The notes under the pieces are model-generated. The model searched no databases. It worked only from the letters and a program-made list of their open reading frames with translations, and was not told the origin of the DNA. Below, piece by piece: positions 1 through 64,000 of a DNA stretch of 64,000 bases (positions are counted from its first letter, which is position 1; each line of letters starts with the position of its first letter). This DNA comes from an uncultured Gemmatimonadaceae bacterium (GTDB taxonomy: Bacteria; Gemmatimonadota; Gemmatimonadetes; Gemmatimonadales; Gemmatimonadaceae): positions 96,001-160,000 of the forward strand of contig CAWHHI010000009.1 in the NCBI GenBank assembly GCA_963829055.1. The letters are read 5' to 3'. The position numbers and the translations under genes were made by a program.

Positions 1-1137
1 TCACGAGGTTCCCCACACCTCACCGAAGACGCGCATCCAGTTCCCGCCGATGATCTTCTCGACGCGCGTCGCCGAGTGCCCGCGTGTCAGAAGCTGGTCG
101 GCGATCAGCTCCAGCCGCCGCGGCGTGTTGAGGTCCTTCACGAACATGTAGTCCTCCTCGCGCGGCGCGGCGATGCCACGCTGCTTGCGGCCTTCCACGA
201 AGCGACGGTGCTTCGTCTCGTACTCCGCGTTCACGACGTGCGGCGTGATCGAGAGATCGCTGCCGATCCCGACGTGGTCCTCGCCGCAGACCTTGACCGC
301 GTACTCGATCTGCTTGATGAGGTCCGCCGCCATCGGCTGCCCCTGCGCGTTGAGGAACGGCATCATGTAGATCCCGATCACACCGCCCTTGTTCGCCAGC
401 GCGCGCAGGATGTCGTCCGTCTTGCTGCGCGGATGATCGAACACGCCGCGGCAGCCGCTGTGCGTGATCGCCACCGGTCTGGATGACGTGGCGATGCCGT
501 CGGCCGTCGTCTGCAGCCCGCAGTGGCTCAGATCCACCAGCATGCGCAGCTCGTTCATCCGCGCGACCACATCTCGGCCGTGACGACTCAGGCCCGCGTT
601 CGCCGGCTCCAGGCAGCCGTCGCCGAGGAGGTTGCGGTCGTTGTAGGTGAGCTGGATGATGCGGACGCCGAACCGTTGGAAGACGTCGAGGTTCGCCGCG
701 TCGCCCTCGAGCATCGTCGCGTTCTGGAATCCGTAGATGAGCCCGAGGCGCCGCGTCTCCTTCGCGCGATGGAGATCGGCGACGGAGTAGATCTTCATGA
801 GGACGTCGGGATGCGCCTGGAGCTCGCGCTCCCAGTATCCCATGTCGCGGAACGTCGCCGCGACGTTAGGCGCGCTGCTCACGGTCAGGTTCACGGCCGT
901 GATGCCCGACGCTTTCGCGTTGGCGACCATCTCGGGCGTGAGCGGGTTGGCGGTGGCATCCGGCGTGTTGAACGGCCCCGGACTCGCGAGGCAGTCGATG
1001 GCTACCGCGCGCTCGTAGCCCGGCCACCCCGACGACACCCGCTCGGCGGCAGCACCGCGCGCTTCGCGACCGAGGAGCACCGCTCGTGGCGCAAGCGCTG
1101 TTACTCCGGCGAGTTTGGTGAAATCACGGCGATGCAT
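1..1137 (-). CDS. Membrane dipeptidase (peptidase M19 family), Tat-exported
   Basis: Tat signal MHRRDFTKL; M19 motifs IIQLTYN, LVDLSHCG, ITHSGC, HPRSKTD, DHVGIGSD, KIIGGNWMRVF. Confidence 0.85.
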   Translation of the reverse strand: MHRRDFTKLAGVTALAPRAVLLGREARGAAAERVSSGWPGYERAVAIDCLASPGPFNTPDATANPLTPEMVANAKASGITAVNLTVSSAPNVAATFRDMGYWERELQAHPDVLMKIYSVADLHRAKETRRLGLIYGFQNATMLEGDAANLDVFQRFGVRIIQLTYNDRNLLGDGCLEPANAGLSRHGRDVVARMNELRMLVDLSHCGLQTTADGIATSSRPVAITHSGCRGVFDHPRSKTDDILRALANKGGVIGIYMMPFLNAQGQPMAADLIKQIEYAVKVCGEDHVGIGSDLSITPHVVNAEYETKHRRFVEGRKQRGIAAPREEDYMFVKDLNTPRRLELIADQLLTRGHSATRVEKIIGGNWMRVFGEVWGTS

Positions 1138-1168
1138 GGACGAATCACTCCGCGTGTGTGGAGACGAT

Positions 1169-3556
1169 CTACTTCAGCCCCGCGCGCCGCAGCATCGCCT
1201 GAAAGCGTGCGTCCGACCGGAGTGGCGCGAGACGGTTGTCGACGTTCATATAGGCGAGGATCGCCGCATTCGACGTGAAGCCGCGCTCGAGCCACGCGAT
1301 GGCTCGGTCGGCGTCGCCCATCGCGGCGTACATCTGAGCCGGCACCCGCTCGTCCAGGTAATGCTCGCGCGCCGCCGCCTCCACCAGTGCTGCCTCTCGC
1401 TTCGCTTCCGTTCCGCGCCCCAGCCGCGCGAGCGCCGCCGCCATGTGTGCGTGCGTCACCGGCGTTGGGTCGGCCTCGTGTCGGAGCGTGTCGACGAGTG
1501 CGGCGTACTGCCCGTTCGCGAACATCAGGTGCATGCGACAGCGATGGCCGACCGCCGCGGTGACGTCGCCCGCCGACGCGCAGGCCGCGTTCGCGTCGGC
1601 GAGCCGGCCAGCATAGACGAAGTTGACCGGCGCCCAGTAGGCGAGGAACTGTGACAGGGGGTCGATTCGGAACGCGCGATGGAGCACCGCCGCGGCCGAA
1701 TCCGGCCGGCCGGTGGCCGACAGGATGTTGGAGTAGCCCGTTGCCGCGTCCACGAGCGTCGAGTCGAGGGCGAGCGCGCGCACCCACTCGCGCTCGCCCT
1801 CGGCGTAGTCGCGGTCGTAGTAGGCCAACAGCGATGCATGCTGCGCGTGTGCGTCGGCAAGCGTGGAGTCGATGGCGAGCGCGCGCGCGACGGCCGTGCG
1901 GATGTGCGGCAGCGCCTCCGTCGCCGGAACGAAATCGTCGGCCAATCGGATCCACGCCTCTCCGAGTCCGCTCCAGGCGGCGGCGTACGTCGAGTCGAGA
2001 GCGAGCGCTTGCTCGTAGAGTGCGACGGAGCGGCGCAGCGATGGCCCGGTGTACACGTCGGCCAGGTACTGCGCGCGCAGCACGAGATCGTGCGCCTCGG
2101 CGCTCTCCGTGCCCTGACGCGAAGGTCGAAGCGTGCCGGCGAACCTAACGCTCAGCGCCGACGCGATGGCTCGTGCGACTTCGTCCTGGACGCGGAAAGC
2201 GTCCTTCATGTCGCGCGCGTACGTCTCGCTCCAGAGCTGCGTGCCATCGGTCACGTCCACGAGCTCCACCGACAGGCGAAGCTGCTGACCTTGCCGCCGT
2301 ACTCGGCCCGCGAGTACGGAACCCACGTTCAGTCGCCGGCCCGCGTCGCGCACGTCCACCCGACCGCGCGTATCGATGAGCGAAGCCGCGCTCCGCGATG
2401 CGACACGCAGTCCCGGTACTCGTGCCAGGGCGCCCGTGACTTCGTCTGTCATGCCGGCGGCGAAGTACGCGTTGGCCGTATCGCCCCCAACGTCTACCAG
2501 CGGCAATACCGCAACCGACTTCGCCGGCGCCGCGGTAGTGGCCGCGAGTGGAGCAGGTGAGGAAGCATCGCGCCGCAGGAGAATGGTGGTGGCACTCACC
2601 GCGACCACCACTAGCGCAGCCGCGGCCCCCCACCTGAGCCAGCGCCGCGGCCGAGGGAGGCTGACGCGCGATACCAACTCGGTGGGTGTGGTAACCGCTT
2701 CGAGCTCGGCGAGCACTTCGTCTCCGGACTGCGGCCGGTCAGCGGGGTGCTTCTCGAGCAGGCGCATAACGAGTACCGACAGCCGGTCGGGTACATTGGC
2801 TCGGCGGTTCGAGAGCGGCTCGGGGGCCTCCGTCGCGTGCGCCGCCACGAGCGCCTGCATCGAACGCCCGACGTACGGATGAGTTCCGGCGATGAGCTCG
2901 TAGGCGATCACGCCGAGTGCGTAGAGGTCTGCTCGATGATCGGCCGTGGAGTCACCGAGTGCCTGTTCGGGCGCCATGTAGGCTGGCGTCCCGAGTGCGA
3001 CACCGGCCGACGTCAGCGCTCCGTATCCGTCGGTGCCGCCGTCGGTCGCCGCGACGAGCGCTTTGGCGATGCCGAAGTCGGCGACGAGCGCGTCACCGTC
3101 CTCACCGAGCAGGATGTTCTCCGGCTTGACGTCGCGGTGGACGACGCCGCGCCGGTGCGCGTACGCGAGCGCCCGTGCCACGTCACGCAGTACCCGTACG
3201 ACGACACCAATCGGGAGCGCACCATCGCGGGCGAGGCGGCCGCGGAGGGTCTCGCCCGCGACGAACGGCATCGTATAGTACAGCAGGCCGTCGCTCTCTC
3301 CGGCGTTGAGCAGCGGAACGACGTGCGGGTGCTGGAGGCCGGCGGCCAGCTGGACCTCTCGTCGAAACCGCTCGGCGCTCACGAGCCCCAATGTCTCGGG
3401 CGGCAGCACCTTGACCACCACACGACGTCCGAGAGTAGTCTCGACGGCCATGAAGACGCGGCTCATTCCCCCGCCACCGAGCTCTCGCTCGATGGAGTAG
3501 GTACTACCGAGCGTTGTCCGGAGGTGCTCCCCCAGGTCGTTCTTCATGGCCCGCAC
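1169..3556 (-). CDS. Ser/Thr protein kinase with TM helix, TolB-like domain and TPR repeats
   Basis: ELGGGGMSRVF, VVVKVL, HRDVKPEN, DFGIAK, GTPAYMAPE; TM WGAAAALVVVAV; KSVAVLPL..GMTDEV..RVASRS; TPR-like C-terminus. Start may be the ATG at 3547. Confidence 0.9.
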   Translation of the reverse strand: MRAMKNDLGEHLRTTLGSTYSIERELGGGGMSRVFMAVETTLGRRVVVKVLPPETLGLVSAERFRREVQLAAGLQHPHVVPLLNAGESDGLLYYTMPFVAGETLRGRLARDGALPIGVVVRVLRDVARALAYAHRRGVVHRDVKPENILLGEDGDALVADFGIAKALVAATDGGTDGYGALTSAGVALGTPAYMAPEQALGDSTADHRADLYALGVIAYELIAGTHPYVGRSMQALVAAHATEAPEPLSNRRANVPDRLSVLVMRLLEKHPADRPQSGDEVLAELEAVTTPTELVSRVSLPRPRRWLRWGAAAALVVVAVSATTILLRRDASSPAPLAATTAAPAKSVAVLPLVDVGGDTANAYFAAGMTDEVTGALARVPGLRVASRSAASLIDTRGRVDVRDAGRRLNVGSVLAGRVRRQGQQLRLSVELVDVTDGTQLWSETYARDMKDAFRVQDEVARAIASALSVRFAGTLRPSRQGTESAEAHDLVLRAQYLADVYTGPSLRRSVALYEQALALDSTYAAAWSGLGEAWIRLADDFVPATEALPHIRTAVARALAIDSTLADAHAQHASLLAYYDRDYAEGEREWVRALALDSTLVDAATGYSNILSATGRPDSAAAVLHRAFRIDPLSQFLAYWAPVNFVYAGRLADANAACASAGDVTAAVGHRCRMHLMFANGQYAALVDTLRHEADPTPVTHAHMAAALARLGRGTEAKREAALVEAAAREHYLDERVPAQMYAAMGDADRAIAWLERGFTSNAAILAYMNVDNRLAPLRSDARFQAMLRRAGLK

Positions 3557-3659
3557 CTCCGCGTCGCCGCCCAGCCAAGTTACGATGCGGGGTCACGCCC
3601 GCCAACAAGAGGTCCTCAGCCTCGAAGCCTAGGCGAGCCGTCCGGCGAGCGTGTGCAAG

Positions 3660-3990
3660 GGTCGAGTAGGCGGCAACCCGAGCCGCGATGCGATGAACGC
3701 CCACTGGTCCACCGATTCCGCGATGGCGGACGACTGCGAGGCGTAGCTATGGCTCGCGTTGCTCGAGACCGCGGAGCGCTGATGGGGCGGCTGCACTCCT
3801 GCGCCGCCTGGAGGGCCGCCGCGAACTTGTACGCGTGACTCGGCACCACGCGGTCGTCGTGGTCGCCCGTGAGCAGCATTGCGCGGGATAGCAGACGCCG
3901 TTCCTCACGTTATGCAGCGGTGAGTACGCGTGGCAGATAGCGGAACGCCACCGAGTCGTGCAGGCGAGCCATACTCGGGAATCGACCCCG
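3660..3990 (-). pseudogene. C-terminal remnant of a prolyl oligopeptidase (S9A)
   Basis: Broken frames read IPEYGSP, AYSPLHNV..CYPA, LLTGDHDDRVVPSHAYKFAAALQ, SHSY..DQWAFI; the GxSxG nucleophile region and propeller are missing; boundaries approximate. Confidence 0.75.
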
Positions 3991-4188
3991 CGCTGCATGG
4001 ATCAAGTCGCTGGGTTCGGGGCGGCAAGGCACGATGTGATTCTCGTCCGACCGATGAGGCTGTCCAGTGACACGTGACCGCGCGCGCTTTTCTTCTCACC
4101 GACCAATCCCGGATTGGACTCGAGGGCGGCCGGTCCACTGGCCGCCCTCGAACCACCGAGACCCATGCCTAACGAACTGCGGTACGGT

Positions 4189-5372
4189 TCAGAATGGGCT
4201 GGGAGTCAGCAGCTGTCCTTCGGCTACTGGACTGATCGTGAACACGCGAGAGGCGCTGCCCGTCTTTCCAGCGTTGTCGGTGACGCGCGCCGTGGCCGTG
4301 ACCGTCGTCTTGCCATCCGGCAGGATGAACGAGCCACCCGCGACCCAGCTCGCCGTCGTGGTGACGATGCCATTGCCGCGATGATCCAGCGTGCTGCCCG
4401 CGATGTCGAACGCGGGCGCCAGATTCTGGCCGGCCGGGACGATGACGCCGTTCCCGCGCTTGAAGTCGACGTCGAACGTGAGGCTCAGGCCGCGGAAGTT
4501 GCGATTCTCGCCCGTGCCGCCGAACTGGCTGCCGTCGCGGATGAGTCCCACCGTGGGGCTGATGCCTTCCCCGTTCTCGTTGACGCCGATGCCAGCGCCG
4601 CTGCGATCGGACGCCGAGATCTGGAAGAACAGGAAGGACGGGGTCGTGGCCGTGCCCGTGCCTAACGCCAGGCTCGACTGGTCACGCGGGCCGACCAGCG
4701 TCACTTCGGGTCCGTCAATGTCGTCCAGGCCATCTCCGCCAAGCAGTTCTGGCGACGCGGGCGTCAGCGCCTGTCCGCTCGTGCCGTGCTTGTCGACCTT
4801 CACCTTCACCACATCCGTGCTGATATGGCCCGCCGCGTCGCGCACGCTCGCCGTGATGTTGAAGCTCTTCACGTCCTCGCCGAACGACTCGAGCACGTGC
4901 CAGCCGGTCCAGATCGTCACACCGGCGCCCGGCGAGTCATCGGAGCCGAGGGTGTTGAAGAGGTTCGCCAGGTTGGTGTTCTTGGGGATGATGCTGCCGT
5001 CCGGCTTGATCATGTCTTCGTCAATGAAGACGCTGAGGCCCGGGAAGTTGGGGTTGGCTTGTCCCAGGAGGTCCGTGTTGCGGATGTTGATGCTCTCGTT
5101 GGCGGCAACATCGGCCGCGTCTTTCGTCACGGTCTCGATGATGATCGTGAACGCCGATCCACCGGCGGGCGACCCCTGTTCCGTAGGCGCCCTTCACCAC
5201 CGGCCACGACGTCGTTGGTGACCGGGGAGGTGATTCGTACGACCGGACCATTCGATTCGATCACGCCGCCGTCGCCGTTTCCTGGCGCGGTGACTGGCTT
5301 GCTGTAGTCCTGACACGCGGCCGCCGCGGCGGCTGCAGCAATCAGGACGAGTTGCTTCGTGGTGACCCGCAT
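4189..5372 (-). CDS. Uncharacterised lipoprotein with two tandem homologous beta-rich domains (frameshifted near 5130-5200)
   Basis: Lipobox AAAAC-QD in ORF 5127..5372 joins ORF 4189..5130; internal repeat NPNFPGLS..NLANLF / NRNFRGLS..NLAPAF. Confidence 0.65.
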
Positions 5373-5504
5373 CCTGTCCTCTTCATCAAATTGGTTGTTG
5401 GAGCAATGCGCTCCGTGTATTGCGTCGCGATATGCAAACGGATCACTTCAGCCCGACCGGTCATTTCACGCGCGTCCTTTACACTTCTGACACATGGTGG
5501 CCGA

Positions 5505-5602
5505 GTGCGTTCGCCGCATGAAATCGTGCGTTCGCCGCATGCAGTCGCGCTCGCCGTATCAGGGTGCGCACTCGCCGCATGAAGTCGCGTACTCGCCGCA
5601 TG
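5505..5602 (+). repeat. Five ~21-bp tandem repeats with core TCGCCGCATG
   Basis: Cores at 5511, 5532, 5551 (TCGCCGTATC), 5572, 5593 in a divergent intergenic region. Confidence 0.85.
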
Positions 5603-5920
5603 TATGGCGGCGAGCAGACAGTGCGTGCACCGCGCCTGGTATGACAACCATGCCGCGTCAGGTGGGGCGCGGCTGCATACGGATGAGCGCGCCTAACGCT
5701 GATCGACCCGATGGGGCGCGCCTCGCGCGGGCGCCCGTTTCAGGTTCACGCGCGTTCGAAGCGTCTCCGCGTCACTCGGCGTTGCGAGGCGGACACCATG
5801 CGTCACGCCGTCGCCGCAAGCACGCTGAAGCCGCAGAACGGAACGCGGCCTTCCAATTGGTCATGTCGCCGTCGCTGTAGTGCGGTAGGTTGAACACGTG
5901 CTTTCCCGGGTGATGACCAC

Positions 5921-8900
5921 GTGACTCGTACGCCTCTCTTCTCGCTCTCGATCGCGAGCATCCTGTTCGCATCCCTCGTCGGCCCTCATGCGACGCAGCC
6001 CATCGAGCCACGCCTCCTGGCCGGTCTCACGTGGCGCAACGTCGGCCCCTTCCGCGGCGGGCGAGTCGCCGCCGTGAGCGGCGTGATCGGCCAACCCGGC
6101 GTCTTCTACATCGGACTTCCAGGCGGCGGCGTGTGGAAGACCACGAGCGCGGGGCAGACCTGGTATCCGGTGTTCGACTCCGTCACTGCCGTGTCGTCGA
6201 TCGGCGCCGTGGAGGTCGCGCCGTCGGACCCGAACATCGTGTACGCCGGCACGGGCGATCTGATCACCGGCCTGGGGATCAACGAGGGAAACGGCGTCTA
6301 CAAGTCCACCGACGCCGGCGCGACGTGGCAGCACATGGGGCTCGACGAGACGCAAGCAGATCCCGTCGATGCTCGTCGATCCACGCGATCCGAACGTCGT
6401 GCTCGTCGCCGCGCAGGGCGACGTCCACAAGAAGACGCGACGTCCGCGGCGTGTTCCGCTCCACCGACGGCGGGCGGACGTGGACGAAGACGCTGTACGT
6501 GGACGACGAGACCGGCATCCAGAAGCTCGCGCGCGCGTTCGACGTGCCTAACGTGATCTTCGCGACGACCGTGCCGCACTACCAGTCGCCGACGCCGAGG
6601 CCTCGCCCGGCGGCGGATACAGGCCGGACCGGGACCGCGCTGTACAAGTCGACCGACGGCGGCGTCACCTGGAAGGAGATCACCGGCGGCGGACTGCCGC
6701 GCATGCGGGGACGCACGTCGATCGCCGTCGCGATGAACACGAACGCGCAGCGGGTGTTCATCATCACGAACTTGGGGCTCTGGCGCTCCGACGACGGCGG
6801 CACCACGTGGCGCCAGATGGCCGCGGACGATCGAGCGCATTCGCAACGGCCAGGGCGGCTACAACTGCGGCGTCTACGTCGACACGAAGAATCCCGACAT
6901 CGTCTACACGATCAGCACGACGAGCTACAAGTCCACCGACGGCGGCAAGACGTTCACCGGCTTCAAGGGCGGCTACAGCGGCGACGACCCGCAGCAGATG
7001 TGGATCGACCCCACGGACAGCAAGCGCATGCTCGTCGGCTTCGATCAGGGCGCGGTCGTGACGCTCGACGCCGGCGCGACGTGGAGCTCGTGGTACAATC
7101 AGTCCACGGAGCAGATCTATCACATCTCCACCGACAACTCCTATCCGTACTGGATCTACGCGACGCAGCAGGACGCCGGCGCCATCCGCACGCGGAGCCG
7201 CGGCAACCTCGGCGCAATCACTCCGCTGGACTGGAGTCCCGTGCCGGGATGGGAGTGGGGCACGATCGTCGCCGATCCGCTCGATCCTAACGTGGTGTAC
7301 GGGAGCGGGAACGGCATCGTGAAGATCACGTATCCGAGCGAGCAGTGGATCGACGTGAGCCCGGGCGTCGGATCCGAGCCTCGGCGCTGCAGGCAGGGCA
7401 TCTCGGAGCCGATCGTGTGGGCGCCGTGGAACCAGCGCGAGCTGCTCGCGGGATTCCAGTATCTCATGGCCACGACCGACGGCGGCGTGCACTGGCGCAA
7501 GCTGAGCCCCGACCTCGGGCGTTCCGCCTAACGACTCGACGTGCGCGCGCGGCACCGGTCCGCGCCCGCCTGGCGGCGTGATCGAGTCGATCTCCCGTCC
7601 ACCGTGGCGCGCGGGCACGATCTGGGTCGGCACGAACAACGGGCTGATCAAGCTCACGCGGGACGACGGGGAAGACGTGGACCGACGTGTCGATCCCGGA
7701 TCTGCCGACGCCGAGACGTGCGATCATCGCGTACGTCGACGCGTCGCATCACGACGCCGGCACGGCGTACGTGGCGGTGGATCTCCACAACCCCGGCGAC
7801 TACGCGCCGTATCTGTACCGAACGCGCGACTTCGGGAAGACGTGGACGAGGATCGTGACCGACCTCCCGACCGGGCAGCCGAGTGGGAGCTTCGCGCGCG
7901 CGATCCGCGCGGACACGAAGAGGGCAGGGCTCCTGTTCGCGGGAACGGAGAGCGGGATGTACGTGTCGTTCGACGACGGCGACCACTGGCAACCGCTGGG
8001 CGGATCTGCCTAACACGTCGTACCGCGACATCGCGATCAAGGGCAACGACCTCATCGTCGCGACGTATGGCCGCGGCCTCTGGGTGCTCGATGACATCTC
8101 GATGCTCGGCAGCTCGACGCCGGCGGTGGCGAGCGAGCCCGCGCATCTGTTCAAGCCGGGCGACGCGGTGCGGGTGCGCCGCAACGTGAACGCGAACACG
8201 CCGTTCCCGAAGGAGGTGCCGCACGCGCTCAACCCGTCGGGTGGCGTGATGATCGACTACACGCTCGCGCTCGGCGCCGCAGGGCGAGATCACGCTCGAC
8301 GTGCTGGACGCGTCTGGTGCGGTCGTCAGGCACATGTCGAGCGGGCCGGCGCATCCGGTGCCTGAGGCGGCGAGGCCGACGCTGCCCAACTTCTGGGAGG
8401 CGTCGCCGCTCGTGCTGCCGACGAAGGTCGGGGCGAACCGCGTGAGCTGGGATCTCAGGTACGACGCGCCGCCGGTGTTCGCGCACACGTTCGAGCTCAG
8501 CGCCAATCCGGGGCTGACGCCACCGTCGCCGGAGGGGCCGCTCGTGCTTCCGGGAACGTACACGGTTCGCCTGACGGTGGATGGACGGGCGTACACGCAG
8601 ACGGTTGCGGTGCGGCCGGATCCGAGGTCGGCGGCGACGCCTGCCGCGCTACAGGCGCAGCATGTGCTGGTCATGAAGCTCGTAAAGGGGATGAGGGTGA
8701 CGTTGGAGGGGTATCAGCAGGCTTCCACGCTTCGAGATGCGGCGCATCGGGCCGTGCCACCTAACGCGAGTACGGAAGTGACGGCGGCGCTCGCCGCTCT
8801 GGATGCGGCGATTGACTCCGTGACAGGCGATACGGCTGCGGCTCGAGCCTTCCACCTTGCGGGCGGTCCTGCGCCTGCGCCCAGATTCGTGGACGTGAAT

Positions 8901-9131
8901 GTCGCGCTGGCCTCCCAGCTCCTGGCACAGGACTACGCTGATCTCGCGCCAACGCCGGCGATGCTGGCGGGATTGGCGAAGACCTGTGCCGCGTTAGGGA
9001 CGACGGTGCGCAACTGGCAACGCGTGGTCACGCGCGACGTTCCTGCTTTCAGCGCGGTGCTCCGGCGAAATCAGATGGCGAATGTCCTGGCGACGCCCAG
9101 CCCGGTCGCGGCGCCCGAGTGTGGGGGCTAG
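5921..9131 (+). CDS. Secreted VPS10/sortilin-like BNR-repeat protein (glycosyl hydrolase-like), multiple frameshifts
   Basis: Signal peptide; WRNVGPFRGGRV, GGVWKTTSAGQTW, repeated YKSTDGG.TW Asp-boxes, GRGLWVLDD, G.NRVSWDLRY, PGTYTVRLTVDG spread over successive frames. Confidence 0.85.
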
Positions 9132-9140
9132 CGCCGTTCC

Positions 9141-10115
9141 TTACCTCGCCACGCGATGCTTGGCGATCGCCTCGCGAACCCTGTCCCACCCTTCGGGGTG
9201 CTCGCCGAAGACGCTCTCCTTCCAATCGTTCAGGTAGTAGTCGACCGAGAGACCGTGCTGGTTGACGACGTCCAGCTTCGCACCCTTCTCGATCAGGTAG
9301 AGCGCCGAGTCCCACTGCCGGGTCCCGATGAAACGCACGACCGCCGGCGTCCCGTCTGACTGGATGCGATCGATGTCCGCGCCGTTGTCGACGAACGCGC
9401 GCACCATCTCCGCATCGTCAGAGATCTCGCCCAGCGGCGTGTTACCGCTACGCGGGTCGACCGCGTTCGGATCCGCGCCATGCTCGAGCAACGCGCGCAT
9501 CGCGTCGTGCGCCGCCGGAGTGCGGCCATAGATCAGGTAGCTGGGCGGACTCTCGCCGCTCGCCATCTTCGTAGTGCGCGGGTCGGCGCCCGCGGCGAGC
9601 AGCGCGCGAACCGGTCCCGATCCACCCTCCTTCTCGCGCACGACGACGATCGCGTATGCGAGCAGGTCGTTCCCCGCGCGGTCCGTTCCTTCGGGCGGAC
9701 GCTTGCCGCCTAACAACTGCACCAGTGTCGCGGAGTCGTTCGCGGCGATCGCACGCGCCATCGACGCCAGCGTCGCGTCCTTGAAGTCGCCGACGCGCGC
9801 CTCGTCGTCGGCAAACCGACGGCTCTTATTCGCCCGCATCACCGGATCGGCGATGAAGAACACCAGCGGCCACGCGAGAATGACGGTCAGCGTGATCAGC
9901 CCCATCGTCGACTCCCTCCGCGCCGCAACCTTGAGCAACAGACCGGCACCGGCAAGCAATGCGAGGACGAACAGCACCGCAAAGATGCCGAGCCCGGGTC
10001 CGGCCTCGGGGCTCGACGTGCGCTCGGTGGAGACCCGCACGAGCCAATAGAGCAGCACGGCGAGCAGGATGCCCCAGAGCGTCCAGTTGACGGGGACGAG
10101 TATGCGCGTGTTCAC
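9141..10115 (-). CDS. Membrane-anchored ankyrin-repeat protein
   Basis: Three N-terminal hydrophobic helices; ankyrin motifs LLAAGADP, LLEHGADPN..GNTPL, VDNGADID, LIEKGAKLD. Confidence 0.8.
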   Translation of the reverse strand: MNTRILVPVNWTLWGILLAVLLYWLVRVSTERTSSPEAGPGLGIFAVLFVLALLAGAGLLLKVAARRESTMGLITLTVILAWPLVFFIADPVMRANKSRRFADDEARVGDFKDATLASMARAIAANDSATLVQLLGGKRPPEGTDRAGNDLLAYAIVVVREKEGGSGPVRALLAAGADPRTTKMASGESPPSYLIYGRTPAAHDAMRALLEHGADPNAVDPRSGNTPLGEISDDAEMVRAFVDNGADIDRIQSDGTPAVVRFIGTRQWDSALYLIEKGAKLDVVNQHGLSVDYYLNDWKESVFGEHPEGWDRVREAIAKHRVAR

Positions 10116-10243
10116 GGACTTTACGATGTGGGCCGACCGCCGCGCTCGTCCAGCCTTCCGGGTGAGCGTGACGCTGGACTCGTACCTTCACCGCCGATAA
10201 CGTGATGGATGACGTGATGCCTCCCCCAACGCGCGTGCCTGCC

Positions 10244-11354
10244 ATGCTCGACCTGATTCGCCGCACCGCCATTCTCCGGTTGCTCCCGCTGTTCTCGCTG
10301 CTCGGGCCGTCGCTCGCATCAGCCCAGCGGCACGACACGCCCAGCTTCACCGTGGGCACCGTGACCGCGCAGCGCGGCACGACAGCAACCGGCACCATCG
10401 CGGTACCCGCCGGCACCGACTCCGGGCTCTCGATTCCAGTGGCCGTGATCCACGGCGCGCGACCGGGCCCGATCGTCGCATTCGTCGCCGGAAGCCACGG
10501 CACCGAGTACAGCTCCATCGTCGCCCTGCAGCGGCTGATCCCGCGCATCGACGCGAAATCGCTCGCCGGCACGGTGATCATCGTTCCGATCATCAATATC
10601 GCGTCGTTCGAGCAGATGACGCCGCATCTCAATCCGGTCGACCGGAAGAGCATGAACGGGAATTACCCGGGCGATCCCAACGGGACACAGTCACAGCGGG
10701 CACTGGCGCTCATCACGAGCCAGGTCGTCGTGCCAGCGGACGTCGTCGTCGATCTCCACGGCGGAGACCTCGACGAGAATCTCCGCCCGTACAGCTACTG
10801 GTTCCGCGGCGGGCGCGCGGCGCAGGACTCGGCGGGGCTCAAGCTCGCGCTCGCGTTCGGGCTCGACCACATCATCGTCACCGACGTGAATCCCGATGCG
10901 CCTAACGCCGGACGATCGCTCTCGTCGCAGGCGCTGGTTCGCGGGAAGACGGTGCTTGGTCGCCGAAGCGGGCCGCAGCGGGATCGTTGCGCCGAGTGAC
11001 ATCACCGCGCTCGTCGATGGCTCGCTCAACGTGCTCGGCCAACTCGGGATGCTGCAGCGGCAGGTGCATCGGGTCGCGAATCCGATCTGGCTCGATGGCG
11101 CGGGGCCGAGGATCGCCGCCGACAGCACGAGCGTCTTCTTCGCCTCGGTCGACCGCGACGCCCGGGTGAAGAAAGGACAGGTGCTCGGCTACACCACGGA
11201 TCTCCTGGGAAAGAAGACCGGTGACGTGGTCGCGCCGATCGATGGACTGGTCACGTTCATTCGCGGCGTGCCGTCCGCCGCGCCGCGCGCGACTCTGGCG
11301 ACCGTGCTCGCGATCCTTCCATCACCACGTCCGTGGAAGGCTCCGACGCCGTGA
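10244..11354 (+). CDS. Succinylglutamate desuccinylase/aspartoacylase family (M14-like) hydrolase, frameshift near 10960
   Basis: AGSHGTEY, NGNYPGDPNGT, VVDLHGG, EAG; C-terminal biotinyl-like VKKGQVLG..VVAPIDG. Confidence 0.85.
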
Positions 11355-11384
11355 TCATCGTCGCGCGGCGGACCTGCAATAGCG

Positions 11385-12644
11385 TTAGTCCCGGACCGAG
11401 GTCATCGCCTGGTACACGAGCACGGGAAACTTTCCGGCGACGTCCGACCGGTTCGGCAGCTGGTTCAGCATGAAGATGAGAACGACTCCCTGCTTACGAT
11501 CGACGCGATACTGGCTGCCATATGCGCCGCCCCAGCCGAACGCGCCGACCGAGAACAGCGTATTGTCCGCGCCGAGTCGCTCGACGATCGAGAAGCCGAG
11601 ACCGAAACCCTCGCCGCTCGTGGGATACAGCGTCCCAGTCTGGTTCGTAGTCATGAGCGCGACGGTCTGCGGCGACAGTACTCTCACGCCGTCGAGCTCA
11701 CCCCCGTTCAACATCATCTGCATGAGGCGCGCATAGTCGCGTGCCGTGGACACGAGACCCGCACCGCCCGAAAAACTGCGGCGCGGACCGTCCACGTAAT
11801 GCCCCTGTCCCTTCGCGCCGTCGGGCGCGCGAGCCACGTGATTGCCGGCATCGCTCGCGTAGACCGCGACCAGGCGCTCGCGCTTCGCGGCGGGCACGAA
11901 GAAGTGTGTGTCCTTCATTCCCAACGGCTGGGTGATGCGCGTCCTGATGAACTCGTCGAGCGGCAGTCCCGACGCAACCTCGACGACGCAGCCGAGAATG
12001 TCGGTGTTGTACCCGTACACCCACGCCTCGCCGGGTTGACTCGCGAATGGAAGCGACGCGAGGCGCTCCATCGTCGGACAAATGGGTTCGTCCTTGTCGG
12101 CCGTGTACCATCCCCAACCCGCCGCCGGCCCGAGCCCCTTCTCGCGATACAGCGACGCGAGCACGGAATCCGTGCCGTACGAGATCCCCGCGGTGTGAGT
12201 GAGCAGGTCGCGGATGGTGATCCGGCGCTTGGCCGGCATCTGCTGGCCGTTCACCATGACGGTCGTGCGGGCGTACGCGGGAATGAAGCGACTCACGGGA
12301 TCGTCCAGCGCGATCTTGCCTTCCTCGAACAGGATCATGGCCGCGATGCTCGTTAGGGCCTTGGTCTGTGAGGCGATCCGGAAGAGAGCGTCGGTCGTCA
12401 TGCGTCGCCCACTCTCCTTGTCGGCCCAGCCCACGGCGCGCTCGTAGACGACCTTCCCGTCGCGCAGCACGAGCCCGACCGCACCCGCGATCCTGCTGCT
12501 GTCTGTCTGCTGTAGGAGATACGCGTCCACGCGCTGCAAACGTTCGGCGGAGAAGCCGTTGTCCGAACGCGCGCTGGCGCGGCTCGCGGCCTGCGCGCTG
12601 AGTAGCGCCGGGAACGCTGCGACAAGGAGAAGGGTGCGCTGCAT
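11385..12644 (-). CDS. Serine hydrolase (beta-lactamase/S12 family)
   Basis: Signal peptide MQRTLLL; FRIASQTK (SxxK), LLTHTAG, PGEAWVYG, FGWGGAYG. Confidence 0.85.
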   Translation of the reverse strand: MQRTLLLVAAFPALLSAQAASRASARSDNGFSAERLQRVDAYLLQQTDSSRIAGAVGLVLRDGKVVYERAVGWADKESGRRMTTDALFRIASQTKALTSIAAMILFEEGKIALDDPVSRFIPAYARTTVMVNGQQMPAKRRITIRDLLTHTAGISYGTDSVLASLYREKGLGPAAGWGWYTADKDEPICPTMERLASLPFASQPGEAWVYGYNTDILGCVVEVASGLPLDEFIRTRITQPLGMKDTHFFVPAAKRERLVAVYASDAGNHVARAPDGAKGQGHYVDGPRRSFSGGAGLVSTARDYARLMQMMLNGGELDGVRVLSPQTVALMTTNQTGTLYPTSGEGFGLGFSIVERLGADNTLFSVGAFGWGGAYGSQYRVDRKQGVVLIFMLNQLPNRSDVAGKFPVLVYQAMTSVRD

Positions 12645-12682
12645 GGGAGTGATGGCTCGGTGTAGTTTTGGATTCGAGGCGC

Positions 12683-13850
12683 TCACGCGGCGTCTTCTCC
12701 CAGGCCGAGCTCTCGCAGAATCTCCGCCGAGTGCTGGCCGAGCAGCGGGGGTGGGCGCCTGACGCGCGGCGGCGTCTCGCTCATCTTGAGCGGAAAGCCT
12801 AACGTGCGCACTCGGCCGGCAACCGGATGGTCGATTTCCTCGATCATGTGACGGGCGTGCGTGTGTGGATCCGCGAAGACCTGGGCGAAGTCGTGAATCG
12901 GCCCCGCTGGTACGCCTACGGCGAGCATGCGCTCGACCCAGTCCGCGGTGGTACGCGCGGCCAGTGCGACCTCGATCTCGCGCACGAGCGCGGGGCGGTT
13001 CGCCATTCTCGCGGCGTTCGTCGCGAAGCGCGAATCGGACGTGAGCGTCCTCGCGATCCAGCGTCGCGCAGAGTCGCTCCCACTGCAGCGACGTGAGCGC
13101 GGCGAGCGTGATGTACCCATCGCTCGTGCGGAACGCCTGGTACGGTGCGCTCAACCGGTGGGCCGAGCCCATCGCGTGAGGCGCACTGCCCGTCGCCCAG
13201 TACTCGGTCGTTTCCCAGACGGACATCGCGAGCGCCGACTCGAACAGCGACGTGTCAATGTGCTGCCCGCGACCGGTTTTACCACGCGCGATGAGCGCCG
13301 CGAGTATGCCGTTCGTGGCAATGAGACCGACCGACAAGTCCGCGATCGGTACGCCGCATTTCACGGGCGTCCCGCCGGGCTCACCAGTCACGCTCATGAT
13401 GCCGCTCATGCCCTGCGCGATGAGGTCGAAGCCGGGTCGGTCCGCGTACGGGCCCGTCTGCCCGAAGCCGGATATGCTCGCGTAGATGAGACGCGGATTG
13501 AGCGCCGACACGGTTTCGTAGTCCACGCCGAGCCGCTTCGTGACGCCCGGGCGGAAGCTCTCGACGAGCACGTCCGCCGTGCGAACGAGCGCCGTCATCA
13601 CCGCACGGTCGGAGTCCCGTGTGAGGTCGAGGACGATGCTGCGCTTGTTTCGATTGAGCGCGAAGAACGGAGCGTTGTCGTTGCCAGGCATCCGCAACTG
13701 CGCGCCGCCCATCGATCGCGAGAGATCGCCGGTGGGCGGTTCGACCTTGATGACGTCGGCGCCAAGGTCGCCGAGCTGCATGGTGCAGAACGGGCCGCCC
13801 ATGACCTGCGTGAGGTCGACGACGCGCACGCCGTCGAGAGGGAGAGTCAT
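12683..13850 (-). CDS. CaiB/BaiF family III CoA transferase, frameshift near 13050
   Basis: PLDGVRVVDL, GADVIKVE, NRNKRSI, ESFRPG, ISGFGQTGP, C-terminal PPPLLGQHSAEILRELG in ORF 12683..13120. Confidence 0.9.
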
Positions 13851-13875
13851 GCGGGCAATTCTAGCTCGCCGCCGA

Positions 13876-15633
13876 TCATTTCACGACGCCCGCATCGAAC
13901 ACGACCTTCCCGTTGAAGATCGTCATCAGACACTTCGCGTCCTTGATCTCGGCCGTCGGCACCGAGTAGAAGTCGCGATCCCACACCGCGAGGTCCGCGT
14001 ACTTCCCGACCTCGATCGACCCGATCTTCTTCTCCAGGAACATCTGCCGCGCCGCCCAGATCGTCACCGCGCGCAAGCGCCGTGCGCACGTCCACCGACT
14101 CTGCGCGGCCGAACGGGTCCTTGCCGTAGACGCCTAACAACGGCTCGCGCGCGATCGCGGCCCAGATGCCATAGCGCGCCGGGAACGGCGTGACGCCGAT
14201 AGTCGGAGCCGTTGCGCCCACGTCATGCCCTTCGCGCGGAACGTCTTGAATGGATTCAGGCGAAGCGAACGCTTCGGCCCGAAGTTGCCCGCGTACGTGT
14301 CGCCGAGCCACCAGGTGAACGTCGCGGATGGCTCGGGATAGCCGGCGTCGAAGTCGCGCTGCAGCCTCGCCATCATGTCGATCGCGTGATCCGTCGGAAT
14401 GTTCGAGTGGATGATCGCGTGCCGGAGGCCCTTCTTCGGATTCTCGCGCATCGCCTGATCGTACGTGTCCACGACCCAGTCGATGCCGCGGTCGCCGATC
14501 GAGTGCACCGCGACGTGCATTCCGGCATCGTGGTACATGCGGATGAGCATGCGGATCGTGTCGGGATTCGACGCCGGATATCCGCGATTGCCCGGATCGG
14601 TGCCGCGATAGTCCTTGTTCCAGTCGTCGTAGAGCCACGCCGTGCGCGCGCCGCCCGAGCCGTCGATGTAGAGCTTCACGCCGCCGGCGATCACGTGATC
14701 GTCGCCAGTGCGTCTCGTACGGCTTCGTCATCGCCGCACGCTCGGCGATCAGCTCGCTTCGCGCTCATCGACCGAGCGCCCGCCTGACCAGAGCGCGAAC
14801 ACGCGCACGTTGAGCGCGCTGTCCTGCTCGACCTTCTTGTAGATGTCCCACGTCTGCGACGAGATGCCCGGGATCCTTGAGGCCGGTCATCCCCTCGGCG
14901 TTGAACGCCTTCACGAAGTCGCGGATCCCCGCTTCGGTCTCCGCGGCCGAGCGCTGGCGGGACGAGGCGACGCACGAGACCCGCCGCGCCTTCGCGCAAC
15001 AGGCCGGTCGGCGTGCCGTCGGCGTTGCGGTCGATCGTGCCGTTCGGCGGATCCCGCGTGTCCTTCGTGACGCCGGCGAGGCTAAGCGCGACGCTGTTCG
15101 CGACGACGTAGTGGCCGGTGGTCTGCGTGAGCACGACCGGGTTGTCGGGCGAGACGGCGTCGAGGTCCTTCGCCGTGATGACACGTCGCTCGGTGAGCTT
15201 GCCCTCGTCCCAGCCACGTCCCTGAATCCACGCGCCCTTGGCGCGACGTGGCCACCTTCGCGCGAATCGCGGCGGCGACATCCGCGATGCTCTTGACGTT
15301 CGGATAGCTCAGGTCGATCACGTACAGGCGGTCGGCGCCGCCGCCGGAGAAGTGCGCGTGCGCATCGAGCAATCCGGGCGTGACGGCGCGGCCGCCGAGG
15401 TCGATGCGTCGTGCGTTAGGCGCGGCGGCGCGTTCGACTTCAGCCGTCGACCCGACAGCGACGATGCGTCCGCCAGCAATACCCACGGCCTGTGCGATCC
15501 GATCGTTCGTATCGACGGTCAGCACGCGACCGTTCACGAGGATGAGATCGGCGCGTGGCTGCTGCGCGCTCAGCGGTGCCGCGATCGCGATGCACGTCGC
15601 GAGAACGAGCGAATGCTGCTTCATGGACTTCAT
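13876..15633 (-). CDS. Amidohydrolase_3 (YtcJ-like) family, secreted, several frameshifts
   Basis: TPGLLDAHAH, WIQGRGWDE, GVKLYIDGS, VHSIGDRG, GSIEVGKYADLAVWDRD across frames. Confidence 0.85.
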
Positions 15634-15852
15634 GGACACGTGGGAGCGATGTAGGTCTGGAATGTGATTGGACGCGCCGGGCCGGCATGGCCATTGTGAG
15701 GTCGCCACCAACGGTGTGGTAGACGATCGCGGAATGTCCAGCGAGTGGCGACCGGTCGGTCCGGGCCGTATGATATCGCGCCGCCCGGTTCGGTTCCCGC
15801 TGTCGGGCGAAGCAACCCAGAGGATTTCTCTCTCTTGTCCGGAGGATGCTGT

Positions 15853-17129
15853 ATGCTGCGCGCAGCTCAGTTACGCCTTGCCCTCGCCGCCATCGCAGCT
15901 GTCGCCCTGGCCGCCTGCCAGGAAGACCAGACTCCGACGGCCGTGACCGTCCCCGCACAACCCTCGGCAAGCGCGCAGTCGTCGCAGGGCAACGGGCCAC
16001 CCACGGCCGACGAACTCGATCGGCAGGTGCCCGGTTTCGGTGGCTTCTTCCTCGATCGCGCGGGAGAGCCGACCGTGTACCTCGACGCGTGGTGCGAGCA
16101 GGGCTCCGGCGGAGCGCGCGCTCGGTGCGTATCTCGCGGCGCGCGGCCTGTCGAACGCGGCGGTGCACGTGCTCGAGGCCCGGTACGGATGGCAGCAGCT
16201 CCAGCGCTGGCAGGACGCGGCGACCGACGGTGCCTTCGAGGTCCCCGGGACGGTGTTCGTGGACAACGACGAGACGAGCAACCGTGTTCGCATCGGCGTC
16301 GAGAACGTGAATGCGGTCGGACAGGTTCGGGCGGCGTTGGCTCGCCGCGGTCTGCCTGACGACGCGGTGATCATCGAGCGCGCCGACCCGATCGTGCAGG
16401 TGGCGTCGCTCCAGAACGTCGTCGACCGCCCGGTGCGCGCTGGCGTTCAGATCAATTTCCCCGGATTCCTCTGCTCGGTCGGGTTCAACGCGACGTCGGG
16501 CGACGTAGAAGTCGTTCATCACCGCGTCGCACTGCACGACCAAGCAGGGTGGTGTCGAGAGCACTCCGTATTGGCAGCCGCTCCAGTCGGTGAATGGCAC
16601 GCAGATCGCGACGGAGGTTGCGGACCCGGTCTACTACGAAGGGCGCGGGCTGCCCGGGCGGCAAGACCTGTCGCTACAGCGACGCTTCGCGTGCGGCGTA
16701 CAGCGAACGGCGCCAACCAGGCGCTCGGCCTGATCGCGAGGACGAGCGGGCCTAACAACAACAGCCTCGAGATCACCGGCTCGTTCACGATCACGTCGGA
16801 CGACTGCGCAGACACGATCGGCGGATGCCTGCCAGTTGGCGCGACGGTGAACAAGGTCGGGCGCACCACCGGATGGACCAGGGCACCATCACGAACACGT
16901 GCGTCAACACCGGCGTGCAGGGCAGCAGGATCGTCCAGCTCTGCCAGACGTTCGTGTCGGCCGGAGTGGGCGGGGGCGACAGCGGCTCGGACGTCTTCCA
17001 GATCACGGGCGATGCACGAGCGTGAAGCTCGCTGGGATTCTCTGGGGCGGGAGCTCGAGCGGGACTCAGTTCGTGTTCAGCCCGTTCGGCAACGTGACGA
17101 GAGAGCTCGGCGCGCTGACCACGCACTGA
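15853..17129 (+). CDS. Lipoprotein S1 (trypsin/alpha-lytic-like) serine protease with pro-region, frameshifted
   Basis: Lipobox ALAAC; CSVGF, ITASHC (His), KVGRTTGWT, GGDSGS (Ser), LAGILWGG. Confidence 0.8.
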
Positions 17130-17527
17130 GCCGCCGACGCAGTATCCCGACGTTCACCTAACGCTGGAGGCACCGGCCCGCGCCCGTTCGGGCGAGCCGG
17201 TGCCTCTCGTTTTAACGGTCACGAACACCGGCACCGCTGTCCGTGACGTTGCAGCTCCTCGGCCGGAAACCCACCGCCGACTTCCGCATCTCGGACGCAG
17301 ACGGCCGCCCAATCTGGACTCGCCTTCGCGGCCAGACGATGCTCGGCGCGCTTCGCCTCTATCCGCTGGATGCAGGAAAGGCACTCGTATTCCGAGCGGT
17401 GTGGGATGGGCGTGACGACGGTGGAAGCCTGGCGCCGCCGGGCGAGTACCTGATCCGCGGCGTGCTACTGACTGACGACCCCGGAGGGCTGCCTTCCTCG
17501 CCCCTCCGGCTGCGCGTTGACGCCTAA
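17130..17527 (+). CDS. BsuPI-like putative intracellular proteinase inhibitor (Ig-like), frameshift near 17243, start unclear
   Basis: GEPVPLVLTVTNTG / LQLLGRKPTADFRI..GRPIWTR..VWDGRDDGG..PPGEYLIRGVL resembles the BsuPI pattern. Confidence 0.55.
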
Positions 17528-17545
17528 CGCCTCCGGGATCGACGC

Positions 17546-18598
17546 TCACACCCGCGGCATCACCTCGGCTGAAAACAGCTCCATACTGCGTAGCACCTGC
17601 TCGTGTGGGATGAGGCCGCCGAAGTTGAACCAGCAGATCACCCGCCCGGGGTTGAGCTCCTCCCTCACTTGCTGGAGCCGTTCCACGCACGCGGATGGCG
17701 TGTCGAAGATCCCCGTCACGGTGTTCACACTGTCGTACGTCATCCCGCAGATCTGCTCGAGAATCGCCTGCAGCTTCGGCCGCTCCGACTCAGGAGACTT
17801 CGCCACCCATGTCGCCGCCACCGACGCCGCCGTCTCCGCGAATTGCCTGACACTCGGCGCGACGTCACGCTCGACGCGACGCCGGTCGCTCCCGACGTAG
17901 ATCGGCATGAGCAGCGTTAGGTCCTCGCCCGCAGCCGTCGCATGGCCGGCGTCCGCGCGGGCGCGGCGGTAGAGCGGAATCAGCTCCCGCAGCTTCGGGA
18001 GCGGGTTGACGTTCGAGGCGACGAAGATCGGGTAGCCCTCACGGCCGGCCCACGTGGCGGTGTCTGCGCTGTTGGCGGCAACACGAATGGGTGGGTGCGG
18101 CTGCTGGATCGGCCTCGGCGCGAGTGCGAGGTCGTCCGCGTGGAAGAATCGCCCTCGGAACGAGAACCGCTCGGTTGTCCACGCTCGGCGGATGTAGTCG
18201 AGCGACTCTACCATGCGGTCGCGGCTCTCGGACATTGGCACGCCGAAGCCGCCGAAGTGGCTCGGGTTGCCGCCGCGCCCGACGCCGAGCTCGACACGGC
18301 CGCCACTGAGGACGTCGAGTGTCGCGATCTCCTCCGCCACACGCATCGGGTGCGCGAGCGGGAGCTGCACGATCGCGGTGCCGAGGCGGAGGGTGGTCGT
18401 GCGCGCCGCGATGGCCGCCAGGAGGAGGGTCGGGCAGGGAAGGATCGATACCGTCGGGTTGAAGTGGTGCTCGACCGGCCACACCGACTCGAATCCGAGC
18501 GCTTCGGCGCGCGTTGCCTGCTCTATGGTGTCACGATACCGTTGCGCGGGCGACTGGCCCTCGGCACACGATAACAGGTAGTGAAGTCCGAACTTCAT
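17546..18598 (-). CDS. LLM-class flavin-dependent oxidoreductase (luciferase-like)
   Basis: MKFGL, AEALGFESVWPVEHHF, LRLGTAI, DVLSGGRVELGVGRG; RBS GAGGAG. Confidence 0.9.
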   Translation of the reverse strand: MKFGLHYLLSCAEGQSPAQRYRDTIEQATRAEALGFESVWPVEHHFNPTVSILPCPTLLLAAIAARTTTLRLGTAIVQLPLAHPMRVAEEIATLDVLSGGRVELGVGRGGNPSHFGGFGVPMSESRDRMVESLDYIRRAWTTERFSFRGRFFHADDLALAPRPIQQPHPPIRVAANSADTATWAGREGYPIFVASNVNPLPKLRELIPLYRRARADAGHATAAGEDLTLLMPIYVGSDRRRVERDVAPSVRQFAETAASVAATWVAKSPESERPKLQAILEQICGMTYDSVNTVTGIFDTPSACVERLQQVREELNPGRVICWFNFGGLIPHEQVLRSMELFSAEVMPRV

Positions 18599-18775
18599 CG
18601 TTCTACTCCTCGCCAATGCTCACTGTGCGTCGACCGCGACCGCCGCGGGTTGCACGGGAGGATGGTACGCGCGCGTGCCACGCGGGCGTATCTGGCGACT
18701 GGCCGATCTTGTCCCTGACGATGGTTGGGTCGGGCGCGTCGCGACGCGCCATGCGTCGCCTAACGAACCGGAATG

Positions 18776-20025
18776 CTACCTGGGCCGACTATCCGGACGG
18801 GGGCGGAGCCGCGCGTAGGCGAAGAGGGGATTCACCGCGGCTTTGCCTTGCACGAGCGCCGCGACGTGCTCGCCGAGCGCCGGCCCCATCTTGAAACCGT
18901 GCCCGGAGCCGCCGCCGACGAGCCACACGTTCTCGAGTTGCGGATGCTTGTCGATGAGGTAGTTGCCGTCGCTCGACGCCTCGTACTGACACACCCGCGC
19001 TTCCACGAGCGGCGCGTTGGCGAGAGCAGGGAAGCGCTCCGCCACGATTTTCTTCGCGCGCGCGAGGCCGTCGGCGCTCGGGACACGGTCGATCGTCGTG
19101 GGGTCGACTTCGTCGCCCGCTGTATCATCCGCGACCTTGAGGCCGCGTCGCTCGAAGCTCGGGACGCCGTAGACGAGCCGCTCGCCGATGTGCACCCATA
19201 CCGGTTGCGTCGGGGCGTCGAATCGGCGTGTCACCCGGCGGCGTGCCGAAGAAGAAGACCTCCTGTCGAGTCGCGACGATCCGGCGGCCGACGACGTCGG
19301 GGAACACCTGCCCCATCCACGGGCCGCACGCGAAGACGAAGCGGTCGGCGTCGAGAGCGCTGCCGGCCGGCAAGCCCGATGTTCGTTAGGCGACTGCCGG
19401 CCGTCCTTCCAGGGCGGACCATCGCCTGCCTGTACGTTCCGCCTTCGCGCACGAACGTCTCGCGCACGAGCTCGCACGCAACGCGCGCTGTGAGAAACCC
19501 GCCGTCCGGTTCGTGGAACACGCTGCGCACGTTCTGAAAGCCCATCTGCGGGAAGCGGCGCCGAGCCTCGGCCAGTGGCAGCTCTTCGAGGCCCAGCCCG
19601 ACCGCCTTCATGGGCGCGATCGACTTCCGCACGTAACTGTCGTCGGTTGCGCACATCCAGACGGCGCCGGTGCGGTAGTAGATCTGGCGCTTCCACCGCT
19701 GCTCGGCCTCACGCCACAGCTTCATGGCGCGAGCCGCCATCTGGCTGTAGTCGGGGACGCCGTTATACACCCCGCGGATGACGCGAGTCTCGCCGCCTGA
19801 CGACGCGCGCGAGTTGCCGGCACCCCACGCGTCCACGAGCGTTACGCGCATGCCTGCGCGGAGAAGCGAGAGCGCGGTCCAACCTCCGAATGCGCCAGCA
19901 CCCACGACGATGACGTGCTCCTGCGATGGCCGGAGCGCGCCGAATCGCAGCACGAACGGCGCCGCGACAGCGGAGGCGACGAACGAGCGCCGCGATACGT
20001 GGCGAGATGCAGGCGTTGTTGTCAT
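18776..20025 (-). CDS. Tat-exported FAD-dependent oxidoreductase (sarcosine/N-methylamino acid oxidase-like), frameshifted
   Basis: SRRSFV Tat motif; [39 protein letters not shown]. Confidence 0.85.
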
Positions 20026-20044
20026 TCCAGCGAGCACCAGCCGC

Positions 20045-20153
20045 TGTCATCCCGAGGAGTGAAACGACGAGGGACCTTCTGTAACGTCATAGTGGCACGA
20101 CTGCCACGAGTACGTTACGAGAAGATCCCTCGCCTTGCTCGCTCGGGATGACA
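20045..20153. repeat. REP/REPIN-like 109-bp inverted-repeat element
   Basis: TGTCATCCCGAG...CTCGGGATGACA ends with nested stems CGAGGGA.CTTCT/AGAAG.TCCCTCG, GTAACGT/ACGTTAC, GTGGCA/TGCCAC. Confidence 0.8.
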
Positions 20154-20248
20154 CGGTGGTTCGCGCGAGATGACGCCGCATTCTTCCTCCGCCCTCCGCC
20201 GTCCGTCCGCCGTCCGCCCCTCCTTCCCAAGGCCTCCTTCCTCAGGCC

Positions 20249-22904
20249 TCAGTAATTGAACGTCAGGTTCACACCTAACGTCCGTGGCTGGTTCGTGAGG
20301 TATCCTACACGAGCTCGCGTTCCACGCTCGCGGTCGAGCGACAGCAACGCCCGCTCGTCCGTGACGTTGTTGAGGAACAGCGCCGCTTCCCAGCCCGGTC
20401 GCGTGATCGCCAAGGCGCAGGTTGACCAGATTGTACGCCGGTAGCTCCGGGTCCCACGTGAACGTCGACGCCGTCAGCGGCCCGCCGATCGTGTTCGGCG
20501 CGAACGAGTTCAGGTCGAGCACGCCGAAGCCCGCCGCCTCGTCGTCGATCTGCGTGAAGCGCGAGCCCACGTAATTGTACGTCGCGGTGAGGAACCCGTC
20601 CGACCCCGACCGCAGCGGTCGATGCAGCGTGACCGCGGCCGCGCCCTGCACCTCCGGCACGCTCGGAAGCCGGTTGCCTTCCTCGATGCCCGACACGACG
20701 CTGACCTCCCCCGTGGAGCTCGTCGAGGTCAGGGTGGACCGCAGCTCCGCGTTGTTGAGCGTTCCGGTCAGCGCGAAGTCGAAATACTTGTTAGGTGCCG
20801 CCGTGAGCTCGAGCTCCAGGCCCTGGCTCACCGACTTGGGCACGTTGAAGACGAGCCGCGACGAGCACGAGCCCGCGGTCACGATCAGCTGCAGGTCGCG
20901 AATGTCCATGTAGAACGCGGACACGTTGAGCGACGCGCGCCCATCCATCCACTGGGACTTGGCGCCGACCTCGTAGTTCCACGCCGTCTCGTTCTCCCAC
21001 GACTCTCGACCGCTGAACGTCGCGAGATCCGCCGCCGTGCACAGCGGCACGTTGAGCGGGTCGTTGATGCCGCCGAGTCGGAAGCCCTGCGACGCCTGCG
21101 CGTTGAACGTGAGCCGGTCGTTCGCCTTGAAGCTGGCGATGACGCGCGGAGCGAAGCCGTCGGCGCTCGTGGACCCCGGCGTCGACACCACCGACGTTCC
21201 GGTATTGTCGTTCGCGAAGATGCCGTCGAAGACCTGCTCGCGATCCTCGTTGAAGTTGTAGTAGCGCAGCCCACCCGTGAGGTCGAGCCGGTTCGTCAGG
21301 CTCACCGTCGCTTCGCCGAACACCGCGGTCTGCCTGAGGTCGTACGACAGGTCGGAGTAGAACAGCACATCGGTCGGAGCGATGAGTCCCTTCGTGGGAA
21401 CGCCGGAAGCGGCCTCGAACCCGGACACGTCGAGGCTCTGGCCGTAGTCACGCAGGCTCTTGCTGAAGAAGCCCCCGACGAGCCACCGCGCGCGGCCGCC
21501 CCCACCGGCAAGGCGGAGCTCCTCGGTCACGACGTGACCCTTGGTCGCGTCATCGAGCGGCGAATTGAGCGTGTAGACGTCCTCGGGAAGACCGATGCTG
21601 CCACCGGTGATGCTCGACGTCAGTGCACCGGCGTCGCGCACCACGAGGATGTCGCGGTAGCTGTAGGACGTGACCGACGTCAGGTTCGCCTTCCCGAAGT
21701 CGTACTTCATGTTGAGATCGCCGAGCGTGTAGTTGTCGGTGAACGGCTCGGGGATCTGCGTGAACAGCTCGCGCTCACCTAACGTGACGGGAGGGCGCGT
21801 CGTGGTGTAGGGGTTCGCGAGAATGTTGTACGCGTCGATGCGGTTCCAGCCGTCCGCGCGCACGGTCTGGTAGACGACGCGCGGCGTGATGGTGAATCGG
21901 TCGTTAGGCTGGAACTGGAGCGCGGCACGCACACCGGTGCGTGTGCCGCTGTTCACGTTCTTCTCGACGCGCAGGCTCGGCTGCACCGCGTCCATGTAGC
22001 CACCGAGCTGGTTGTAGTACAACGCCACTCTCCCCGCCGCCCTGTTGCCGATCGGGACGTTCGCGCCGAGCTTGACGTTCGCGCCGATGCCACCACTGAG
22101 AACCTGGCTGGTTCCGACCTCGCCGAACGTGCTGCGAAGTCCGAGCTCCGGCTGGTTCGTGATGTAGCGGACCGTGCCCGCGAGCGACCCCGAGCCGAAC
22201 AGCGTGCCCTGTGGCCCACGCAGGACTTCGACGCGCGAGACGTCGAACAGGTCGAGGTCCGGCGTGAACAACGACAACGAGATGGGCGACTCGTCGAGGT
22301 AGACGCCTGCCTGTTCCTTGACCCCGGGTTGGTCACGCGCGATCTGGCCGGCAGACGCACCGCGGATGGCGACCTGGCTCTGACCGGGCCCGAGGTTCTG
22401 CACACTGAAACCAGCGACGTTCGTCGAGATGCCCTCGATGTTCTCCACTCCGCGCGACCGCAGGTCAGCCGCCGTCGGCGCGGCAACGGAGAAGGGGACG
22501 TCGGCCAGCTCCTGCTCGCGGAGCGTCGCGGTGACGGTGATCGCCTGGAGCGGCAGCGCCTGCAGCGTTAGGTCCACCGTCACGTCCTGATCGACGCGCA
22601 CGTCGGTGCGCGTGGTCCTTCGAAAACCGATCAGCGACGCGGAGACGGTGTAGGTGCCTGACGAGAGACCCGTGATGGTGTACGCACCATCAGCGCGCGT
22701 GGTCGTGCTTCGGGTGACGCCTGTCGCGTTGTTAGTGGCCCTGACCGTCGCCGCTTCCCGCGGGACGCCACCCGAGTCGCTCACTACCCCAGAAATGCGG
22801 CTGCTGCCGGGGGTCTGCGCGAGTGCGGGCGCAATGGCGGGGATACAGAGGAGTGCAGTCGTGAGCGCGACGAAGCTCGAGCACCGGCGAACCAGACAGA
22901 GCAT
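20249..22904 (-). CDS. TonB-dependent receptor with N-terminal carboxypeptidase-regulatory-like domain, frameshift near 20410
   Basis: ITVTATLRE TonB box region, RVEVLRGPQGTLFG, ETAWNYEVGAK; corrected C-terminus QPRTLGVNLTFNY*. Confidence 0.9.
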
Positions 22905-22978
22905 GAAAGCCTCCCGTCAATGGATTTGCCTGCAGTGCGACCAGGTGCGTCGTTGGTATCCCTAGTACATGTGGTTTG

Positions 22979-24208
22979 TCAATGACGGACCGCCGGACGC
23001 TTAGTGGCGCGCCTAACGGCGGTCTCCTTGCGAGCTCGTCCGTTCTGGCGTGCGTGCTTGGCAGGCTCGACCAGTTTCCAGAACTGCCCCTCGCCAATCA
23101 CCTTCACGGCGTGGCCGCGCGCGGCCAACCGGCGGATCTCCATGAGCTTGAGACCTCCAACCGTGCCGGCGACCTGCAACGCGTTAGGTCTGCCGCGCAC
23201 CAGCACGTCCGTCGCCGAGCCAGGCTTGGACTGCACGACCGCGCCCGCCTTCCTCGCGGCGGCGATGGCTTCGCTCCTCGGACGGCTCAGGAATCCCGTG
23301 AAGGACACCCGCTTCCCGACCAGGCTTCCGACGCGACCGAGATGAAGCTCCGTCGGCCGTTGCCGAAGGGCCGCAATGAGCTCGCCCGCGGCTTCGTAGC
23401 GCTTTCCGCGTACGCCAAGGCATCGGTGGATGACTTCCTTGAGGTGGTCGCTGCACGGCAGGCCGCGCACGTCACGACTGCGCATCGGGCTCGTGATGTC
23501 GCCACGCAGCAGCATCGCGGCGATCTGCCCTATCTGATAGATGTCGTCGCGCTGCTGCCAGCGGCGGACCTTCCCCCACGCGATCTCCGTCGGCGCATTG
23601 AAGACGTTGAACGCGTCAGCGGTGACGCCACGTCGGCTGAGCTGATGTGTCGCGATACCGAAGTCGCCGAGCTTCAACTGCTCGTCACCGCAGACGAAGA
23701 CGTTGAACGGCGTGAGGTCGCGGTGCATCGCCTGCCCACGATGCACGACGTCGAGCGCGCGCAGGATGGCCGCGATCTCACGGCGCACGAACCGCTCGGA
23801 CTGCGCGCCCTTGCGAGCGAGCCAGGCGCCGAGGTCCCCGTGTTCCGCGTATTCCATCGCGAGGCAATACCGCATGCGCGACCCATCGACTTCGGCGAAC
23901 CGGTCATACACGCGAAGCGCGCGGGATTCTCGGCCGAGCAGCTCGGCGAAATACGCCTCGCGAAGCCACGCCGTGAGGCGATCGCTGATCTTGATGCAGA
24001 CCTGCTCGGGGAGGTCGTCGCGCGGTGTGGGCGTGGCGAGATACACCTCGCCAAACCCTCCCTTGCCGATCAGCCGGTCGAGTCGGTACGTGCGACCGCT
24101 CTCGTAGCTATAGGCTGTCGGGGCCGTCCCCGGGGAGGAAAGCGCGGCCGGCGCGGCCGCCCCATTGTCCTTGCTGTTCTGCGGAGAAAGTGGGCGGTGC
24201 GTTGCCAT
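22979..24208 (-). CDS. Cytoplasmic Ser/Thr kinase fused to a C-terminal BRCT domain
   Basis: IGKGGFGEVY, VCIK, MEYAEHGDL, HRDLTPFN, LGDFGIA; BRCT-like LVGKRVSFTGFL..GAVVQSKPGSATDVLVRG..VIGEGQFWKLV. Confidence 0.8.
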   Translation of the reverse strand: MATHRPLSPQNSKDNGAAAPAALSSPGTAPTAYSYESGRTYRLDRLIGKGGFGEVYLATPTPRDDLPEQVCIKISDRLTAWLREAYFAELLGRESRALRVYDRFAEVDGSRMRYCLAMEYAEHGDLGAWLARKGAQSERFVRREIAAILRALDVVHRGQAMHRDLTPFNVFVCGDEQLKLGDFGIATHQLSRRGVTADAFNVFNAPTEIAWGKVRRWQQRDDIYQIGQIAAMLLRGDITSPMRSRDVRGLPCSDHLKEVIHRCLGVRGKRYEAAGELIAALRQRPTELHLGRVGSLVGKRVSFTGFLSRPRSEAIAAARKAGAVVQSKPGSATDVLVRGRPNALQVAGTVGGLKLMEIRRLAARGHAVKVIGEGQFWKLVEPAKHARQNGRARKETAVRRATKRPAVRH

Positions 24209-24359
24209 TCGCCATCACGTGAGAGAGCGGGTAATCGACTGACGTTACCACGAGCGTCAAGCCGCGACGATGCGCGTTCGTTCCCGAGCGGAGACACTAT
24301 GATTGGCGCCCGCAGCCTCAGGGCATAAGTTGGCGTAGCGGCGGCCCAGGGAAGCGCGG

Positions 24360-27023
24360 ATGACGACCGAGCTGCAGGAGCACCTTCAGACGATCCTCGG
24401 CGGCGCCTACACACTCGAGCGCGAGCTCGGGGGCGGTGGGATGAGCCGCGTTTTCGTCGCCGAGGAGACGGCGCTCGGGCGGCGTGTGGTGATCAAGGTG
24501 CTCGCGCCGGAGCTCGCCGAGGGCCTCTCGGCCGAGCGGTTCAAGCGCGAGGTCCGCCTCGCCGCCCGGCTGCAGCACCCGCACATTGTCCCGCTGCTCG
24601 CTGCGGGCGCCCTGCCCGGCGGTGGCCTCTACTATACGATGCCCTACGTGGAGGGCGAGAGCCTTCGCGCGCGGCTCGGGCGCGACGGGGCGCTACCGCT
24701 CGCCGACGCCGTCCGTATCGTGGGGGATGTGGCCGGTGCGCTCGCCCACGCGCATCGCGCCGGCGTCGTCCACCGCGACGTCAAGCCCGAGAACATCCTC
24801 ATCGCCGACGGCGGCGCCGTGGTGGCCGACTTCGGCATCGCCAAGGCAATCCACGAGGCGCGTGCGGCGGCTGGTGGAGACGTGCGGCGCTCGTTGACGC
24901 TCACCGCGGAGGGCACGTCGCTGGGCACCCCGACGTACATGGCCCCCGAGCAGGCCCTCGGCGATCTGGTGGACCACCGCGCCGACCTGTACGCGCTCGG
25001 CGCCGTCGCCTACGAACTGCTCGTCGGCCGCGCCCCGTTCGACGGGCGCACGGCCCAGCAGCTCTTGGCCGCCCACGCCACCGAGCCGCCGGAGCCGATC
25101 GCGCGGCGCCGACCCACCACGCCACCCGCGGTCGCTGCGGTCGTAATGCGGCTCCTCGAGAAGAACCCGGCCGACCGACCGCAGTCGGCGGAGGAGGTGC
25201 TGCGTGCGCTCGAGGGAGTCACTGACGCGCCCCGAGTGACCGCGGCATCGGACACCGCCCGGCCTCGCGTCCTCCGTGCGGCGGCCTGGGCGCTCGTCGG
25301 CGTGGCGGCCACGGCGGGCGCGGTCGCGCTCGGCGCCGTGTTGGCCGCGCGGCGGGCGCCTCTCCGCGCGGAGTCGGCGCAGCCGATCGTCGCCTCGATC
25401 GTGGCGCCACCCGGCCACGAGTTGCGGCCGGAGGCCGGGTTCGCGCTCTCGCCGGCCGGCAGCCGCCTCGCATTCGTCGCGGCCGACGCGCGCGGCGCGA
25501 CGGCCATCTGGATCCGTCCGCTCGACAGCCTCACCGCGACGCGCGTCGAGGGCACCGAGCGCGGGTCGGGCCCCTTCTGGTCTCCCGATGGCGCGTCGTT
25601 CGGATTCTTCGCCGGAGGGCAGCTCATGGTCGCCGACCTCCGCGCCCGCACGCGACGCGCGTTGTGCCCTGCGCCACGGCCAGGCGGCGGCGCGTGGACC
25701 GACACCGGCGACATCGTCTACTCTCCCGACGCGATCGGTGCGACGCTGTTCCGGGTGCCGGCCGCCGGCGGGGCGTGCACGGCGCTCACGCGCTCACGCC
25801 CCGGAGACTTCGCCCACCGGCGCCCGTCGGCGCTCCCGGGCGGGCGGCGCGTCCTCTTCAACATCGCCCGCGCGAACGTCGTGCTCGCGGCCGATCTCAC
25901 CACCGGGGAGATCAGCGAAGTCCGGCGTCCAGGAACCGACGGCCAGTTCGCGCGGCCCGACTGGCTGCTCTTCCGCGAGGAGGACGGCGGTCCGCTCTAC
26001 GCGCAGCGCCTCGACCTCGCGACGCTGCGCACGGTCGGCGAGCCGGCCGTCGTGCTCGACCGGGTCAGCGGGTTCGCCGCGTTCGCGAGCCACACGGTGA
26101 CCGAGCACGCACTGGTCACCGTGCCGCCGGCCGCCGCGACGCAGTCGCTCGTGTCGGTGAACCGGAAGTCGGAGGTTGTGGACTCGCTCGTCGTGCCCGC
26201 GAACTCGCTTTCCCAGTTCGGCGCCGGCGGCGTGTTGCACAGCACGTCCCACGACGGGCGCCGGGTCGCGCTCGGCGGGCTCGGCCTGTGGCTTTACGAC
26301 CGCGACCGGCGCGTGGCCACGCGGGCTCGCGTGGAGACGATGGCCGGGCAGGGGATCCGAGACCCTTCGTGGGGCCCGGGCGACTCACTCATCGCGTACA
26401 GCACGGTCTTCCGCGGGCCGCTGATGCTGCGCGTGTATCACGCCGCGACCGGCACGTCGGACTCCCTGTTCGCGTCGGGGCGGCGAATCATCCGGTCACC
26501 CGACTGGTCGCCGGACGGCCGGCGCATCGCGTTCCAACTCGCCGCCGGCGATTCCGTGCTGCAGGACGAGATCTGGGTCTACTCCTTCGCCGAGCGGCGT
26601 GCGGCCCGCCTCTGGGAGCCCGCCGGGAACCTCGCCGCACCCCGCTGGTCCCCGGACGGGCGGTGGCTGGCCTACGTGTCGGACGAGAGCGGCACGCTGG
26701 AGGTGTACGTGCGGCCGGCGTCCGGCCCGGGCGTGACGGCGCGTGTCTCGACAGCCGGCGGCGAGGCCCCGCGCTGGCGTGGGGACGGGCGCGAGCTCTA
26801 CTACCGGGCGCCGGACGGCGCGATCATGGCGGTTGGCGTCCGGTCCGGGCCCGCACTTACCCTCTCGCCGCCACGCGTCGCGGTCGCAGGTCCGCCATTC
26901 AGCCGGTCCGCCCGGGGGTTCGAGGTCAGTCCCGACGGTGAGCAGTTCGTTGCCTTCGAGCGCGAGGCCCCACCGGTCTTCACGCTCGTCGTCAACTGGG
27001 CGGCGCGGCTCACGCCGCCATGA
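24360..27023 (+). CDS. Ser/Thr protein kinase with TM helix and TolB/PD40 beta-propeller
   Basis: ELGGGGMSRVF, HRDVKPEN, DFGIAK, GTPTYMAPE; WSPDG repeats. Confidence 0.9.
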   Translation: MTTELQEHLQTILGGAYTLERELGGGGMSRVFVAEETALGRRVVIKVLAPELAEGLSAERFKREVRLAARLQHPHIVPLLAAGALPGGGLYYTMPYVEGESLRARLGRDGALPLADAVRIVGDVAGALAHAHRAGVVHRDVKPENILIADGGAVVADFGIAKAIHEARAAAGGDVRRSLTLTAEGTSLGTPTYMAPEQALGDLVDHRADLYALGAVAYELLVGRAPFDGRTAQQLLAAHATEPPEPIARRRPTTPPAVAAVVMRLLEKNPADRPQSAEEVLRALEGVTDAPRVTAASDTARPRVLRAAAWALVGVAATAGAVALGAVLAARRAPLRAESAQPIVASIVAPPGHELRPEAGFALSPAGSRLAFVAADARGATAIWIRPLDSLTATRVEGTERGSGPFWSPDGASFGFFAGGQLMVADLRARTRRALCPAPRPGGGAWTDTGDIVYSPDAIGATLFRVPAAGGACTALTRSRPGDFAHRRPSALPGGRRVLFNIARANVVLAADLTTGEISEVRRPGTDGQFARPDWLLFREEDGGPLYAQRLDLATLRTVGEPAVVLDRVSGFAAFASHTVTEHALVTVPPAAATQSLVSVNRKSEVVDSLVVPANSLSQFGAGGVLHSTSHDGRRVALGGLGLWLYDRDRRVATRARVETMAGQGIRDPSWGPGDSLIAYSTVFRGPLMLRVYHAATGTSDSLFASGRRIIRSPDWSPDGRRIAFQLAAGDSVLQDEIWVYSFAERRAARLWEPAGNLAAPRWSPDGRWLAYVSDESGTLEVYVRPASGPGVTARVSTAGGEAPRWRGDGRELYYRAPDGAIMAVGVRSGPALTLSPPRVAVAGPPFSRSARGFEVSPDGEQFVAFEREAPPVFTLVVNWAARLTPP

Positions 27024-27168
27024 CTCGCCCGCACGCTGCGCCACTCGGCGTGCCGTTCCGGCCGCCTCACCCACCGTTTCGAAACGACTTCTAGAGTCGA
27101 GAGGACGAGGTCGGTAACTTCGCCGGGCGCTTCCCAATAGCACCCCAACCGACGCCATCGAGAACTGG

Positions 27169-27573
27169 ATGACGCCCGTGAGCCGTACGACATTCTCGCC
27201 GCACCACCTCGTGCCCGAAGGCCGCGCCATGCTGTCCTGCTCCTGCCTGATGCCCGACGGGTGGGTGAACGTGCCGCTGCCGGACGAGACGTACGACCTC
27301 GACAACCCCGGCGTGTTTCTGCCGTTGCTCGTGTGCATGGCGCCTTACGGCGCGGTGGTGTTCTCCCTCGGAGCTCGACCCGCATACGCCGACGGATCGG
27401 TACAGGACTGGGCGGAGTTTCTGGCCGCCCAGAACGACCTGCGCATCGAACAGGTCCGGGAGGCGCGCGTCAACCGCATGCCCGGTATCCTCGTCGACGC
27501 GACGATGCCGTCCGAGGCCGGTCTGATGCGGTCGCGGAGCGTCTTTCTCGAGGATGGGCGACGGCTGTTCGAA
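27169..27573 (+). pseudogene. Hypothetical protein, apparently truncated at the junction with the LysR gene
   Basis: Protein-like up to SVFLEDGRRLFE, then becomes antisense LysR sequence. Confidence 0.5.
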
Positions 27574-28190
27574 CTCCCAGCGATACGGCGGCGCGTCGGC
27601 GTCGGGTGCCAGTTGAGGCAGTCGTGCTCGGCCAGCTCGCGCGGGTGCTTCGGCGCGCCGCGCCGCGCGAAGTACGACGGCGCGCCCACGACGGCGAGCC
27701 GAAGGTCGCCGGTCACCGGCACGGCGATCATGTCCTTGTCGATCACCTCGCCGAGCTGGATCCCTGCGTCGAAGCCCTCCGCCACGATGTCGACCGGCGC
27801 GTCGCTCACGACGAGGTCGAGCTGGACGTGCGGGTGCTCCGCGAGGAAGCCGGTGAGGAACGGCTCGCCAATCATCGTCTGCGCGGCGCTCGACGTGTGC
27901 ACGCGCAGCGTGCCGCGCGGCTGGTCGCCCAGCTCGCCGACGGCGGCGACGGCGGCTCGCACTTCGTCGAGCGCCGGACGCACCGACGCGTAGAGCCGCT
28001 CTCCGGCTTCGGTGAGGTGCACGCTCCGCGTCGTCCGCCGCACGAGCGGAACGCCGAGCCGCTCCTCGAGCCGGCGCAGCGTCTGACTCACCGCCGAGTG
28101 GCTCACGCCGAGCCGCTCGCCCGCCGCGCGGAACCCCTTCGCCTCCGCCACGGCGACGAAGGTCGCGATCCCATCGAGCTCGTCGGCCAT
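27568..28190 (-). pseudogene. LysR-family regulator (CrgA-like), C-terminally truncated
   Basis: FRAAGERLGVSHSAVSQTLRRLEERLG..RTTRSVHLTEAG; VDIVAEGFDAGI; homology stops at PYRWEFE (~205 aa of an expected ~300). Confidence 0.75.
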
Positions 28191-28340
28191 TGGACGGAAT
28201 ACTGACCAGCGTGGACACCAATGGCAAGTAGATCAACCGAGCCGAGAGCGCTTGATTGAGGCAACGCGCCGGGAATCGCGAGGATCACCGACACCGGCGC
28301 GATACGTGACCCGCAACGGGTCTCCCAGCAGGAGAAGTCT

Positions 28341-29235
28341 ATGCCCGTGACAACACCCGTCCCGTCCATCACGCTGAACAACGGCGTCGAGCTGCCGGCC
28401 CTCGGCCTCGGCGTCTTCCAGAGTCCGCCGGAACAGACGACCTCCGCCGTCGAGGCGGCCCTCGCGGCCGGCTACCGCCTCATCGACACCGCGGCCGCGT
28501 ACGCGAACGAGCGCGAGGTCGGCGAAGGCATCCGCCGCTCCGGCGTTCCTCGCGACGAGGTGTTCATCGAGACGAAAGTCTGGATCAGCGACTACGGCTA
28601 CGACGCCACGCTGCACGCCTTCGAGAAGAGCGCGCGCAAGCTCGGCGTCGACCAGCTCGACCTGCTGCTCCTGCATCAGCCGCTGCCGTCGGCGTTCGAC
28701 CGCACGCTCGACGCCTACCGCGCGCTCGAGAAGCTGCTCGCCGACGGCAAGGTGCGCGCGATCGGCGTGAGCAACTTCATGCCCGAGCACCTCGACCGCC
28801 TGCTGGCCGAGACGTCCGTCGTGCCCGCCGTGAACCAGATCGAGGTCCATCCGTACTTCCAGCAGACGCGCGCTGCAGCGCGTGCACGCCGAGCACGGCA
28901 TCGCGACGCAGGCGTGGTCGCCCATCGGCGGGATCACGTCGTACCGGGGCATGGAGAGGCGCAGCTTCGACGACCCGACGCTGCTCGAGATCGCGCGCCA
29001 GCACGGCAAGTCGCCGCGCAGGTGATGCTCCGCTGGCACCTGCAGGAGGGCCGCTCCGCGATCCCGAAGTCGGTCAGGCCCGAGCGCATCGCCGAGAACT
29101 TCGACGTCTTCGACTTCGAGCTCACGCCGCGAGCAGATCGCCGCGATCGACGCGCTCGACACCGGAGTGCGCGGCGGACCGGAGCCCGACAGCATCACCC
29201 TCGAGGCCTACGGCAGGCCGATCCCCGAGGCGTGA
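28341..29235 (+). CDS. Aldo/keto reductase (2,5-DKG reductase-like), frameshifted
   Basis: LNNGVELPALGLGVF, GYRLIDTAAAY, ETKVW, IGVSNF, VNQIEVHP, IPKSVRPERIAEN. Confidence 0.85.
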
Positions 29236-29328
29236 GTCGACCGGGTGACATCGACCACGAGAGACGGCGATGAGCAGGCACATTGCCGGCAAGAGCCTGA
29301 CCGCAACGCGTTGAAGGGAGATCCGACC

Positions 29329-30485
<1,157 letters not shown>

Positions 30486-30489
<4 letters not shown>

Positions 30490-31118
30490 AGTCGCTCGTC
30501 ATCGCCGCGACTACCTGCCTCCTGTCCCTGGGCTGCGAGGCCCAGCCACGCCCCGCGCAGGCGCAGCCGTCGAACAGCGAAGAGAAGGTGTTGATCGTGT
30601 ATCTATCCCGCACGAACAACACCAAGGCCATCGCCGAGATGATTCATGAAAAGGTCGGCGGGACGATGGTCCCGCTCGAATTGGAGACGCCGTATCCGAC
30701 TGACTACGCGGCGATCGTGCAGCAGGTCGCGCGGGAGAACGAGACGGGCTACCTGCCGCCGCTGAAGACGAAGATCGACCGGATCGAACAGTACGATATC
30801 GTATTTCTCGGCTTTCCGACGTGGGGAATGCGGCTGCCGCCGCCGGTCAAGAGTTTTCTGCGTCAATACAGTCTGAGTGGGAAGACGGTCATCCCGTTCA
30901 ACACGAACGCGGGATACGGCGAAGGGAGCAGCTTTCAGGCGGTGAGGGAACTCTGCCGGCAGTGCACCGTCGTGGACGGATTCGTGACGAGGGGTGGAGT
31001 GGAAAGGGACGGACAGTATCTGGTCATCAAAGAAGCAAGGGCGGAGGGAGCGAAGAAGGAACTCGAGAACTGGTTAAGGAAGATCGGCGTCGTATCCGCG
31101 CGATTGCACTCGCCGTGA
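30486..31118 (+). CDS. Flavodoxin (Flavodoxin_4-like), with signal peptide
   Basis: LIVYLSRTNNTKAIA, YDIVFLGFPTWG, GKTVIPFNT; ATGA overlap with upstream AKR. Confidence 0.85.
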
Positions 31119-31188
31119 GCCGGCCCGTCGCCGCCGAGGTGTAAGCCGCGTTAGGCGCGCTGGGCCGCGGTGAAAGACGGCACGGTGG

Positions 31189-31325
31189 TCACGAGGCGGG
31201 GTCGTCGAGCTCGCGCGTCATCTCGATCATCGTGCGGCGGAAGCCCACCCTCGCGAAGAGCCGCTGCGCGGGGTCGTTCTGCTCGGCCGTCGCGGATTAC
31301 AGAGGTGCTCCCAGCGCGCGTGCGG
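31189..31325 (-). pseudogene. C-terminal remnant of a GNAT acetyltransferase
   Basis: ARALGAPL*SATAEQNDPAQRLFARVGFRRTMIEMTRELDDPAS*; N.A..LF...GF motif, 5' part absent. Confidence 0.6.
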
Positions 31326-31472
31326 GAGAATAGCCGCCCCCAAGCTGTATAGTTGGCTTGGCGGATTAGTCGTTAGGGCCGACGACGTTCGGGAATGGAG
31401 ACGTCTGACCCTCGGTCCTGGTTCCGGCGTCGAGGAGCGCGACGGCGGTGGCAAATGTCGTATGCCGAAGAC

Positions 31473-32990
31473 TCACGGCTGGTATCGCTTGTAGATGATC
31501 GGGTTCGTCGGAAGCTTGTCGCGGTCAATGATCACGCCGTCCTTGATCACCATCCGGATCTTCCGGATGTTCTTGATGTCCTGGAGCGGATCCGCGTCGA
31601 GCATCACCACGTCGGCGATCTTCCCCCGCTCGATCGTTCCTAACGAGTCGCCCATGCGATGAGGCAGGGCCTTCGCGCCGTTCTTCGTCGCGGCGACGAT
31701 CGCCTGCGCCGGCGTCATCCCGAAGTCCACGAGCGATTCGATCGACGCCAGCGTGCCGATGCCGGGCTCTCGCGCGCCCCACTGGTTCGGGTCGCGCGAG
31801 AACTCGATCGCCTGGGCCACCTGGTTGTCCGTTGCCGTCGTGATGGGGCAGCTCGTCTTCACGATTTTCTGGGCGTTGGCGCGCATGACGCGCGCGTTCG
31901 TGGCGCGGATCGAGTCCTCGATCATCTTCTCGGTCATCTTCGGCTTCGGCCAGCTGCGAAGCTCCGTGGGCTCCTTGTTCGCCCCCGCACCTCCAGCGCC
32001 TCCACCGCCGCTTGTGGCGCTCGCGCGCGCCTGCGCCGCCTGGTACGCACGCCCATAGTGGTTGTTGCCATGGATCGAGCAGAACGGCTTCTTCTCGTCG
32101 AGAAGCTTGAGCACTTCGTCCGTGATCGGCACACCGCCGACCTCGGGATGCTGGATGAGGTCGACCCCCGACACGAGCGCGATGTACATGCCTTCCGGCG
32201 TCGTCGCATGCGTCTCCGCCATGAGACCGCGCTTGTGCACCGCGTCCACGATCGCCTTGAACTGACGCTCGCTGAAGACGAGGCCAGGTTCGGTTTGTGA
32301 GTGCACCGTCCCGCCGATCTTCACGAAGTCGACGCCCTTGTCGATGTAGTTGTTGACGATCACGCGCAGCGAGTCGGGACCGAACCACGGCATGAGCTCA
32401 CCAGCGCCCTGCGTGATCTGGTCGTTGATCCACTCCTCGTAGTAATTCTCGGGATCGCGGCCGCGGAACGTCTTCGAGAACGTGCCGCCCCAGCCGATGA
32501 TGTTGCCCGCGACGTACATGCGGGCGCCGACGGCCTTGCCGCTCTTGATCGCGTCGCGCGCGGCGAGCAGCGGCATCATCGTGCCGTACGAGTCACGTAT
32601 CGACGTGACGCCGTACTTGAGGTGCATCTGCGCCCCTTCGATCGCGATGTCCGTGAGCTTCTCCCAGTACCGCGCGTACTCGGCGGCGCTCGTGGGCATG
32701 CCGTTGTGCACGTTCGTGTCGACAAACCCGGGCGTCGCGAACTTGCCTGTGCCGTCCACCTTCTGCGCGCAGTCGGGAACCTTCACGTCGGCGCGTTTGC
32801 CCACCTGCTCGAACTTGCCGTTGCGCACCAGGACGGTGCCGTCCGCGAGTGGCGCGCCACCGTTGCCGTCGATGACGGTGACACCGATGATCGCGATGGC
32901 GCACGGCTGCGGCGGGTTCTGCGCAGCGGCCTCTGACAGGGCCACGGCAACGAAGGCAAGGGATGTCACGACCGGTCGAAGGTGAAGCAT
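31473..32990 (-). CDS. Secreted amidohydrolase (Xaa-Pro dipeptidase-like subgroup)
   Basis: IIGVTVIDGNG, TPGFVDTNVH, GVDFVKI, ETHATT, ATD, GTIERGKIADVVML. Confidence 0.8.
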   Translation of the reverse strand: MLHLRPVVTSLAFVAVALSEAAAQNPPQPCAIAIIGVTVIDGNGGAPLADGTVLVRNGKFEQVGKRADVKVPDCAQKVDGTGKFATPGFVDTNVHNGMPTSAAEYARYWEKLTDIAIEGAQMHLKYGVTSIRDSYGTMMPLLAARDAIKSGKAVGARMYVAGNIIGWGGTFSKTFRGRDPENYYEEWINDQITQGAGELMPWFGPDSLRVIVNNYIDKGVDFVKIGGTVHSQTEPGLVFSERQFKAIVDAVHKRGLMAETHATTPEGMYIALVSGVDLIQHPEVGGVPITDEVLKLLDEKKPFCSIHGNNHYGRAYQAAQARASATSGGGGAGGAGANKEPTELRSWPKPKMTEKMIEDSIRATNARVMRANAQKIVKTSCPITTATDNQVAQAIEFSRDPNQWGAREPGIGTLASIESLVDFGMTPAQAIVAATKNGAKALPHRMGDSLGTIERGKIADVVMLDADPLQDIKNIRKIRMVIKDGVIIDRDKLPTNPIIYKRYQP

Positions 32991-33052
32991 GAGTGAACCT
33001 CTCGTTGGTGATACAGGCGGGATGCACCGAACCTGCCTAACGACGACGATGG

Positions 33053-35456
33053 TCAGGGCACAGGCAGCTTGCGCCGCCGCATGTTCGCGAGCGGGTCCGC
33101 GACGCCGGTGAACGTGTACTCCGGCACCTCGTAACCCATCAGATTCCGCACGAAGTAGTCGAAAATGAGGCGGCTCCCGTACCACCCGCCGCTCGAGTGC
33201 CCCTGATCCGGAAACACCATCATGTCGAATCGCTTGCCCGCATCGATCAGCGCCGCAGCAACGCGAATTGTCATCGACGGGTGTACGGCTTCGTCCAGGT
33301 CACCGTGCACGAGCATCAGCTTCCCGCGCAGGTTGTTCGCGAGGAGGTAATTCGCGTCCCCCTCGTAGTTGTCCTTGCCCGTAGAGTCCTTGTGCAGCAT
33401 GCCACGCCACGACTCACCGACGATGGTGTGCTCGCTGCGATCGTCGTGGTTGCCGGCGAACGCCACACCGACCTTGAAGAAGTCGGGATAGCGGAGCATT
33501 CCGACAGTCGTGGAAAGTCCCCCGCCCGACAAGCCGTACAAACCGACCTTGTCCAGGTCGATCCACGAGAACCGCGCGCCTAACTGCTTGATCGCCTCCA
33601 CGTGGTCGGCGAGGGTGGCTTCGGCATATCGACCCTGGTACTGCGTCCGATAGTAGTTCCGTATTGCCGGAGATGGATCACGAACGCCGCGCGGCTGAAT
33701 CTGCAGGACGATGAAGCCGAGCTCCGCCAGCGCCTGCTGCTCGCTCGACGGGCCGATGAAGCCCCATCCTCTGATGGCGCCAAGCGGCATCGGGTAGATG
33801 TGATCGACGACGGGGTACCGCTTGGTGGAGTCGAAGTTGGTCGGCTTGTAGACGGCCGCGTAGAGCGGCGCACCATCGCTCGCGGTCAGCGTGTGGATCT
33901 CGATCGGCTTCCACCCGAGCGACGTCGACGTCGAAATGTCGGTGCGCTCGAGCTCGCGGATGACGCGTCCGTTGTCCGTCGATCGTACGACCGTCACCGG
34001 CGGCACGTCGGTCGACGAATAGGTGTCGACGAAGAAACGTCCGTTCGGTGAGATCGTGGTAGTGTGATCGCCTGTCTCCGGGGTCAGCAGCGCGAGACCG
34101 GAGCCGTCAGCGCGCATCCGGTACAACTTCGTGTGTCCCTTGAACGTGTTCGCCTCGCGCCCGTTCCCACGCACGAAGAGCGTGCTCCTGGTGCTGTCGA
34201 TCGCGGCGTCGGTCACGTTCCACGCGCCCTCGGTGACTTTGCCGATGAACTTCCCGGTACTGTCGTACCTGTAGATGTGTGAAGCTCCGTCGCGCTCCGA
34301 GTACCAGTACACGTCGTTGCCACGACTCAGGCGCCAGATGCCGCTGCCCACGACGTACTCACTGATGGCACCGTAGCGGAACGTGTTGCTGTCCGAGACG
34401 ATCCGTCGTGCTGCCCCCGTCCTGGCGTCGGCCGTCATCAGGGCAAGCCTGTTGGGGCCGCGGTTGCTGCTCAGGAAGAAGAACCGGTCCGACGTCGGTG
34501 CCCACTGTGCGAACAGTGCCAATGCCGCGGTCTCGGTCATGCCGCCGCGCACCCACGGGATCTGCTCCGTATTCACGCGGATCTTCGACTTGTCCGTGAT
34601 GTCGATGACGTAGAGGTCATGGCGCTCGACGACAGAGTCGCTCGGAATCGCTTGCGGCACCGCGAAGAGCTCGGGTCGAATCGTCGTCGATGAGATGTAG
34701 TAGAACTTCTCTACGCCGCGGACGTCCCAACGCATGACCACCATCTTCTTCGAGTCCGGCGACCACACGACCATCGGAAGACGCGGCTCTCCGGTGCGCC
34801 TCAGGCTGATGGACTGAAACGTGCCAGCGCGTCCGTAGGCCCACTCGGCGGACCCGTCAGTCGTTAGGCGCGTCTCGCACGAGGCGCCGCTCGTGCACCC
34901 GACCTGCCGGATGTAGAATGTCGTTGTCGCGCACGAACGCGTCCCACTTCTCATCGGGCGATCGACGCATGCCGCGGTCCGTCCGTGGCTTGGCCGCCAC
35001 GGGTGAGCATTTGTGCGTCCCGACGTCACAGGACAGGCGCTTCGCGCCGACGGTGAAGCTCACCAGCTTCTCATCCTTCGACAGCTCGAAGTCCGCCAGC
35101 GTTAGGCGTCGCGATTCGACGACCGAATCGAGTGCGGCCGAGATCCCTTGGGACAGCAGCCCACGGTCGACGAGCAACCGCCTGGTGTTCCGGGCGGGAT
35201 CGACCAGGTATCGCTCGGTCCCCTCCGGCGTCTCGACGGCATACCAGAACCGAGAGCCGTCAGCGAGCCAGCGCACCTCGACGCGGTTGCGGTACATCTT
35301 GTCGGCCGCGCGGTGCTGCATGAAGCGTTCGGCGCGCGCGTATGCCGATGCCGGCAGCGTGTCGAGAAATCGTTGCGCTTGCGCCGGGAGCGCGACGACG
35401 AGGTGCATCGCGCCGATCGCGCCGAGGGAAAGGGCGTAGAGTCGCAATGAACGCAT
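33053..35456 (-). CDS. Dipeptidyl peptidase IV-like S9B peptidase, frameshift near 34920
   Basis: Signal peptide; WSPDSK, KRYPVVDHIY, GLYGLSGGG (Ser), HGDLDEAVH (Asp), DQGH (His). Confidence 0.9.
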
Positions 35457-35681
35457 CCTGCGGTCGATGGGGACCCTGCTTGGGCGGCGAATATGCGTCG
35501 ACGCGTTCGCGCAGGCCAGCCGTACGCCAAGCATGCGCGGGCACGAATGGACGACCAGTCTTGACGGTTGTGACTCACGAACGGATCTTCGCCTCGAAAC
35601 GATCGGCCGACGCGCACTCCCCTTCGTTCGTCGCGACGTGTGTCGCGCCGACTCGCTCCCACTCAGTGCCAGGAGCATCCT

Positions 35682-38600
35682 ATGGAGCTCGCTTCAGTGT
35701 TGAAAGCGGCCTTGCTACCGCTCTCCCTCGCGTCACCGTCGGCGCGGCCAGGCACCCCAGAGCACCCGAACTCCTTTGTCTCGGAGGCGGAGATTGCTCG
35801 TTTCGCAGGAACCATCAGAGGGCGCGTCGTCGAGGCGGGCTCTGGCGCACCCATCGTCGGTGCCACGGTCACCGTCGGCGGCACACGCCTCGGTGCGATG
35901 TCGGGCAACGACGGTCGGTACACCATCACTCAGGTCCCGGCAGGGAGCCAGGTGCTCACGGTGCACATGCTCGGCTTCGCGCCGAAAAGCGACACGGTCT
36001 CCGTCACGGACAACGGTGAGGTCACGGGCGACTTCACCCTCCAGCGCTCGGCGTCGCAGCTCTCGGAGGTCGTCGTCACGGCGACCGGTGATCAGCGGAA
36101 GGTGGAGATCGGTAACGCGGTGGCGACGCTGCGCGCCGATTCGCTCGTTGCGGTAGCGCCGATCACCTCCGTCGGCGACATGCTTCAGGGCCGCGTCGCG
36201 GGGCTGCTCACGTTCGCCAATGCCGGTATGACGGGCTCAGCACCACGCATCCGCATCCGCGGCTTCAACTCGCTGTCGCAGCCTAACAACCCGATGATGA
36301 TCGTCGACGGCACGCGCGTCGACAACACGACCGGCGCGGGCAACGGGGGCGGCACGAACGTCCAGTCGTACGGCTGGACCGCCGGATCCGTGACCGCGAT
36401 GAATCCCGAGGAGATCGAGTCGGTCGAGATCGTCAAGGGACCCTCTGCGGCAACGCTGTACGGAACGGATGCAGCGAACGGTGTGATCGTCATTCGGACC
36501 AAACGCGGCACGGCCGGATCGCCGAAGTGGAATCTCTACGCTGAAGGCGGTCTCATTCCCGGTCCGACGACGTGGAACGACAATTACTACGCGTTTGGCA
36601 AGAGCCCCACGGGCCAGGCCATGCAATGCGTCAACCTCGCACGCGCGGCGGGACAGTGTACGCTGGACAGCGTCAGCGTCTGGAGCCCGATGAGCGATGC
36701 TCCGAGCTCACCGGTGGGGACAGGCAATCGTCGGCAACTCGGTGCTCAGGTCTCCGGCGGCACGCAGCAACTGCGGTACTTCGTAGGCTCCGACTGGGAG
36801 CGTGAGCGCGGTTACCTCGAGCTGCCGGACGTCGAGATCGAGCGCCTCAAGGCCGAGCGCGGTACCGGCGAGATCCCGGATGAACAGATCCACCCGAACT
36901 TCCTGCATCGTACGGCGCTCCGTGCCAACGGGTCGGCGATGCTCGGCGCGAAGGGCGATCTGAACCTCTCGAACAGCGTCCAATTCCAGAAGAGCCAGAT
37001 CCCCCTGAACACCGTCTTCACCGACGCGGCGTGGGGCTCGGGCTACAAGGACGCGTGGGATGGCTGGGGCCAGCAGCGTCGGCCGGGCGAAACGTTCGCG
37101 GTGCGCTCGGCGGAGAAACTGTTTCGCATCACCAGCTCGGCCAACGGAAACTTCGCGCCAACCTCGTGGTTGACGACTCGGGCCACGATCGGCGTGGATG
37201 CCAGCTCGGTGTTCTCCGACAACCTGCAGCGTCGCGGCGAAGGAGGAACTGCGCTCGCACCGAGTCTCGGACGCCGGCTCGACGTGCGGTCGACCACGAT
37301 GCTCATCACGGGCGACGCCGGTGCGACGGCGAGCTTCAGCCTAACGCCGTCGATCGCGTCCAAGACCTCCGTCGGCGCCCAGTACAATCGGCGTGACCGC
37401 GGGATCACGACCGCCGTCGGCACCAACCTGCCGCCGGGCTCGAGCACGCTCGCCGGTGCGGCCACGGTCACCAACAGCGAGGCGACCATCGAATCGGTCG
37501 TGGCTGGCGGCTACGTCGAGCAGCAGATCGCGCTGAACGATCGACTGTTCCTCACGGGTGCGCTGCGGGCCGATGGCGCGAGCACCTTCGGTGAGAACTT
37601 CAAGACCGCGTACTACCCGAAGGGCAGTGTCTCGTGGGTCCTCTCGAGCGAGAGCTGGTTCCCGCAGACGAAGGCGATCTCGAGCCTCCGCTTCCGCACG
37701 GCGTACGGCTCGTCAGGCGTGCAGCCGCCGGCCGACGCCGCGCTCACGCGCCTCCAGTTGCAGACGGTGTTCGTCAACGGCACGACGGGTTCCGGCGCGC
37801 AGCTGCAGACGCTCGGCAACCCCGATCTCGCGCCCGAGCGTACGACGGAGCTCGAAGGTGGCATCGACATCGACTTCTTCGATGGTCGCGTGCGCCTCGA
37901 GGCAACGGCGTACGAGAAGCGGAGCACGGATGCGCTCGTGCAGCGATCCTATCCGCGCTCGGCGGGGCTGATCGCGACCGGCCAGCTCGACAACGTGGGT
38001 CGCGTGCGCAACCGCGGGGTGGAAGGCGTCCTCAACGCGATGGTCTTCAGGACTGGCGGTACGGAGCTCAACGTCTCGCTGAACGGCTCGATCAATCACT
38101 CCAAGCTTCTCGAGCTCGACGAGAGCACGCGTCCACCCGAAGACCGCTTCATCAAGTTCGTGCAGGGCTACCCGCTCTTCGGGATGTGGGATCGAAAGAT
38201 TCGTGGCTACAGTGATGCCAACAACGACGGCGTCCTGCAGATCAGTGAGGTCCAGGTCGATGATTCGGTCACGTTCATCGGCGAGACGAACCCTACGAAT
38301 CTGCTCACGTTCAGTCCGAGTCTCTCGCTGTTCAACGGGACGATTCACCTCACCTCGATGATCGTCCACAAGGGCAACTTCATTCAGACGAACTTCTCGG
38401 AGCTGAACAAGTGCGCGAGCTTCGGGGCGTGCAAGGCGCGCAATGACCCCAAAGCATCGATCGCGGAACAAGCGCCGTATGCGGGGTTCGCGGGTTCGAC
38501 CTTGACGTATGCCGGCTACGCCGAGGACGGCACGTTCACGCGCTGGGCGGAGGCGTCGATCGTGTGGGATGCGACTCGCCAGTTCAAGCGCGCGCTTGGC

Positions 38601-38792
38601 AATCGGTCGGCCACGGTCACGTTCAGCGGCCGCAACCTCGCGCTGTGGACGAAATACTCCGGTCTGGATCCGGAAGTGACGGCGCTCCCCGACCTGACCG
38701 GTAACTTCGGCACGGTGTGGGATCTCGGATACGACAATCCCGTTTCGCCGCTGCCGAAGTACTTCATCCTGCGTCTTTCCTTCGGACTGTGA
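35682..38792 (+). CDS. SusC/RagA-like TonB-dependent transporter
   Basis: LSEVVVTATG, RIRIRG, NPEEIESVEIVKGPSAATLYGTDAANGVIVIRTKRG, GNPDLAPERTTELE, WTKYSGLDPE. Confidence 0.92.
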   Translation: MELASVLKAALLPLSLASPSARPGTPEHPNSFVSEAEIARFAGTIRGRVVEAGSGAPIVGATVTVGGTRLGAMSGNDGRYTITQVPAGSQVLTVHMLGFAPKSDTVSVTDNGEVTGDFTLQRSASQLSEVVVTATGDQRKVEIGNAVATLRADSLVAVAPITSVGDMLQGRVAGLLTFANAGMTGSAPRIRIRGFNSLSQPNNPMMIVDGTRVDNTTGAGNGGGTNVQSYGWTAGSVTAMNPEEIESVEIVKGPSAATLYGTDAANGVIVIRTKRGTAGSPKWNLYAEGGLIPGPTTWNDNYYAFGKSPTGQAMQCVNLARAAGQCTLDSVSVWSPMSDAPSSPVGTGNRRQLGAQVSGGTQQLRYFVGSDWERERGYLELPDVEIERLKAERGTGEIPDEQIHPNFLHRTALRANGSAMLGAKGDLNLSNSVQFQKSQIPLNTVFTDAAWGSGYKDAWDGWGQQRRPGETFAVRSAEKLFRITSSANGNFAPTSWLTTRATIGVDASSVFSDNLQRRGEGGTALAPSLGRRLDVRSTTMLITGDAGATASFSLTPSIASKTSVGAQYNRRDRGITTAVGTNLPPGSSTLAGAATVTNSEATIESVVAGGYVEQQIALNDRLFLTGALRADGASTFGENFKTAYYPKGSVSWVLSSESWFPQTKAISSLRFRTAYGSSGVQPPADAALTRLQLQTVFVNGTTGSGAQLQTLGNPDLAPERTTELEGGIDIDFFDGRVRLEATAYEKRSTDALVQRSYPRSAGLIATGQLDNVGRVRNRGVEGVLNAMVFRTGGTELNVSLNGSINHSKLLELDESTRPPEDRFIKFVQGYPLFGMWDRKIRGYSDANNDGVLQISEVQVDDSVTFIGETNPTNLLTFSPSLSLFNGTIHLTSMIVHKGNFIQTNFSELNKCASFGACKARNDPKASIAEQAPYAGFAGSTLTYAGYAEDGTFTRWAEASIVWDATRQFKRALGNRSATVTFSGRNLALWTKYSGLDPEVTALPDLTGNFGTVWDLGYDNPVSPLPKYFILRLSFGL

Positions 38793-38803
38793 GGAGCCGA
38801 CCG

Positions 38804-40096
38804 ATGACCTCACGAATTTCCCGGCTCCCCATAGCCGCCGCACTGACGGTGACGTTAGGCTGCTCGTCGCTGACCGACGTGGACTCGCCGGACGTGGTTC
38901 AGCCGGAGCAGCTGAACAATGCCGCCGGTGCCGAGGCGCTGACGACGGGTGCGCTCGCTTCGATCATGTCGCCGTTCATGACCTTCGCGTACAACACGTC
39001 GGTCTTCAGCGATGAGATGAAGCTCGCGACGGCGTTCAATTCGTTCGCGGACATCGACTTCCGAACGCAGTCGCTGACCTTCAACGAATACGGCCCGACC
39101 CTGATGCACCGGGTTCGGACGCAGACGCAGCAGGCCATCGACTCGCGCAAGGAGTTCGCACCAACGCCGCGCGCTCGCATCGGCCAGCTCTTCGCCACGA
39201 AGGGGCTCGCCGAGCTGTTCCTCGGCGAAACGAGCTGCAATGGCACGCCGCTCACCGACATCGAAGGGACGGACCCGATCTTCAGTGGCCCGTTGACGAG
39301 CGACAGCATCCTGAAGGTTGCGATCACGAACTTCGACTCGGCGGTCGTGTACGCGGCGGACAGTGCGCGCGTGCTCAATCTGGCGAAGGTCGGACGCGGC
39401 CGCGCGCTGCTGGATCGCGGGCAGTACGCGCAGGCAGCAGCGGCGGTGGCCGGCGTGCCAACCAACTACGTGTACAATGCCGAAGCGACGTTGGCGGTTG
39501 CGAACCAGATCAACCTGATCTGGAATGGCAACAATCTGAAGACGGCAACAGTAGCTGAACGCGAAGGCGGCAACGGGTTGAACTTTGTGACCGCCGCCGA
39601 TCCGCGCGTCCCCACGATCGCAAATGGCGTGGGCGGCGACGGCGTGACGAACGTCTTCATCTTCGGGAAGTATTCCGGGCAGGCATCCCCGATCCCGATG
39701 GTCACCGGCGTCGAAGCGCGGCTGATCGAGGCAGAAGCCGCGTTGCAGGCGAACCGAAACGATACGTCGCCCACTGGCAACGGCTGGTTAGGCATCCTGA
39801 ACAACCTGCGAGCGACGGCGATCACGCCAGCGATGGCTCCGCTGGCGGATCCGGGAAGCTTCGATGCACGCGTGAACCTGCTCTTCCGCGAGCGCGCGTT
39901 CTGGTTGTACGGAACGGGTCACCGCATGGGCGATCTGCGTCGCCTCCTCCGACAGTATGGTCGCGCCGAAGCGCAGACGTGGCCGAAGGGACCGTACAAA
40001 GGTGGGGTCAGCTACGGGGACGAGGTGGTGTTCATCCTCACACTCTCCGAGCAGGCGAACCCGACCGTACGGACGTGCACCGACAAGAATCCGTAA
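38804..40096 (+). CDS. SusD/RagB-like lipoprotein
   Basis: Lipobox TLGC; GRGRALL, EARLIEAEA, ERAFWLYGTGHRMGDLRR; directly after susC. Confidence 0.88.
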   Translation: MTSRISRLPIAAALTVTLGCSSLTDVDSPDVVQPEQLNNAAGAEALTTGALASIMSPFMTFAYNTSVFSDEMKLATAFNSFADIDFRTQSLTFNEYGPTLMHRVRTQTQQAIDSRKEFAPTPRARIGQLFATKGLAELFLGETSCNGTPLTDIEGTDPIFSGPLTSDSILKVAITNFDSAVVYAADSARVLNLAKVGRGRALLDRGQYAQAAAAVAGVPTNYVYNAEATLAVANQINLIWNGNNLKTATVAEREGGNGLNFVTAADPRVPTIANGVGGDGVTNVFIFGKYSGQASPIPMVTGVEARLIEAEAALQANRNDTSPTGNGWLGILNNLRATAITPAMAPLADPGSFDARVNLLFRERAFWLYGTGHRMGDLRRLLRQYGRAEAQTWPKGPYKGGVSYGDEVVFILTLSEQANPTVRTCTDKNP

Positions 40097-40117
40097 TCGG
40101 GCGTGTGGGATGACACC

Positions 40118-40150
40118 ATAGGGGCGGGACCCGTTAGGTCCCGCCCCTAT
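40118..40150. terminator. Probable bidirectional terminator hairpin between convergent genes
   Basis: ATAGGGGCGGGACC-cgtta-GGTCCCGCCCCTAT, perfect 14-bp stem. Confidence 0.75.
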
Positions 40151-40729
40151 TTGCGCACTGCCTCGTGGATGACGATCGGCGTTACGAGGTTCTGGCCATT
40201 CGCCGGTTCGCTCTGAATGCGGCGGGCGACGTCGAGACCGCGCACCACGCGCCCGAACGCGGCGAAGCCCTGCCCGTCGGGGTTCCGCATGCCGCCGAAG
40301 TCCAGCGCGGGCTGCGGGCCGAGGCAGATGAAGAAGCTCGACGTCGCGCTGTTCGCGCCGGCGCGCGCCATCGAGATCGTGCCATCGAGGTGCTTCAGGC
40401 CGAGTCACCGACGTCCGCTCGAGCTCGATCGGTGGGAAGCCCTGGCCGCGTTTTTCGCGGCTCGCTCCCGCCTGGATGACCGTGATTCGGATCGAGTCGT
40501 TAGGCTGGTTGTCCGCGCGCACGACCCGGTAGAACGAGCCGTTCGTGAAGAAGCCACCATCGACGTACCGAAGGAAATTCTTCCCGGTGACCGGAGCGCG
40601 GATCGTGTCGACCTCCACCTCGATCTCGCCGCGCTCGGTCCGGAAGACTACGTGCGGCAGCGACTGCGCGCGGAGCGGGGACGCGACCGCCATCGCGGCG
40701 GCTAGCGCGGCGGTCAGGCCGGCACGCAT
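40147..40729 (-). CDS. Cyclophilin-type peptidyl-prolyl isomerase, secreted, frameshift near 40400
   Basis: APVTGKNFLRYV, FYRVVR, VIQAG, SMARAGANSATSSFFI, FAAFGRVVRG. Confidence 0.88.
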
Positions 40730-40737
40730 GCCATTCC

Positions 40738-41271
40738 CTATGACCAGGCGGGGCAACGCGCCGGCGGGGCGCCCGGCGGGGCGCCCTGCGGTGCCGGCGG
40801 CGGACCGTCGCGGACGTCCATGAGCTCGACGTCGAAGACGAGCGTCGCCTTCGCCGGGATGAGCGGTGGGCGGCCCTTCACGCCGTAGGCGAGCTGGTAG
40901 GGGATGATGAGGCGGCGACGCGCCCCGACCCTCATCCCCTCGAAGCCCTGGTCCCAGCCGATGATGACGGTCCGCTTACCCTGCTGGAAGGAGAGCGGCG
41001 TGCGAGGCTGTCCATTGCTCGCGGTGTCGCGCGACGAGTCGAACTTCTTGCCGTCGGTGAGCCAGCCCGTGTAGTGGACGTAATAGCACTTGTCAGGCGC
41101 AGCTTCAGCGCCGGAGCCTTGTGCGAGGTCAATGTAGCGCATGGTGAACTGCGTGTGCTCCTTGCCCTCGACTTTCGGGGGCGCGGGTCCGCGCTGCCCG
41201 CGAGAGGCGCACGCACTCGAGAACGTCGCGAGGGCGAGCAGGATCAGGCGGTGGCGACGTTCTGAACGCAT
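40738..41271 (-). CDS. FKBP-type peptidyl-prolyl isomerase lipoprotein
   Basis: Lipobox FSSAC; VHYTGWLTDGKKFDSS, VIIGWDQG, GMRVG, LAYG, LVFDVEL; alternative in-frame starts at 41283 and 41295. Confidence 0.92.
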   Translation of the reverse strand: MRSERRHRLILLALATFSSACASRGQRGPAPPKVEGKEHTQFTMRYIDLAQGSGAEAAPDKCYYVHYTGWLTDGKKFDSSRDTASNGQPRTPLSFQQGKRTVIIGWDQGFEGMRVGARRRLIIPYQLAYGVKGRPPLIPAKATLVFDVELMDVRDGPPPAPQGAPPGAPPARCPAWS

Positions 41272-41362
41272 GTCACAACGCATGTCACGACGCATGTCAG
41301 GACCGAGGAGTTCTGGCCAACGTAGATCCGCGGTTTTGGCGTTGTCCAGACGCGGTGAGCGC

Positions 41363-42766
41363 CTACGACTTCGTCTTCGCGGAGATCAGCGGCGCGGTCG
41401 GCAACGCGCCAAGGTCTACCACCTTGCCGTCCTTGATCACGGCGTTGACCCGCCGGTAGTTGCGTGCGCTCTCCAACGGGTTCGCGTCGAGGATCACCAC
41501 GTCGCCGATCTTCCCGACCTCGAGCGACCCGAGATCGCGACGCTTGTACGCGTACGCGACGTTGCTCGTCGCCGTCTTGAGGATCTCCATCCGGTCCATC
41601 CCGAGCTCCTCGAGCGCGTAGAGGGCGTTGAAGTGACCCTCGCCGAGCCTAACGCGGGGATCGATCGTGTCGGCGGCGATGGTGCGCGACTCGCTGCGCA
41701 GGACCGGATGCTCGATGCCGGCGTCGGTCGACACGAGAACCCGGATGCCGTGTGTAATGAAGTTCCGGATGTTCTCGTGCGAGATCTTGTAGAACGGGGT
41801 CAGTACACCCTCCGGCATGTTCTTCTCGATCGCCTCGCGATGCCGCTTCGTCACCGACAACACCGACACCGAAATGTCCTTCGCCTTGATCTTCTTCAAC
41901 GTCTCCTCGGCGATCGTATGAGTCGGCCCCGACATGTCGCCGTGCGTGAGGATGTCCACACCGGCTTCGACGGCAAGGTCGACGCTCTCGGGCGAGGTCA
42001 CGTGTGCCTGGACCGTTTTTCCCGCACGATGCCCTTCCTCGACGATCGCCTGCTGCGCACGCGGCGAGAACGTCAGGAAGTTCATGTCGACGTGGCCGCT
42101 CGCCCCGTACTTGAGGAAGTCCACGCCGCTCGCCGCATATTTCCTGATCGAGTCGCGCACCTCCTGGGGGTACATCCATAGAAGCTTGCGGCCGGTGCCG
42201 AGCTCCCACGCCTCGTTGATTCGCTTGGCGAAGGCCTTGCTCACGAAGGGCGCCGCAGTGGCGCGGAAGTCGGCCGCGAGGGGACCGTCGAACCCGATGA
42301 TGTTCCCGGCGAGGTAGATCCGGCTGCCCTGCTGCTGGCCCGAGTTGATCATGTCGCGCGCCTTGATGAGCGCGTCGCGCGGTCCCCAGGTGTCGAAGAC
42401 GGTCGTCAGCCCGCTCTTGAGCGCGATCTGCGCTCCCTCGATGGCCACCTCGTGGTAACGCCCCTCGTACTTGATGAGCGTCTCGAGGTCGAGGTTGAGG
42501 AAGAGGTGCAGGTTGGCGTCCATCAGGCCGGGGATGACGTACTTCCCGCGCGCGTCGATGGTGCGCATGGACGCGGGCACCTGAACCGTCCCCGCCTTGC
42601 CGACCGCGGAGATGCGGCCGTTGGTGATGACCACGACGCCATCGGTGATCGGCGCCTTCCCGGTGCCGTCGATGACGGTGGCACCGGTGACGGCGATGTT
42701 CTGCGCCGCGAGTGCAGTGGCGCTGATGAAGAGGATGGCGGCGCTGCGAAGGAGTGAATTGGGCAC
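41363..42766 (-). CDS. Secreted amidohydrolase (paralog of 31473..32990)
   Basis: GATVIDGTG, IPGLMDANLH, GSRIYLAGNIIG, GVDFLKY, STDAG, GSLEVGKIGDVVIL; GTG start after GAGGT. Confidence 0.8.
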   Translation of the reverse strand: MPNSLLRSAAILFISATALAAQNIAVTGATVIDGTGKAPITDGVVVITNGRISAVGKAGTVQVPASMRTIDARGKYVIPGLMDANLHLFLNLDLETLIKYEGRYHEVAIEGAQIALKSGLTTVFDTWGPRDALIKARDMINSGQQQGSRIYLAGNIIGFDGPLAADFRATAAPFVSKAFAKRINEAWELGTGRKLLWMYPQEVRDSIRKYAASGVDFLKYGASGHVDMNFLTFSPRAQQAIVEEGHRAGKTVQAHVTSPESVDLAVEAGVDILTHGDMSGPTHTIAEETLKKIKAKDISVSVLSVTKRHREAIEKNMPEGVLTPFYKISHENIRNFITHGIRVLVSTDAGIEHPVLRSESRTIAADTIDPRVRLGEGHFNALYALEELGMDRMEILKTATSNVAYAYKRRDLGSLEVGKIGDVVILDANPLESARNYRRVNAVIKDGKVVDLGALPTAPLISAKTKS

Positions 42767-42812
42767 GCTGTACCTCGATTGGCGTGGGCCTGCTGCTGCA
42801 AACGATCCGTGC

Positions 42813-44813
42813 CTAACGAGCGACACGTCCCTTTACCCGGAAGTCGAGCGCGGTGTCGAACCCGGCGCCCGGCTTGAGTTTGAGTACGACCTCCACCGAC
42901 TCGCTCACCCCGCGCGGCACCAACATGTCCGCGGAGCCGAGCTTTCCGGCGAACGAGACCTCCGGCGACGTGACGGCAGTGCCGGCGGAATCCACTCGCT
43001 CCGCGGTCGGCTGACCAGCCGCATTCAGGATTCCAACGATGTCGAGGCGCACCGGCCCGTAGACCGGCTGTTGCGACACGTTGCGGACCTGCAGCTGCAG
43101 GCGCACCGTCGACTTCGCGGCGTCATAGACCGGTGCGCTCGTCACGACCTCCACCCGGTTGGTCACGTCCGTTTCCGCGAGGTTGGACGGCGGTGCTCCA
43201 GGGGGACCGAGGGTGATGCGGGCGCCGTAGAGCTCCTGGCTGCCGCTCCGGCGGTCGGCCCACACCGCGGCGAACGCTCCGTTGCGGTCGGATGCGAGGC
43301 CCGTATAGTGACCCGCAAACAAGTTGCGGGATCCGTCGAACGACACGATGATGCGGCCGTTCGTTAGGTTCTTGTTGGCCTCGTCGCGCGCGCGGCGCAC
43401 CCACTCCGGGCCCGACACGGCGAAGCGCTCCATCGTCGCGAGCCGCGTGGCGACCGAGTCGGGAGGACGGTTCGGATCGTCGTGCGGACTCAGATTGTGC
43501 ACGTACGCCTCGGGGCCGCGCTGCGGCGGTGGGCAGCTCGAGGCCGACGATACGCGCTGGTTCGCGCTGAATCGCTGCCCGCCATCGGTCGAATACGCGA
43601 ACATGTAGTCCCAGCAGCGTCGCGCCGGGTCGGCTCGGCGGTCGTACCACGCGATGCCCACCGCGCCGTTAGGCGTCACCGCGACCACCGGCGTCATGCG
43701 ATGGTCGGCAACGCCGAGCGGGGCGCCGGACGTGTTGTCGTTGATGCGCAGTGGGCGCGACCACGTGCGGCCCTTGTCGGCGGACTTCGAAAACCAGATA
43801 TCGGATTGCCCGCTCCGCGTATCGTCCCACGTAGCGTACACGTGGTCGCGGTACGGACTCGTCGACGAGGTGTCGGCGACGACAATGGGGAGTGAGAAGG
43901 CCCTCGCGAACTCACCGCGGCGCTCTGGCCAGATGTGCGGGCCGAAGTCGAACACCTGCTCGGGCGGACTGAACGTCTTTGCCCCGTCGGTGGAGCGCCG
44001 CACGAACATCGGGAGCTTGTTGTTGCGCGGGTCGCCGAGCGGGTTCCAGTACTGGTAGTAGGTGACGAGGACCGTGCCGTCGGAGAGCACAACCGGCTCG
44101 GTGGCGACGAGCTTCCCGTCGGGGCGCATGTCGATGAGCATCGGGTCCGTGAAGGTCTTCCCGTTGTCATCGGAGTACTGCAGGAACATCGCATACTGGT
44201 TGCGCACGAAGGAATCGAAAACATCGTTCCAGGCGAGGTACACGCGCCCGCGGTGCGGCCCGTTCGTCATGTCGACGACGAGCCGCGCGTGGTCGGGCTG
44301 CACCGACGGGTGGATCTCGGTGGGCCCGTCCCACGTCCACGCGTCGCCGGTCGTGGTCCAGACGCGGATCGACGATGCTTGCGACGCCTCAGGGCCGCTG
44401 AGCGCGCGCGCGAAGGAGCCGCCGATCACGCACTGCATCACGTAGAAGCGGCCTCCGGGGCCGACGACGACCATCGGGTCGAAGGCACCGGCGGTATAGC
44501 CGGGGAGACGGACGGTGGTCCAGGTGTTGCCGCCGTCGCGCGAGACCATCGTCGACGCATTGCGTCCCCCAACCCCGAGGTCATCGCCGCTCTGCTGCTG
44601 TGCCACGGCGATCATCACGTTCGGGTTGGCGGGGCTGACCGCGACCCACATCTCGTTATGCTGACCCGGGACGAGCCGGATGTTCGGGCCGACGGAGATG
44701 CGCGATGTCGCTGCCGGGCCCGATAACTGAGCCTGCGCGTGGAATGAAGTGAACAGGGTCGCGGCGATGGCCGCAGGAGACATCAGGCGGCGGAGCAATC
44801 CGTACGTGACCAT
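42813..44813 (-). CDS. Secreted sialidase-like BNR/Asp-box beta-propeller protein
   Basis: SRDGGNTW, SDDNGKTF, STDGAKTF, SADKGRTW, STDGGQRF; GHYTGL. Confidence 0.75.
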   Translation of the reverse strand: MVTYGLLRRLMSPAAIAATLFTSFHAQAQLSGPAATSRISVGPNIRLVPGQHNEMWVAVSPANPNVMIAVAQQQSGDDLGVGGRNASTMVSRDGGNTWTTVRLPGYTAGAFDPMVVVGPGGRFYVMQCVIGGSFARALSGPEASQASSIRVWTTTGDAWTWDGPTEIHPSVQPDHARLVVDMTNGPHRGRVYLAWNDVFDSFVRNQYAMFLQYSDDNGKTFTDPMLIDMRPDGKLVATEPVVLSDGTVLVTYYQYWNPLGDPRNNKLPMFVRRSTDGAKTFSPPEQVFDFGPHIWPERRGEFARAFSLPIVVADTSSTSPYRDHVYATWDDTRSGQSDIWFSKSADKGRTWSRPLRINDNTSGAPLGVADHRMTPVVAVTPNGAVGIAWYDRRADPARRCWDYMFAYSTDGGQRFSANQRVSSASSCPPPQRGPEAYVHNLSPHDDPNRPPDSVATRLATMERFAVSGPEWVRRARDEANKNLTNGRIIVSFDGSRNLFAGHYTGLASDRNGAFAAVWADRRSGSQELYGARITLGPPGAPPSNLAETDVTNRVEVVTSAPVYDAAKSTVRLQLQVRNVSQQPVYGPVRLDIVGILNAAGQPTAERVDSAGTAVTSPEVSFAGKLGSADMLVPRGVSESVEVVLKLKPGAGFDTALDFRVKGRVAR

Positions 44814-44960
44814 GTGCGTGACCCTCGCGATATGCGAATGGCGGACGGGAGAGATAGTTGCCAGACCCATCGCCAATGGCAAGGGCACGTCCGGATACGC
44901 ACCACGCCGCGAGTCATCGGAGCGCAACGATCGTCATGACGCGCCTCGGGATGCAGACGT

Positions 44961-45453
44961 TCAGGGCTTGAGCGGCCCGAGCGGGCTCGGCGCGCATCCG
45001 GTCGGCTCTGCCGTGTACGTCACTGTCGCGATCTTCCAGCCTGACGACCCGCGAACGAGCGTGAACGCATCCACGCCGCAGTGCACGAACTGCCGGTTAC
45101 GGTGGATATCGTACGGCGCCCACACGATCGCGATGGCGCCATGCACCAGCACCGTCGGCTGCCACATGCGCTCGACCAGTGTGTCTCGCATGGTGGCGAG
45201 CTGGCGCACGAAGCCCTCGAACTCGCCGCGCGACACGACCACGCTGTCCGGCCGATACCGCACCGCGTACTGGATGCCGTCCGCGAGCTGAACGCGCCGT
45301 ATGGCGGCCGTGTCGCGCGCTGTCATCGCGCGGAAGAACTCGTTCACGATCGCGACGACGGAATCCTGACTCGCCCGGGACGCCTGCGCGGTGACTCGCG
45401 CCGGCGTTAGGCAGAGGACGACTCCGATGATGGCTCGGATGGCTCGAATGCAT
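44961..45453 (-). CDS. NTF2-like (DUF4440/SnoaL-like) secreted protein; start uncertain
   Basis: FFRAMTARD, ERMWQPTVLVHGAIAIVWAPY, HCGVDAFTL..GWKI. Confidence 0.75.
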
Positions 45454-45601
45454 GGACGCTCCGGTTGCCGGCCAAGATACTGTCGGAGGTCCACCGCGGC
45501 TATCGAGCGCGTGCTCCAGCAACTGCGCAAGAATCGGGTTGCCTGGTGCCGCGCCGCGCGAGCACTCTGCGGCAGTGCCCACCCATTCTCGAGATTACGT
45601 C

Positions 45602-46108
45602 ATGACTGCCGGCTTCCGCACCGTTCCCATCCCGAGCGATATCGCCGACCGCGCGCGCCGCGAGGGTCGCTCGCCGCAGTACGGTCACCCAGCCCACACC
45701 GAGACGGCTGCTGGTTATGGCCCGTGCCGCCTCTGCCTCGACACGTTCCGCGTCGGTGAGGAGGAGCGGCTCCTCTTCACCTACGACCCCTTCGCGGGGC
45801 TCGACCCATTTCCTGCGCCAGGGCCTGTGTTCGTTCACGCCGCGGGCTGCGCGGCGTTCGCCGCGCCCACCGGATTCGCGGAGTCGCTTCGCGCGCTTCC
45901 GCTCGTGCTGGAGGGATACGCGGCGGGTCGCTGGCTCGTGGCTCGCGAGCCGGTGCTCACCGGCGACGTCGAGGGCGCGACGGCGCGCATCTTCGCGCAC
46001 ACGTCGGTCGCGTACATCCACGTCCGCAATCTGGAAGCGGGTTGTTACATCGCGCGCCTCGAGCGTGTACCGACTGCCAATCCGACGACCGCGGCGATCG
46101 CGGGATAG
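45602..46108 (+). CDS. DUF1203 family protein
   Basis: PCRLCL, PGPVFVHA, YIHVRNLEAGCYIARLER. Confidence 0.8.
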   Translation: MTAGFRTVPIPSDIADRARREGRSPQYGHPAHTETAAGYGPCRLCLDTFRVGEEERLLFTYDPFAGLDPFPAPGPVFVHAAGCAAFAAPTGFAESLRALPLVLEGYAAGRWLVAREPVLTGDVEGATARIFAHTSVAYIHVRNLEAGCYIARLERVPTANPTTAAIAG

Positions 46109-46118
46109 CCGAACCGCG

Positions 46119-46586
46119 TTAGGCGGGCAACGAGAGGCCGAGCCATTGCGTGACAGCCCACCGGTGGCTCGGATGCGCGAGCTGCGTGATTGCCTCTTGC
46201 GGAGTCACCCAGACGAGCTCGTGATCCGCCTCGCTGCCGGCAGCGCCGGCGGCGGAGACGCTGACGTCGAGAAACGTGCTGCGCTTCTCGAAATGCGTGT
46301 GCTCCGTCGTCGAGTAGACGAAATCGACTGCACGTGCACTCCACGATCCGACGCGGACGTCGAGTCCACACTCTTCGCGCATCTCGCGCACGACCGCGTC
46401 ATGCGGTGTCTCCCCCGGCTCGATGCCACCACCGGCGAGGAACAGTCCCTGAGGCGTGCGGACAACCGCGATGCGCCCCATGACATCCGCCGCGAGGCCG
46501 TAGGCACTCGGCCTGACTGTCGCCACGGCACCAACCGGCGGATGCCCGAACACTGGAACGTCTCCCCGCTCGGGTAGTCTGGTCAT
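46119..46586 (-). CDS. NUDIX hydrolase
   Basis: Nudix box GGGIEPGETPHDAVVREMREECG. Confidence 0.88.
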   Translation of the reverse strand: MTRLPERGDVPVFGHPPVGAVATVRPSAYGLAADVMGRIAVVRTPQGLFLAGGGIEPGETPHDAVVREMREECGLDVRVGSWSARAVDFVYSTTEHTHFEKRSTFLDVSVSAAGAAGSEADHELVWVTPQEAITQLAHPSHRWAVTQWLGLSLPA

Positions 46587-46642
46587 GCCAGGCCGTGCCT
46601 TCGAATCACGAGAGAGACTGGCCCCTCTACCGCTACGATCGC

Positions 46643-46701
46643 GATTCCTCGACTGCGGCCTGCGGCCTCCGCTCGGAATGACAAACCCGCTCGGAATGAC
46701 A
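46643..46701. repeat. REP-like half elements related to the 20045 element
   Basis: GATTCCTCG...CGCTCGGAATGACA followed by a second CGCTCGGAATGACA; compare GATCCCTCG...CGCTCGGGATGACA at 20124-20153. Confidence 0.7.
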
Positions 46702-46705
46702 ACGC

Positions 46706-48118
46706 CTACGCGATTGGCCCTCCGCTGAGCCGCTTCACCAGCTCGTAGAGGAACGTCTGCCCCTGATAGAACGACTGCACTTTGACTCGTTCGTCGCGAC
46801 CATGGAATCGGATGTCATCGCGATCGTAGAAGATGCCCTGCACCCCATAGGTCGGAATTCCGGCCGGTCGCAGATACATGCCGTCGGTCCCACCCATCAC
46901 CATCATCGGAACCGCCGGAACGCCGGGCCACAGCGAGTTCGTCAAATCGGTGACCGCCGTCATCAGATCGTCGCGCATTGGCGAGGGTGCGCCGCCCTGC
47001 GGCGTGCCCTCGACCGTCACCGTGACCGCGCTGTCCGCGAATACCTGCTTCAGCGCCGACGTGACGTAGTCGACGCGGTCCTCCGGCAGCACTCGGCAGT
47101 TGACGTTGGCCGCCGCGAGCTGTGGCAGCGCGTTCTTCGCGTGCCCGCCCTCGAGCAGCGTCGCGACACACGTCGTGCGCAGCGTCGCGTTCCACGCCGT
47201 GGACGCGCGCGCAACGCGAGTCATCGCCGCGGTGTCTCCGTCGGCCACCTTCGCGAGGTCGGCGCTGATCGCGCCCTTCTCGATCTTCGACATCGCGCGG
47301 AAGTACGCCTTCGTGACGTCGTTGGTCTTGAGTGGGAAACCGAATCGGGACATCCGGTCGAGCGCGCCGGCGAGGTGGTAGATCGCGTTGTCCGCCACGG
47401 GCAGCGAGCTGTGTCCGCCCTTGTTGTGGACCTCGAGCCGGTAGTTGATGACGTACTTCTCGCTCACCTGCACGTCGTTCGAGAGCCGTGTGTCGCCTAA
47501 CGCCTCGCCCCAGCCGCCTTCGTTGAGGCAGAGCTCGGCGTCGATCAACTCCCGTTTGTTCTTGAGCAGCCACTGCGCGCCGTTGTACGGGCCACCGCCT
47601 TCCTCGTCCGCCGTGAGCGCGACGATGATGTCGCGATCGGGCTTGTACCCTTCGCGCTTGTAGCGAATCAGGTTCGCGATCCAGATCGCCGCCTGCGCCT
47701 TGTCGTCACCCACGCCTCGGCCGTAGAAGTAGCCGTCCTTCTCGGTGAGCGTGTACGGGTCCATGCTCCAGTCCTCGCGCTTCGCTTCCACGACATCCGT
47801 GTGCGCGAGCAGGAGGATGGGACGCCGCCGCCCGGTGCCGTGATACCGCACGACGAGATTCGCCTTCGTCGGACTCGCGCCACCGACGAAGATGTCCGCC
47901 GCTGGGAATCCAGCGGCCTTCAATCGCCGAGCGACGGCTTCCGCGAGCGGCGTGGTGGCGCCCGTCGTGTAGCCGGTCTTGATCTCGATCATCTCCTTGT
48001 AGATCGCGCGCGCCAACTGGCGCTCGCTCTCGGGCGGCATGGTGCGATCCTGCGCGGCCGCGGCGGTGGCGGAGAGCACGGCGCAAAGGGCAGCGCGGGC
48101 GACGATGCGGGGAATCAT
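46706..48118 (-). CDS. M20/M25/M40 family metallopeptidase, secreted
   Basis: LLAHTDVV, YGRGVGDDK, TADEE, LNEGG, GGHSS, GGTDG, HGRDER. Confidence 0.9.
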   Translation of the reverse strand: MIPRIVARAALCAVLSATAAAAQDRTMPPESERQLARAIYKEMIEIKTGYTTGATTPLAEAVARRLKAAGFPAADIFVGGASPTKANLVVRYHGTGRRRPILLLAHTDVVEAKREDWSMDPYTLTEKDGYFYGRGVGDDKAQAAIWIANLIRYKREGYKPDRDIIVALTADEEGGGPYNGAQWLLKNKRELIDAELCLNEGGWGEALGDTRLSNDVQVSEKYVINYRLEVHNKGGHSSLPVADNAIYHLAGALDRMSRFGFPLKTNDVTKAYFRAMSKIEKGAISADLAKVADGDTAAMTRVARASTAWNATLRTTCVATLLEGGHAKNALPQLAAANVNCRVLPEDRVDYVTSALKQVFADSAVTVTVEGTPQGGAPSPMRDDLMTAVTDLTNSLWPGVPAVPMMVMGGTDGMYLRPAGIPTYGVQGIFYDRDDIRFHGRDERVKVQSFYQGQTFLYELVKRLSGGPIA

Positions 48119-48337
48119 GGAGCGTCCTGGTAAGGGGCCGGTCGGGAACAGTCTGGCACGTCTGGGCGACATGGTGGCAGCACGGCGGGGGATAGCGGGA
48201 GCATAGCATAGCGCTTTCGGCGGGGCATGGCCAGTCGTTAGGCATCCCCTCTCATCACCAAGGGGGCTAATGGTGGAGCCAGCCGTGCGACACCGCGCCT
48301 CCCCACGTGCGGTTCAGTCATACCCGGTTTGGTTTGG

Positions 48338-48366
48338 TTGACACATCCATCCGGACGGGATATTCG
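48338..48366 (+). promoter_or_regulatory. Candidate sigma70 promoter for the second susC/D operon
   Basis: TTGACA-17 nt-TATTCG; perfect -35, weak -10. Confidence 0.4.
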
Positions 48367-48711
48367 TAGCGCCCCGGATCGGTGATCCGCGAAGCAGCAG
48401 CAGCAGGAGCAGGAGAGCGTGCAATGGGTCGACCCACTCGTCCCCATCTGTCAGTACCAAACGCTTCGTTGGTGTGCCCGCACGTGCGCGCGCTCATCGC
48501 GCCGCGTGGCCGGAGCCCACCTCCCCGTGAAAGCGGACTCGACGGGCCACAGGCAAACGGCCCGTGTCCGACGCGAGCGTCCGGACGACACCCCGACGTT
48601 CGTGCCTAACGTGGACAAGGCATTGCCACTGACGACCGGTACGCGTACGCGAACGAGGGATGCAGGTGCAGTTGAGAAACCCCATTCCCAGTTGTGTGGA
48701 AGGAGGATGTG

Positions 48712-51597
48712 ATGCACGATCGCGGTCATTCGGGATTGATAGTCAGAACGGCGGTAGTACTCCTTGCTTGCGTGGCGCCACCCGCACTCGCCCAGACGGG
48801 ATCCGTCACCGGCACCGTGGTAGAGGCCAGCGGCGGCCGCCCCATCGTGGGTGCACAAGTGTCCGTGAGAGGCACCGGTCTCGCGACACAAGCCGGTGAA
48901 GGCGGCAGGTTCACGATCGCGAACATCCCAGCGGGGCCGCACGTCATTGCGGTTCGTCAGATCGGGTTCGCCGCCGGGGAGAAGCCGGTCACGATCGTAG
49001 CCGGCCAACGAGACACGGTCGACTTCGCGCTCGCCGCGCAGGCGGTCTCATTGCACGAGGTCGTCGTCACGGGGACAGCGACGGCGACGGAAGTTCGCAA
49101 AGTCGGAAACTCGGTGGCGAGCCTGAACGTGACCGACATCGCCGAGAAGGCACCGATTCTCAGCGTCGATCAGTTGCTCAAGGGACGCACCGCCGGCGTG
49201 ATCATGAACGTCACGCAGGGGTCGGTCGGCACATCGGGACAGATCAAGATTCGCGGTACGAAGTCGATCTCGCTGCCGAGCGATCCCGCGCTCTACATCG
49301 ATGGCGTGAAGGTCAACAACGCCGAAGACCGCGCGTTCTTCATCGGCGGCGCCGGGATCAACCGCATCGGGGACATCAACCCCTCCGACATCGACCGCAT
49401 CGAGGTGGTACGCGGTGCGGCGGCCGCAACGCTCTATGGGACGCAGGGCTCGAACGGGGTGATCCAGATCTTCACGAAGAGGGGGCGCACCGGAAAGCCG
49501 GAGTGGCTCTTCGAAGGAGAAGGCGGCTTCGAGCGGGCACCAACGAATCGCTTCCCGGGGCGGCTCTGGACGCAGTTCACCGGGCCGAACGGGTTCCAGG
49601 CTCACGACCCGAAGGAGATCGTGGGCAACGGCCGCTACGAACGCTATCTGGCGCAGGTGTCCGGGGGCGGGGAAGCCGTCACCTACTTCACTTCGCTGAA
49701 CTATCAGGGCCAGGAGGCGTCGATCGCGCCTGACGCGAACTGGAGCCACGTGCTCGGATCGCGCGTCAATCTGAATGCGATCCTGACGCCGAAGTTGTCG
49801 CTGTCGGCGCGGACCGCCTTCACGTTCAACAAGCTCCGTATCAACGACACCGACAATGCGCTGCACGGTCTCTACTCGCAGGTCGTGGCCGGCCTGCCCT
49901 ATAGCGCGGCGCCGGACCGGCTGTGGGGGGAACGGTTCGGCAATTTCTACGCGAATCAGACCGTCGAGAACATCCGGCACACGCTGCGGAACACGACCGG
50001 CATCACGGGCGAGTGGCGGCCGCGCACGAACTTCACGCATTCGGCCACGTTAGGCATCGACTGGTTCGACGATGAGTTCCTGAAGTACTTCCCGTACGCC
50101 TATCAGGGGTCGGGGAACAAGCTCGGCTCCAAGACCAACGCCACCCGCTCGTTCCGCGAGGTCACGTTCGACTACAAGACGTCGCTCAGCAACACGCTCG
50201 CGCAGTGGGCGACGTCCGAGCTGTCGGTGGGTGCGCAGGGCGACTTCCAGTCGCAGAACCGCGTGACGGGGATCGGGACGGACTTCCCGGCTCCCGGCGT
50301 GCGCACCGTTTCCGCCGCGGCGACGCGAACCGCCACGGAGGATCGTCTCGAGACGACGAACGCCGGCCTGTTCCTTCAGGAGACGGTCGGACTGTGGGAC
50401 AAGGTGTTCGTCACGGGCGGACTGCGGATCGATGGCAACTCGGCGTTCGGAAACGATTTCAAGTACCAGACGTACCCGAAGGCGTCGCTCGCGTACTCGA
50501 TCTCGGACGAGCGCTTCTGGCCCACCTCGGTGGTGCCCACAATGAAGTTGCGCGTGGCGTACGGCACGTCGGGGCAGGCGCCCGCGCAGTTCGCCGCCGA
50601 CCGCACCTACACACCGACGTCGGCCCAAAACGGCCAGCCCGCTGTCACTCCCAACAACCTCGGCGATCCGAACCTCGGGCCGGAAACATCGAGCGAGCTC
50701 GAGTTCGGCTTCGACGCGGGATTTCTGGGTGATCGCGTCGGTATCGAGTTCACTGGATACTACCAGACCACTAACGACGCGCTGATTCGCAAGCCGGAGC
50801 CGCCGTCGCTCGGCTTCCTGAATTCGCAGCTGACGAACATCGGTCAGACGAAGAGCCACGGGATCGAGCTCGCCGTTAACGGGTTCCTCCTCCGCCGAAA
50901 GGACATGGAGTGGAGCTCGCGCGTGAACTTCGCGACGTTCACGAGTGAGATCACCGACATGGGCGGAGTCGCGCCGTTCTTCGTGAACGATGCGCGCATC
51001 GTCCAGGGCTACCCGGTCAACGCGATCTGGCGCATCCCACTGCAGAGTTGGGACCCCGTCACGCGACGGCACACCGCCGCGATCGACCGTGTGTTCGCCG
51101 GTTCCATCGATCCGAAGTGGTTCGGTTCACTCTCGACCAACTACCGGCTCGGCCGCTTCACGGTCACCGGCATGGCCGACTTCCAGGGCGGCAACAAGAA
51201 GATCGACTTCTCGCACTACTGGGACACGCGGGTCCGATCCGGCGACCACTACCTGTCGCTCGTCGAGAAGCCGACGGGAAAGCCGACGCCCGCTGCGGAC
51301 TCGCTCGTCGACTACGTGAACACGATCGGCAGCACGGTATTCGTCGAACCGGGGGACTTCATCTCGCTGAGCGAGCTGGCGCTGAGCTACAGCATCCCTG
51401 ATGGGTTGATCCGCAGCACCGGATTCCGGGGAGCGAGCCTGCGCCTCTCCGGCCGCAACCTCTACCTCTGGACGAAGTTCCCCGGCGTGGATCCGCGGTT
51501 GGCCTGGCAGGGCAACGTCCCGGTGGGCGGTAGCTCGGACTTCGATTCTCCGCCGGTACCGCGAGTCTTCCTCATCACCGTGCGGGCGTCCCGATGA
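48712..51597 (+). CDS. SusC/RagA-like TonB-dependent transporter
   Basis: RBS AGGAGG; LHEVVVTGT, NPSDIDRIEVVRGAAAATLYGTQGSNGVIQIFTKRG, LGPETSSELE. Confidence 0.92.
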   Translation: MHDRGHSGLIVRTAVVLLACVAPPALAQTGSVTGTVVEASGGRPIVGAQVSVRGTGLATQAGEGGRFTIANIPAGPHVIAVRQIGFAAGEKPVTIVAGQRDTVDFALAAQAVSLHEVVVTGTATATEVRKVGNSVASLNVTDIAEKAPILSVDQLLKGRTAGVIMNVTQGSVGTSGQIKIRGTKSISLPSDPALYIDGVKVNNAEDRAFFIGGAGINRIGDINPSDIDRIEVVRGAAAATLYGTQGSNGVIQIFTKRGRTGKPEWLFEGEGGFERAPTNRFPGRLWTQFTGPNGFQAHDPKEIVGNGRYERYLAQVSGGGEAVTYFTSLNYQGQEASIAPDANWSHVLGSRVNLNAILTPKLSLSARTAFTFNKLRINDTDNALHGLYSQVVAGLPYSAAPDRLWGERFGNFYANQTVENIRHTLRNTTGITGEWRPRTNFTHSATLGIDWFDDEFLKYFPYAYQGSGNKLGSKTNATRSFREVTFDYKTSLSNTLAQWATSELSVGAQGDFQSQNRVTGIGTDFPAPGVRTVSAAATRTATEDRLETTNAGLFLQETVGLWDKVFVTGGLRIDGNSAFGNDFKYQTYPKASLAYSISDERFWPTSVVPTMKLRVAYGTSGQAPAQFAADRTYTPTSAQNGQPAVTPNNLGDPNLGPETSSELEFGFDAGFLGDRVGIEFTGYYQTTNDALIRKPEPPSLGFLNSQLTNIGQTKSHGIELAVNGFLLRRKDMEWSSRVNFATFTSEITDMGGVAPFFVNDARIVQGYPVNAIWRIPLQSWDPVTRRHTAAIDRVFAGSIDPKWFGSLSTNYRLGRFTVTGMADFQGGNKKIDFSHYWDTRVRSGDHYLSLVEKPTGKPTPAADSLVDYVNTIGSTVFVEPGDFISLSELALSYSIPDGLIRSTGFRGASLRLSGRNLYLWTKFPGVDPRLAWQGNVPVGGSSDFDSPPVPRVFLITVRASR

Positions 51598-51641
51598 TGA
51601 TCAATCCCTCAACGAGCCCTCGCTGCACAGAGGATCACGTC

Positions 51642-52886
51642 ATGACGCTTGAATCCCCGATTCGATCCCCGATTCGATCTCCGAAGGTCGTGCGACGCCT
51701 GCTTGGCTTCCTCTCGCTGGCGCTCACGTTAGGCGCCTGCAAGGATATCCTCGAGGTGAGCAACGAGCAGGACATTCTCGACCAGAACCTCGACTCGCCC
51801 GAAGCGGTGACGCCGCTCATGAACGGCGTGATCGGCGACTATGCGCTCGCCTACGCGTATTCGATCGACATCGTCGGGCTGTTCGGGCAGGAGCTCATTC
51901 ATACCGGCTCGTTCCCGACGTGGCGTGAGGTGGAGAGCGGGATCGGCACGCGCCCCAGCGCGGAGGCCAACACGGTCTACCGGAACGCCTCGCGTGCGGT
52001 CTGGGTGGCTGACACCGCCGCGGTCCGCTTTCGCAAGGCGCTGCCTGATGCCGAGAAGCGCTTCGAGCTGGCGACCGTGCTGGTGTGGGGCGGATTCGCC
52101 CACTTCCAGCTGGCCGACAACTTCTGCGAGGTCACGTTCCACGGCGGTCCACCGGTCACGCCGAAGGCCGCGTACGAGCGCGCCAGGGGAATCTTCGACG
52201 ACGCGCTCACGGTGGCCACCGCGGCCAACCGGGCCGAGTTGCGGAGCGCGGCGTTAGGCGGCCGGGCCAGGGTGAAGCTCATGCTCGGCGATTTCGCCGG
52301 GGCGCGCGCCGACGCACAGCAGGTCCCGGTGGGCTTCGTGCTCCGCGCACTGTACGGCAATAACACGCGCGAGAACAATGCGGTGGCGATCAATGCCACC
52401 ACGCTGATTCGCCGGGAGGCCGGCGTGAACCCGCGTTTCTACAAGGGCGATCCGCGTTACAAGACGGACCCGCGCACGTCGTTCCGCGACAAGGGCGATA
52501 CGGCGAAGGGTCCCGATCCGACGCGACAGTTCGTGGAGCAGCTCAAGTACCCGGCCCGGGATACGCCGATTCCGGTGTTCACATGGCAGGAGGCGCGCTT
52601 GATCGAGGCCGAGGCGGAGATCCGGTTGAACAACCCGACGCGCGCGGTGACGTTGATCAACCTGGTGCGCGCCGCGGCGAACCTTCCGGCGTACACGGGG
52701 CCGGCGACCCAACAGGCGGTGCTGGACCAGCTCATCTACGAGCGATCAGCGGAGCTGTGGCTTCAGGCGCAGAGTCTCAACGACTGGCGGAGGTTCAATC
52801 TCACGTTCACGCCGCAGCCGAGAGACAAGTGCTTCGAGATCGGCCAGTCGGAGTGGGAGACCAACCCGAACCTCGGCGCGAAGTAG
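51642..52886 (+). CDS. SusD/RagB-like lipoprotein
   Basis: Lipobox LGAC; EARLIEAEA, INLVRAAA, ERSAELWLQAQSLNDWRR, EWETNPN. Confidence 0.88.
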   Translation: MTLESPIRSPIRSPKVVRRLLGFLSLALTLGACKDILEVSNEQDILDQNLDSPEAVTPLMNGVIGDYALAYAYSIDIVGLFGQELIHTGSFPTWREVESGIGTRPSAEANTVYRNASRAVWVADTAAVRFRKALPDAEKRFELATVLVWGGFAHFQLADNFCEVTFHGGPPVTPKAAYERARGIFDDALTVATAANRAELRSAALGGRARVKLMLGDFAGARADAQQVPVGFVLRALYGNNTRENNAVAINATTLIRREAGVNPRFYKGDPRYKTDPRTSFRDKGDTAKGPDPTRQFVEQLKYPARDTPIPVFTWQEARLIEAEAEIRLNNPTRAVTLINLVRAAANLPAYTGPATQQAVLDQLIYERSAELWLQAQSLNDWRRFNLTFTPQPRDKCFEIGQSEWETNPNLGAK

Positions 52887-52899
52887 CCGCTGCGACGGG

Positions 52900-52979
52900 A
52901 ATTGGGGTCAGACTCGAGTCTGACCCCAATTACGTAGCAACAGAATGATACAGACGGGGTCAGACTCGAGTCTGACCCC
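52900..52979. repeat. Two perfect palindromes with core GGGGTCAGACTCGAGTCTGACCCC (REP doublet)
   Basis: 32-bp perfect palindrome 52900-52931 and 24-bp copy 52956-52979 just after the susD stop. Confidence 0.9.
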
Positions 52980-53187
52980 AACTCGCACGGTCTCCTCGGC
53001 ACATACCATAGGGCGCGGTCCGCGGCGGCCGACGCCTAACGTTTGGCGCCGGGCCGCTGGCCGGGCGTGAGCACAGCCGCCCGCAGGGTCGGCGGGGACC
53101 AGTGACGTCCGATGCGCGAGGGCGTCGGAGACAGTATGTTCTCGTCTCCGACGCCCCACCGCCATCGATGATGCCAGGACACCCGCC

Positions 53188-56100
53188 ATGAGCGCCGTAC
53201 TGCCGACCCAACTGCAGAAGACGCTCGGCGACGCGTACCGACTGGAGCGCGAGCTCGGGGGCGGCGGCATGAGCCGCGTCTTCGTCGCGGAAGAGGTGCG
53301 GCTCGAGCGAAAGGTCGTGGTAAAAGTGCTGTCGCCGGATCTGGCGCAGGGGCTGAGCGCCGAGCGGTTCGAGCGCGAGATCAGAACGGTCGCGGGCCTC
53401 CAGCAGGCGAACATCGTCCCGGTGCTCACCGCGGGCGAGACGGACGGGCTCCCGTTCTACACGATGCCGTTCGTCGAAGGCGAATCGCTCCGCGCGCACC
53501 TCGCCCGGGGTCCGCTCGCCATCGGCGAGGTCGTCAGCGTGCTGAAGGACGTGACGAAGGCGCTCGCGTACGCGCACCAGCGCGGCGTGGTCCACCGCGA
53601 CATCAAGCCCGACAACGTGCTGCTCTCGGGCGGCACGGCGGTCGTGACCGATTTCGGAATTGCCAAGGCGATCGCGCCGCGAAGCAAGGCGTTGGTCCTG
53701 ACGGGACTCCCGACGGGCGTACTGACGCAGCTCGGCACATCGATCGGCACGCCGGCGTACATGGCGCCGGAGCAGGCCGCGGGTGACGCCGAACGTCGAT
53801 CATCGCGCCGACATCTACGCACTCGGCGCGATGGCGTACGAGCTCCTCTCGGGCCATCTCGTTTTTCCTGACCGAACGCCGCAGCGCATGCTCGCCGCCC
53901 ACATGAGCGAGCAGCCGCGCGCCGATCGCGACGCTCCGCGCCGACGTGCCCGCGCCGCTCGCGGAGCTCGTGATGCGCTGCCTGGCCAAGGATCCGTCGG
54001 ACCGGCCGCAGTCGGCGAGCGACATCGTGCGTGCGCTGGACGACGATGTCGAGCGGAGGCGGGACGCAGGCGATGCCGCCGATCCTGCTCGGCGGTCCGG
54101 GAATGTTTGCGAAGGCGCTCGCGATCTACGCGGCGGCGTTCGTGGTGGTGGCCGATCGTCGCGAAGGCGGCGATCGTCGGTATCGGACTGCCCGACTGGG
54201 TGTTCCCCGGCTCGCTCTTCGTGATGGCGCTCGGACTGCCCGTGGTGCTGTGGACCGGGTACGTGCAGCGGGTCACGCGACGCGCGATGACGGCGACGCC
54301 GACGTACACGCCGGGCGGTACGCCGTCGACGACGCACGGCACGATGGCGAACATCGCGCTCAAGGCCGCGCCGCACGTGAGCTGGTACCGCACGGCGCGG
54401 GGCGGGATGTACGCGGTGGGCGCGTTCGTCCTGATGATCGCCGCGTTCATGATACTGCGCGCGTTAGGCATCGGGCCGTTCGGCTCACTGCTCGCGGCGG
54501 GCCGGCTGAACCGGCGCGATCGGATTCTGCTCACCGACTTCCGCACGACGAACGTCGACTCCGCGCTCGGTCGCGTGGTGAGCGACGCGGTTCGCGCCGG
54601 GCTCGTCGGGATCGTCCGCGTTCACGCTCGTGCAGCCCGCGCAGATCGTGTCGGCGCTCACGCTCATGAAGCGTGCGCCGGGCACGCGCGTCGACTCCGG
54701 CGTCGCTCGGGAGATCGCCCAGCGCGAGGGGATGAAGGCCATCATCGATGGCGACGTCACGGGCGTGCCGGGCGGCTACATCGTCGCGATCCGCCTCGTG
54801 CGCGCCGATTCCGGCATCGAGCTCGCGTCGTTTCGCGAAACGGGCGACGGGCCGCGAGGGCTGATCGACGCGGCCGACAAGCTCGCGCGCGCGCTGCGGA
54901 GCAAGGCGGGTGAGTCGCTGCGCGCCGTGAACGCGACGCCATCACTCGCCGCAGGCCACCACGAGCTCTCTCGACGCGCTCCGAAAGTACAGTGAGGCCG
55001 TGAGGCTCAACTCCCTCGGCGACGTCGCGAGCGGTCGCGGTCGCGCGCGAGGCCGTCGCGCTCGATTCCACGTTCGCGTCGGCGTGGAGCCTGCTCGGCG
55101 CGACGTTGTCGAACAACGGGCGCAGCCCGCTCGTCCATCGACTCGGCGCTCACACAGGCGTATCGGTACCGGGAGCGACTTCCAGCCGGCGAGCGCGACA
55201 GGGTCACCGCGCGGTACTTCGCTCTGGGCCCTGGGCGAGACCGCGCGAAGGCGATCGCCGCCTACGAGGCCATCCTCCAGCGCGGCGACAGCAATCCGGG
55301 CGTGATGGTCAACCTCGGCGAGCAGCTTCGAAGCCGCCGGGAGTACGCGCGCGCGGAGTCGCTGAACATCGCCGCTGCGAGTCGCGATCCGGGCTCTGCG
55401 AGCGCGCTCGGGAACGCCATCGAATTGCAGATCGACCAGGGGAAGTTCGACGACGCCGCAGCGACGATCGCCCGGCTCGAGCAATTATCGCGGGGGTATG
55501 GCGTAGCCCGCCGGATGTCCCTGGCGTTCGCGCGAGGAGACTACCGGACATTTCGATCGCTCACCGATAGCACGATGGGCGCAGGGCCCGAGGCGCGAGC
55601 GCGCATCGGGTTGGGCGGAGCCCGGTCCCTGGCGCGCCTCGAGGGACGGCTACGCGACTATGCGGTGCTCACGAAGGAAGACAGCGCCGGTTGGCGGAGC
55701 GCACGAGCCGGATGGGAAGGTTCGCGAGATCTCGATCGAGATGGTGATCAAGGGCCCATCGGCCGCCGGGGTCGCGGGGCTCGACAGCGCAATCGCGCGC
55801 GTGCCGTTTCGCGAGCTGCCGATGATCGACCGTCCGTATCTCTCGTCGGCGACCGCGCTCGCGCGCGCCGGCAACGCGGCCAAGGCGCGCGCAATGCTCG
55901 CCCGCTATCGAACCGAGATGACGGACACGTCGATCCGCCGCGAGCAGGAGCCGGAGCTGCATCGCACGCTGGCCGAGATCGCGCTCGCCGAGGGGAAGCC
56001 GCGCGACGCATTGGATGAGTTTCGACGCGGCGACGTGACGTACGACGGAGCGCCCGCGGACGAATGCGGCGCGTGCCTGGCGCTCGACCTCGCGCGCGCC

Positions 56101-56388
56101 TACGACGCCGCGGGAAAACCTGACTCCGCGGCCGCGTATTTCGAGAAGTATCTGGCGACGCCGTACTGGCTCAAGGCGGACCCGGACATGGATCCGGTCC
56201 GGCTGCCGGCGATTCGCGAGCGGCTGGGCCAGTTGTACGAGTCGCTGGGCAATACGCAGAAGGCGGCCGATGAGTACCGCGCATTCATCGAGCTCTGGAA
56301 GAACGCGGACCCGGAGCTTCAGCCGCGCGTCGCCGATGCACGGCAGCGGCTTGCGAAGCTGACGCCGGTAGAGAAGCCGCGGCCCTGA
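53188..56388 (+). CDS. Ser/Thr protein kinase with TM helices and TPR domain, multiple frameshifts
   Basis: ELGGGGMSRVF, HRDIKPDN, DFGIAK, GTPAYMAPE; ILRALGIGPFGSL; C-terminal FIELWKNADPELQPRV. Confidence 0.85.
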
Positions 56389-56424
56389 TCAGGTGCTCAG
56401 TCAGAACCGAGGAGCGCAAACGAA

Positions 56425-57345
56425 ATGACGACGCGCAGAGAAGCCATTGGCATCCTTGGATCGATCTCGGTCGGATCGCTGTTGGCAGTACCGAAGCTCG
56501 GACTCGCGTCATTGATCGCGCCGCAATCGGGCGCGTCATCGTTACAGCGCGATTCCACGCCGCCGCTCGCGCCGGGCGCGCCGACGTCCCCGGAGCGGCT
56601 CGCGCTCATCGACGCCTTCAAGAAGTCGTCTGACGGAATCCCGCAGAAGTTCGAGGCGCGAACTCACAAGAGCGAGTGGACGATGCCGTACCGCCTGTTC
56701 CGGCCTAACGTGACCGGCAAGCTGCCGCTCGTGCTGTATCTGCACGGCAGCGGCGGATCCGGCGACGACAACCAGAAGCAGCTGGGACTCGGCAACATCT
56801 TCGGCACGCGCGTGTGGGCGCTTCCGGAAAACCAGAAGACGTTCCCGTGCTACGTCGTCGCCCCGCAGACCGACCGGGGCTGGATGAACTACGGCCCACC
56901 CAGCCCCGGCGACTCGGTGGCGAGGCTCATCCCCGGGTTGGGCGACGGCGCCCGCGTCGCGTTCGAGCTCGTGGACGCGCTGCGCAGGGAGCTCGACATC
57001 GACGAGCGGCGCATCTACATCACCGGACAGTCGATGGGCGGCGGCGGTGTGTGGCACATGACCGCGCATCGCCCGCGCTTTTTCGCCGCGGCGGTCACCT
57101 GCTGCGGCAGTGCGACGCGCGAGGACGCCACGCAATCAGCCGCGACGCCGGTGTGGAACTTCCACGGCGACGCCGACAAGACCGTTCCTCTCGCCGTGTC
57201 GCGCGACCGCATCGCCGCACTGAAGAAGGCGGGCAGCCACCCACTGCACACGGAGTACGCCGGCGTCGGCCACAACTCCTGGGAGTGGGCGTACACCGAG
57301 CCAGCGCTGGTCAGATGGATGTTCTCCAACCGCCGGCCAGCCTGA
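56425..57345 (+). CDS. Tat-exported alpha/beta hydrolase (predicted peptidase/esterase)
   Basis: TRREAI; PYRLF, LYLHGSG, ITGQSMGG, FHGDADKTV, VGHNSW. Confidence 0.85.
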   Translation: MTTRREAIGILGSISVGSLLAVPKLGLASLIAPQSGASSLQRDSTPPLAPGAPTSPERLALIDAFKKSSDGIPQKFEARTHKSEWTMPYRLFRPNVTGKLPLVLYLHGSGGSGDDNQKQLGLGNIFGTRVWALPENQKTFPCYVVAPQTDRGWMNYGPPSPGDSVARLIPGLGDGARVAFELVDALRRELDIDERRIYITGQSMGGGGVWHMTAHRPRFFAAAVTCCGSATREDATQSAATPVWNFHGDADKTVPLAVSRDRIAALKKAGSHPLHTEYAGVGHNSWEWAYTEPALVRWMFSNRRPA

Positions 57346-57406
57346 TCGCGCGACGAGCATAACGCGCGATCGGCGTCGCGTGCGATCGGCCGAACGCAGG
57401 CCATGC

Positions 57407-58258
57407 CTAACGCGGACGACGCTCCGCCACGACGATCCGCATGATTCGCCCCGCTCGCGTGTTCACCGTGCCCGTCGCGTAACGCCTCGCCCAATCCTCG
57501 ACGCCGGAATCATCGGCCACCTGGAACCCGGCGGCGCGGAGGTCCGCCGCCATCTCCTCGGCTGACCACTTGCTCTTCGCCGGCTCGCCCAGCAGACGCA
57601 GCAGCAATGCCGCGAAGCCCCGCCGCATTTCCGTATGGTAGTTCACGATCAGCGTCGACCCCTCGGCGCTTCGCGACGCGACATTGGCGAGCGTCGACTT
57701 CATCGCGTCGTGCGTGAGATACATGACGACGCCTTCCCAGATCCAGCACGTTGGACGCGCCGCATCGTGGCCGGCACGCGCGAGCGCGGTGTCCAGCGAC
57801 TCACGCTCGAAGTCCACCGGCACGAACGTCACCTCGGCGATCGCGTGCGGAAGCCTGTCGAGATGCGCGCGCTTCACCGCCTGCGTCGCGGGGTGATCGA
57901 CCTCGAACACGCGGACGCCCGCGAGCTCGCTCATACGCCAGGCACGCCCGTCCAATCCCGCGCCGAGGATGACCAGCTGCGCCGTACCGCGTGTAACTGC
58001 CGCCTGCACGGCTGCATCAATGGTTGCCGTCCGCAGGGCCATCATGTCCGCCGATACACGCGCGGCCGCGAGCGTCACGCTCTCGCGACCGCTCCGTACC
58101 TGCTGCTCGATCTTCTCCAGTCGCCTTAGCCACTTCGCGTTCAGAAAGACCCGCGCGGTGGGATCGCGGAAATCGCGCACGTGCGACGCGCCCACATCCG
58201 CGACGGCGCGCATGTAGGCGACCATCATCGCAGTCCTGCTGGCGCGCTCCGCGATCAC
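57407..58258 (-). CDS. SAM-dependent methyltransferase (LCM/leucine carboxyl methyltransferase-like)
   Basis: ASRTA, QLVILGAGLDGRAWR, VFEVDHPATQ, VPVDF, WEGVVMYL. Confidence 0.88.
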   Translation of the reverse strand: MIAERASRTAMMVAYMRAVADVGASHVRDFRDPTARVFLNAKWLRRLEKIEQQVRSGRESVTLAAARVSADMMALRTATIDAAVQAAVTRGTAQLVILGAGLDGRAWRMSELAGVRVFEVDHPATQAVKRAHLDRLPHAIAEVTFVPVDFERESLDTALARAGHDAARPTCWIWEGVVMYLTHDAMKSTLANVASRSAEGSTLIVNYHTEMRRGFAALLLRLLGEPAKSKWSAEEMAADLRAAGFQVADDSGVEDWARRYATGTVNTRAGRIMRIVVAERRPR

Positions 58259-58265
58259 GGTCGGA

Positions 58266-59564
58266 TCACTGCTCAGCCTCCGGAGCGGCCGTGACCACAC
58301 TTGGTCCGCGCATCGTGGCCGATGAGAACACGAACAACGCGGCGGCCGAGAGTCCGAGGACGAACATCGTCGTCCATGTCGTTGGCGCCCCGACGCGGTC
58401 GAGCAGGAACGCGCCGAGCCACGGGCCGACGATCAGCGCCAACGACATGGAGCTGCTGAACATGCCCATGTACTCGCCCGTCTTTCCGGGCGGCGCCAGC
58501 GCGGCCACGTAGGCGACGCTCGTCGGGAAGAAGATCATCTCCCCGAACGTCCAGATGATGACGGTGATCGCGATCGGGATCGTGGTGGTGGCTATCGCGA
58601 GTCCGCCGAATCCGACGGCGAACAGTCCCGTCGCGAGCGCGATGGCGATGCGCGTCGTCCAGTGCGACATCGCGATGTTGAGCGGAACCTCGATCGCGAC
58701 GATGACGAGCGTGTTCAGCACGAACAGCCCGCCGTAAAACGACTCGCGGTAGTGCAGGTCGCGCACGAGGTACAGCGGCATCGCGCCCTGGTGCTGCGAG
58801 AACACGATGTTCACCAGAAACGCCGTCGCGAAGAACAGCATCGCGGTGCGGTCGTGCCAGACGAGCGATGGCGCGAAGCGACCCTGTTTATTCGTCGGAT
58901 GCTCGGCGCTGTGCGCACGCGGTGGGGCGAGCAGGTGGCGGTTCCTCGAGAGCAGCACCGTGAGAACGGTGGCCGCGGCCAGGGACGTGAGCCCGTCCAC
59001 GACGAAGAGCAGCGGGAACGACACGACGGCGAGAAACCCGCCCACGGCCGGTCCGATGCTCATGCCGAGATTGACCGCGAGTCGATTCACGGCGATCGCG
59101 GCCTTTCGGCGATCGGGCGTCGTCGATCCGGTAAGAATGGACATCGTCGCCGGACGAGCGGCATCGGCGACCACCGCCCAGAGAAACGTGAGTCCGACGA
59201 CGACGATGAAGTCCTTCGCGAGCGGTATGATGAGCAGGACGACGCCTGTGAGCGCGAGCGACGCCCGGAGGACGACGAAGGGCCCCACGCGGTCCGCGAG
59301 CCGCCCGGCGATCGGCGCGGTGACGAGTCCGCCGACGCCGTACGCGCTGACGGCGAGCCCGGCGACCGATGCGGAGATCCCCAGGTATCTCGTGAGATAG
59401 AGCACGAGAAACGGCACGGCCATCATCCCCGCGCGATTGACGAACGTCGTCGCGGCAATGATCCAGACTTCGGCCGGGAGTCCGCGAAGACCGCGGTACG
59501 GATTCGGGAGTGCCAGGGTCAGCCTAACGCCGTGAGTCCGGAAGGAGTGTGCCCACGCCATCAC
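58266..59564 (-). CDS. MFS transporter
   Basis: GRLADRVG motif A, about 12 hydrophobic segments, NLGMSIGPAVGG; start uncertain. Confidence 0.88.
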   Translation of the reverse strand: MMAWAHSFRTHGVRLTLALPNPYRGLRGLPAEVWIIAATTFVNRAGMMAVPFLVLYLTRYLGISASVAGLAVSAYGVGGLVTAPIAGRLADRVGPFVVLRASLALTGVVLLIIPLAKDFIVVVGLTFLWAVVADAARPATMSILTGSTTPDRRKAAIAVNRLAVNLGMSIGPAVGGFLAVVSFPLLFVVDGLTSLAAATVLTVLLSRNRHLLAPPRAHSAEHPTNKQGRFAPSLVWHDRTAMLFFATAFLVNIVFSQHQGAMPLYLVRDLHYRESFYGGLFVLNTLVIVAIEVPLNIAMSHWTTRIAIALATGLFAVGFGGLAIATTTIPIAITVIIWTFGEMIFFPTSVAYVAALAPPGKTGEYMGMFSSSMSLALIVGPWLGAFLLDRVGAPTTWTTMFVLGLSAAALFVFSSATMRGPSVVTAAPEAEQ

Positions 59565-59670
59565 TCGCTGCCGGCGACGGGAGGCCGAGACTCGTCGTTG
59601 GTCTCAACGTCCAAGATCTCGATGGTGCTGCTGGCAATCAAGCGTGGCGAATCACTCCACCACGCCGCCA

Positions 59671-62349
59671 CTACTCCGTGGCGAGGGCACGCGCGGGCGT
59701 CACGCGCATCGCGCGCCGCGCCGGAACGAAGGTGGCGACCAACGCGACGCCAAGCAACGTCGCCACGACCATCAACAGGGTCGCCGGGTCCTGCGTCGCC
59801 ACGCCGTACAGCTGATCGCGCAGGAGGCGCGCGGTCCCCAGCGAGAGCAGGCTCCCCACCAGCGCGCCCCACACGATCGGCCTCAGCCCTCGGCTCAGCA
59901 CGAGGCGCCAGATGTCGCCCGGTGTTGCCCCGAGTGCCATCCGGACGCCGATCTCTCGAGTCCGTTGGCTCACGAAATAGCCGACCACGCTGTAGACCCC
60001 GACGCTCGCCAGCGCTAGCGCCAGCACACCGAGCGTCGTGAGCAACAGCGTGTTGAACCGCGTGGTTGCCACGGATTTCGAGAGCACGTCTTCCATCGTG
60101 CTCTGGTCGACGAGCGGGAGCGACGGGTCGATTCGCATCACGGCCGCCTGCAGCGCGCGCGTCAGAGTCTCTGGCGGTGGCACTGTTCGCGCGACGAGGA
60201 CCAGCGAGCGCGATGTCGCGCGCCACATGCCTGGCGAGGTCTGCGTGAACGGCATGTACAGTGTTGGTGTCGCGGCCAGGTTCAACCCCGCGCTGTGCAC
60301 GTCCGCCACCACGCCGACGACTGTCATCCAGTTCGGCGTGTTGCGGTCGTCGCGCATGGCGTCGAACCGCTTGCCGACGGCTCGCTGGCCGGGCCACAGT
60401 GCCCGCGCCAGTGACGTGCTCACGATCGCGACCGGAATGGCGCCGGCGTCGTCCGTGCGCGCGAAGTCGCGTCCATCGAGGAGCGACATGCCCATCACCG
60501 CGAAGTAGTCCGGCGACGCGTACCGGATGTCCACGTCCACCTGTTCGTCCGGTAGTTGCTTCCCGTCCGGCAGGATGCGCGTGGAGAGGATGCCACCCGC
60601 CAGCGGCACCGCCGACACCAGCGCCGCGCGCTGAACGCCCGGGACTTCCGCAGCCGCGTCCCGGATCTGCTGGTACGTCTGCGTCGTGCGCGCCGCGTCG
60701 GCGTAGCGCACCGCGGGCAACACGAGACGTCCCGTCATGACGTGCGACGCCGTGAACCCTGGATCGACACGCTGCAGGTGCCACGCGGTCCGGATCAGGA
60801 GACCGGATCCAACGAGCAGCGTCATGGCCAGCGCCACCTCGGCCGCCACGAGCAGGGCGCGGAGCCCCTCGCGCGCCGCGCCGGCACTCGAACCGCGGGC
60901 GCCGTCACGCAGCGCTGATTGCAGCGCGGGGCTCGCGCTGCGGACCGCCGGCACGAGCCCGACGAGCACGCTGCTCACGAGCGCCACGCCTAACGTGAAC
61001 AGCAGGACGACGCCGTTCACCCGCGCCTGATCGACGCGCGGCACGTCCTCCGGCGCGAGCGCGACGAGCCCTTTCACCAGACCGAACGCGACGATCACAC
61101 CGAGCACGGCGCCGCCGAGTGCGAGGACGAGACTCTCGACGAGCAGTTGACGGACGATGCGGCCGCGCCCGGCACCTAACGCCGCACGGATCGCCAGCTC
61201 GCGCGACCGGACGGTGCCGCGCGCCAGCAGGAGATTCGCGACGTTCACGCAGGCGATGAGCAGCACGAACCCCACGGCGCCGGACAGCACGAGCAGTCGT
61301 TCGCGGAAGCCGCCCACCACGCCGTCGATGTAGCGTCGCACCACGGCGCCCATCGCGGGCGAGGCGCCGGGCGTCCGCGCCGCCACGAGCTGAATGGCGG
61401 CGCGTGCCGCGTCGGTGGCCTGGGCGAGCGTCACGCCTGGCGCCAGGCGCGCCGTCAGGCGCAGCCAACGCCCGCCTTCCGTGGTCAACTGCTGGGTGGT
61501 CAGCCGTCTCGGCGCCCACAGATCGTTGTCGGTACCCGTCGCGTCGAACGCCGCGGGCATCACGCCGATCACCGTGTACTGCTCGTCATTGAGTCGGATC
61601 GTGCGTCCGACGACGGACGTGTCCGAGTTGAAGTGACGTGTCCAGAGCCGGTGGCTCATGAGCACGACATGCGGCGCCCCCGGCACATCGTCGCTCGGAA
61701 GGAAGCCGCGACCGAGCACCGGAGGGACGCCAATCACGCGAAAGAAGTCGCCGGTGACGAGAACGCCATTGACGAGCTGCGGCGCTCCCATCCCGGTGAG
61801 CGTGAACCCTCCACCGCCACTGGCGGCGGCGACGTACGCGAACGCGTCGCGCCGATCACGGAGCGCCGCGAACTCCGCGCCTGACGCGATCTCTTCGATT
61901 ACGCCGCGCCGCGTCGGCTGCACCTGAACGACGCGATCCGCGTCGGCGAACGGCAGCGGATGCAGCACGACGGCGTAGAGCACACTGAACACCGCCGCCG
62001 TGGCCCCAATGCCAAGTGCCAGCGTGAGCGTTGCGGTGGCGGTGAAGCCGCGCGCACGGCGAAGCTGACGCAGCGCGAACGTGAAATCCTGCTTCAACTC
62101 GCTGAGGTACTCCGCGCGTGACCGGTTGCGGTCGCGTTGCCGCCCATAGTGACGGCACTCCGCAGCGACGACGGCGAAGTCGCCGAAGCGTCGAACGGCC
62201 TCGGCCCGAGCATCGTTAGGCGCCATGCCGTCGGCGATCAGCATCTGGATCACCATGTCGACGTGGAACGCGAGCTCCGTGTCGACCTCCTCCTCGAGGC
62301 GCGGGCGCTTGAGGAAGGACCATGGCGAGCGGCGAGGGGCGCGGCTCAT
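59671..62349 (-). CDS. ADOP-type duplicated MacB/FtsX ABC permease
   Basis: EEEVDTELAFH, TLALGIGAT, LLIACVNVANLLL, RELAIRAALGA, QRTREIGVRMALGA, PARRAMRV. Confidence 0.92.
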   Translation of the reverse strand: MSRAPRRSPWSFLKRPRLEEEVDTELAFHVDMVIQMLIADGMAPNDARAEAVRRFGDFAVVAAECRHYGRQRDRNRSRAEYLSELKQDFTFALRQLRRARGFTATATLTLALGIGATAAVFSVLYAVVLHPLPFADADRVVQVQPTRRGVIEEIASGAEFAALRDRRDAFAYVAAASGGGGFTLTGMGAPQLVNGVLVTGDFFRVIGVPPVLGRGFLPSDDVPGAPHVVLMSHRLWTRHFNSDTSVVGRTIRLNDEQYTVIGVMPAAFDATGTDNDLWAPRRLTTQQLTTEGGRWLRLTARLAPGVTLAQATDAARAAIQLVAARTPGASPAMGAVVRRYIDGVVGGFRERLLVLSGAVGFVLLIACVNVANLLLARGTVRSRELAIRAALGAGRGRIVRQLLVESLVLALGGAVLGVIVAFGLVKGLVALAPEDVPRVDQARVNGVVLLFTLGVALVSSVLVGLVPAVRSASPALQSALRDGARGSSAGAAREGLRALLVAAEVALAMTLLVGSGLLIRTAWHLQRVDPGFTASHVMTGRLVLPAVRYADAARTTQTYQQIRDAAAEVPGVQRAALVSAVPLAGGILSTRILPDGKQLPDEQVDVDIRYASPDYFAVMGMSLLDGRDFARTDDAGAIPVAIVSTSLARALWPGQRAVGKRFDAMRDDRNTPNWMTVVGVVADVHSAGLNLAATPTLYMPFTQTSPGMWRATSRSLVLVARTVPPPETLTRALQAAVMRIDPSLPLVDQSTMEDVLSKSVATTRFNTLLLTTLGVLALALASVGVYSVVGYFVSQRTREIGVRMALGATPGDIWRLVLSRGLRPIVWGALVGSLLSLGTARLLRDQLYGVATQDPATLLMVVATLLGVALVATFVPARRAMRVTPARALATE

Positions 62350-62358
62350 AGCGCTTCC

Positions 62359-62685
62359 TTACGCGGGGAGCAGCACGGGCGTAATCGCGGCGATGAACGT
62401 CGCGAGCTCGCGCGTCTCGGCGGTGAGATGTCTCCGTCCCTTGGGCGTGATCGCGTAGAACTTCGCGCGGCGCCCCTGGTCGGTGACGCCCCACTCGGCG
62501 TCGATCCACCCGTCGCGCTCCATACGGTAGAGGGCGGGGTAGAGCGAGCCTTCCTCGACGCGGACGACGTCGTCGGTCCGCTCGGCGATCCACCGCAGGA
62601 TGCCGAACCCGTGGCGCGGGGCGAGCGTCAGCGACTTGAGCACGAGTGCGTCGAGCGTGCCGTGCAAGCGGTCGGTAGCGGGCAT
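62359..62685 (-). CDS. padR: PadR-family transcriptional regulator
   Basis: GTLDALVLKSL, HGFGI, EEGSLYPALYRME, RRAKFYAITPKG. Confidence 0.92.
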   Translation of the reverse strand: MPATDRLHGTLDALVLKSLTLAPRHGFGILRWIAERTDDVVRVEEGSLYPALYRMERDGWIDAEWGVTDQGRRAKFYAITPKGRRHLTAETRELATFIAAITPVLLPA

Positions 62686-62689
62686 TGAT

Positions 62690-62723
62690 GGCAACTGTCC
62701 TAGATGTCTAGGGTAGAGTTGCC
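62690..62723. promoter_or_regulatory. Probable PadR operator palindrome
   Basis: CCTAGA-TG-TCTAGG (62699-62712) nested in GGCAACT...AGTTGCC, just upstream of the padR ATG. Confidence 0.65.
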
Positions 62724-62765
62724 TGCGCGCACGCTGCCTGTCAAGAGAATCACGCTGTTGACCAT

Positions 62766-63032
62766 CCTGATGCCTGATACCTCGTACTGACGCGACTGAG
62801 TGCTGAACGACTGGCCATGCCGTGCATCCACTCGGCGGCCTGGCCAGTACCAAGTGCGTCAGCCACTGCTCAGTAGCGAGTTGTCAGGCATCAGGTCCCG
62901 TATCCGCCGGCTTGGGTCGCGCGCTTGGCGTCGCGCTTGAGTCGCGGCGGACTCCCGACTGGGCTCGGAGACTGATGCCTGACACCTCGTACTCAACGCT
63001 GGCGTGCTGAGTCACTGGCCAAGCCCTGCATC
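62766..63032. repeat. Three ~60-bp degenerate repeats (direct, inverted, direct)
   Basis: CTGATGCCTGA.A.CTCG...ACTGGCCA.GCC at 62767-62828 (+), 62836-62895 (-), 62972-63032 (+). Confidence 0.8.
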
Positions 63033-63106
63033 GGACTTTCTGAGCATCGCGCAAACCAAACAGCCGGGAGTCCGTTCAATAGGTGGATATTCCGTAGCCC
63101 AGTCAT

Positions 63107-63835
63107 ATGTTCAGCCGGCCGAGCAGCTCGTCCGGCGCAGTGAAGGTCCGCGTTCTCGCGACCGACAACCCCAGGGTGCTTCCTCCGGAACTCCAGGCCC
63201 TACTGGATGGCACCGACGCCGCGTCTCGAGACGCGGCGTGGGCCGCGCTCGTGCGGTCACATAACGGCCTGCTCCTTCACGCCGTGCGTTCGGTCTTCCC
63301 GCAGCACGACGCCGCGATGGACGCGTACACGCTCGTGCTCGAACGACTGCGTGAGAACGACTTCCGCAGGCTGCGCACCTACGTCGCCGATGGCAGGAGC
63401 GCGTTCAGTACGTGGCTCGTGGTCGTCGCGCGCCGGTTGTGCCTCGACCACCACCGCCAACGCTACGGCCGCACGCCGCGCGGCGAACACGACGTTGCTG
63501 CCGCCGAGCAGCAGCGAGCTGCGCGACGACGCCTTCTCGATCTCACCGCGTCTCCGCTCGACGCGGCGGACATCGTCGACGACGCCAGCGGCTTGGCAGA
63601 CCGCGAGCTGAGATCGGCCGAGCTTCGTCACGCGCTCGACGTCGCACTTGCCGACCTGACGCCCGCCGACCGCGTCCTCCTCAGGATGCGTTTCGAGGAC
63701 GAGCTCTCCGCGCAGGAGATCGCGACGGCGCTGGGCTGGCCAACGCCGTTTCATGTGTATCGCCACCTCAACGCGCTTTACGCGGAGCTGCGCTGCCGAC
63801 TCGTCGCGCGCGGCGTGATGAGCAGCGCACCGTGA
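63107..63835 (+). CDS. ECF-type RNA polymerase sigma factor
   Basis: DAAWAALV, FSTWLVVVARRLCLDHHR (region 2), LTPADRVLLRMRFEDELSAQEIA (region 4); start may be the GTG at 63140. Confidence 0.85.
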   Translation: MFSRPSSSSGAVKVRVLATDNPRVLPPELQALLDGTDAASRDAAWAALVRSHNGLLLHAVRSVFPQHDAAMDAYTLVLERLRENDFRRLRTYVADGRSAFSTWLVVVARRLCLDHHRQRYGRTPRGEHDVAAAEQQRAARRRLLDLTASPLDAADIVDDASGLADRELRSAELRHALDVALADLTPADRVLLRMRFEDELSAQEIATALGWPTPFHVYRHLNALYAELRCRLVARGVMSSAP

Positions 63836-63902
63836 GCGCGCGCGATCCTGCAAGAGGTGCTGGCGGGTCCGTTTCACAAAGCATCGAAACGGAGGTCCGC
63901 CG

Positions 63903-64000
63903 ATGACGGAGGTCCCAATGCCAGACGAGGACACAAACATCGCACATCTCAGCGCCGAGCGGCTGGCGTCGTACATCGACGGCAACCTGACCCCGGCCGA
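63903..64000 (+). CDS. Probable anti-sigma (zf-HC2-like) protein, partial at window end
   Basis: RBS GGAGG; MTEVPMPDEDTNIAHLSAERLASYIDGNLTPA directly after the ECF gene. Confidence 0.6.
   Translation, partial: MTEVPMPDEDTNIAHLSAERLASYIDGNLTPA

What the first reader, a model, noticed from the sequence alone, without database searches (positions are those of the whole stretch)
865..62220. Highly iterated non-palindromic motif CCTAAC(G), about once per kb, embedded in genes through rare codons
Seen: by eye I count 63 copies, 35 as CCTAAC and 28 as GTTAGG on +, e.g. 865, 2144, 4168, 4661, 5692, 6547, 7286, 7527, 8009, 8760, 8993, 10901, 12352, 15415, 17157, 17523, 20274, 21778, 23183, 31150, 34863, 37340, 40133, 43668, 47496, 52253, 56704, 61175, 62215. 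About 55 are the 7-mer CCTAACG, against a rough zero-order expectation of about 7 at ~69% GC. Other CTAA/TTAG contexts are rare (about 10). The motif is encoded in several frames using codons that high-GC genomes avoid: CCT-AAC (Pro-Asn, 865), GTT-AGG (Val-Arg, 2144), TTA-GGC (Leu-Gly, 4661, 54463), CTA-ACG (37340). It supplies the stop codon of four genes (17523, 42812, 46118, 57406) and overlaps the terminator loop at 40133. Established: cyanobacterial HIP1, Neisseria/Haemophilus uptake sequences and Chi are comparable genome-wide motifs; Chi and KOPS are strand-polarised, which this is not. Inference: a lineage-specific self-marking signal (DNA uptake, nucleoid-protein site, or modification/repair-driven motif). 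I do not know of a description for this group.
Basis: partly seen in the sequence, partly recalled or inferred. Interest (0 to 1): 0.88.

Follow-up and report, generated by a model that had tools for sequence, protein, structure and literature searches.

The report
Genome-wide GCCTAACG word in Gemmatimonadaceae
A soil bacterium of the family Gemmatimonadaceae has written one eight-letter DNA word about once per thousand bases all through its genes, against its own codon habits, much like the self-tags that some bacteria use when they take up DNA, and the word is the same as the swap point of integron gene cassettes; what reads it is still unknown.

Summary
The window holds 63 CCTAAC (35 on +, 28 on -) and 55 CCTAACG, against 6.6 and 3.0 in dinucleotide shuffles. 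The full word is GCCTAACG. The 7.78-Mb genome has 5,004 copies, 38-49 times Markov expectation and about 12 times a synonymous-codon shuffle.

- **Origin and distribution:** Copies arose by substitution, not insertion. They show no strand polarity, are spaced more evenly than chance, and are missing from six islands.
- **Conservation:** Between species they are conserved twice as well as control words.
- **Not an artefact:** Fragmented assemblies of sister species and contigs of four independent runs carry them.
- **Taxonomic spread:** The trait is patchy within Gemmatimonadaceae and nearly absent from the rest of the phylum.
- **Integron link:** The word equals the R' core of the order's integron attC sites.

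No reader was found. DNA methyltransferases, Vsr, IntI, ComEA, PilM, ComEC, a pilin and a small GIY-YIG nuclease do not track the trait.

My best guess (0.4) is a DNA-uptake or recombination tag spread by molecular drive. Library searches found no description of it.

The parts
865..870 (-). GCCTAACG; CCT-AAC Pro-Asn in gene 1-1080(-)
2144..2149 (+). ACCTAACG; GTT-AGG Val-Arg in gene 1169-3556(-)
4168..4173 (+). GCCTAACG; intergenic; same letters in a 661-nt contig of run X1
4661..4666 (+). GCCTAACG; TTA-GG Leu-Gly in gene 4189-5130(-); same letters in a contig of run X1
5692..5697 (+). GCCTAACG; intergenic
6547..6552 (+). GCCTAACG; CTA-AC Leu in gene 5921-6556(+)
7286..7291 (+). TCCTAACG; Pro-Asn in gene 6998-7531(+)
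7527..7532 (+). GCCTAACG; gives the TAA stop of gene 6998-7531(+)
8009..8014 (+). GCCTAACA; gives the TAA stop of gene 7687-8013(+)
8760..8765 (+). ACCTAACG; Pro-Asn in gene 8301-9131(+)
8993..8998 (-). CCCTAACG; Leu-Gly in gene 8301-9131(+)
9709..9714 (+). GCCTAACA; Leu-Gly in gene 9141-10115(-)
10901..10906 (+). GCCTAACG; Pro-Asn in gene 10202-10999(+)
12352..12357 (-). CCCTAACG; CTA Leu in gene 11385-13850(-)
12798..12803 (+). GCCTAACG; Val-Arg in gene 11385-13850(-)
14133..14138 (+). GCCTAACA; gives the TAG stop of gene 14134-14694(-)
15415..15420 (-). GCCTAACG; Pro-Asn in gene 15082-15639(-)
16751..16756 (+). GCCTAACA; intergenic by my calls
17157..17162 (+). ACCTAACG; intergenic by my calls
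17523..17528 (+). GCCTAACG; gives the TAA stop of gene 17243-17527(+)
17916..17921 (-). ACCTAACG; CTA Leu in gene 17546-18598(-)
18759..18764 (+). GCCTAACG; intergenic
19385..19390 (-). GCCTAACG; CTA Leu in gene 19231-19953(-)
20274..20279 (+). ACCTAACG; Val-Arg in TonB receptor gene 20115-22904(-)
20790..20795 (-). ACCTAACA (only copy with neither consensus flank); Pro-Asn in gene 20115-22904(-)
21778..21783 (+). ACCTAACG; Leu-Gly in gene 20115-22904(-)
21903..21908 (-). GCCTAACG; Pro-Asn in gene 20115-22904(-)
22567..22572 (-). ACCTAACG; CTA Leu in gene 20115-22904(-)
23012..23017 (+). GCCTAACG; Val-Arg in gene 22979-24208(-)
23183..23188 (-). ACCTAACG; Pro-Asn in gene 22979-24208(-)
23189..31149 (.). 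7,961 bases without any copy; G+C 0.727 at 24001-28000; kinase, LysR and aldo/keto reductase genes; probably younger DNA
31150..31155 (-). GCCTAACG; intergenic
31372..31377 (-). CCCTAACG; intergenic
31639..31644 (+). TCCTAACG; Leu-Gly in gene 31473-32969(-)
33036..33041 (+). GCCTAACG; intergenic
33579..33584 (+). GCCTAACT; Leu-Gly in gene 33053-34954(-)
34863..34868 (-). GCCTAACG; CTA Leu in gene 33053-34954(-)
35101..35106 (-). GCCTAACG; intergenic
36282..36287 (+). GCCTAACA; Pro-Asn in gene 35682-38792(+)
37340..37345 (+). GCCTAACG; CTA-ACG in gene 35682-38792(+)
38854..38859 (-). GCCTAACG; Leu-Gly in gene 38849-40096(+)
39787..39792 (-). GCCTAACC; Leu-Gly in gene 38849-40096(+)
40133..40138 (-). 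ACCTAACG; in the loop of a 10-bp G+C-rich hairpin (40122-40147) between convergent genes
40499..40504 (-). GCCTAACG; Val-Arg in weakly called gene 40328-40705(+)
41648..41653 (+). GCCTAACG; Val-Arg in gene 41363-42766(-)
42812..42817 (+). GCCTAACG; gives the TAG stop of gene 42813-44876(-)
43363..43368 (-). ACCTAACG; CTA Leu in gene 42813-44876(-)
43668..43673 (-). GCCTAACG; Pro-Asn in gene 42813-44876(-)
45406..45411 (-). GCCTAACG; CTA Leu in gene 44961-45494(-)
46118..46123 (-). GCCTAACG; gives the TAA stop of gene 46119-46553(-)
47496..47501 (+). GCCTAACG; Leu-Gly in gene 46706-48118(-)
48237..48242 (-). GCCTAACG; intergenic
48605..48610 (+). GCCTAACG; intergenic
50049..50054 (-). GCCTAACG; Leu-Gly in gene 48772-51597(+)
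51728..51733 (-). GCCTAACG; Leu-Gly in gene 51690-52886(+)
52253..52258 (-). GCCTAACG; Leu-Gly in gene 51690-52886(+)
53035..53040 (+). GCCTAACG; intergenic
54463..54468 (-).
56704..56709 (+). GCCTAACG; Pro-Asn in gene 56425-57345(+)
57406..57411 (+). GCCTAACG; gives the TAG stop of gene 57407-58258(-)
59523..59528 (+). GCCTAACG; Val-Arg in gene 58266-59564(-)
60989..60994 (+). GCCTAACG; Leu-Gly in gene 59671-62349(-)
61175..61180 (+). ACCTAACG; Leu-Gly in gene 59671-62349(-)
62215..62220 (-). GCCTAACG; Pro-Asn in gene 59671-62349(-)

Best explanation
GCCTAACG (strict core CCTAAC, with softer G flanks) is a lineage-specific self-tag read on double-stranded DNA by a still unidentified protein. 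That protein acts in natural transformation, either at DNA uptake or at an early recombination step.

The proposed mechanism is molecular drive. DNA fragments that carry the word are taken up or recombined more often. Alleles that gain the word by point mutation therefore replace alleles that lack it, and the word accumulates about once per kb wherever the protein sequence tolerates it, overriding codon bias.

**Shown here:**
- the word's abundance, its origin by substitution, its conservation, even spacing and strand symmetry
- its absence from young islands and its patchy distribution across the family
- a full core competence gene set in this genome

**Inferred, not shown:** that transformation is the process, and that uptake or recombination is biased toward the word.
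For: **Abundance.** The genome has 5,004 GCCTAACG and 7,103 CCTAAC in 7.78 Mb. It is the top word at k = 6, 7 and 8, at 38-49 times order-1/2 Markov expectation and about 12 times a synonymous-codon shuffle.

**Strand and frame.**
- Both strands are equal: 2,457 against 2,547.
- There is no replichore polarity. On contig C16, the counts are 159/201 before the GC-skew switch and 248/246 after it.
- Sense and antisense copies are equal (2,344 against 2,437) and all six frames are used.

**Spacing and islands.**
- Gaps under 200 bp number 548, against 1,191 expected.
- Gaps of 400-1,500 bp are in excess.
- Six islands of more than 12 kb have no copy.
- All 20 contigs carry 0.75-1.22 copies per kb.

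**Origin by substitution.** Only 2 of 149 orthologous sites show a gap.

**Conservation.**
- 40 of 71 G000 sites are kept in a sister species, against 25-27% of control octamers (binomial p = 1.3e-7).
- 12 of 84 sites are shared with other motif-rich genera, against 0 of 65 with motif-less ones (p = 0.0012).

**Relaxed positions are preferred.**
- 217 of 675 TAA stops and 162 of 1,354 TAG stops lie in the word.
- The first 60 nt after genes are enriched 2-3 fold.
- Amino-acid identity at motif codons is 0.603, against 0.660 overall.

**Competence genes in G000:** PilM, pilins, a ComEA-like protein, ComEC and DprA. The 12 family genomes without a ComEC match all have few copies, 6-308.

**Published analogues.** HIP1 shows the same kind of conservation (abstract of PMC5861425). 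It is now argued to be a transformation or uptake tag (abstract and Discussion of PMC13756078).
Against: **No receptor was found.**
- The ComP_DUS family gave no match, though its control rang nowhere either.
- PilM (148/151), ComEA-like (140/151) and ComEC (139/151) occur in rich and poor genomes alike, so they do not explain the on/off pattern.
- ComEC against motif richness is not significant (p = 0.22).
- A stand-alone pilin tracks the trait only inside one clade and has no orthologue-grade match (at least 95 bits) in the richest genus.

**Features that differ from known uptake sequences.**
- There are no terminator-type inverted pairs: 42 inverted against 68 tandem within 60 bp.
- The two motif-less relatives sampled (200 kb each) have no alternative word, so I saw no dialects.
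- Interior one-letter variants are not enriched, with observed/expected of 0.4-1.2 except GCATAACG. By recall, this differs from Haemophilus.

**Other gaps.** Natural transformation has not, to my knowledge, been shown in this family. The identity of the word with the integron core is not predicted by this model unless an extra assumption is added.
Confidence: 0.4

Rival explanations
1. Integron-linked word. The copies are solitary R-box-like sites for the integron integrase IntI, or for another tyrosine recombinase. They are either selected as landing pads for gene cassettes or are a by-product of integrase activity on near-matching genome sites.
For: **The word is the attC core.**
- CGTTAGGC is the R' end of attC sites in G000's own cassette array next to IntI, at C20:202200-208985.
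- The same holds in a motif-poor genome of a sister family. There, 26 copies in 24 kb all lie on one strand and each ends a canonical attC.
- My crude attC test scored 21/27, 6/7, 3/5 and 1/4 words as attC in four such runs.

**It fits the published core.** The word matches the 7-bp core GTTRRRY shared by attI and attC (passages of PMC8876359).

**Integrases can act genome-wide.** IntI can insert cassettes at double-stranded GWT sites across a genome (passages of bioRxiv 10.1101/2022.09.11.507474).

**Position and variants.** The word is 5-fold enriched at stop codons and 2-3 fold just downstream of genes. The R''-type variant GCCTAACA is 26 times over expectation.
Against: - IntI presence does not track the trait: 14 of 24 genomes with at least 1,000 copies have it, against 74 of the other 127 (odds ratio 1.0).
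- The densest genus has only IntI fragments or none, in 3 genomes.
- G000 has no extra IntI-like paralogue beyond IntI, one fragment and two Xer-type genes.
- Only 13 of 5,003 G000 copies look like attC.
- Copies arose by substitution without indels.
- About two thirds lie inside genes, where cassette insertion would be harmful.
- MAG incompleteness weakens the presence/absence test.
Confidence: 0.2
2. HIP1-type origin. A DNA methyltransferase recognises the asymmetric hexamer CCTAAC, and a methyl-directed mismatch correction converts near-matches into the full word. This is Elhai's model for HIP1.
For: - One-letter deviations are tolerated only at the first and last positions. NCCTAACG gives A 827, C 428, T 132; GCCTAACN gives A 435, C 112, T 79; copies with both flanks off number about 86. 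The abstract of PMC4390886 reports the same pattern for HIP1.
- Several interior one-off words are below expectation, for example GCCCAACG at 0.61 and GCCTAGCG at 0.52.
- A 1,060-aa Type IIG/MmeI-like N6-adenine methyltransferase with an NPPW motif, followed by an SNF2 helicase, is present. By recall, such enzymes read asymmetric 6-7-bp sites.
- In the HIP1 study the methyltransferases also failed to correlate with the motif (Discussion of PMC13756078).
Against: - That methyltransferase is single-copy in 141 of 151 family genomes, rich and poor alike.
- On its tree the rich lineages do not group.
- No alignment column separates rich from poor; the largest frequency difference is 0.49.
- G000 gave no match to N6_Mtase, N6_N4_Mtase, C5 DNA_methylase or Vsr.
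- The only other methyltransferase, of class D12, is in 77 of 151 genomes and is not found in the densest genus or in G057.
- The commonest change at non-shared sites is the T/G transversion at position 4, not a deamination-type transition.
- Two motif-less genomes with the same enzyme have no iterated word at all.
Confidence: 0.15
3. Binding sites of a nucleoid-associated or chromosome-organising protein, kept by direct selection on each site. This was once proposed for HIP1.
For: - Spacing is even.
- Sites are conserved.
- Strands are symmetric.
- The abstract of PMC5861425 argued this for HIP1 from periodicity.
Against: - Selection on more than 5,000 separate sites, each against codon bias, is a heavy load.
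- No candidate protein was found.
- The trait switches on and off within genera: G066 and G166 have about 4,000 copies, G124 has 66. That is hard to square with a core architectural role.
- I did not test periodicity.
Confidence: 0.1
4. Artefact of base-calling or assembly at a modified site, or a polar Chi/KOPS-type signal.
For: G000 is a 20-contig assembly with 1-nt indels relative to other data and split genes.
Against: - Sister species assembled in 260-1,170 contigs carry 2,500-5,100 copies.
- 40 copies sit at orthologous places in G000 and G002.
- Contigs of four runs from four studies carry the same letters. A 661-nt contig has 5 differences, none in the copies at 4168 and 4661. None of the 40 listed differences lies in any of 9 copies, though 215 differences were not shown.
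- There is no polarity.
Confidence: 0.02

Closest known systems
DNA uptake sequences: DUS of Neisseriaceae and USS of Pasteurellaceae
   Same: - A short non-palindromic word at about one copy per kb, on both strands equally.
- Found inside genes in all frames, at less conserved codons, and enriched at gene ends.
- More evenly spaced than chance.
- Missing from young islands.
- Restricted to some lineages of one family.
- Competence genes are present.
   Different: - A different phylum.
- No receptor is known, and biased uptake has not been shown.
- No terminator-type inverted pairs.
- An on/off pattern with one and the same word, rather than dialects.
- Interior one-letter variants are not enriched.
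- The word equals the integron core.
HIP1 and other highly iterated palindromes of cyanobacteria (PMC4390886, PMC5861425, PMC13756078)
   Same: - A hyper-abundant octamer written into genes.
- Conserved between genomes.
- Deviations concentrated at the first and last letters.
- Function long unknown, and now linked to transformation.
   Different: - Not a palindrome.
- No cognate orphan methyltransferases were identified.
- Patchy within one family rather than phylum-wide.
Integron recombination core (GTTRRRY of attC/attI; attG genome sites)
   Same: The letters are identical to the R' core, plus one flanking base, of the order's attC sites. The word also fits the published 7-bp core.
   Different: - 4,990 of 5,003 copies have no attC fold.
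- The copies are not in arrays and arose by substitution.
- Their density does not follow IntI presence.
Chi and KOPS
   Same: An over-represented octamer that could mark self DNA.
   Different: Those signals are polar with respect to replication. This word is not.

Membership tests
DNA uptake sequence (DUS/USS type) | Short word hyper-abundant genome-wide, on both strands equally | tested here: met
   5,004 copies, 2,457 forward and 2,547 reverse, 38-49 times Markov expectation
DNA uptake sequence (DUS/USS type) | Present in coding DNA in all frames, favouring relaxed positions and gene ends | tested here: met
DNA uptake sequence (DUS/USS type) | Spacing more even than random, and lacking from recently acquired DNA | tested here: met
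   548 against 1,191 expected gaps under 200 bp; six empty islands over 12 kb
DNA uptake sequence (DUS/USS type) | Host encodes a type IV pilus, ComEA, ComEC and DprA | tested here: met
DNA uptake sequence (DUS/USS type) | A sequence-specific receptor (ComP-like minor pilin) | tested here: inconclusive
   ComP_DUS gave no match, but its control was silent. One stand-alone pilin is only partly co-distributed.
DNA uptake sequence (DUS/USS type) | DNA carrying the word is taken up or transforms preferentially | not testable with these tools
   needs a bench assay
HIP1-type iterated octamer | Palindromic word | tested here: not met
   GCCTAACG is not its own reverse complement
HIP1-type iterated octamer | Sites conserved between genomes beyond background | tested here: met
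   40/71 against 25-27% for control octamers
HIP1-type iterated octamer | One-letter deviations biased to the first and last letters | tested here: met
   feature taken from the abstract of PMC4390886
HIP1-type iterated octamer | Cognate methyltransferase recognising the inner sequence | tested here: inconclusive
   The only candidates are a universal Type IIG-like enzyme and a D12 enzyme, and neither tracks the trait. Methylation itself was not measurable.
Integron attC site | Core fits GTTRRRY | tested here: met
   GTTAGGC; core definition from PMC8876359
Integron attC site | Imperfect inverted repeat R''-L''...L'-R' able to fold | tested here: not met
   13 of 5,003 G000 copies, against 21 of 27 in a true array
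Integron attC site | Depends on an integron integrase | tested here: not met
   IntI is over cut-off in 14/24 rich genomes and 74/127 others
Chi / KOPS polar signals | Orientation follows the replichore | tested here: not met

The most novel reading that the evidence does not exclude
In some Gemmatimonadaceae the DNA-uptake or early recombination machinery is tuned to the conserved core of integron attC sites. Free integron cassettes would then be the preferred cargo of natural transformation. As a side effect, molecular drive has overwritten the host chromosome with the same word.

This would explain three things:
- why scattered lineages share one identical word instead of dialects
- why motif-poor relatives carry the word almost only in cassette arrays
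- why the word clusters at gene ends

It would tie two separate routes of gene exchange, transformation and integrons, into one system.
Probability: 0.15. Interest if true: 0.92.

Novelty: new variant of a known kind. Interest (0 to 1): 0.8.

Why it matters
Genome-wide self-tags are known from only two proteobacterial families (uptake sequences) and from cyanobacteria (HIP1), and how they arise is still debated. A third, independent case would be useful for several reasons.

- **It is in an uncultured-rich soil phylum** and uses a non-palindromic word.
- **It offers natural experiments.** Examples are G066/G166 against G124, G072/G130 against G134/G076, and G103/G151 against G033.
- **It may link transformation to integrons.** The identity with the integron core raises a testable link between natural transformation and cassette traffic in soil bacteria.
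- **It has practical uses.** The word is a strong marker for binning and for spotting foreign DNA in these genomes. It also distorts codon statistics: rare TTA, CTA, AGG and CCT codons, and a third of TAA stops, come from it.

Tried and rejected
**Polarity in other genera.** The hit lists showed almost only one strand for G065, G123, G165 and G090. Fetched DNA showed 24/36, 31/27, 23/27 and 13/8, so this was a quirk of the listing.

**Candidate readers tested across 151 family genomes, none tracking the trait:**
- Eco57I/Type IIG-like methyltransferase, 141/151
- D12 methyltransferase, 77/151
- ComEA-like HHH_3, 140/151
- PilM, 148/151
- IntI, 88/151 over cut-off
- ComEC, 139/151
- small GIY-YIG nuclease, 23/151, with none in the two congeners sampled

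**Stand-alone pilin at G000:C11:105384-105809.** Matches of at least 95 bits occur in 12 other genomes, all motif-bearing. They include G103 and G151 but not their motif-poor congener G033. However, none of that grade was found in the three sampled genomes of the densest genus or in G065, G123, G165, G072, G130, G057 and G090, and weaker pilin matches are everywhere. It is a lead, not a finding.

**Searches of G000 alone with no match:** N6_Mtase, N6_N4_Mtase, C5 DNA_methylase, Vsr and ComP_DUS. G000 is 86% complete, so absence is not proven.

**Other ideas rejected:**
- Specificity change in the universal methyltransferase: no discriminating column.
- Alternative words ("dialects") in motif-less G068 and G008: none.
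- Footprint of an inserted element: rejected, because sites align without gaps.
- attC singletons: CCTAAC...GTTAGG pairs at 40-150 nt number 81, against 67-91 for the other three arrangements.
- Rfam on the window: nothing.

**Paper searches.**
- A search for the word itself returned one unrelated paper.
- Gemmatimonad plus uptake or transformation terms: none of the papers listed held "gemmatimonad".
- Gemmatimonad plus integron or competence terms: one listed paper holds "gemmatimonad" once, and I did not open it.

**Not done:**
- I did not test periodicity.
- I could not call base modification.
- I could not run a whole-proteome phylogenetic profile.

Full report
**1.
- The window has 63 CCTAAC, 35 on + and 28 on -, and 55 of them are CCTAACG. 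Dinucleotide-preserving shuffles give 6.6 and 3.0, and none of 100 reaches the observed counts.
- Flanking letters show the word is an octamer. The base before the core is G in 46 and A in 12 of 63 copies; the base after it is G in 55.
- In the window, 39 copies are GCCTAACG, 23 have one consensus flank and one has neither. Only 8 other CTAA/TTAG exist.
- The copy at 40133 lies in the loop of a G+C-rich hairpin, which the terminator scan does not call.

**2. The pattern is genome-wide.**
- The window is C9:96001-160000 of a 7.78-Mb, 20-contig, 66.7% G+C assembly.
- The genome holds 7,103 CCTAAC, 6,391 CCTAACG and 5,004 GCCTAACG. This is the most over-represented word at k = 6, 7 and 8, at 38-49 times order-1/2 Markov expectation.
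- With my own dicodon gene caller (7,729 genes, 78% of bases), 1,610 of 6,391 heptamers are intergenic, 2,344 are sense and 2,437 antisense. All six frames are used. The commonest contexts are xCG-TTA-GGx (1,637) and CCT-AAC-G (1,238).
- In 6,510 genes, shuffling synonymous codons leaves 337 copies against 4,050 observed.
- All 20 contigs carry 0.75-1.22 copies per kb.

**3. It is not an artefact.**
- Sister species of the genus are assemblies of 260-1,170 contigs and carry 2,500-5,100 copies.
- 40 copies sit at orthologous places in G000 and G002.
- Twenty public runs from 17 studies hold 34-51% of the sampled words of window 4000-9200.
- Contigs of four of those runs were laid on the stretch. 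A 661-nt contig differs at 5 places, none in the copies at 4168 and 4661. None of the 40 listed differences falls in any of the 9 copies, though 215 further differences were not shown.
- The same runs agree on several 1-nt indels against G000. The assembly therefore has frameshift errors, which explains its split genes.

**4. Anatomy of the word.**
- The core is strict. With the core masked for training, interior one-letter variants sit at 0.4-1.2 of expectation. The one exception is GCATAACG, at 583 against 51.
- Either flank may vary. NCCTAACG gives A 827, C 428, T 132, and GCCTAACN gives A 435, C 112, T 79. Copies with both flanks off are at background, about 86.
- There is no extended consensus.
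- Close pairs are rare and more often tandem (68) than inverted (42) within 60 bp.

**5. Distribution along the chromosome.**
- There is no polarity. On C16, which has a clear GC-skew and gene-orientation switch near 550 kb, the counts are 159/201 before and 248/246 after.
- Spacing is more even than Poisson: 548 gaps under 200 bp against 1,191 expected, with an excess at 400-1,500 bp.
- Six stretches over 12 kb have no copy. The window has an 8-kb one at 23189-31149, with G+C 0.727.
- Copies pile up at gene ends. 217 of 675 TAA stops and 162 of 1,354 TAG stops lie in the word. The last 30 nt of genes hold 260 sense and 196 antisense copies, against about 45-55 per 30-nt bin inside genes. The next 60 nt are enriched 2-3 fold.

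**6. Evolution of the sites.**
- I compared G000 with other genera at about 68% nucleotide identity. Only 2 of 149 motif sites align with a gap, so the copies were made by substitution.
- 12 of 84 sites are shared with motif-rich genera and 0 of 65 with motif-less ones (p = 0.0012).
- I also compared G000 with a sister species over 103 kb aligned at 75% identity or more. 40 sites are shared, 31 are only in G000 and 35 only in G002. Conservation is 56%, against 25-27% for control octamers (p = 1.3e-7).
- The usual alternative words are GCCGAGCG, GCCGAACG, ACCTAACG and GCCTGACG. The commonest difference is T/G at position 4.
- Codons under the word are slightly less conserved than average: 0.603 against 0.660 amino-acid identity.

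**7. Taxonomic spread.**
- Record titles of relatives place the genome in Gemmatimonadaceae.
- In 151 family genomes the count ranges from 1 to 6,360. 24 genomes have at least 1,000 copies. Most have 5-40, below the reversed-word control, which means the word is normally avoided.
- The trait differs within genera: G066 has 3,896 and G166 has 4,141, but G124 has 66.
- I built a tree of a universal single-copy gene for 60 genomes. One clade of 21 rows, which includes the window's genus and the densest genus, has 19 motif-bearing members. Other rich lineages sit among poor ones.
- On that tree, presence/absence needs 13 changes. With three density classes, the well-supported branches alone force at least 7-9 changes for each class. 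This is a single-gene tree made with a quick search.
- In 201 genomes of the phylum, only one genus of a sister family is mildly enriched outside the family, for example 1,061 against 271 control.
- Two motif-less relatives (200 kb each) have no alternative iterated word. A rich genus shares the secondary variant GCATAACG.
- The family and phylum tallies include a few unpublished genomes: G013, G051, G052 and G150; and G207, G236 and G308. No separate claim rests on them.

**8. The integron link.**
- Earlier notes of this scan on other Gemmatimonadaceae genomes said the word equals the integron cassette core. I tested this.
- G000 has an integron integrase at C20:208008-208985. Beside it is a cassette-like array whose attC-like sites end in (C)GTTAGG(C/T) and begin with (G/C)CTAAC(G).
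- In a motif-poor genome of a sister family, 26 CGTTAGGC in 24 kb all lie on one strand, and each is the R' end of a canonical attC.
- A crude attC test scores 21/27, 6/7, 3/5 and 1/4 words as attC in four such runs, but only 13 of 5,003 in G000.
- The word fits the published core GTTRRRY (passages of PMC8876359).
- In poor genomes, therefore, the one-strand runs of the word that I fetched are cassette arrays. In rich genomes the same word is scattered as solitary copies.

**9. The hunt for a reader: methyltransferases, repair and integrase.**
- G000 gave no match to N6_Mtase, N6_N4_Mtase, C5 methylase or Vsr. Its two methyltransferase genes are both frameshifted in this assembly.
- The D12 enzyme is in 77/151 genomes and is missing from the densest genus.
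- The 1,060-aa Type IIG/MmeI-like enzyme with its SNF2 helicase neighbour is single-copy in 141/151. It has no column that separates rich from poor.
- IntI is over cut-off in 14/24 rich genomes and 74/127 others. G000 has no extra IntI-like paralogue.

**10. The hunt for a reader: competence genes and other candidates.**
- PilM, ComEA-like and ComEC are near-universal, and DprA is present in G000. The competence set is there, but it does not explain the on/off pattern.
- The 12 genomes without a ComEC match all have few copies, but this is not significant (p = 0.22).
- A stand-alone pilin is partly co-distributed.
- A small GIY-YIG nuclease is not co-distributed.

**11. Reading.**
- The word behaves like the uptake sequences of Neisseriaceae and Pasteurellaceae, and like HIP1. 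HIP1 is conserved (abstract of PMC5861425), and recent work links it to transformation (abstract and Discussion of PMC13756078; abstract of bioRxiv 2024.09.10.611283).
- I rate a transformation-linked molecular drive as most likely (0.4). An integrase-linked role follows (0.2), then a methylation/repair drive (0.15) and an architectural protein site (0.1).
- The boldest reading still open is that uptake specificity is tuned to the integron core, which would link cassette traffic to transformation.

Noticed in passing
window 46611-46700 and about 480 places in G000: A dispersed hairpin repeat of about 80 nt. It has a palindrome GTAGAGGGCCCTCTAC, then GATTCCTCGAC, a short G+C hairpin, and CTCGGAATGACA, which is sometimes doubled. 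The 12-letter end word occurs 481 times in G000, but only 0-2 copies of its 10-letter end word occur in 60-270 kb samples of six other genomes. Copies at 80-90% identity lie on many contigs of four sister species. On the other strand, its outline (GTCATTCC ... GGAATC around a stem) resembles the NTS/SRM repeats that Ssn nucleases cut in Neisseria (PMC11893778, sections read).
   Followed up: partly
G000:C3:889-1182 (-): A 97-aa single-domain GIY-YIG nuclease gene, possibly Ssn-like. It is found in 23 of 151 family genomes and in none of the two congeners sampled. No copy of the dispersed repeat lies within 4 kb of it.
   Followed up: partly
window 23189-31149: An 8-kb stretch without the word, with G+C up to 0.727. 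It carries two Ser/Thr kinase genes, a LysR regulator and aldo/keto reductase pieces, and is probably recently acquired DNA. Genome-wide, six stretches over 12 kb are empty, for example C6:6854-55038 and C11:7377-44055.
   Followed up: partly
window 14134-14694, 18776-19953, 28341-31118; also 5185, 5188, 6351, 8004, 8107, 8116, 8269: Several genes are split or truncated: an amidohydrolase fragment, a DAO oxidoreductase in two frames, and an aldo/keto reductase in two pieces. Contigs of up to four independent runs agree on 1-nt indels against the window. The assembly therefore carries frameshift errors.
   Followed up: partly
G000:C8:73551-about 80000; intact copy in L176:1794-7249: A 1,060-aa Type IIG/MmeI-like N6-adenine methyltransferase (NPPW motif) overlaps the start of a 758-aa SNF2 helicase (DrmD/DpdE-like). 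The methyltransferase is single-copy in 141 of 151 family genomes at 41-72% identity (one weaker partial match), which is unusual conservation for a restriction-type gene pair.
   Followed up: partly
G000:C20:202200-208985 and G000:C4:2862-3170: A chromosomal integron. The integrase scores just over the curated cut-off (265.7 bits) and lies in the same orientation as a small cassette-like array. A second integrase N-terminal fragment sits at a contig start.
   Followed up: partly
L236-L237 (G021:C95:1-24000): A large integron cassette array in a motif-poor genome of a sister family, with at least 26 attC sites in 24 kb whose arms are well conserved.
   Followed up: partly
G000:C11:105384-105809: A stand-alone type IV pilin gene. 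Its clear orthologues (at least 95 bits) were found in 12 other genomes, all motif-bearing. They include two species of a genus whose motif-poor third species lacks it.
   Followed up: partly
G000:C16 near 540-550 kb: A Xer-type recombinase gene (C16:540795-541592) lies beside the GC-skew and gene-orientation switch that marks the likely replication terminus.
   Followed up: no
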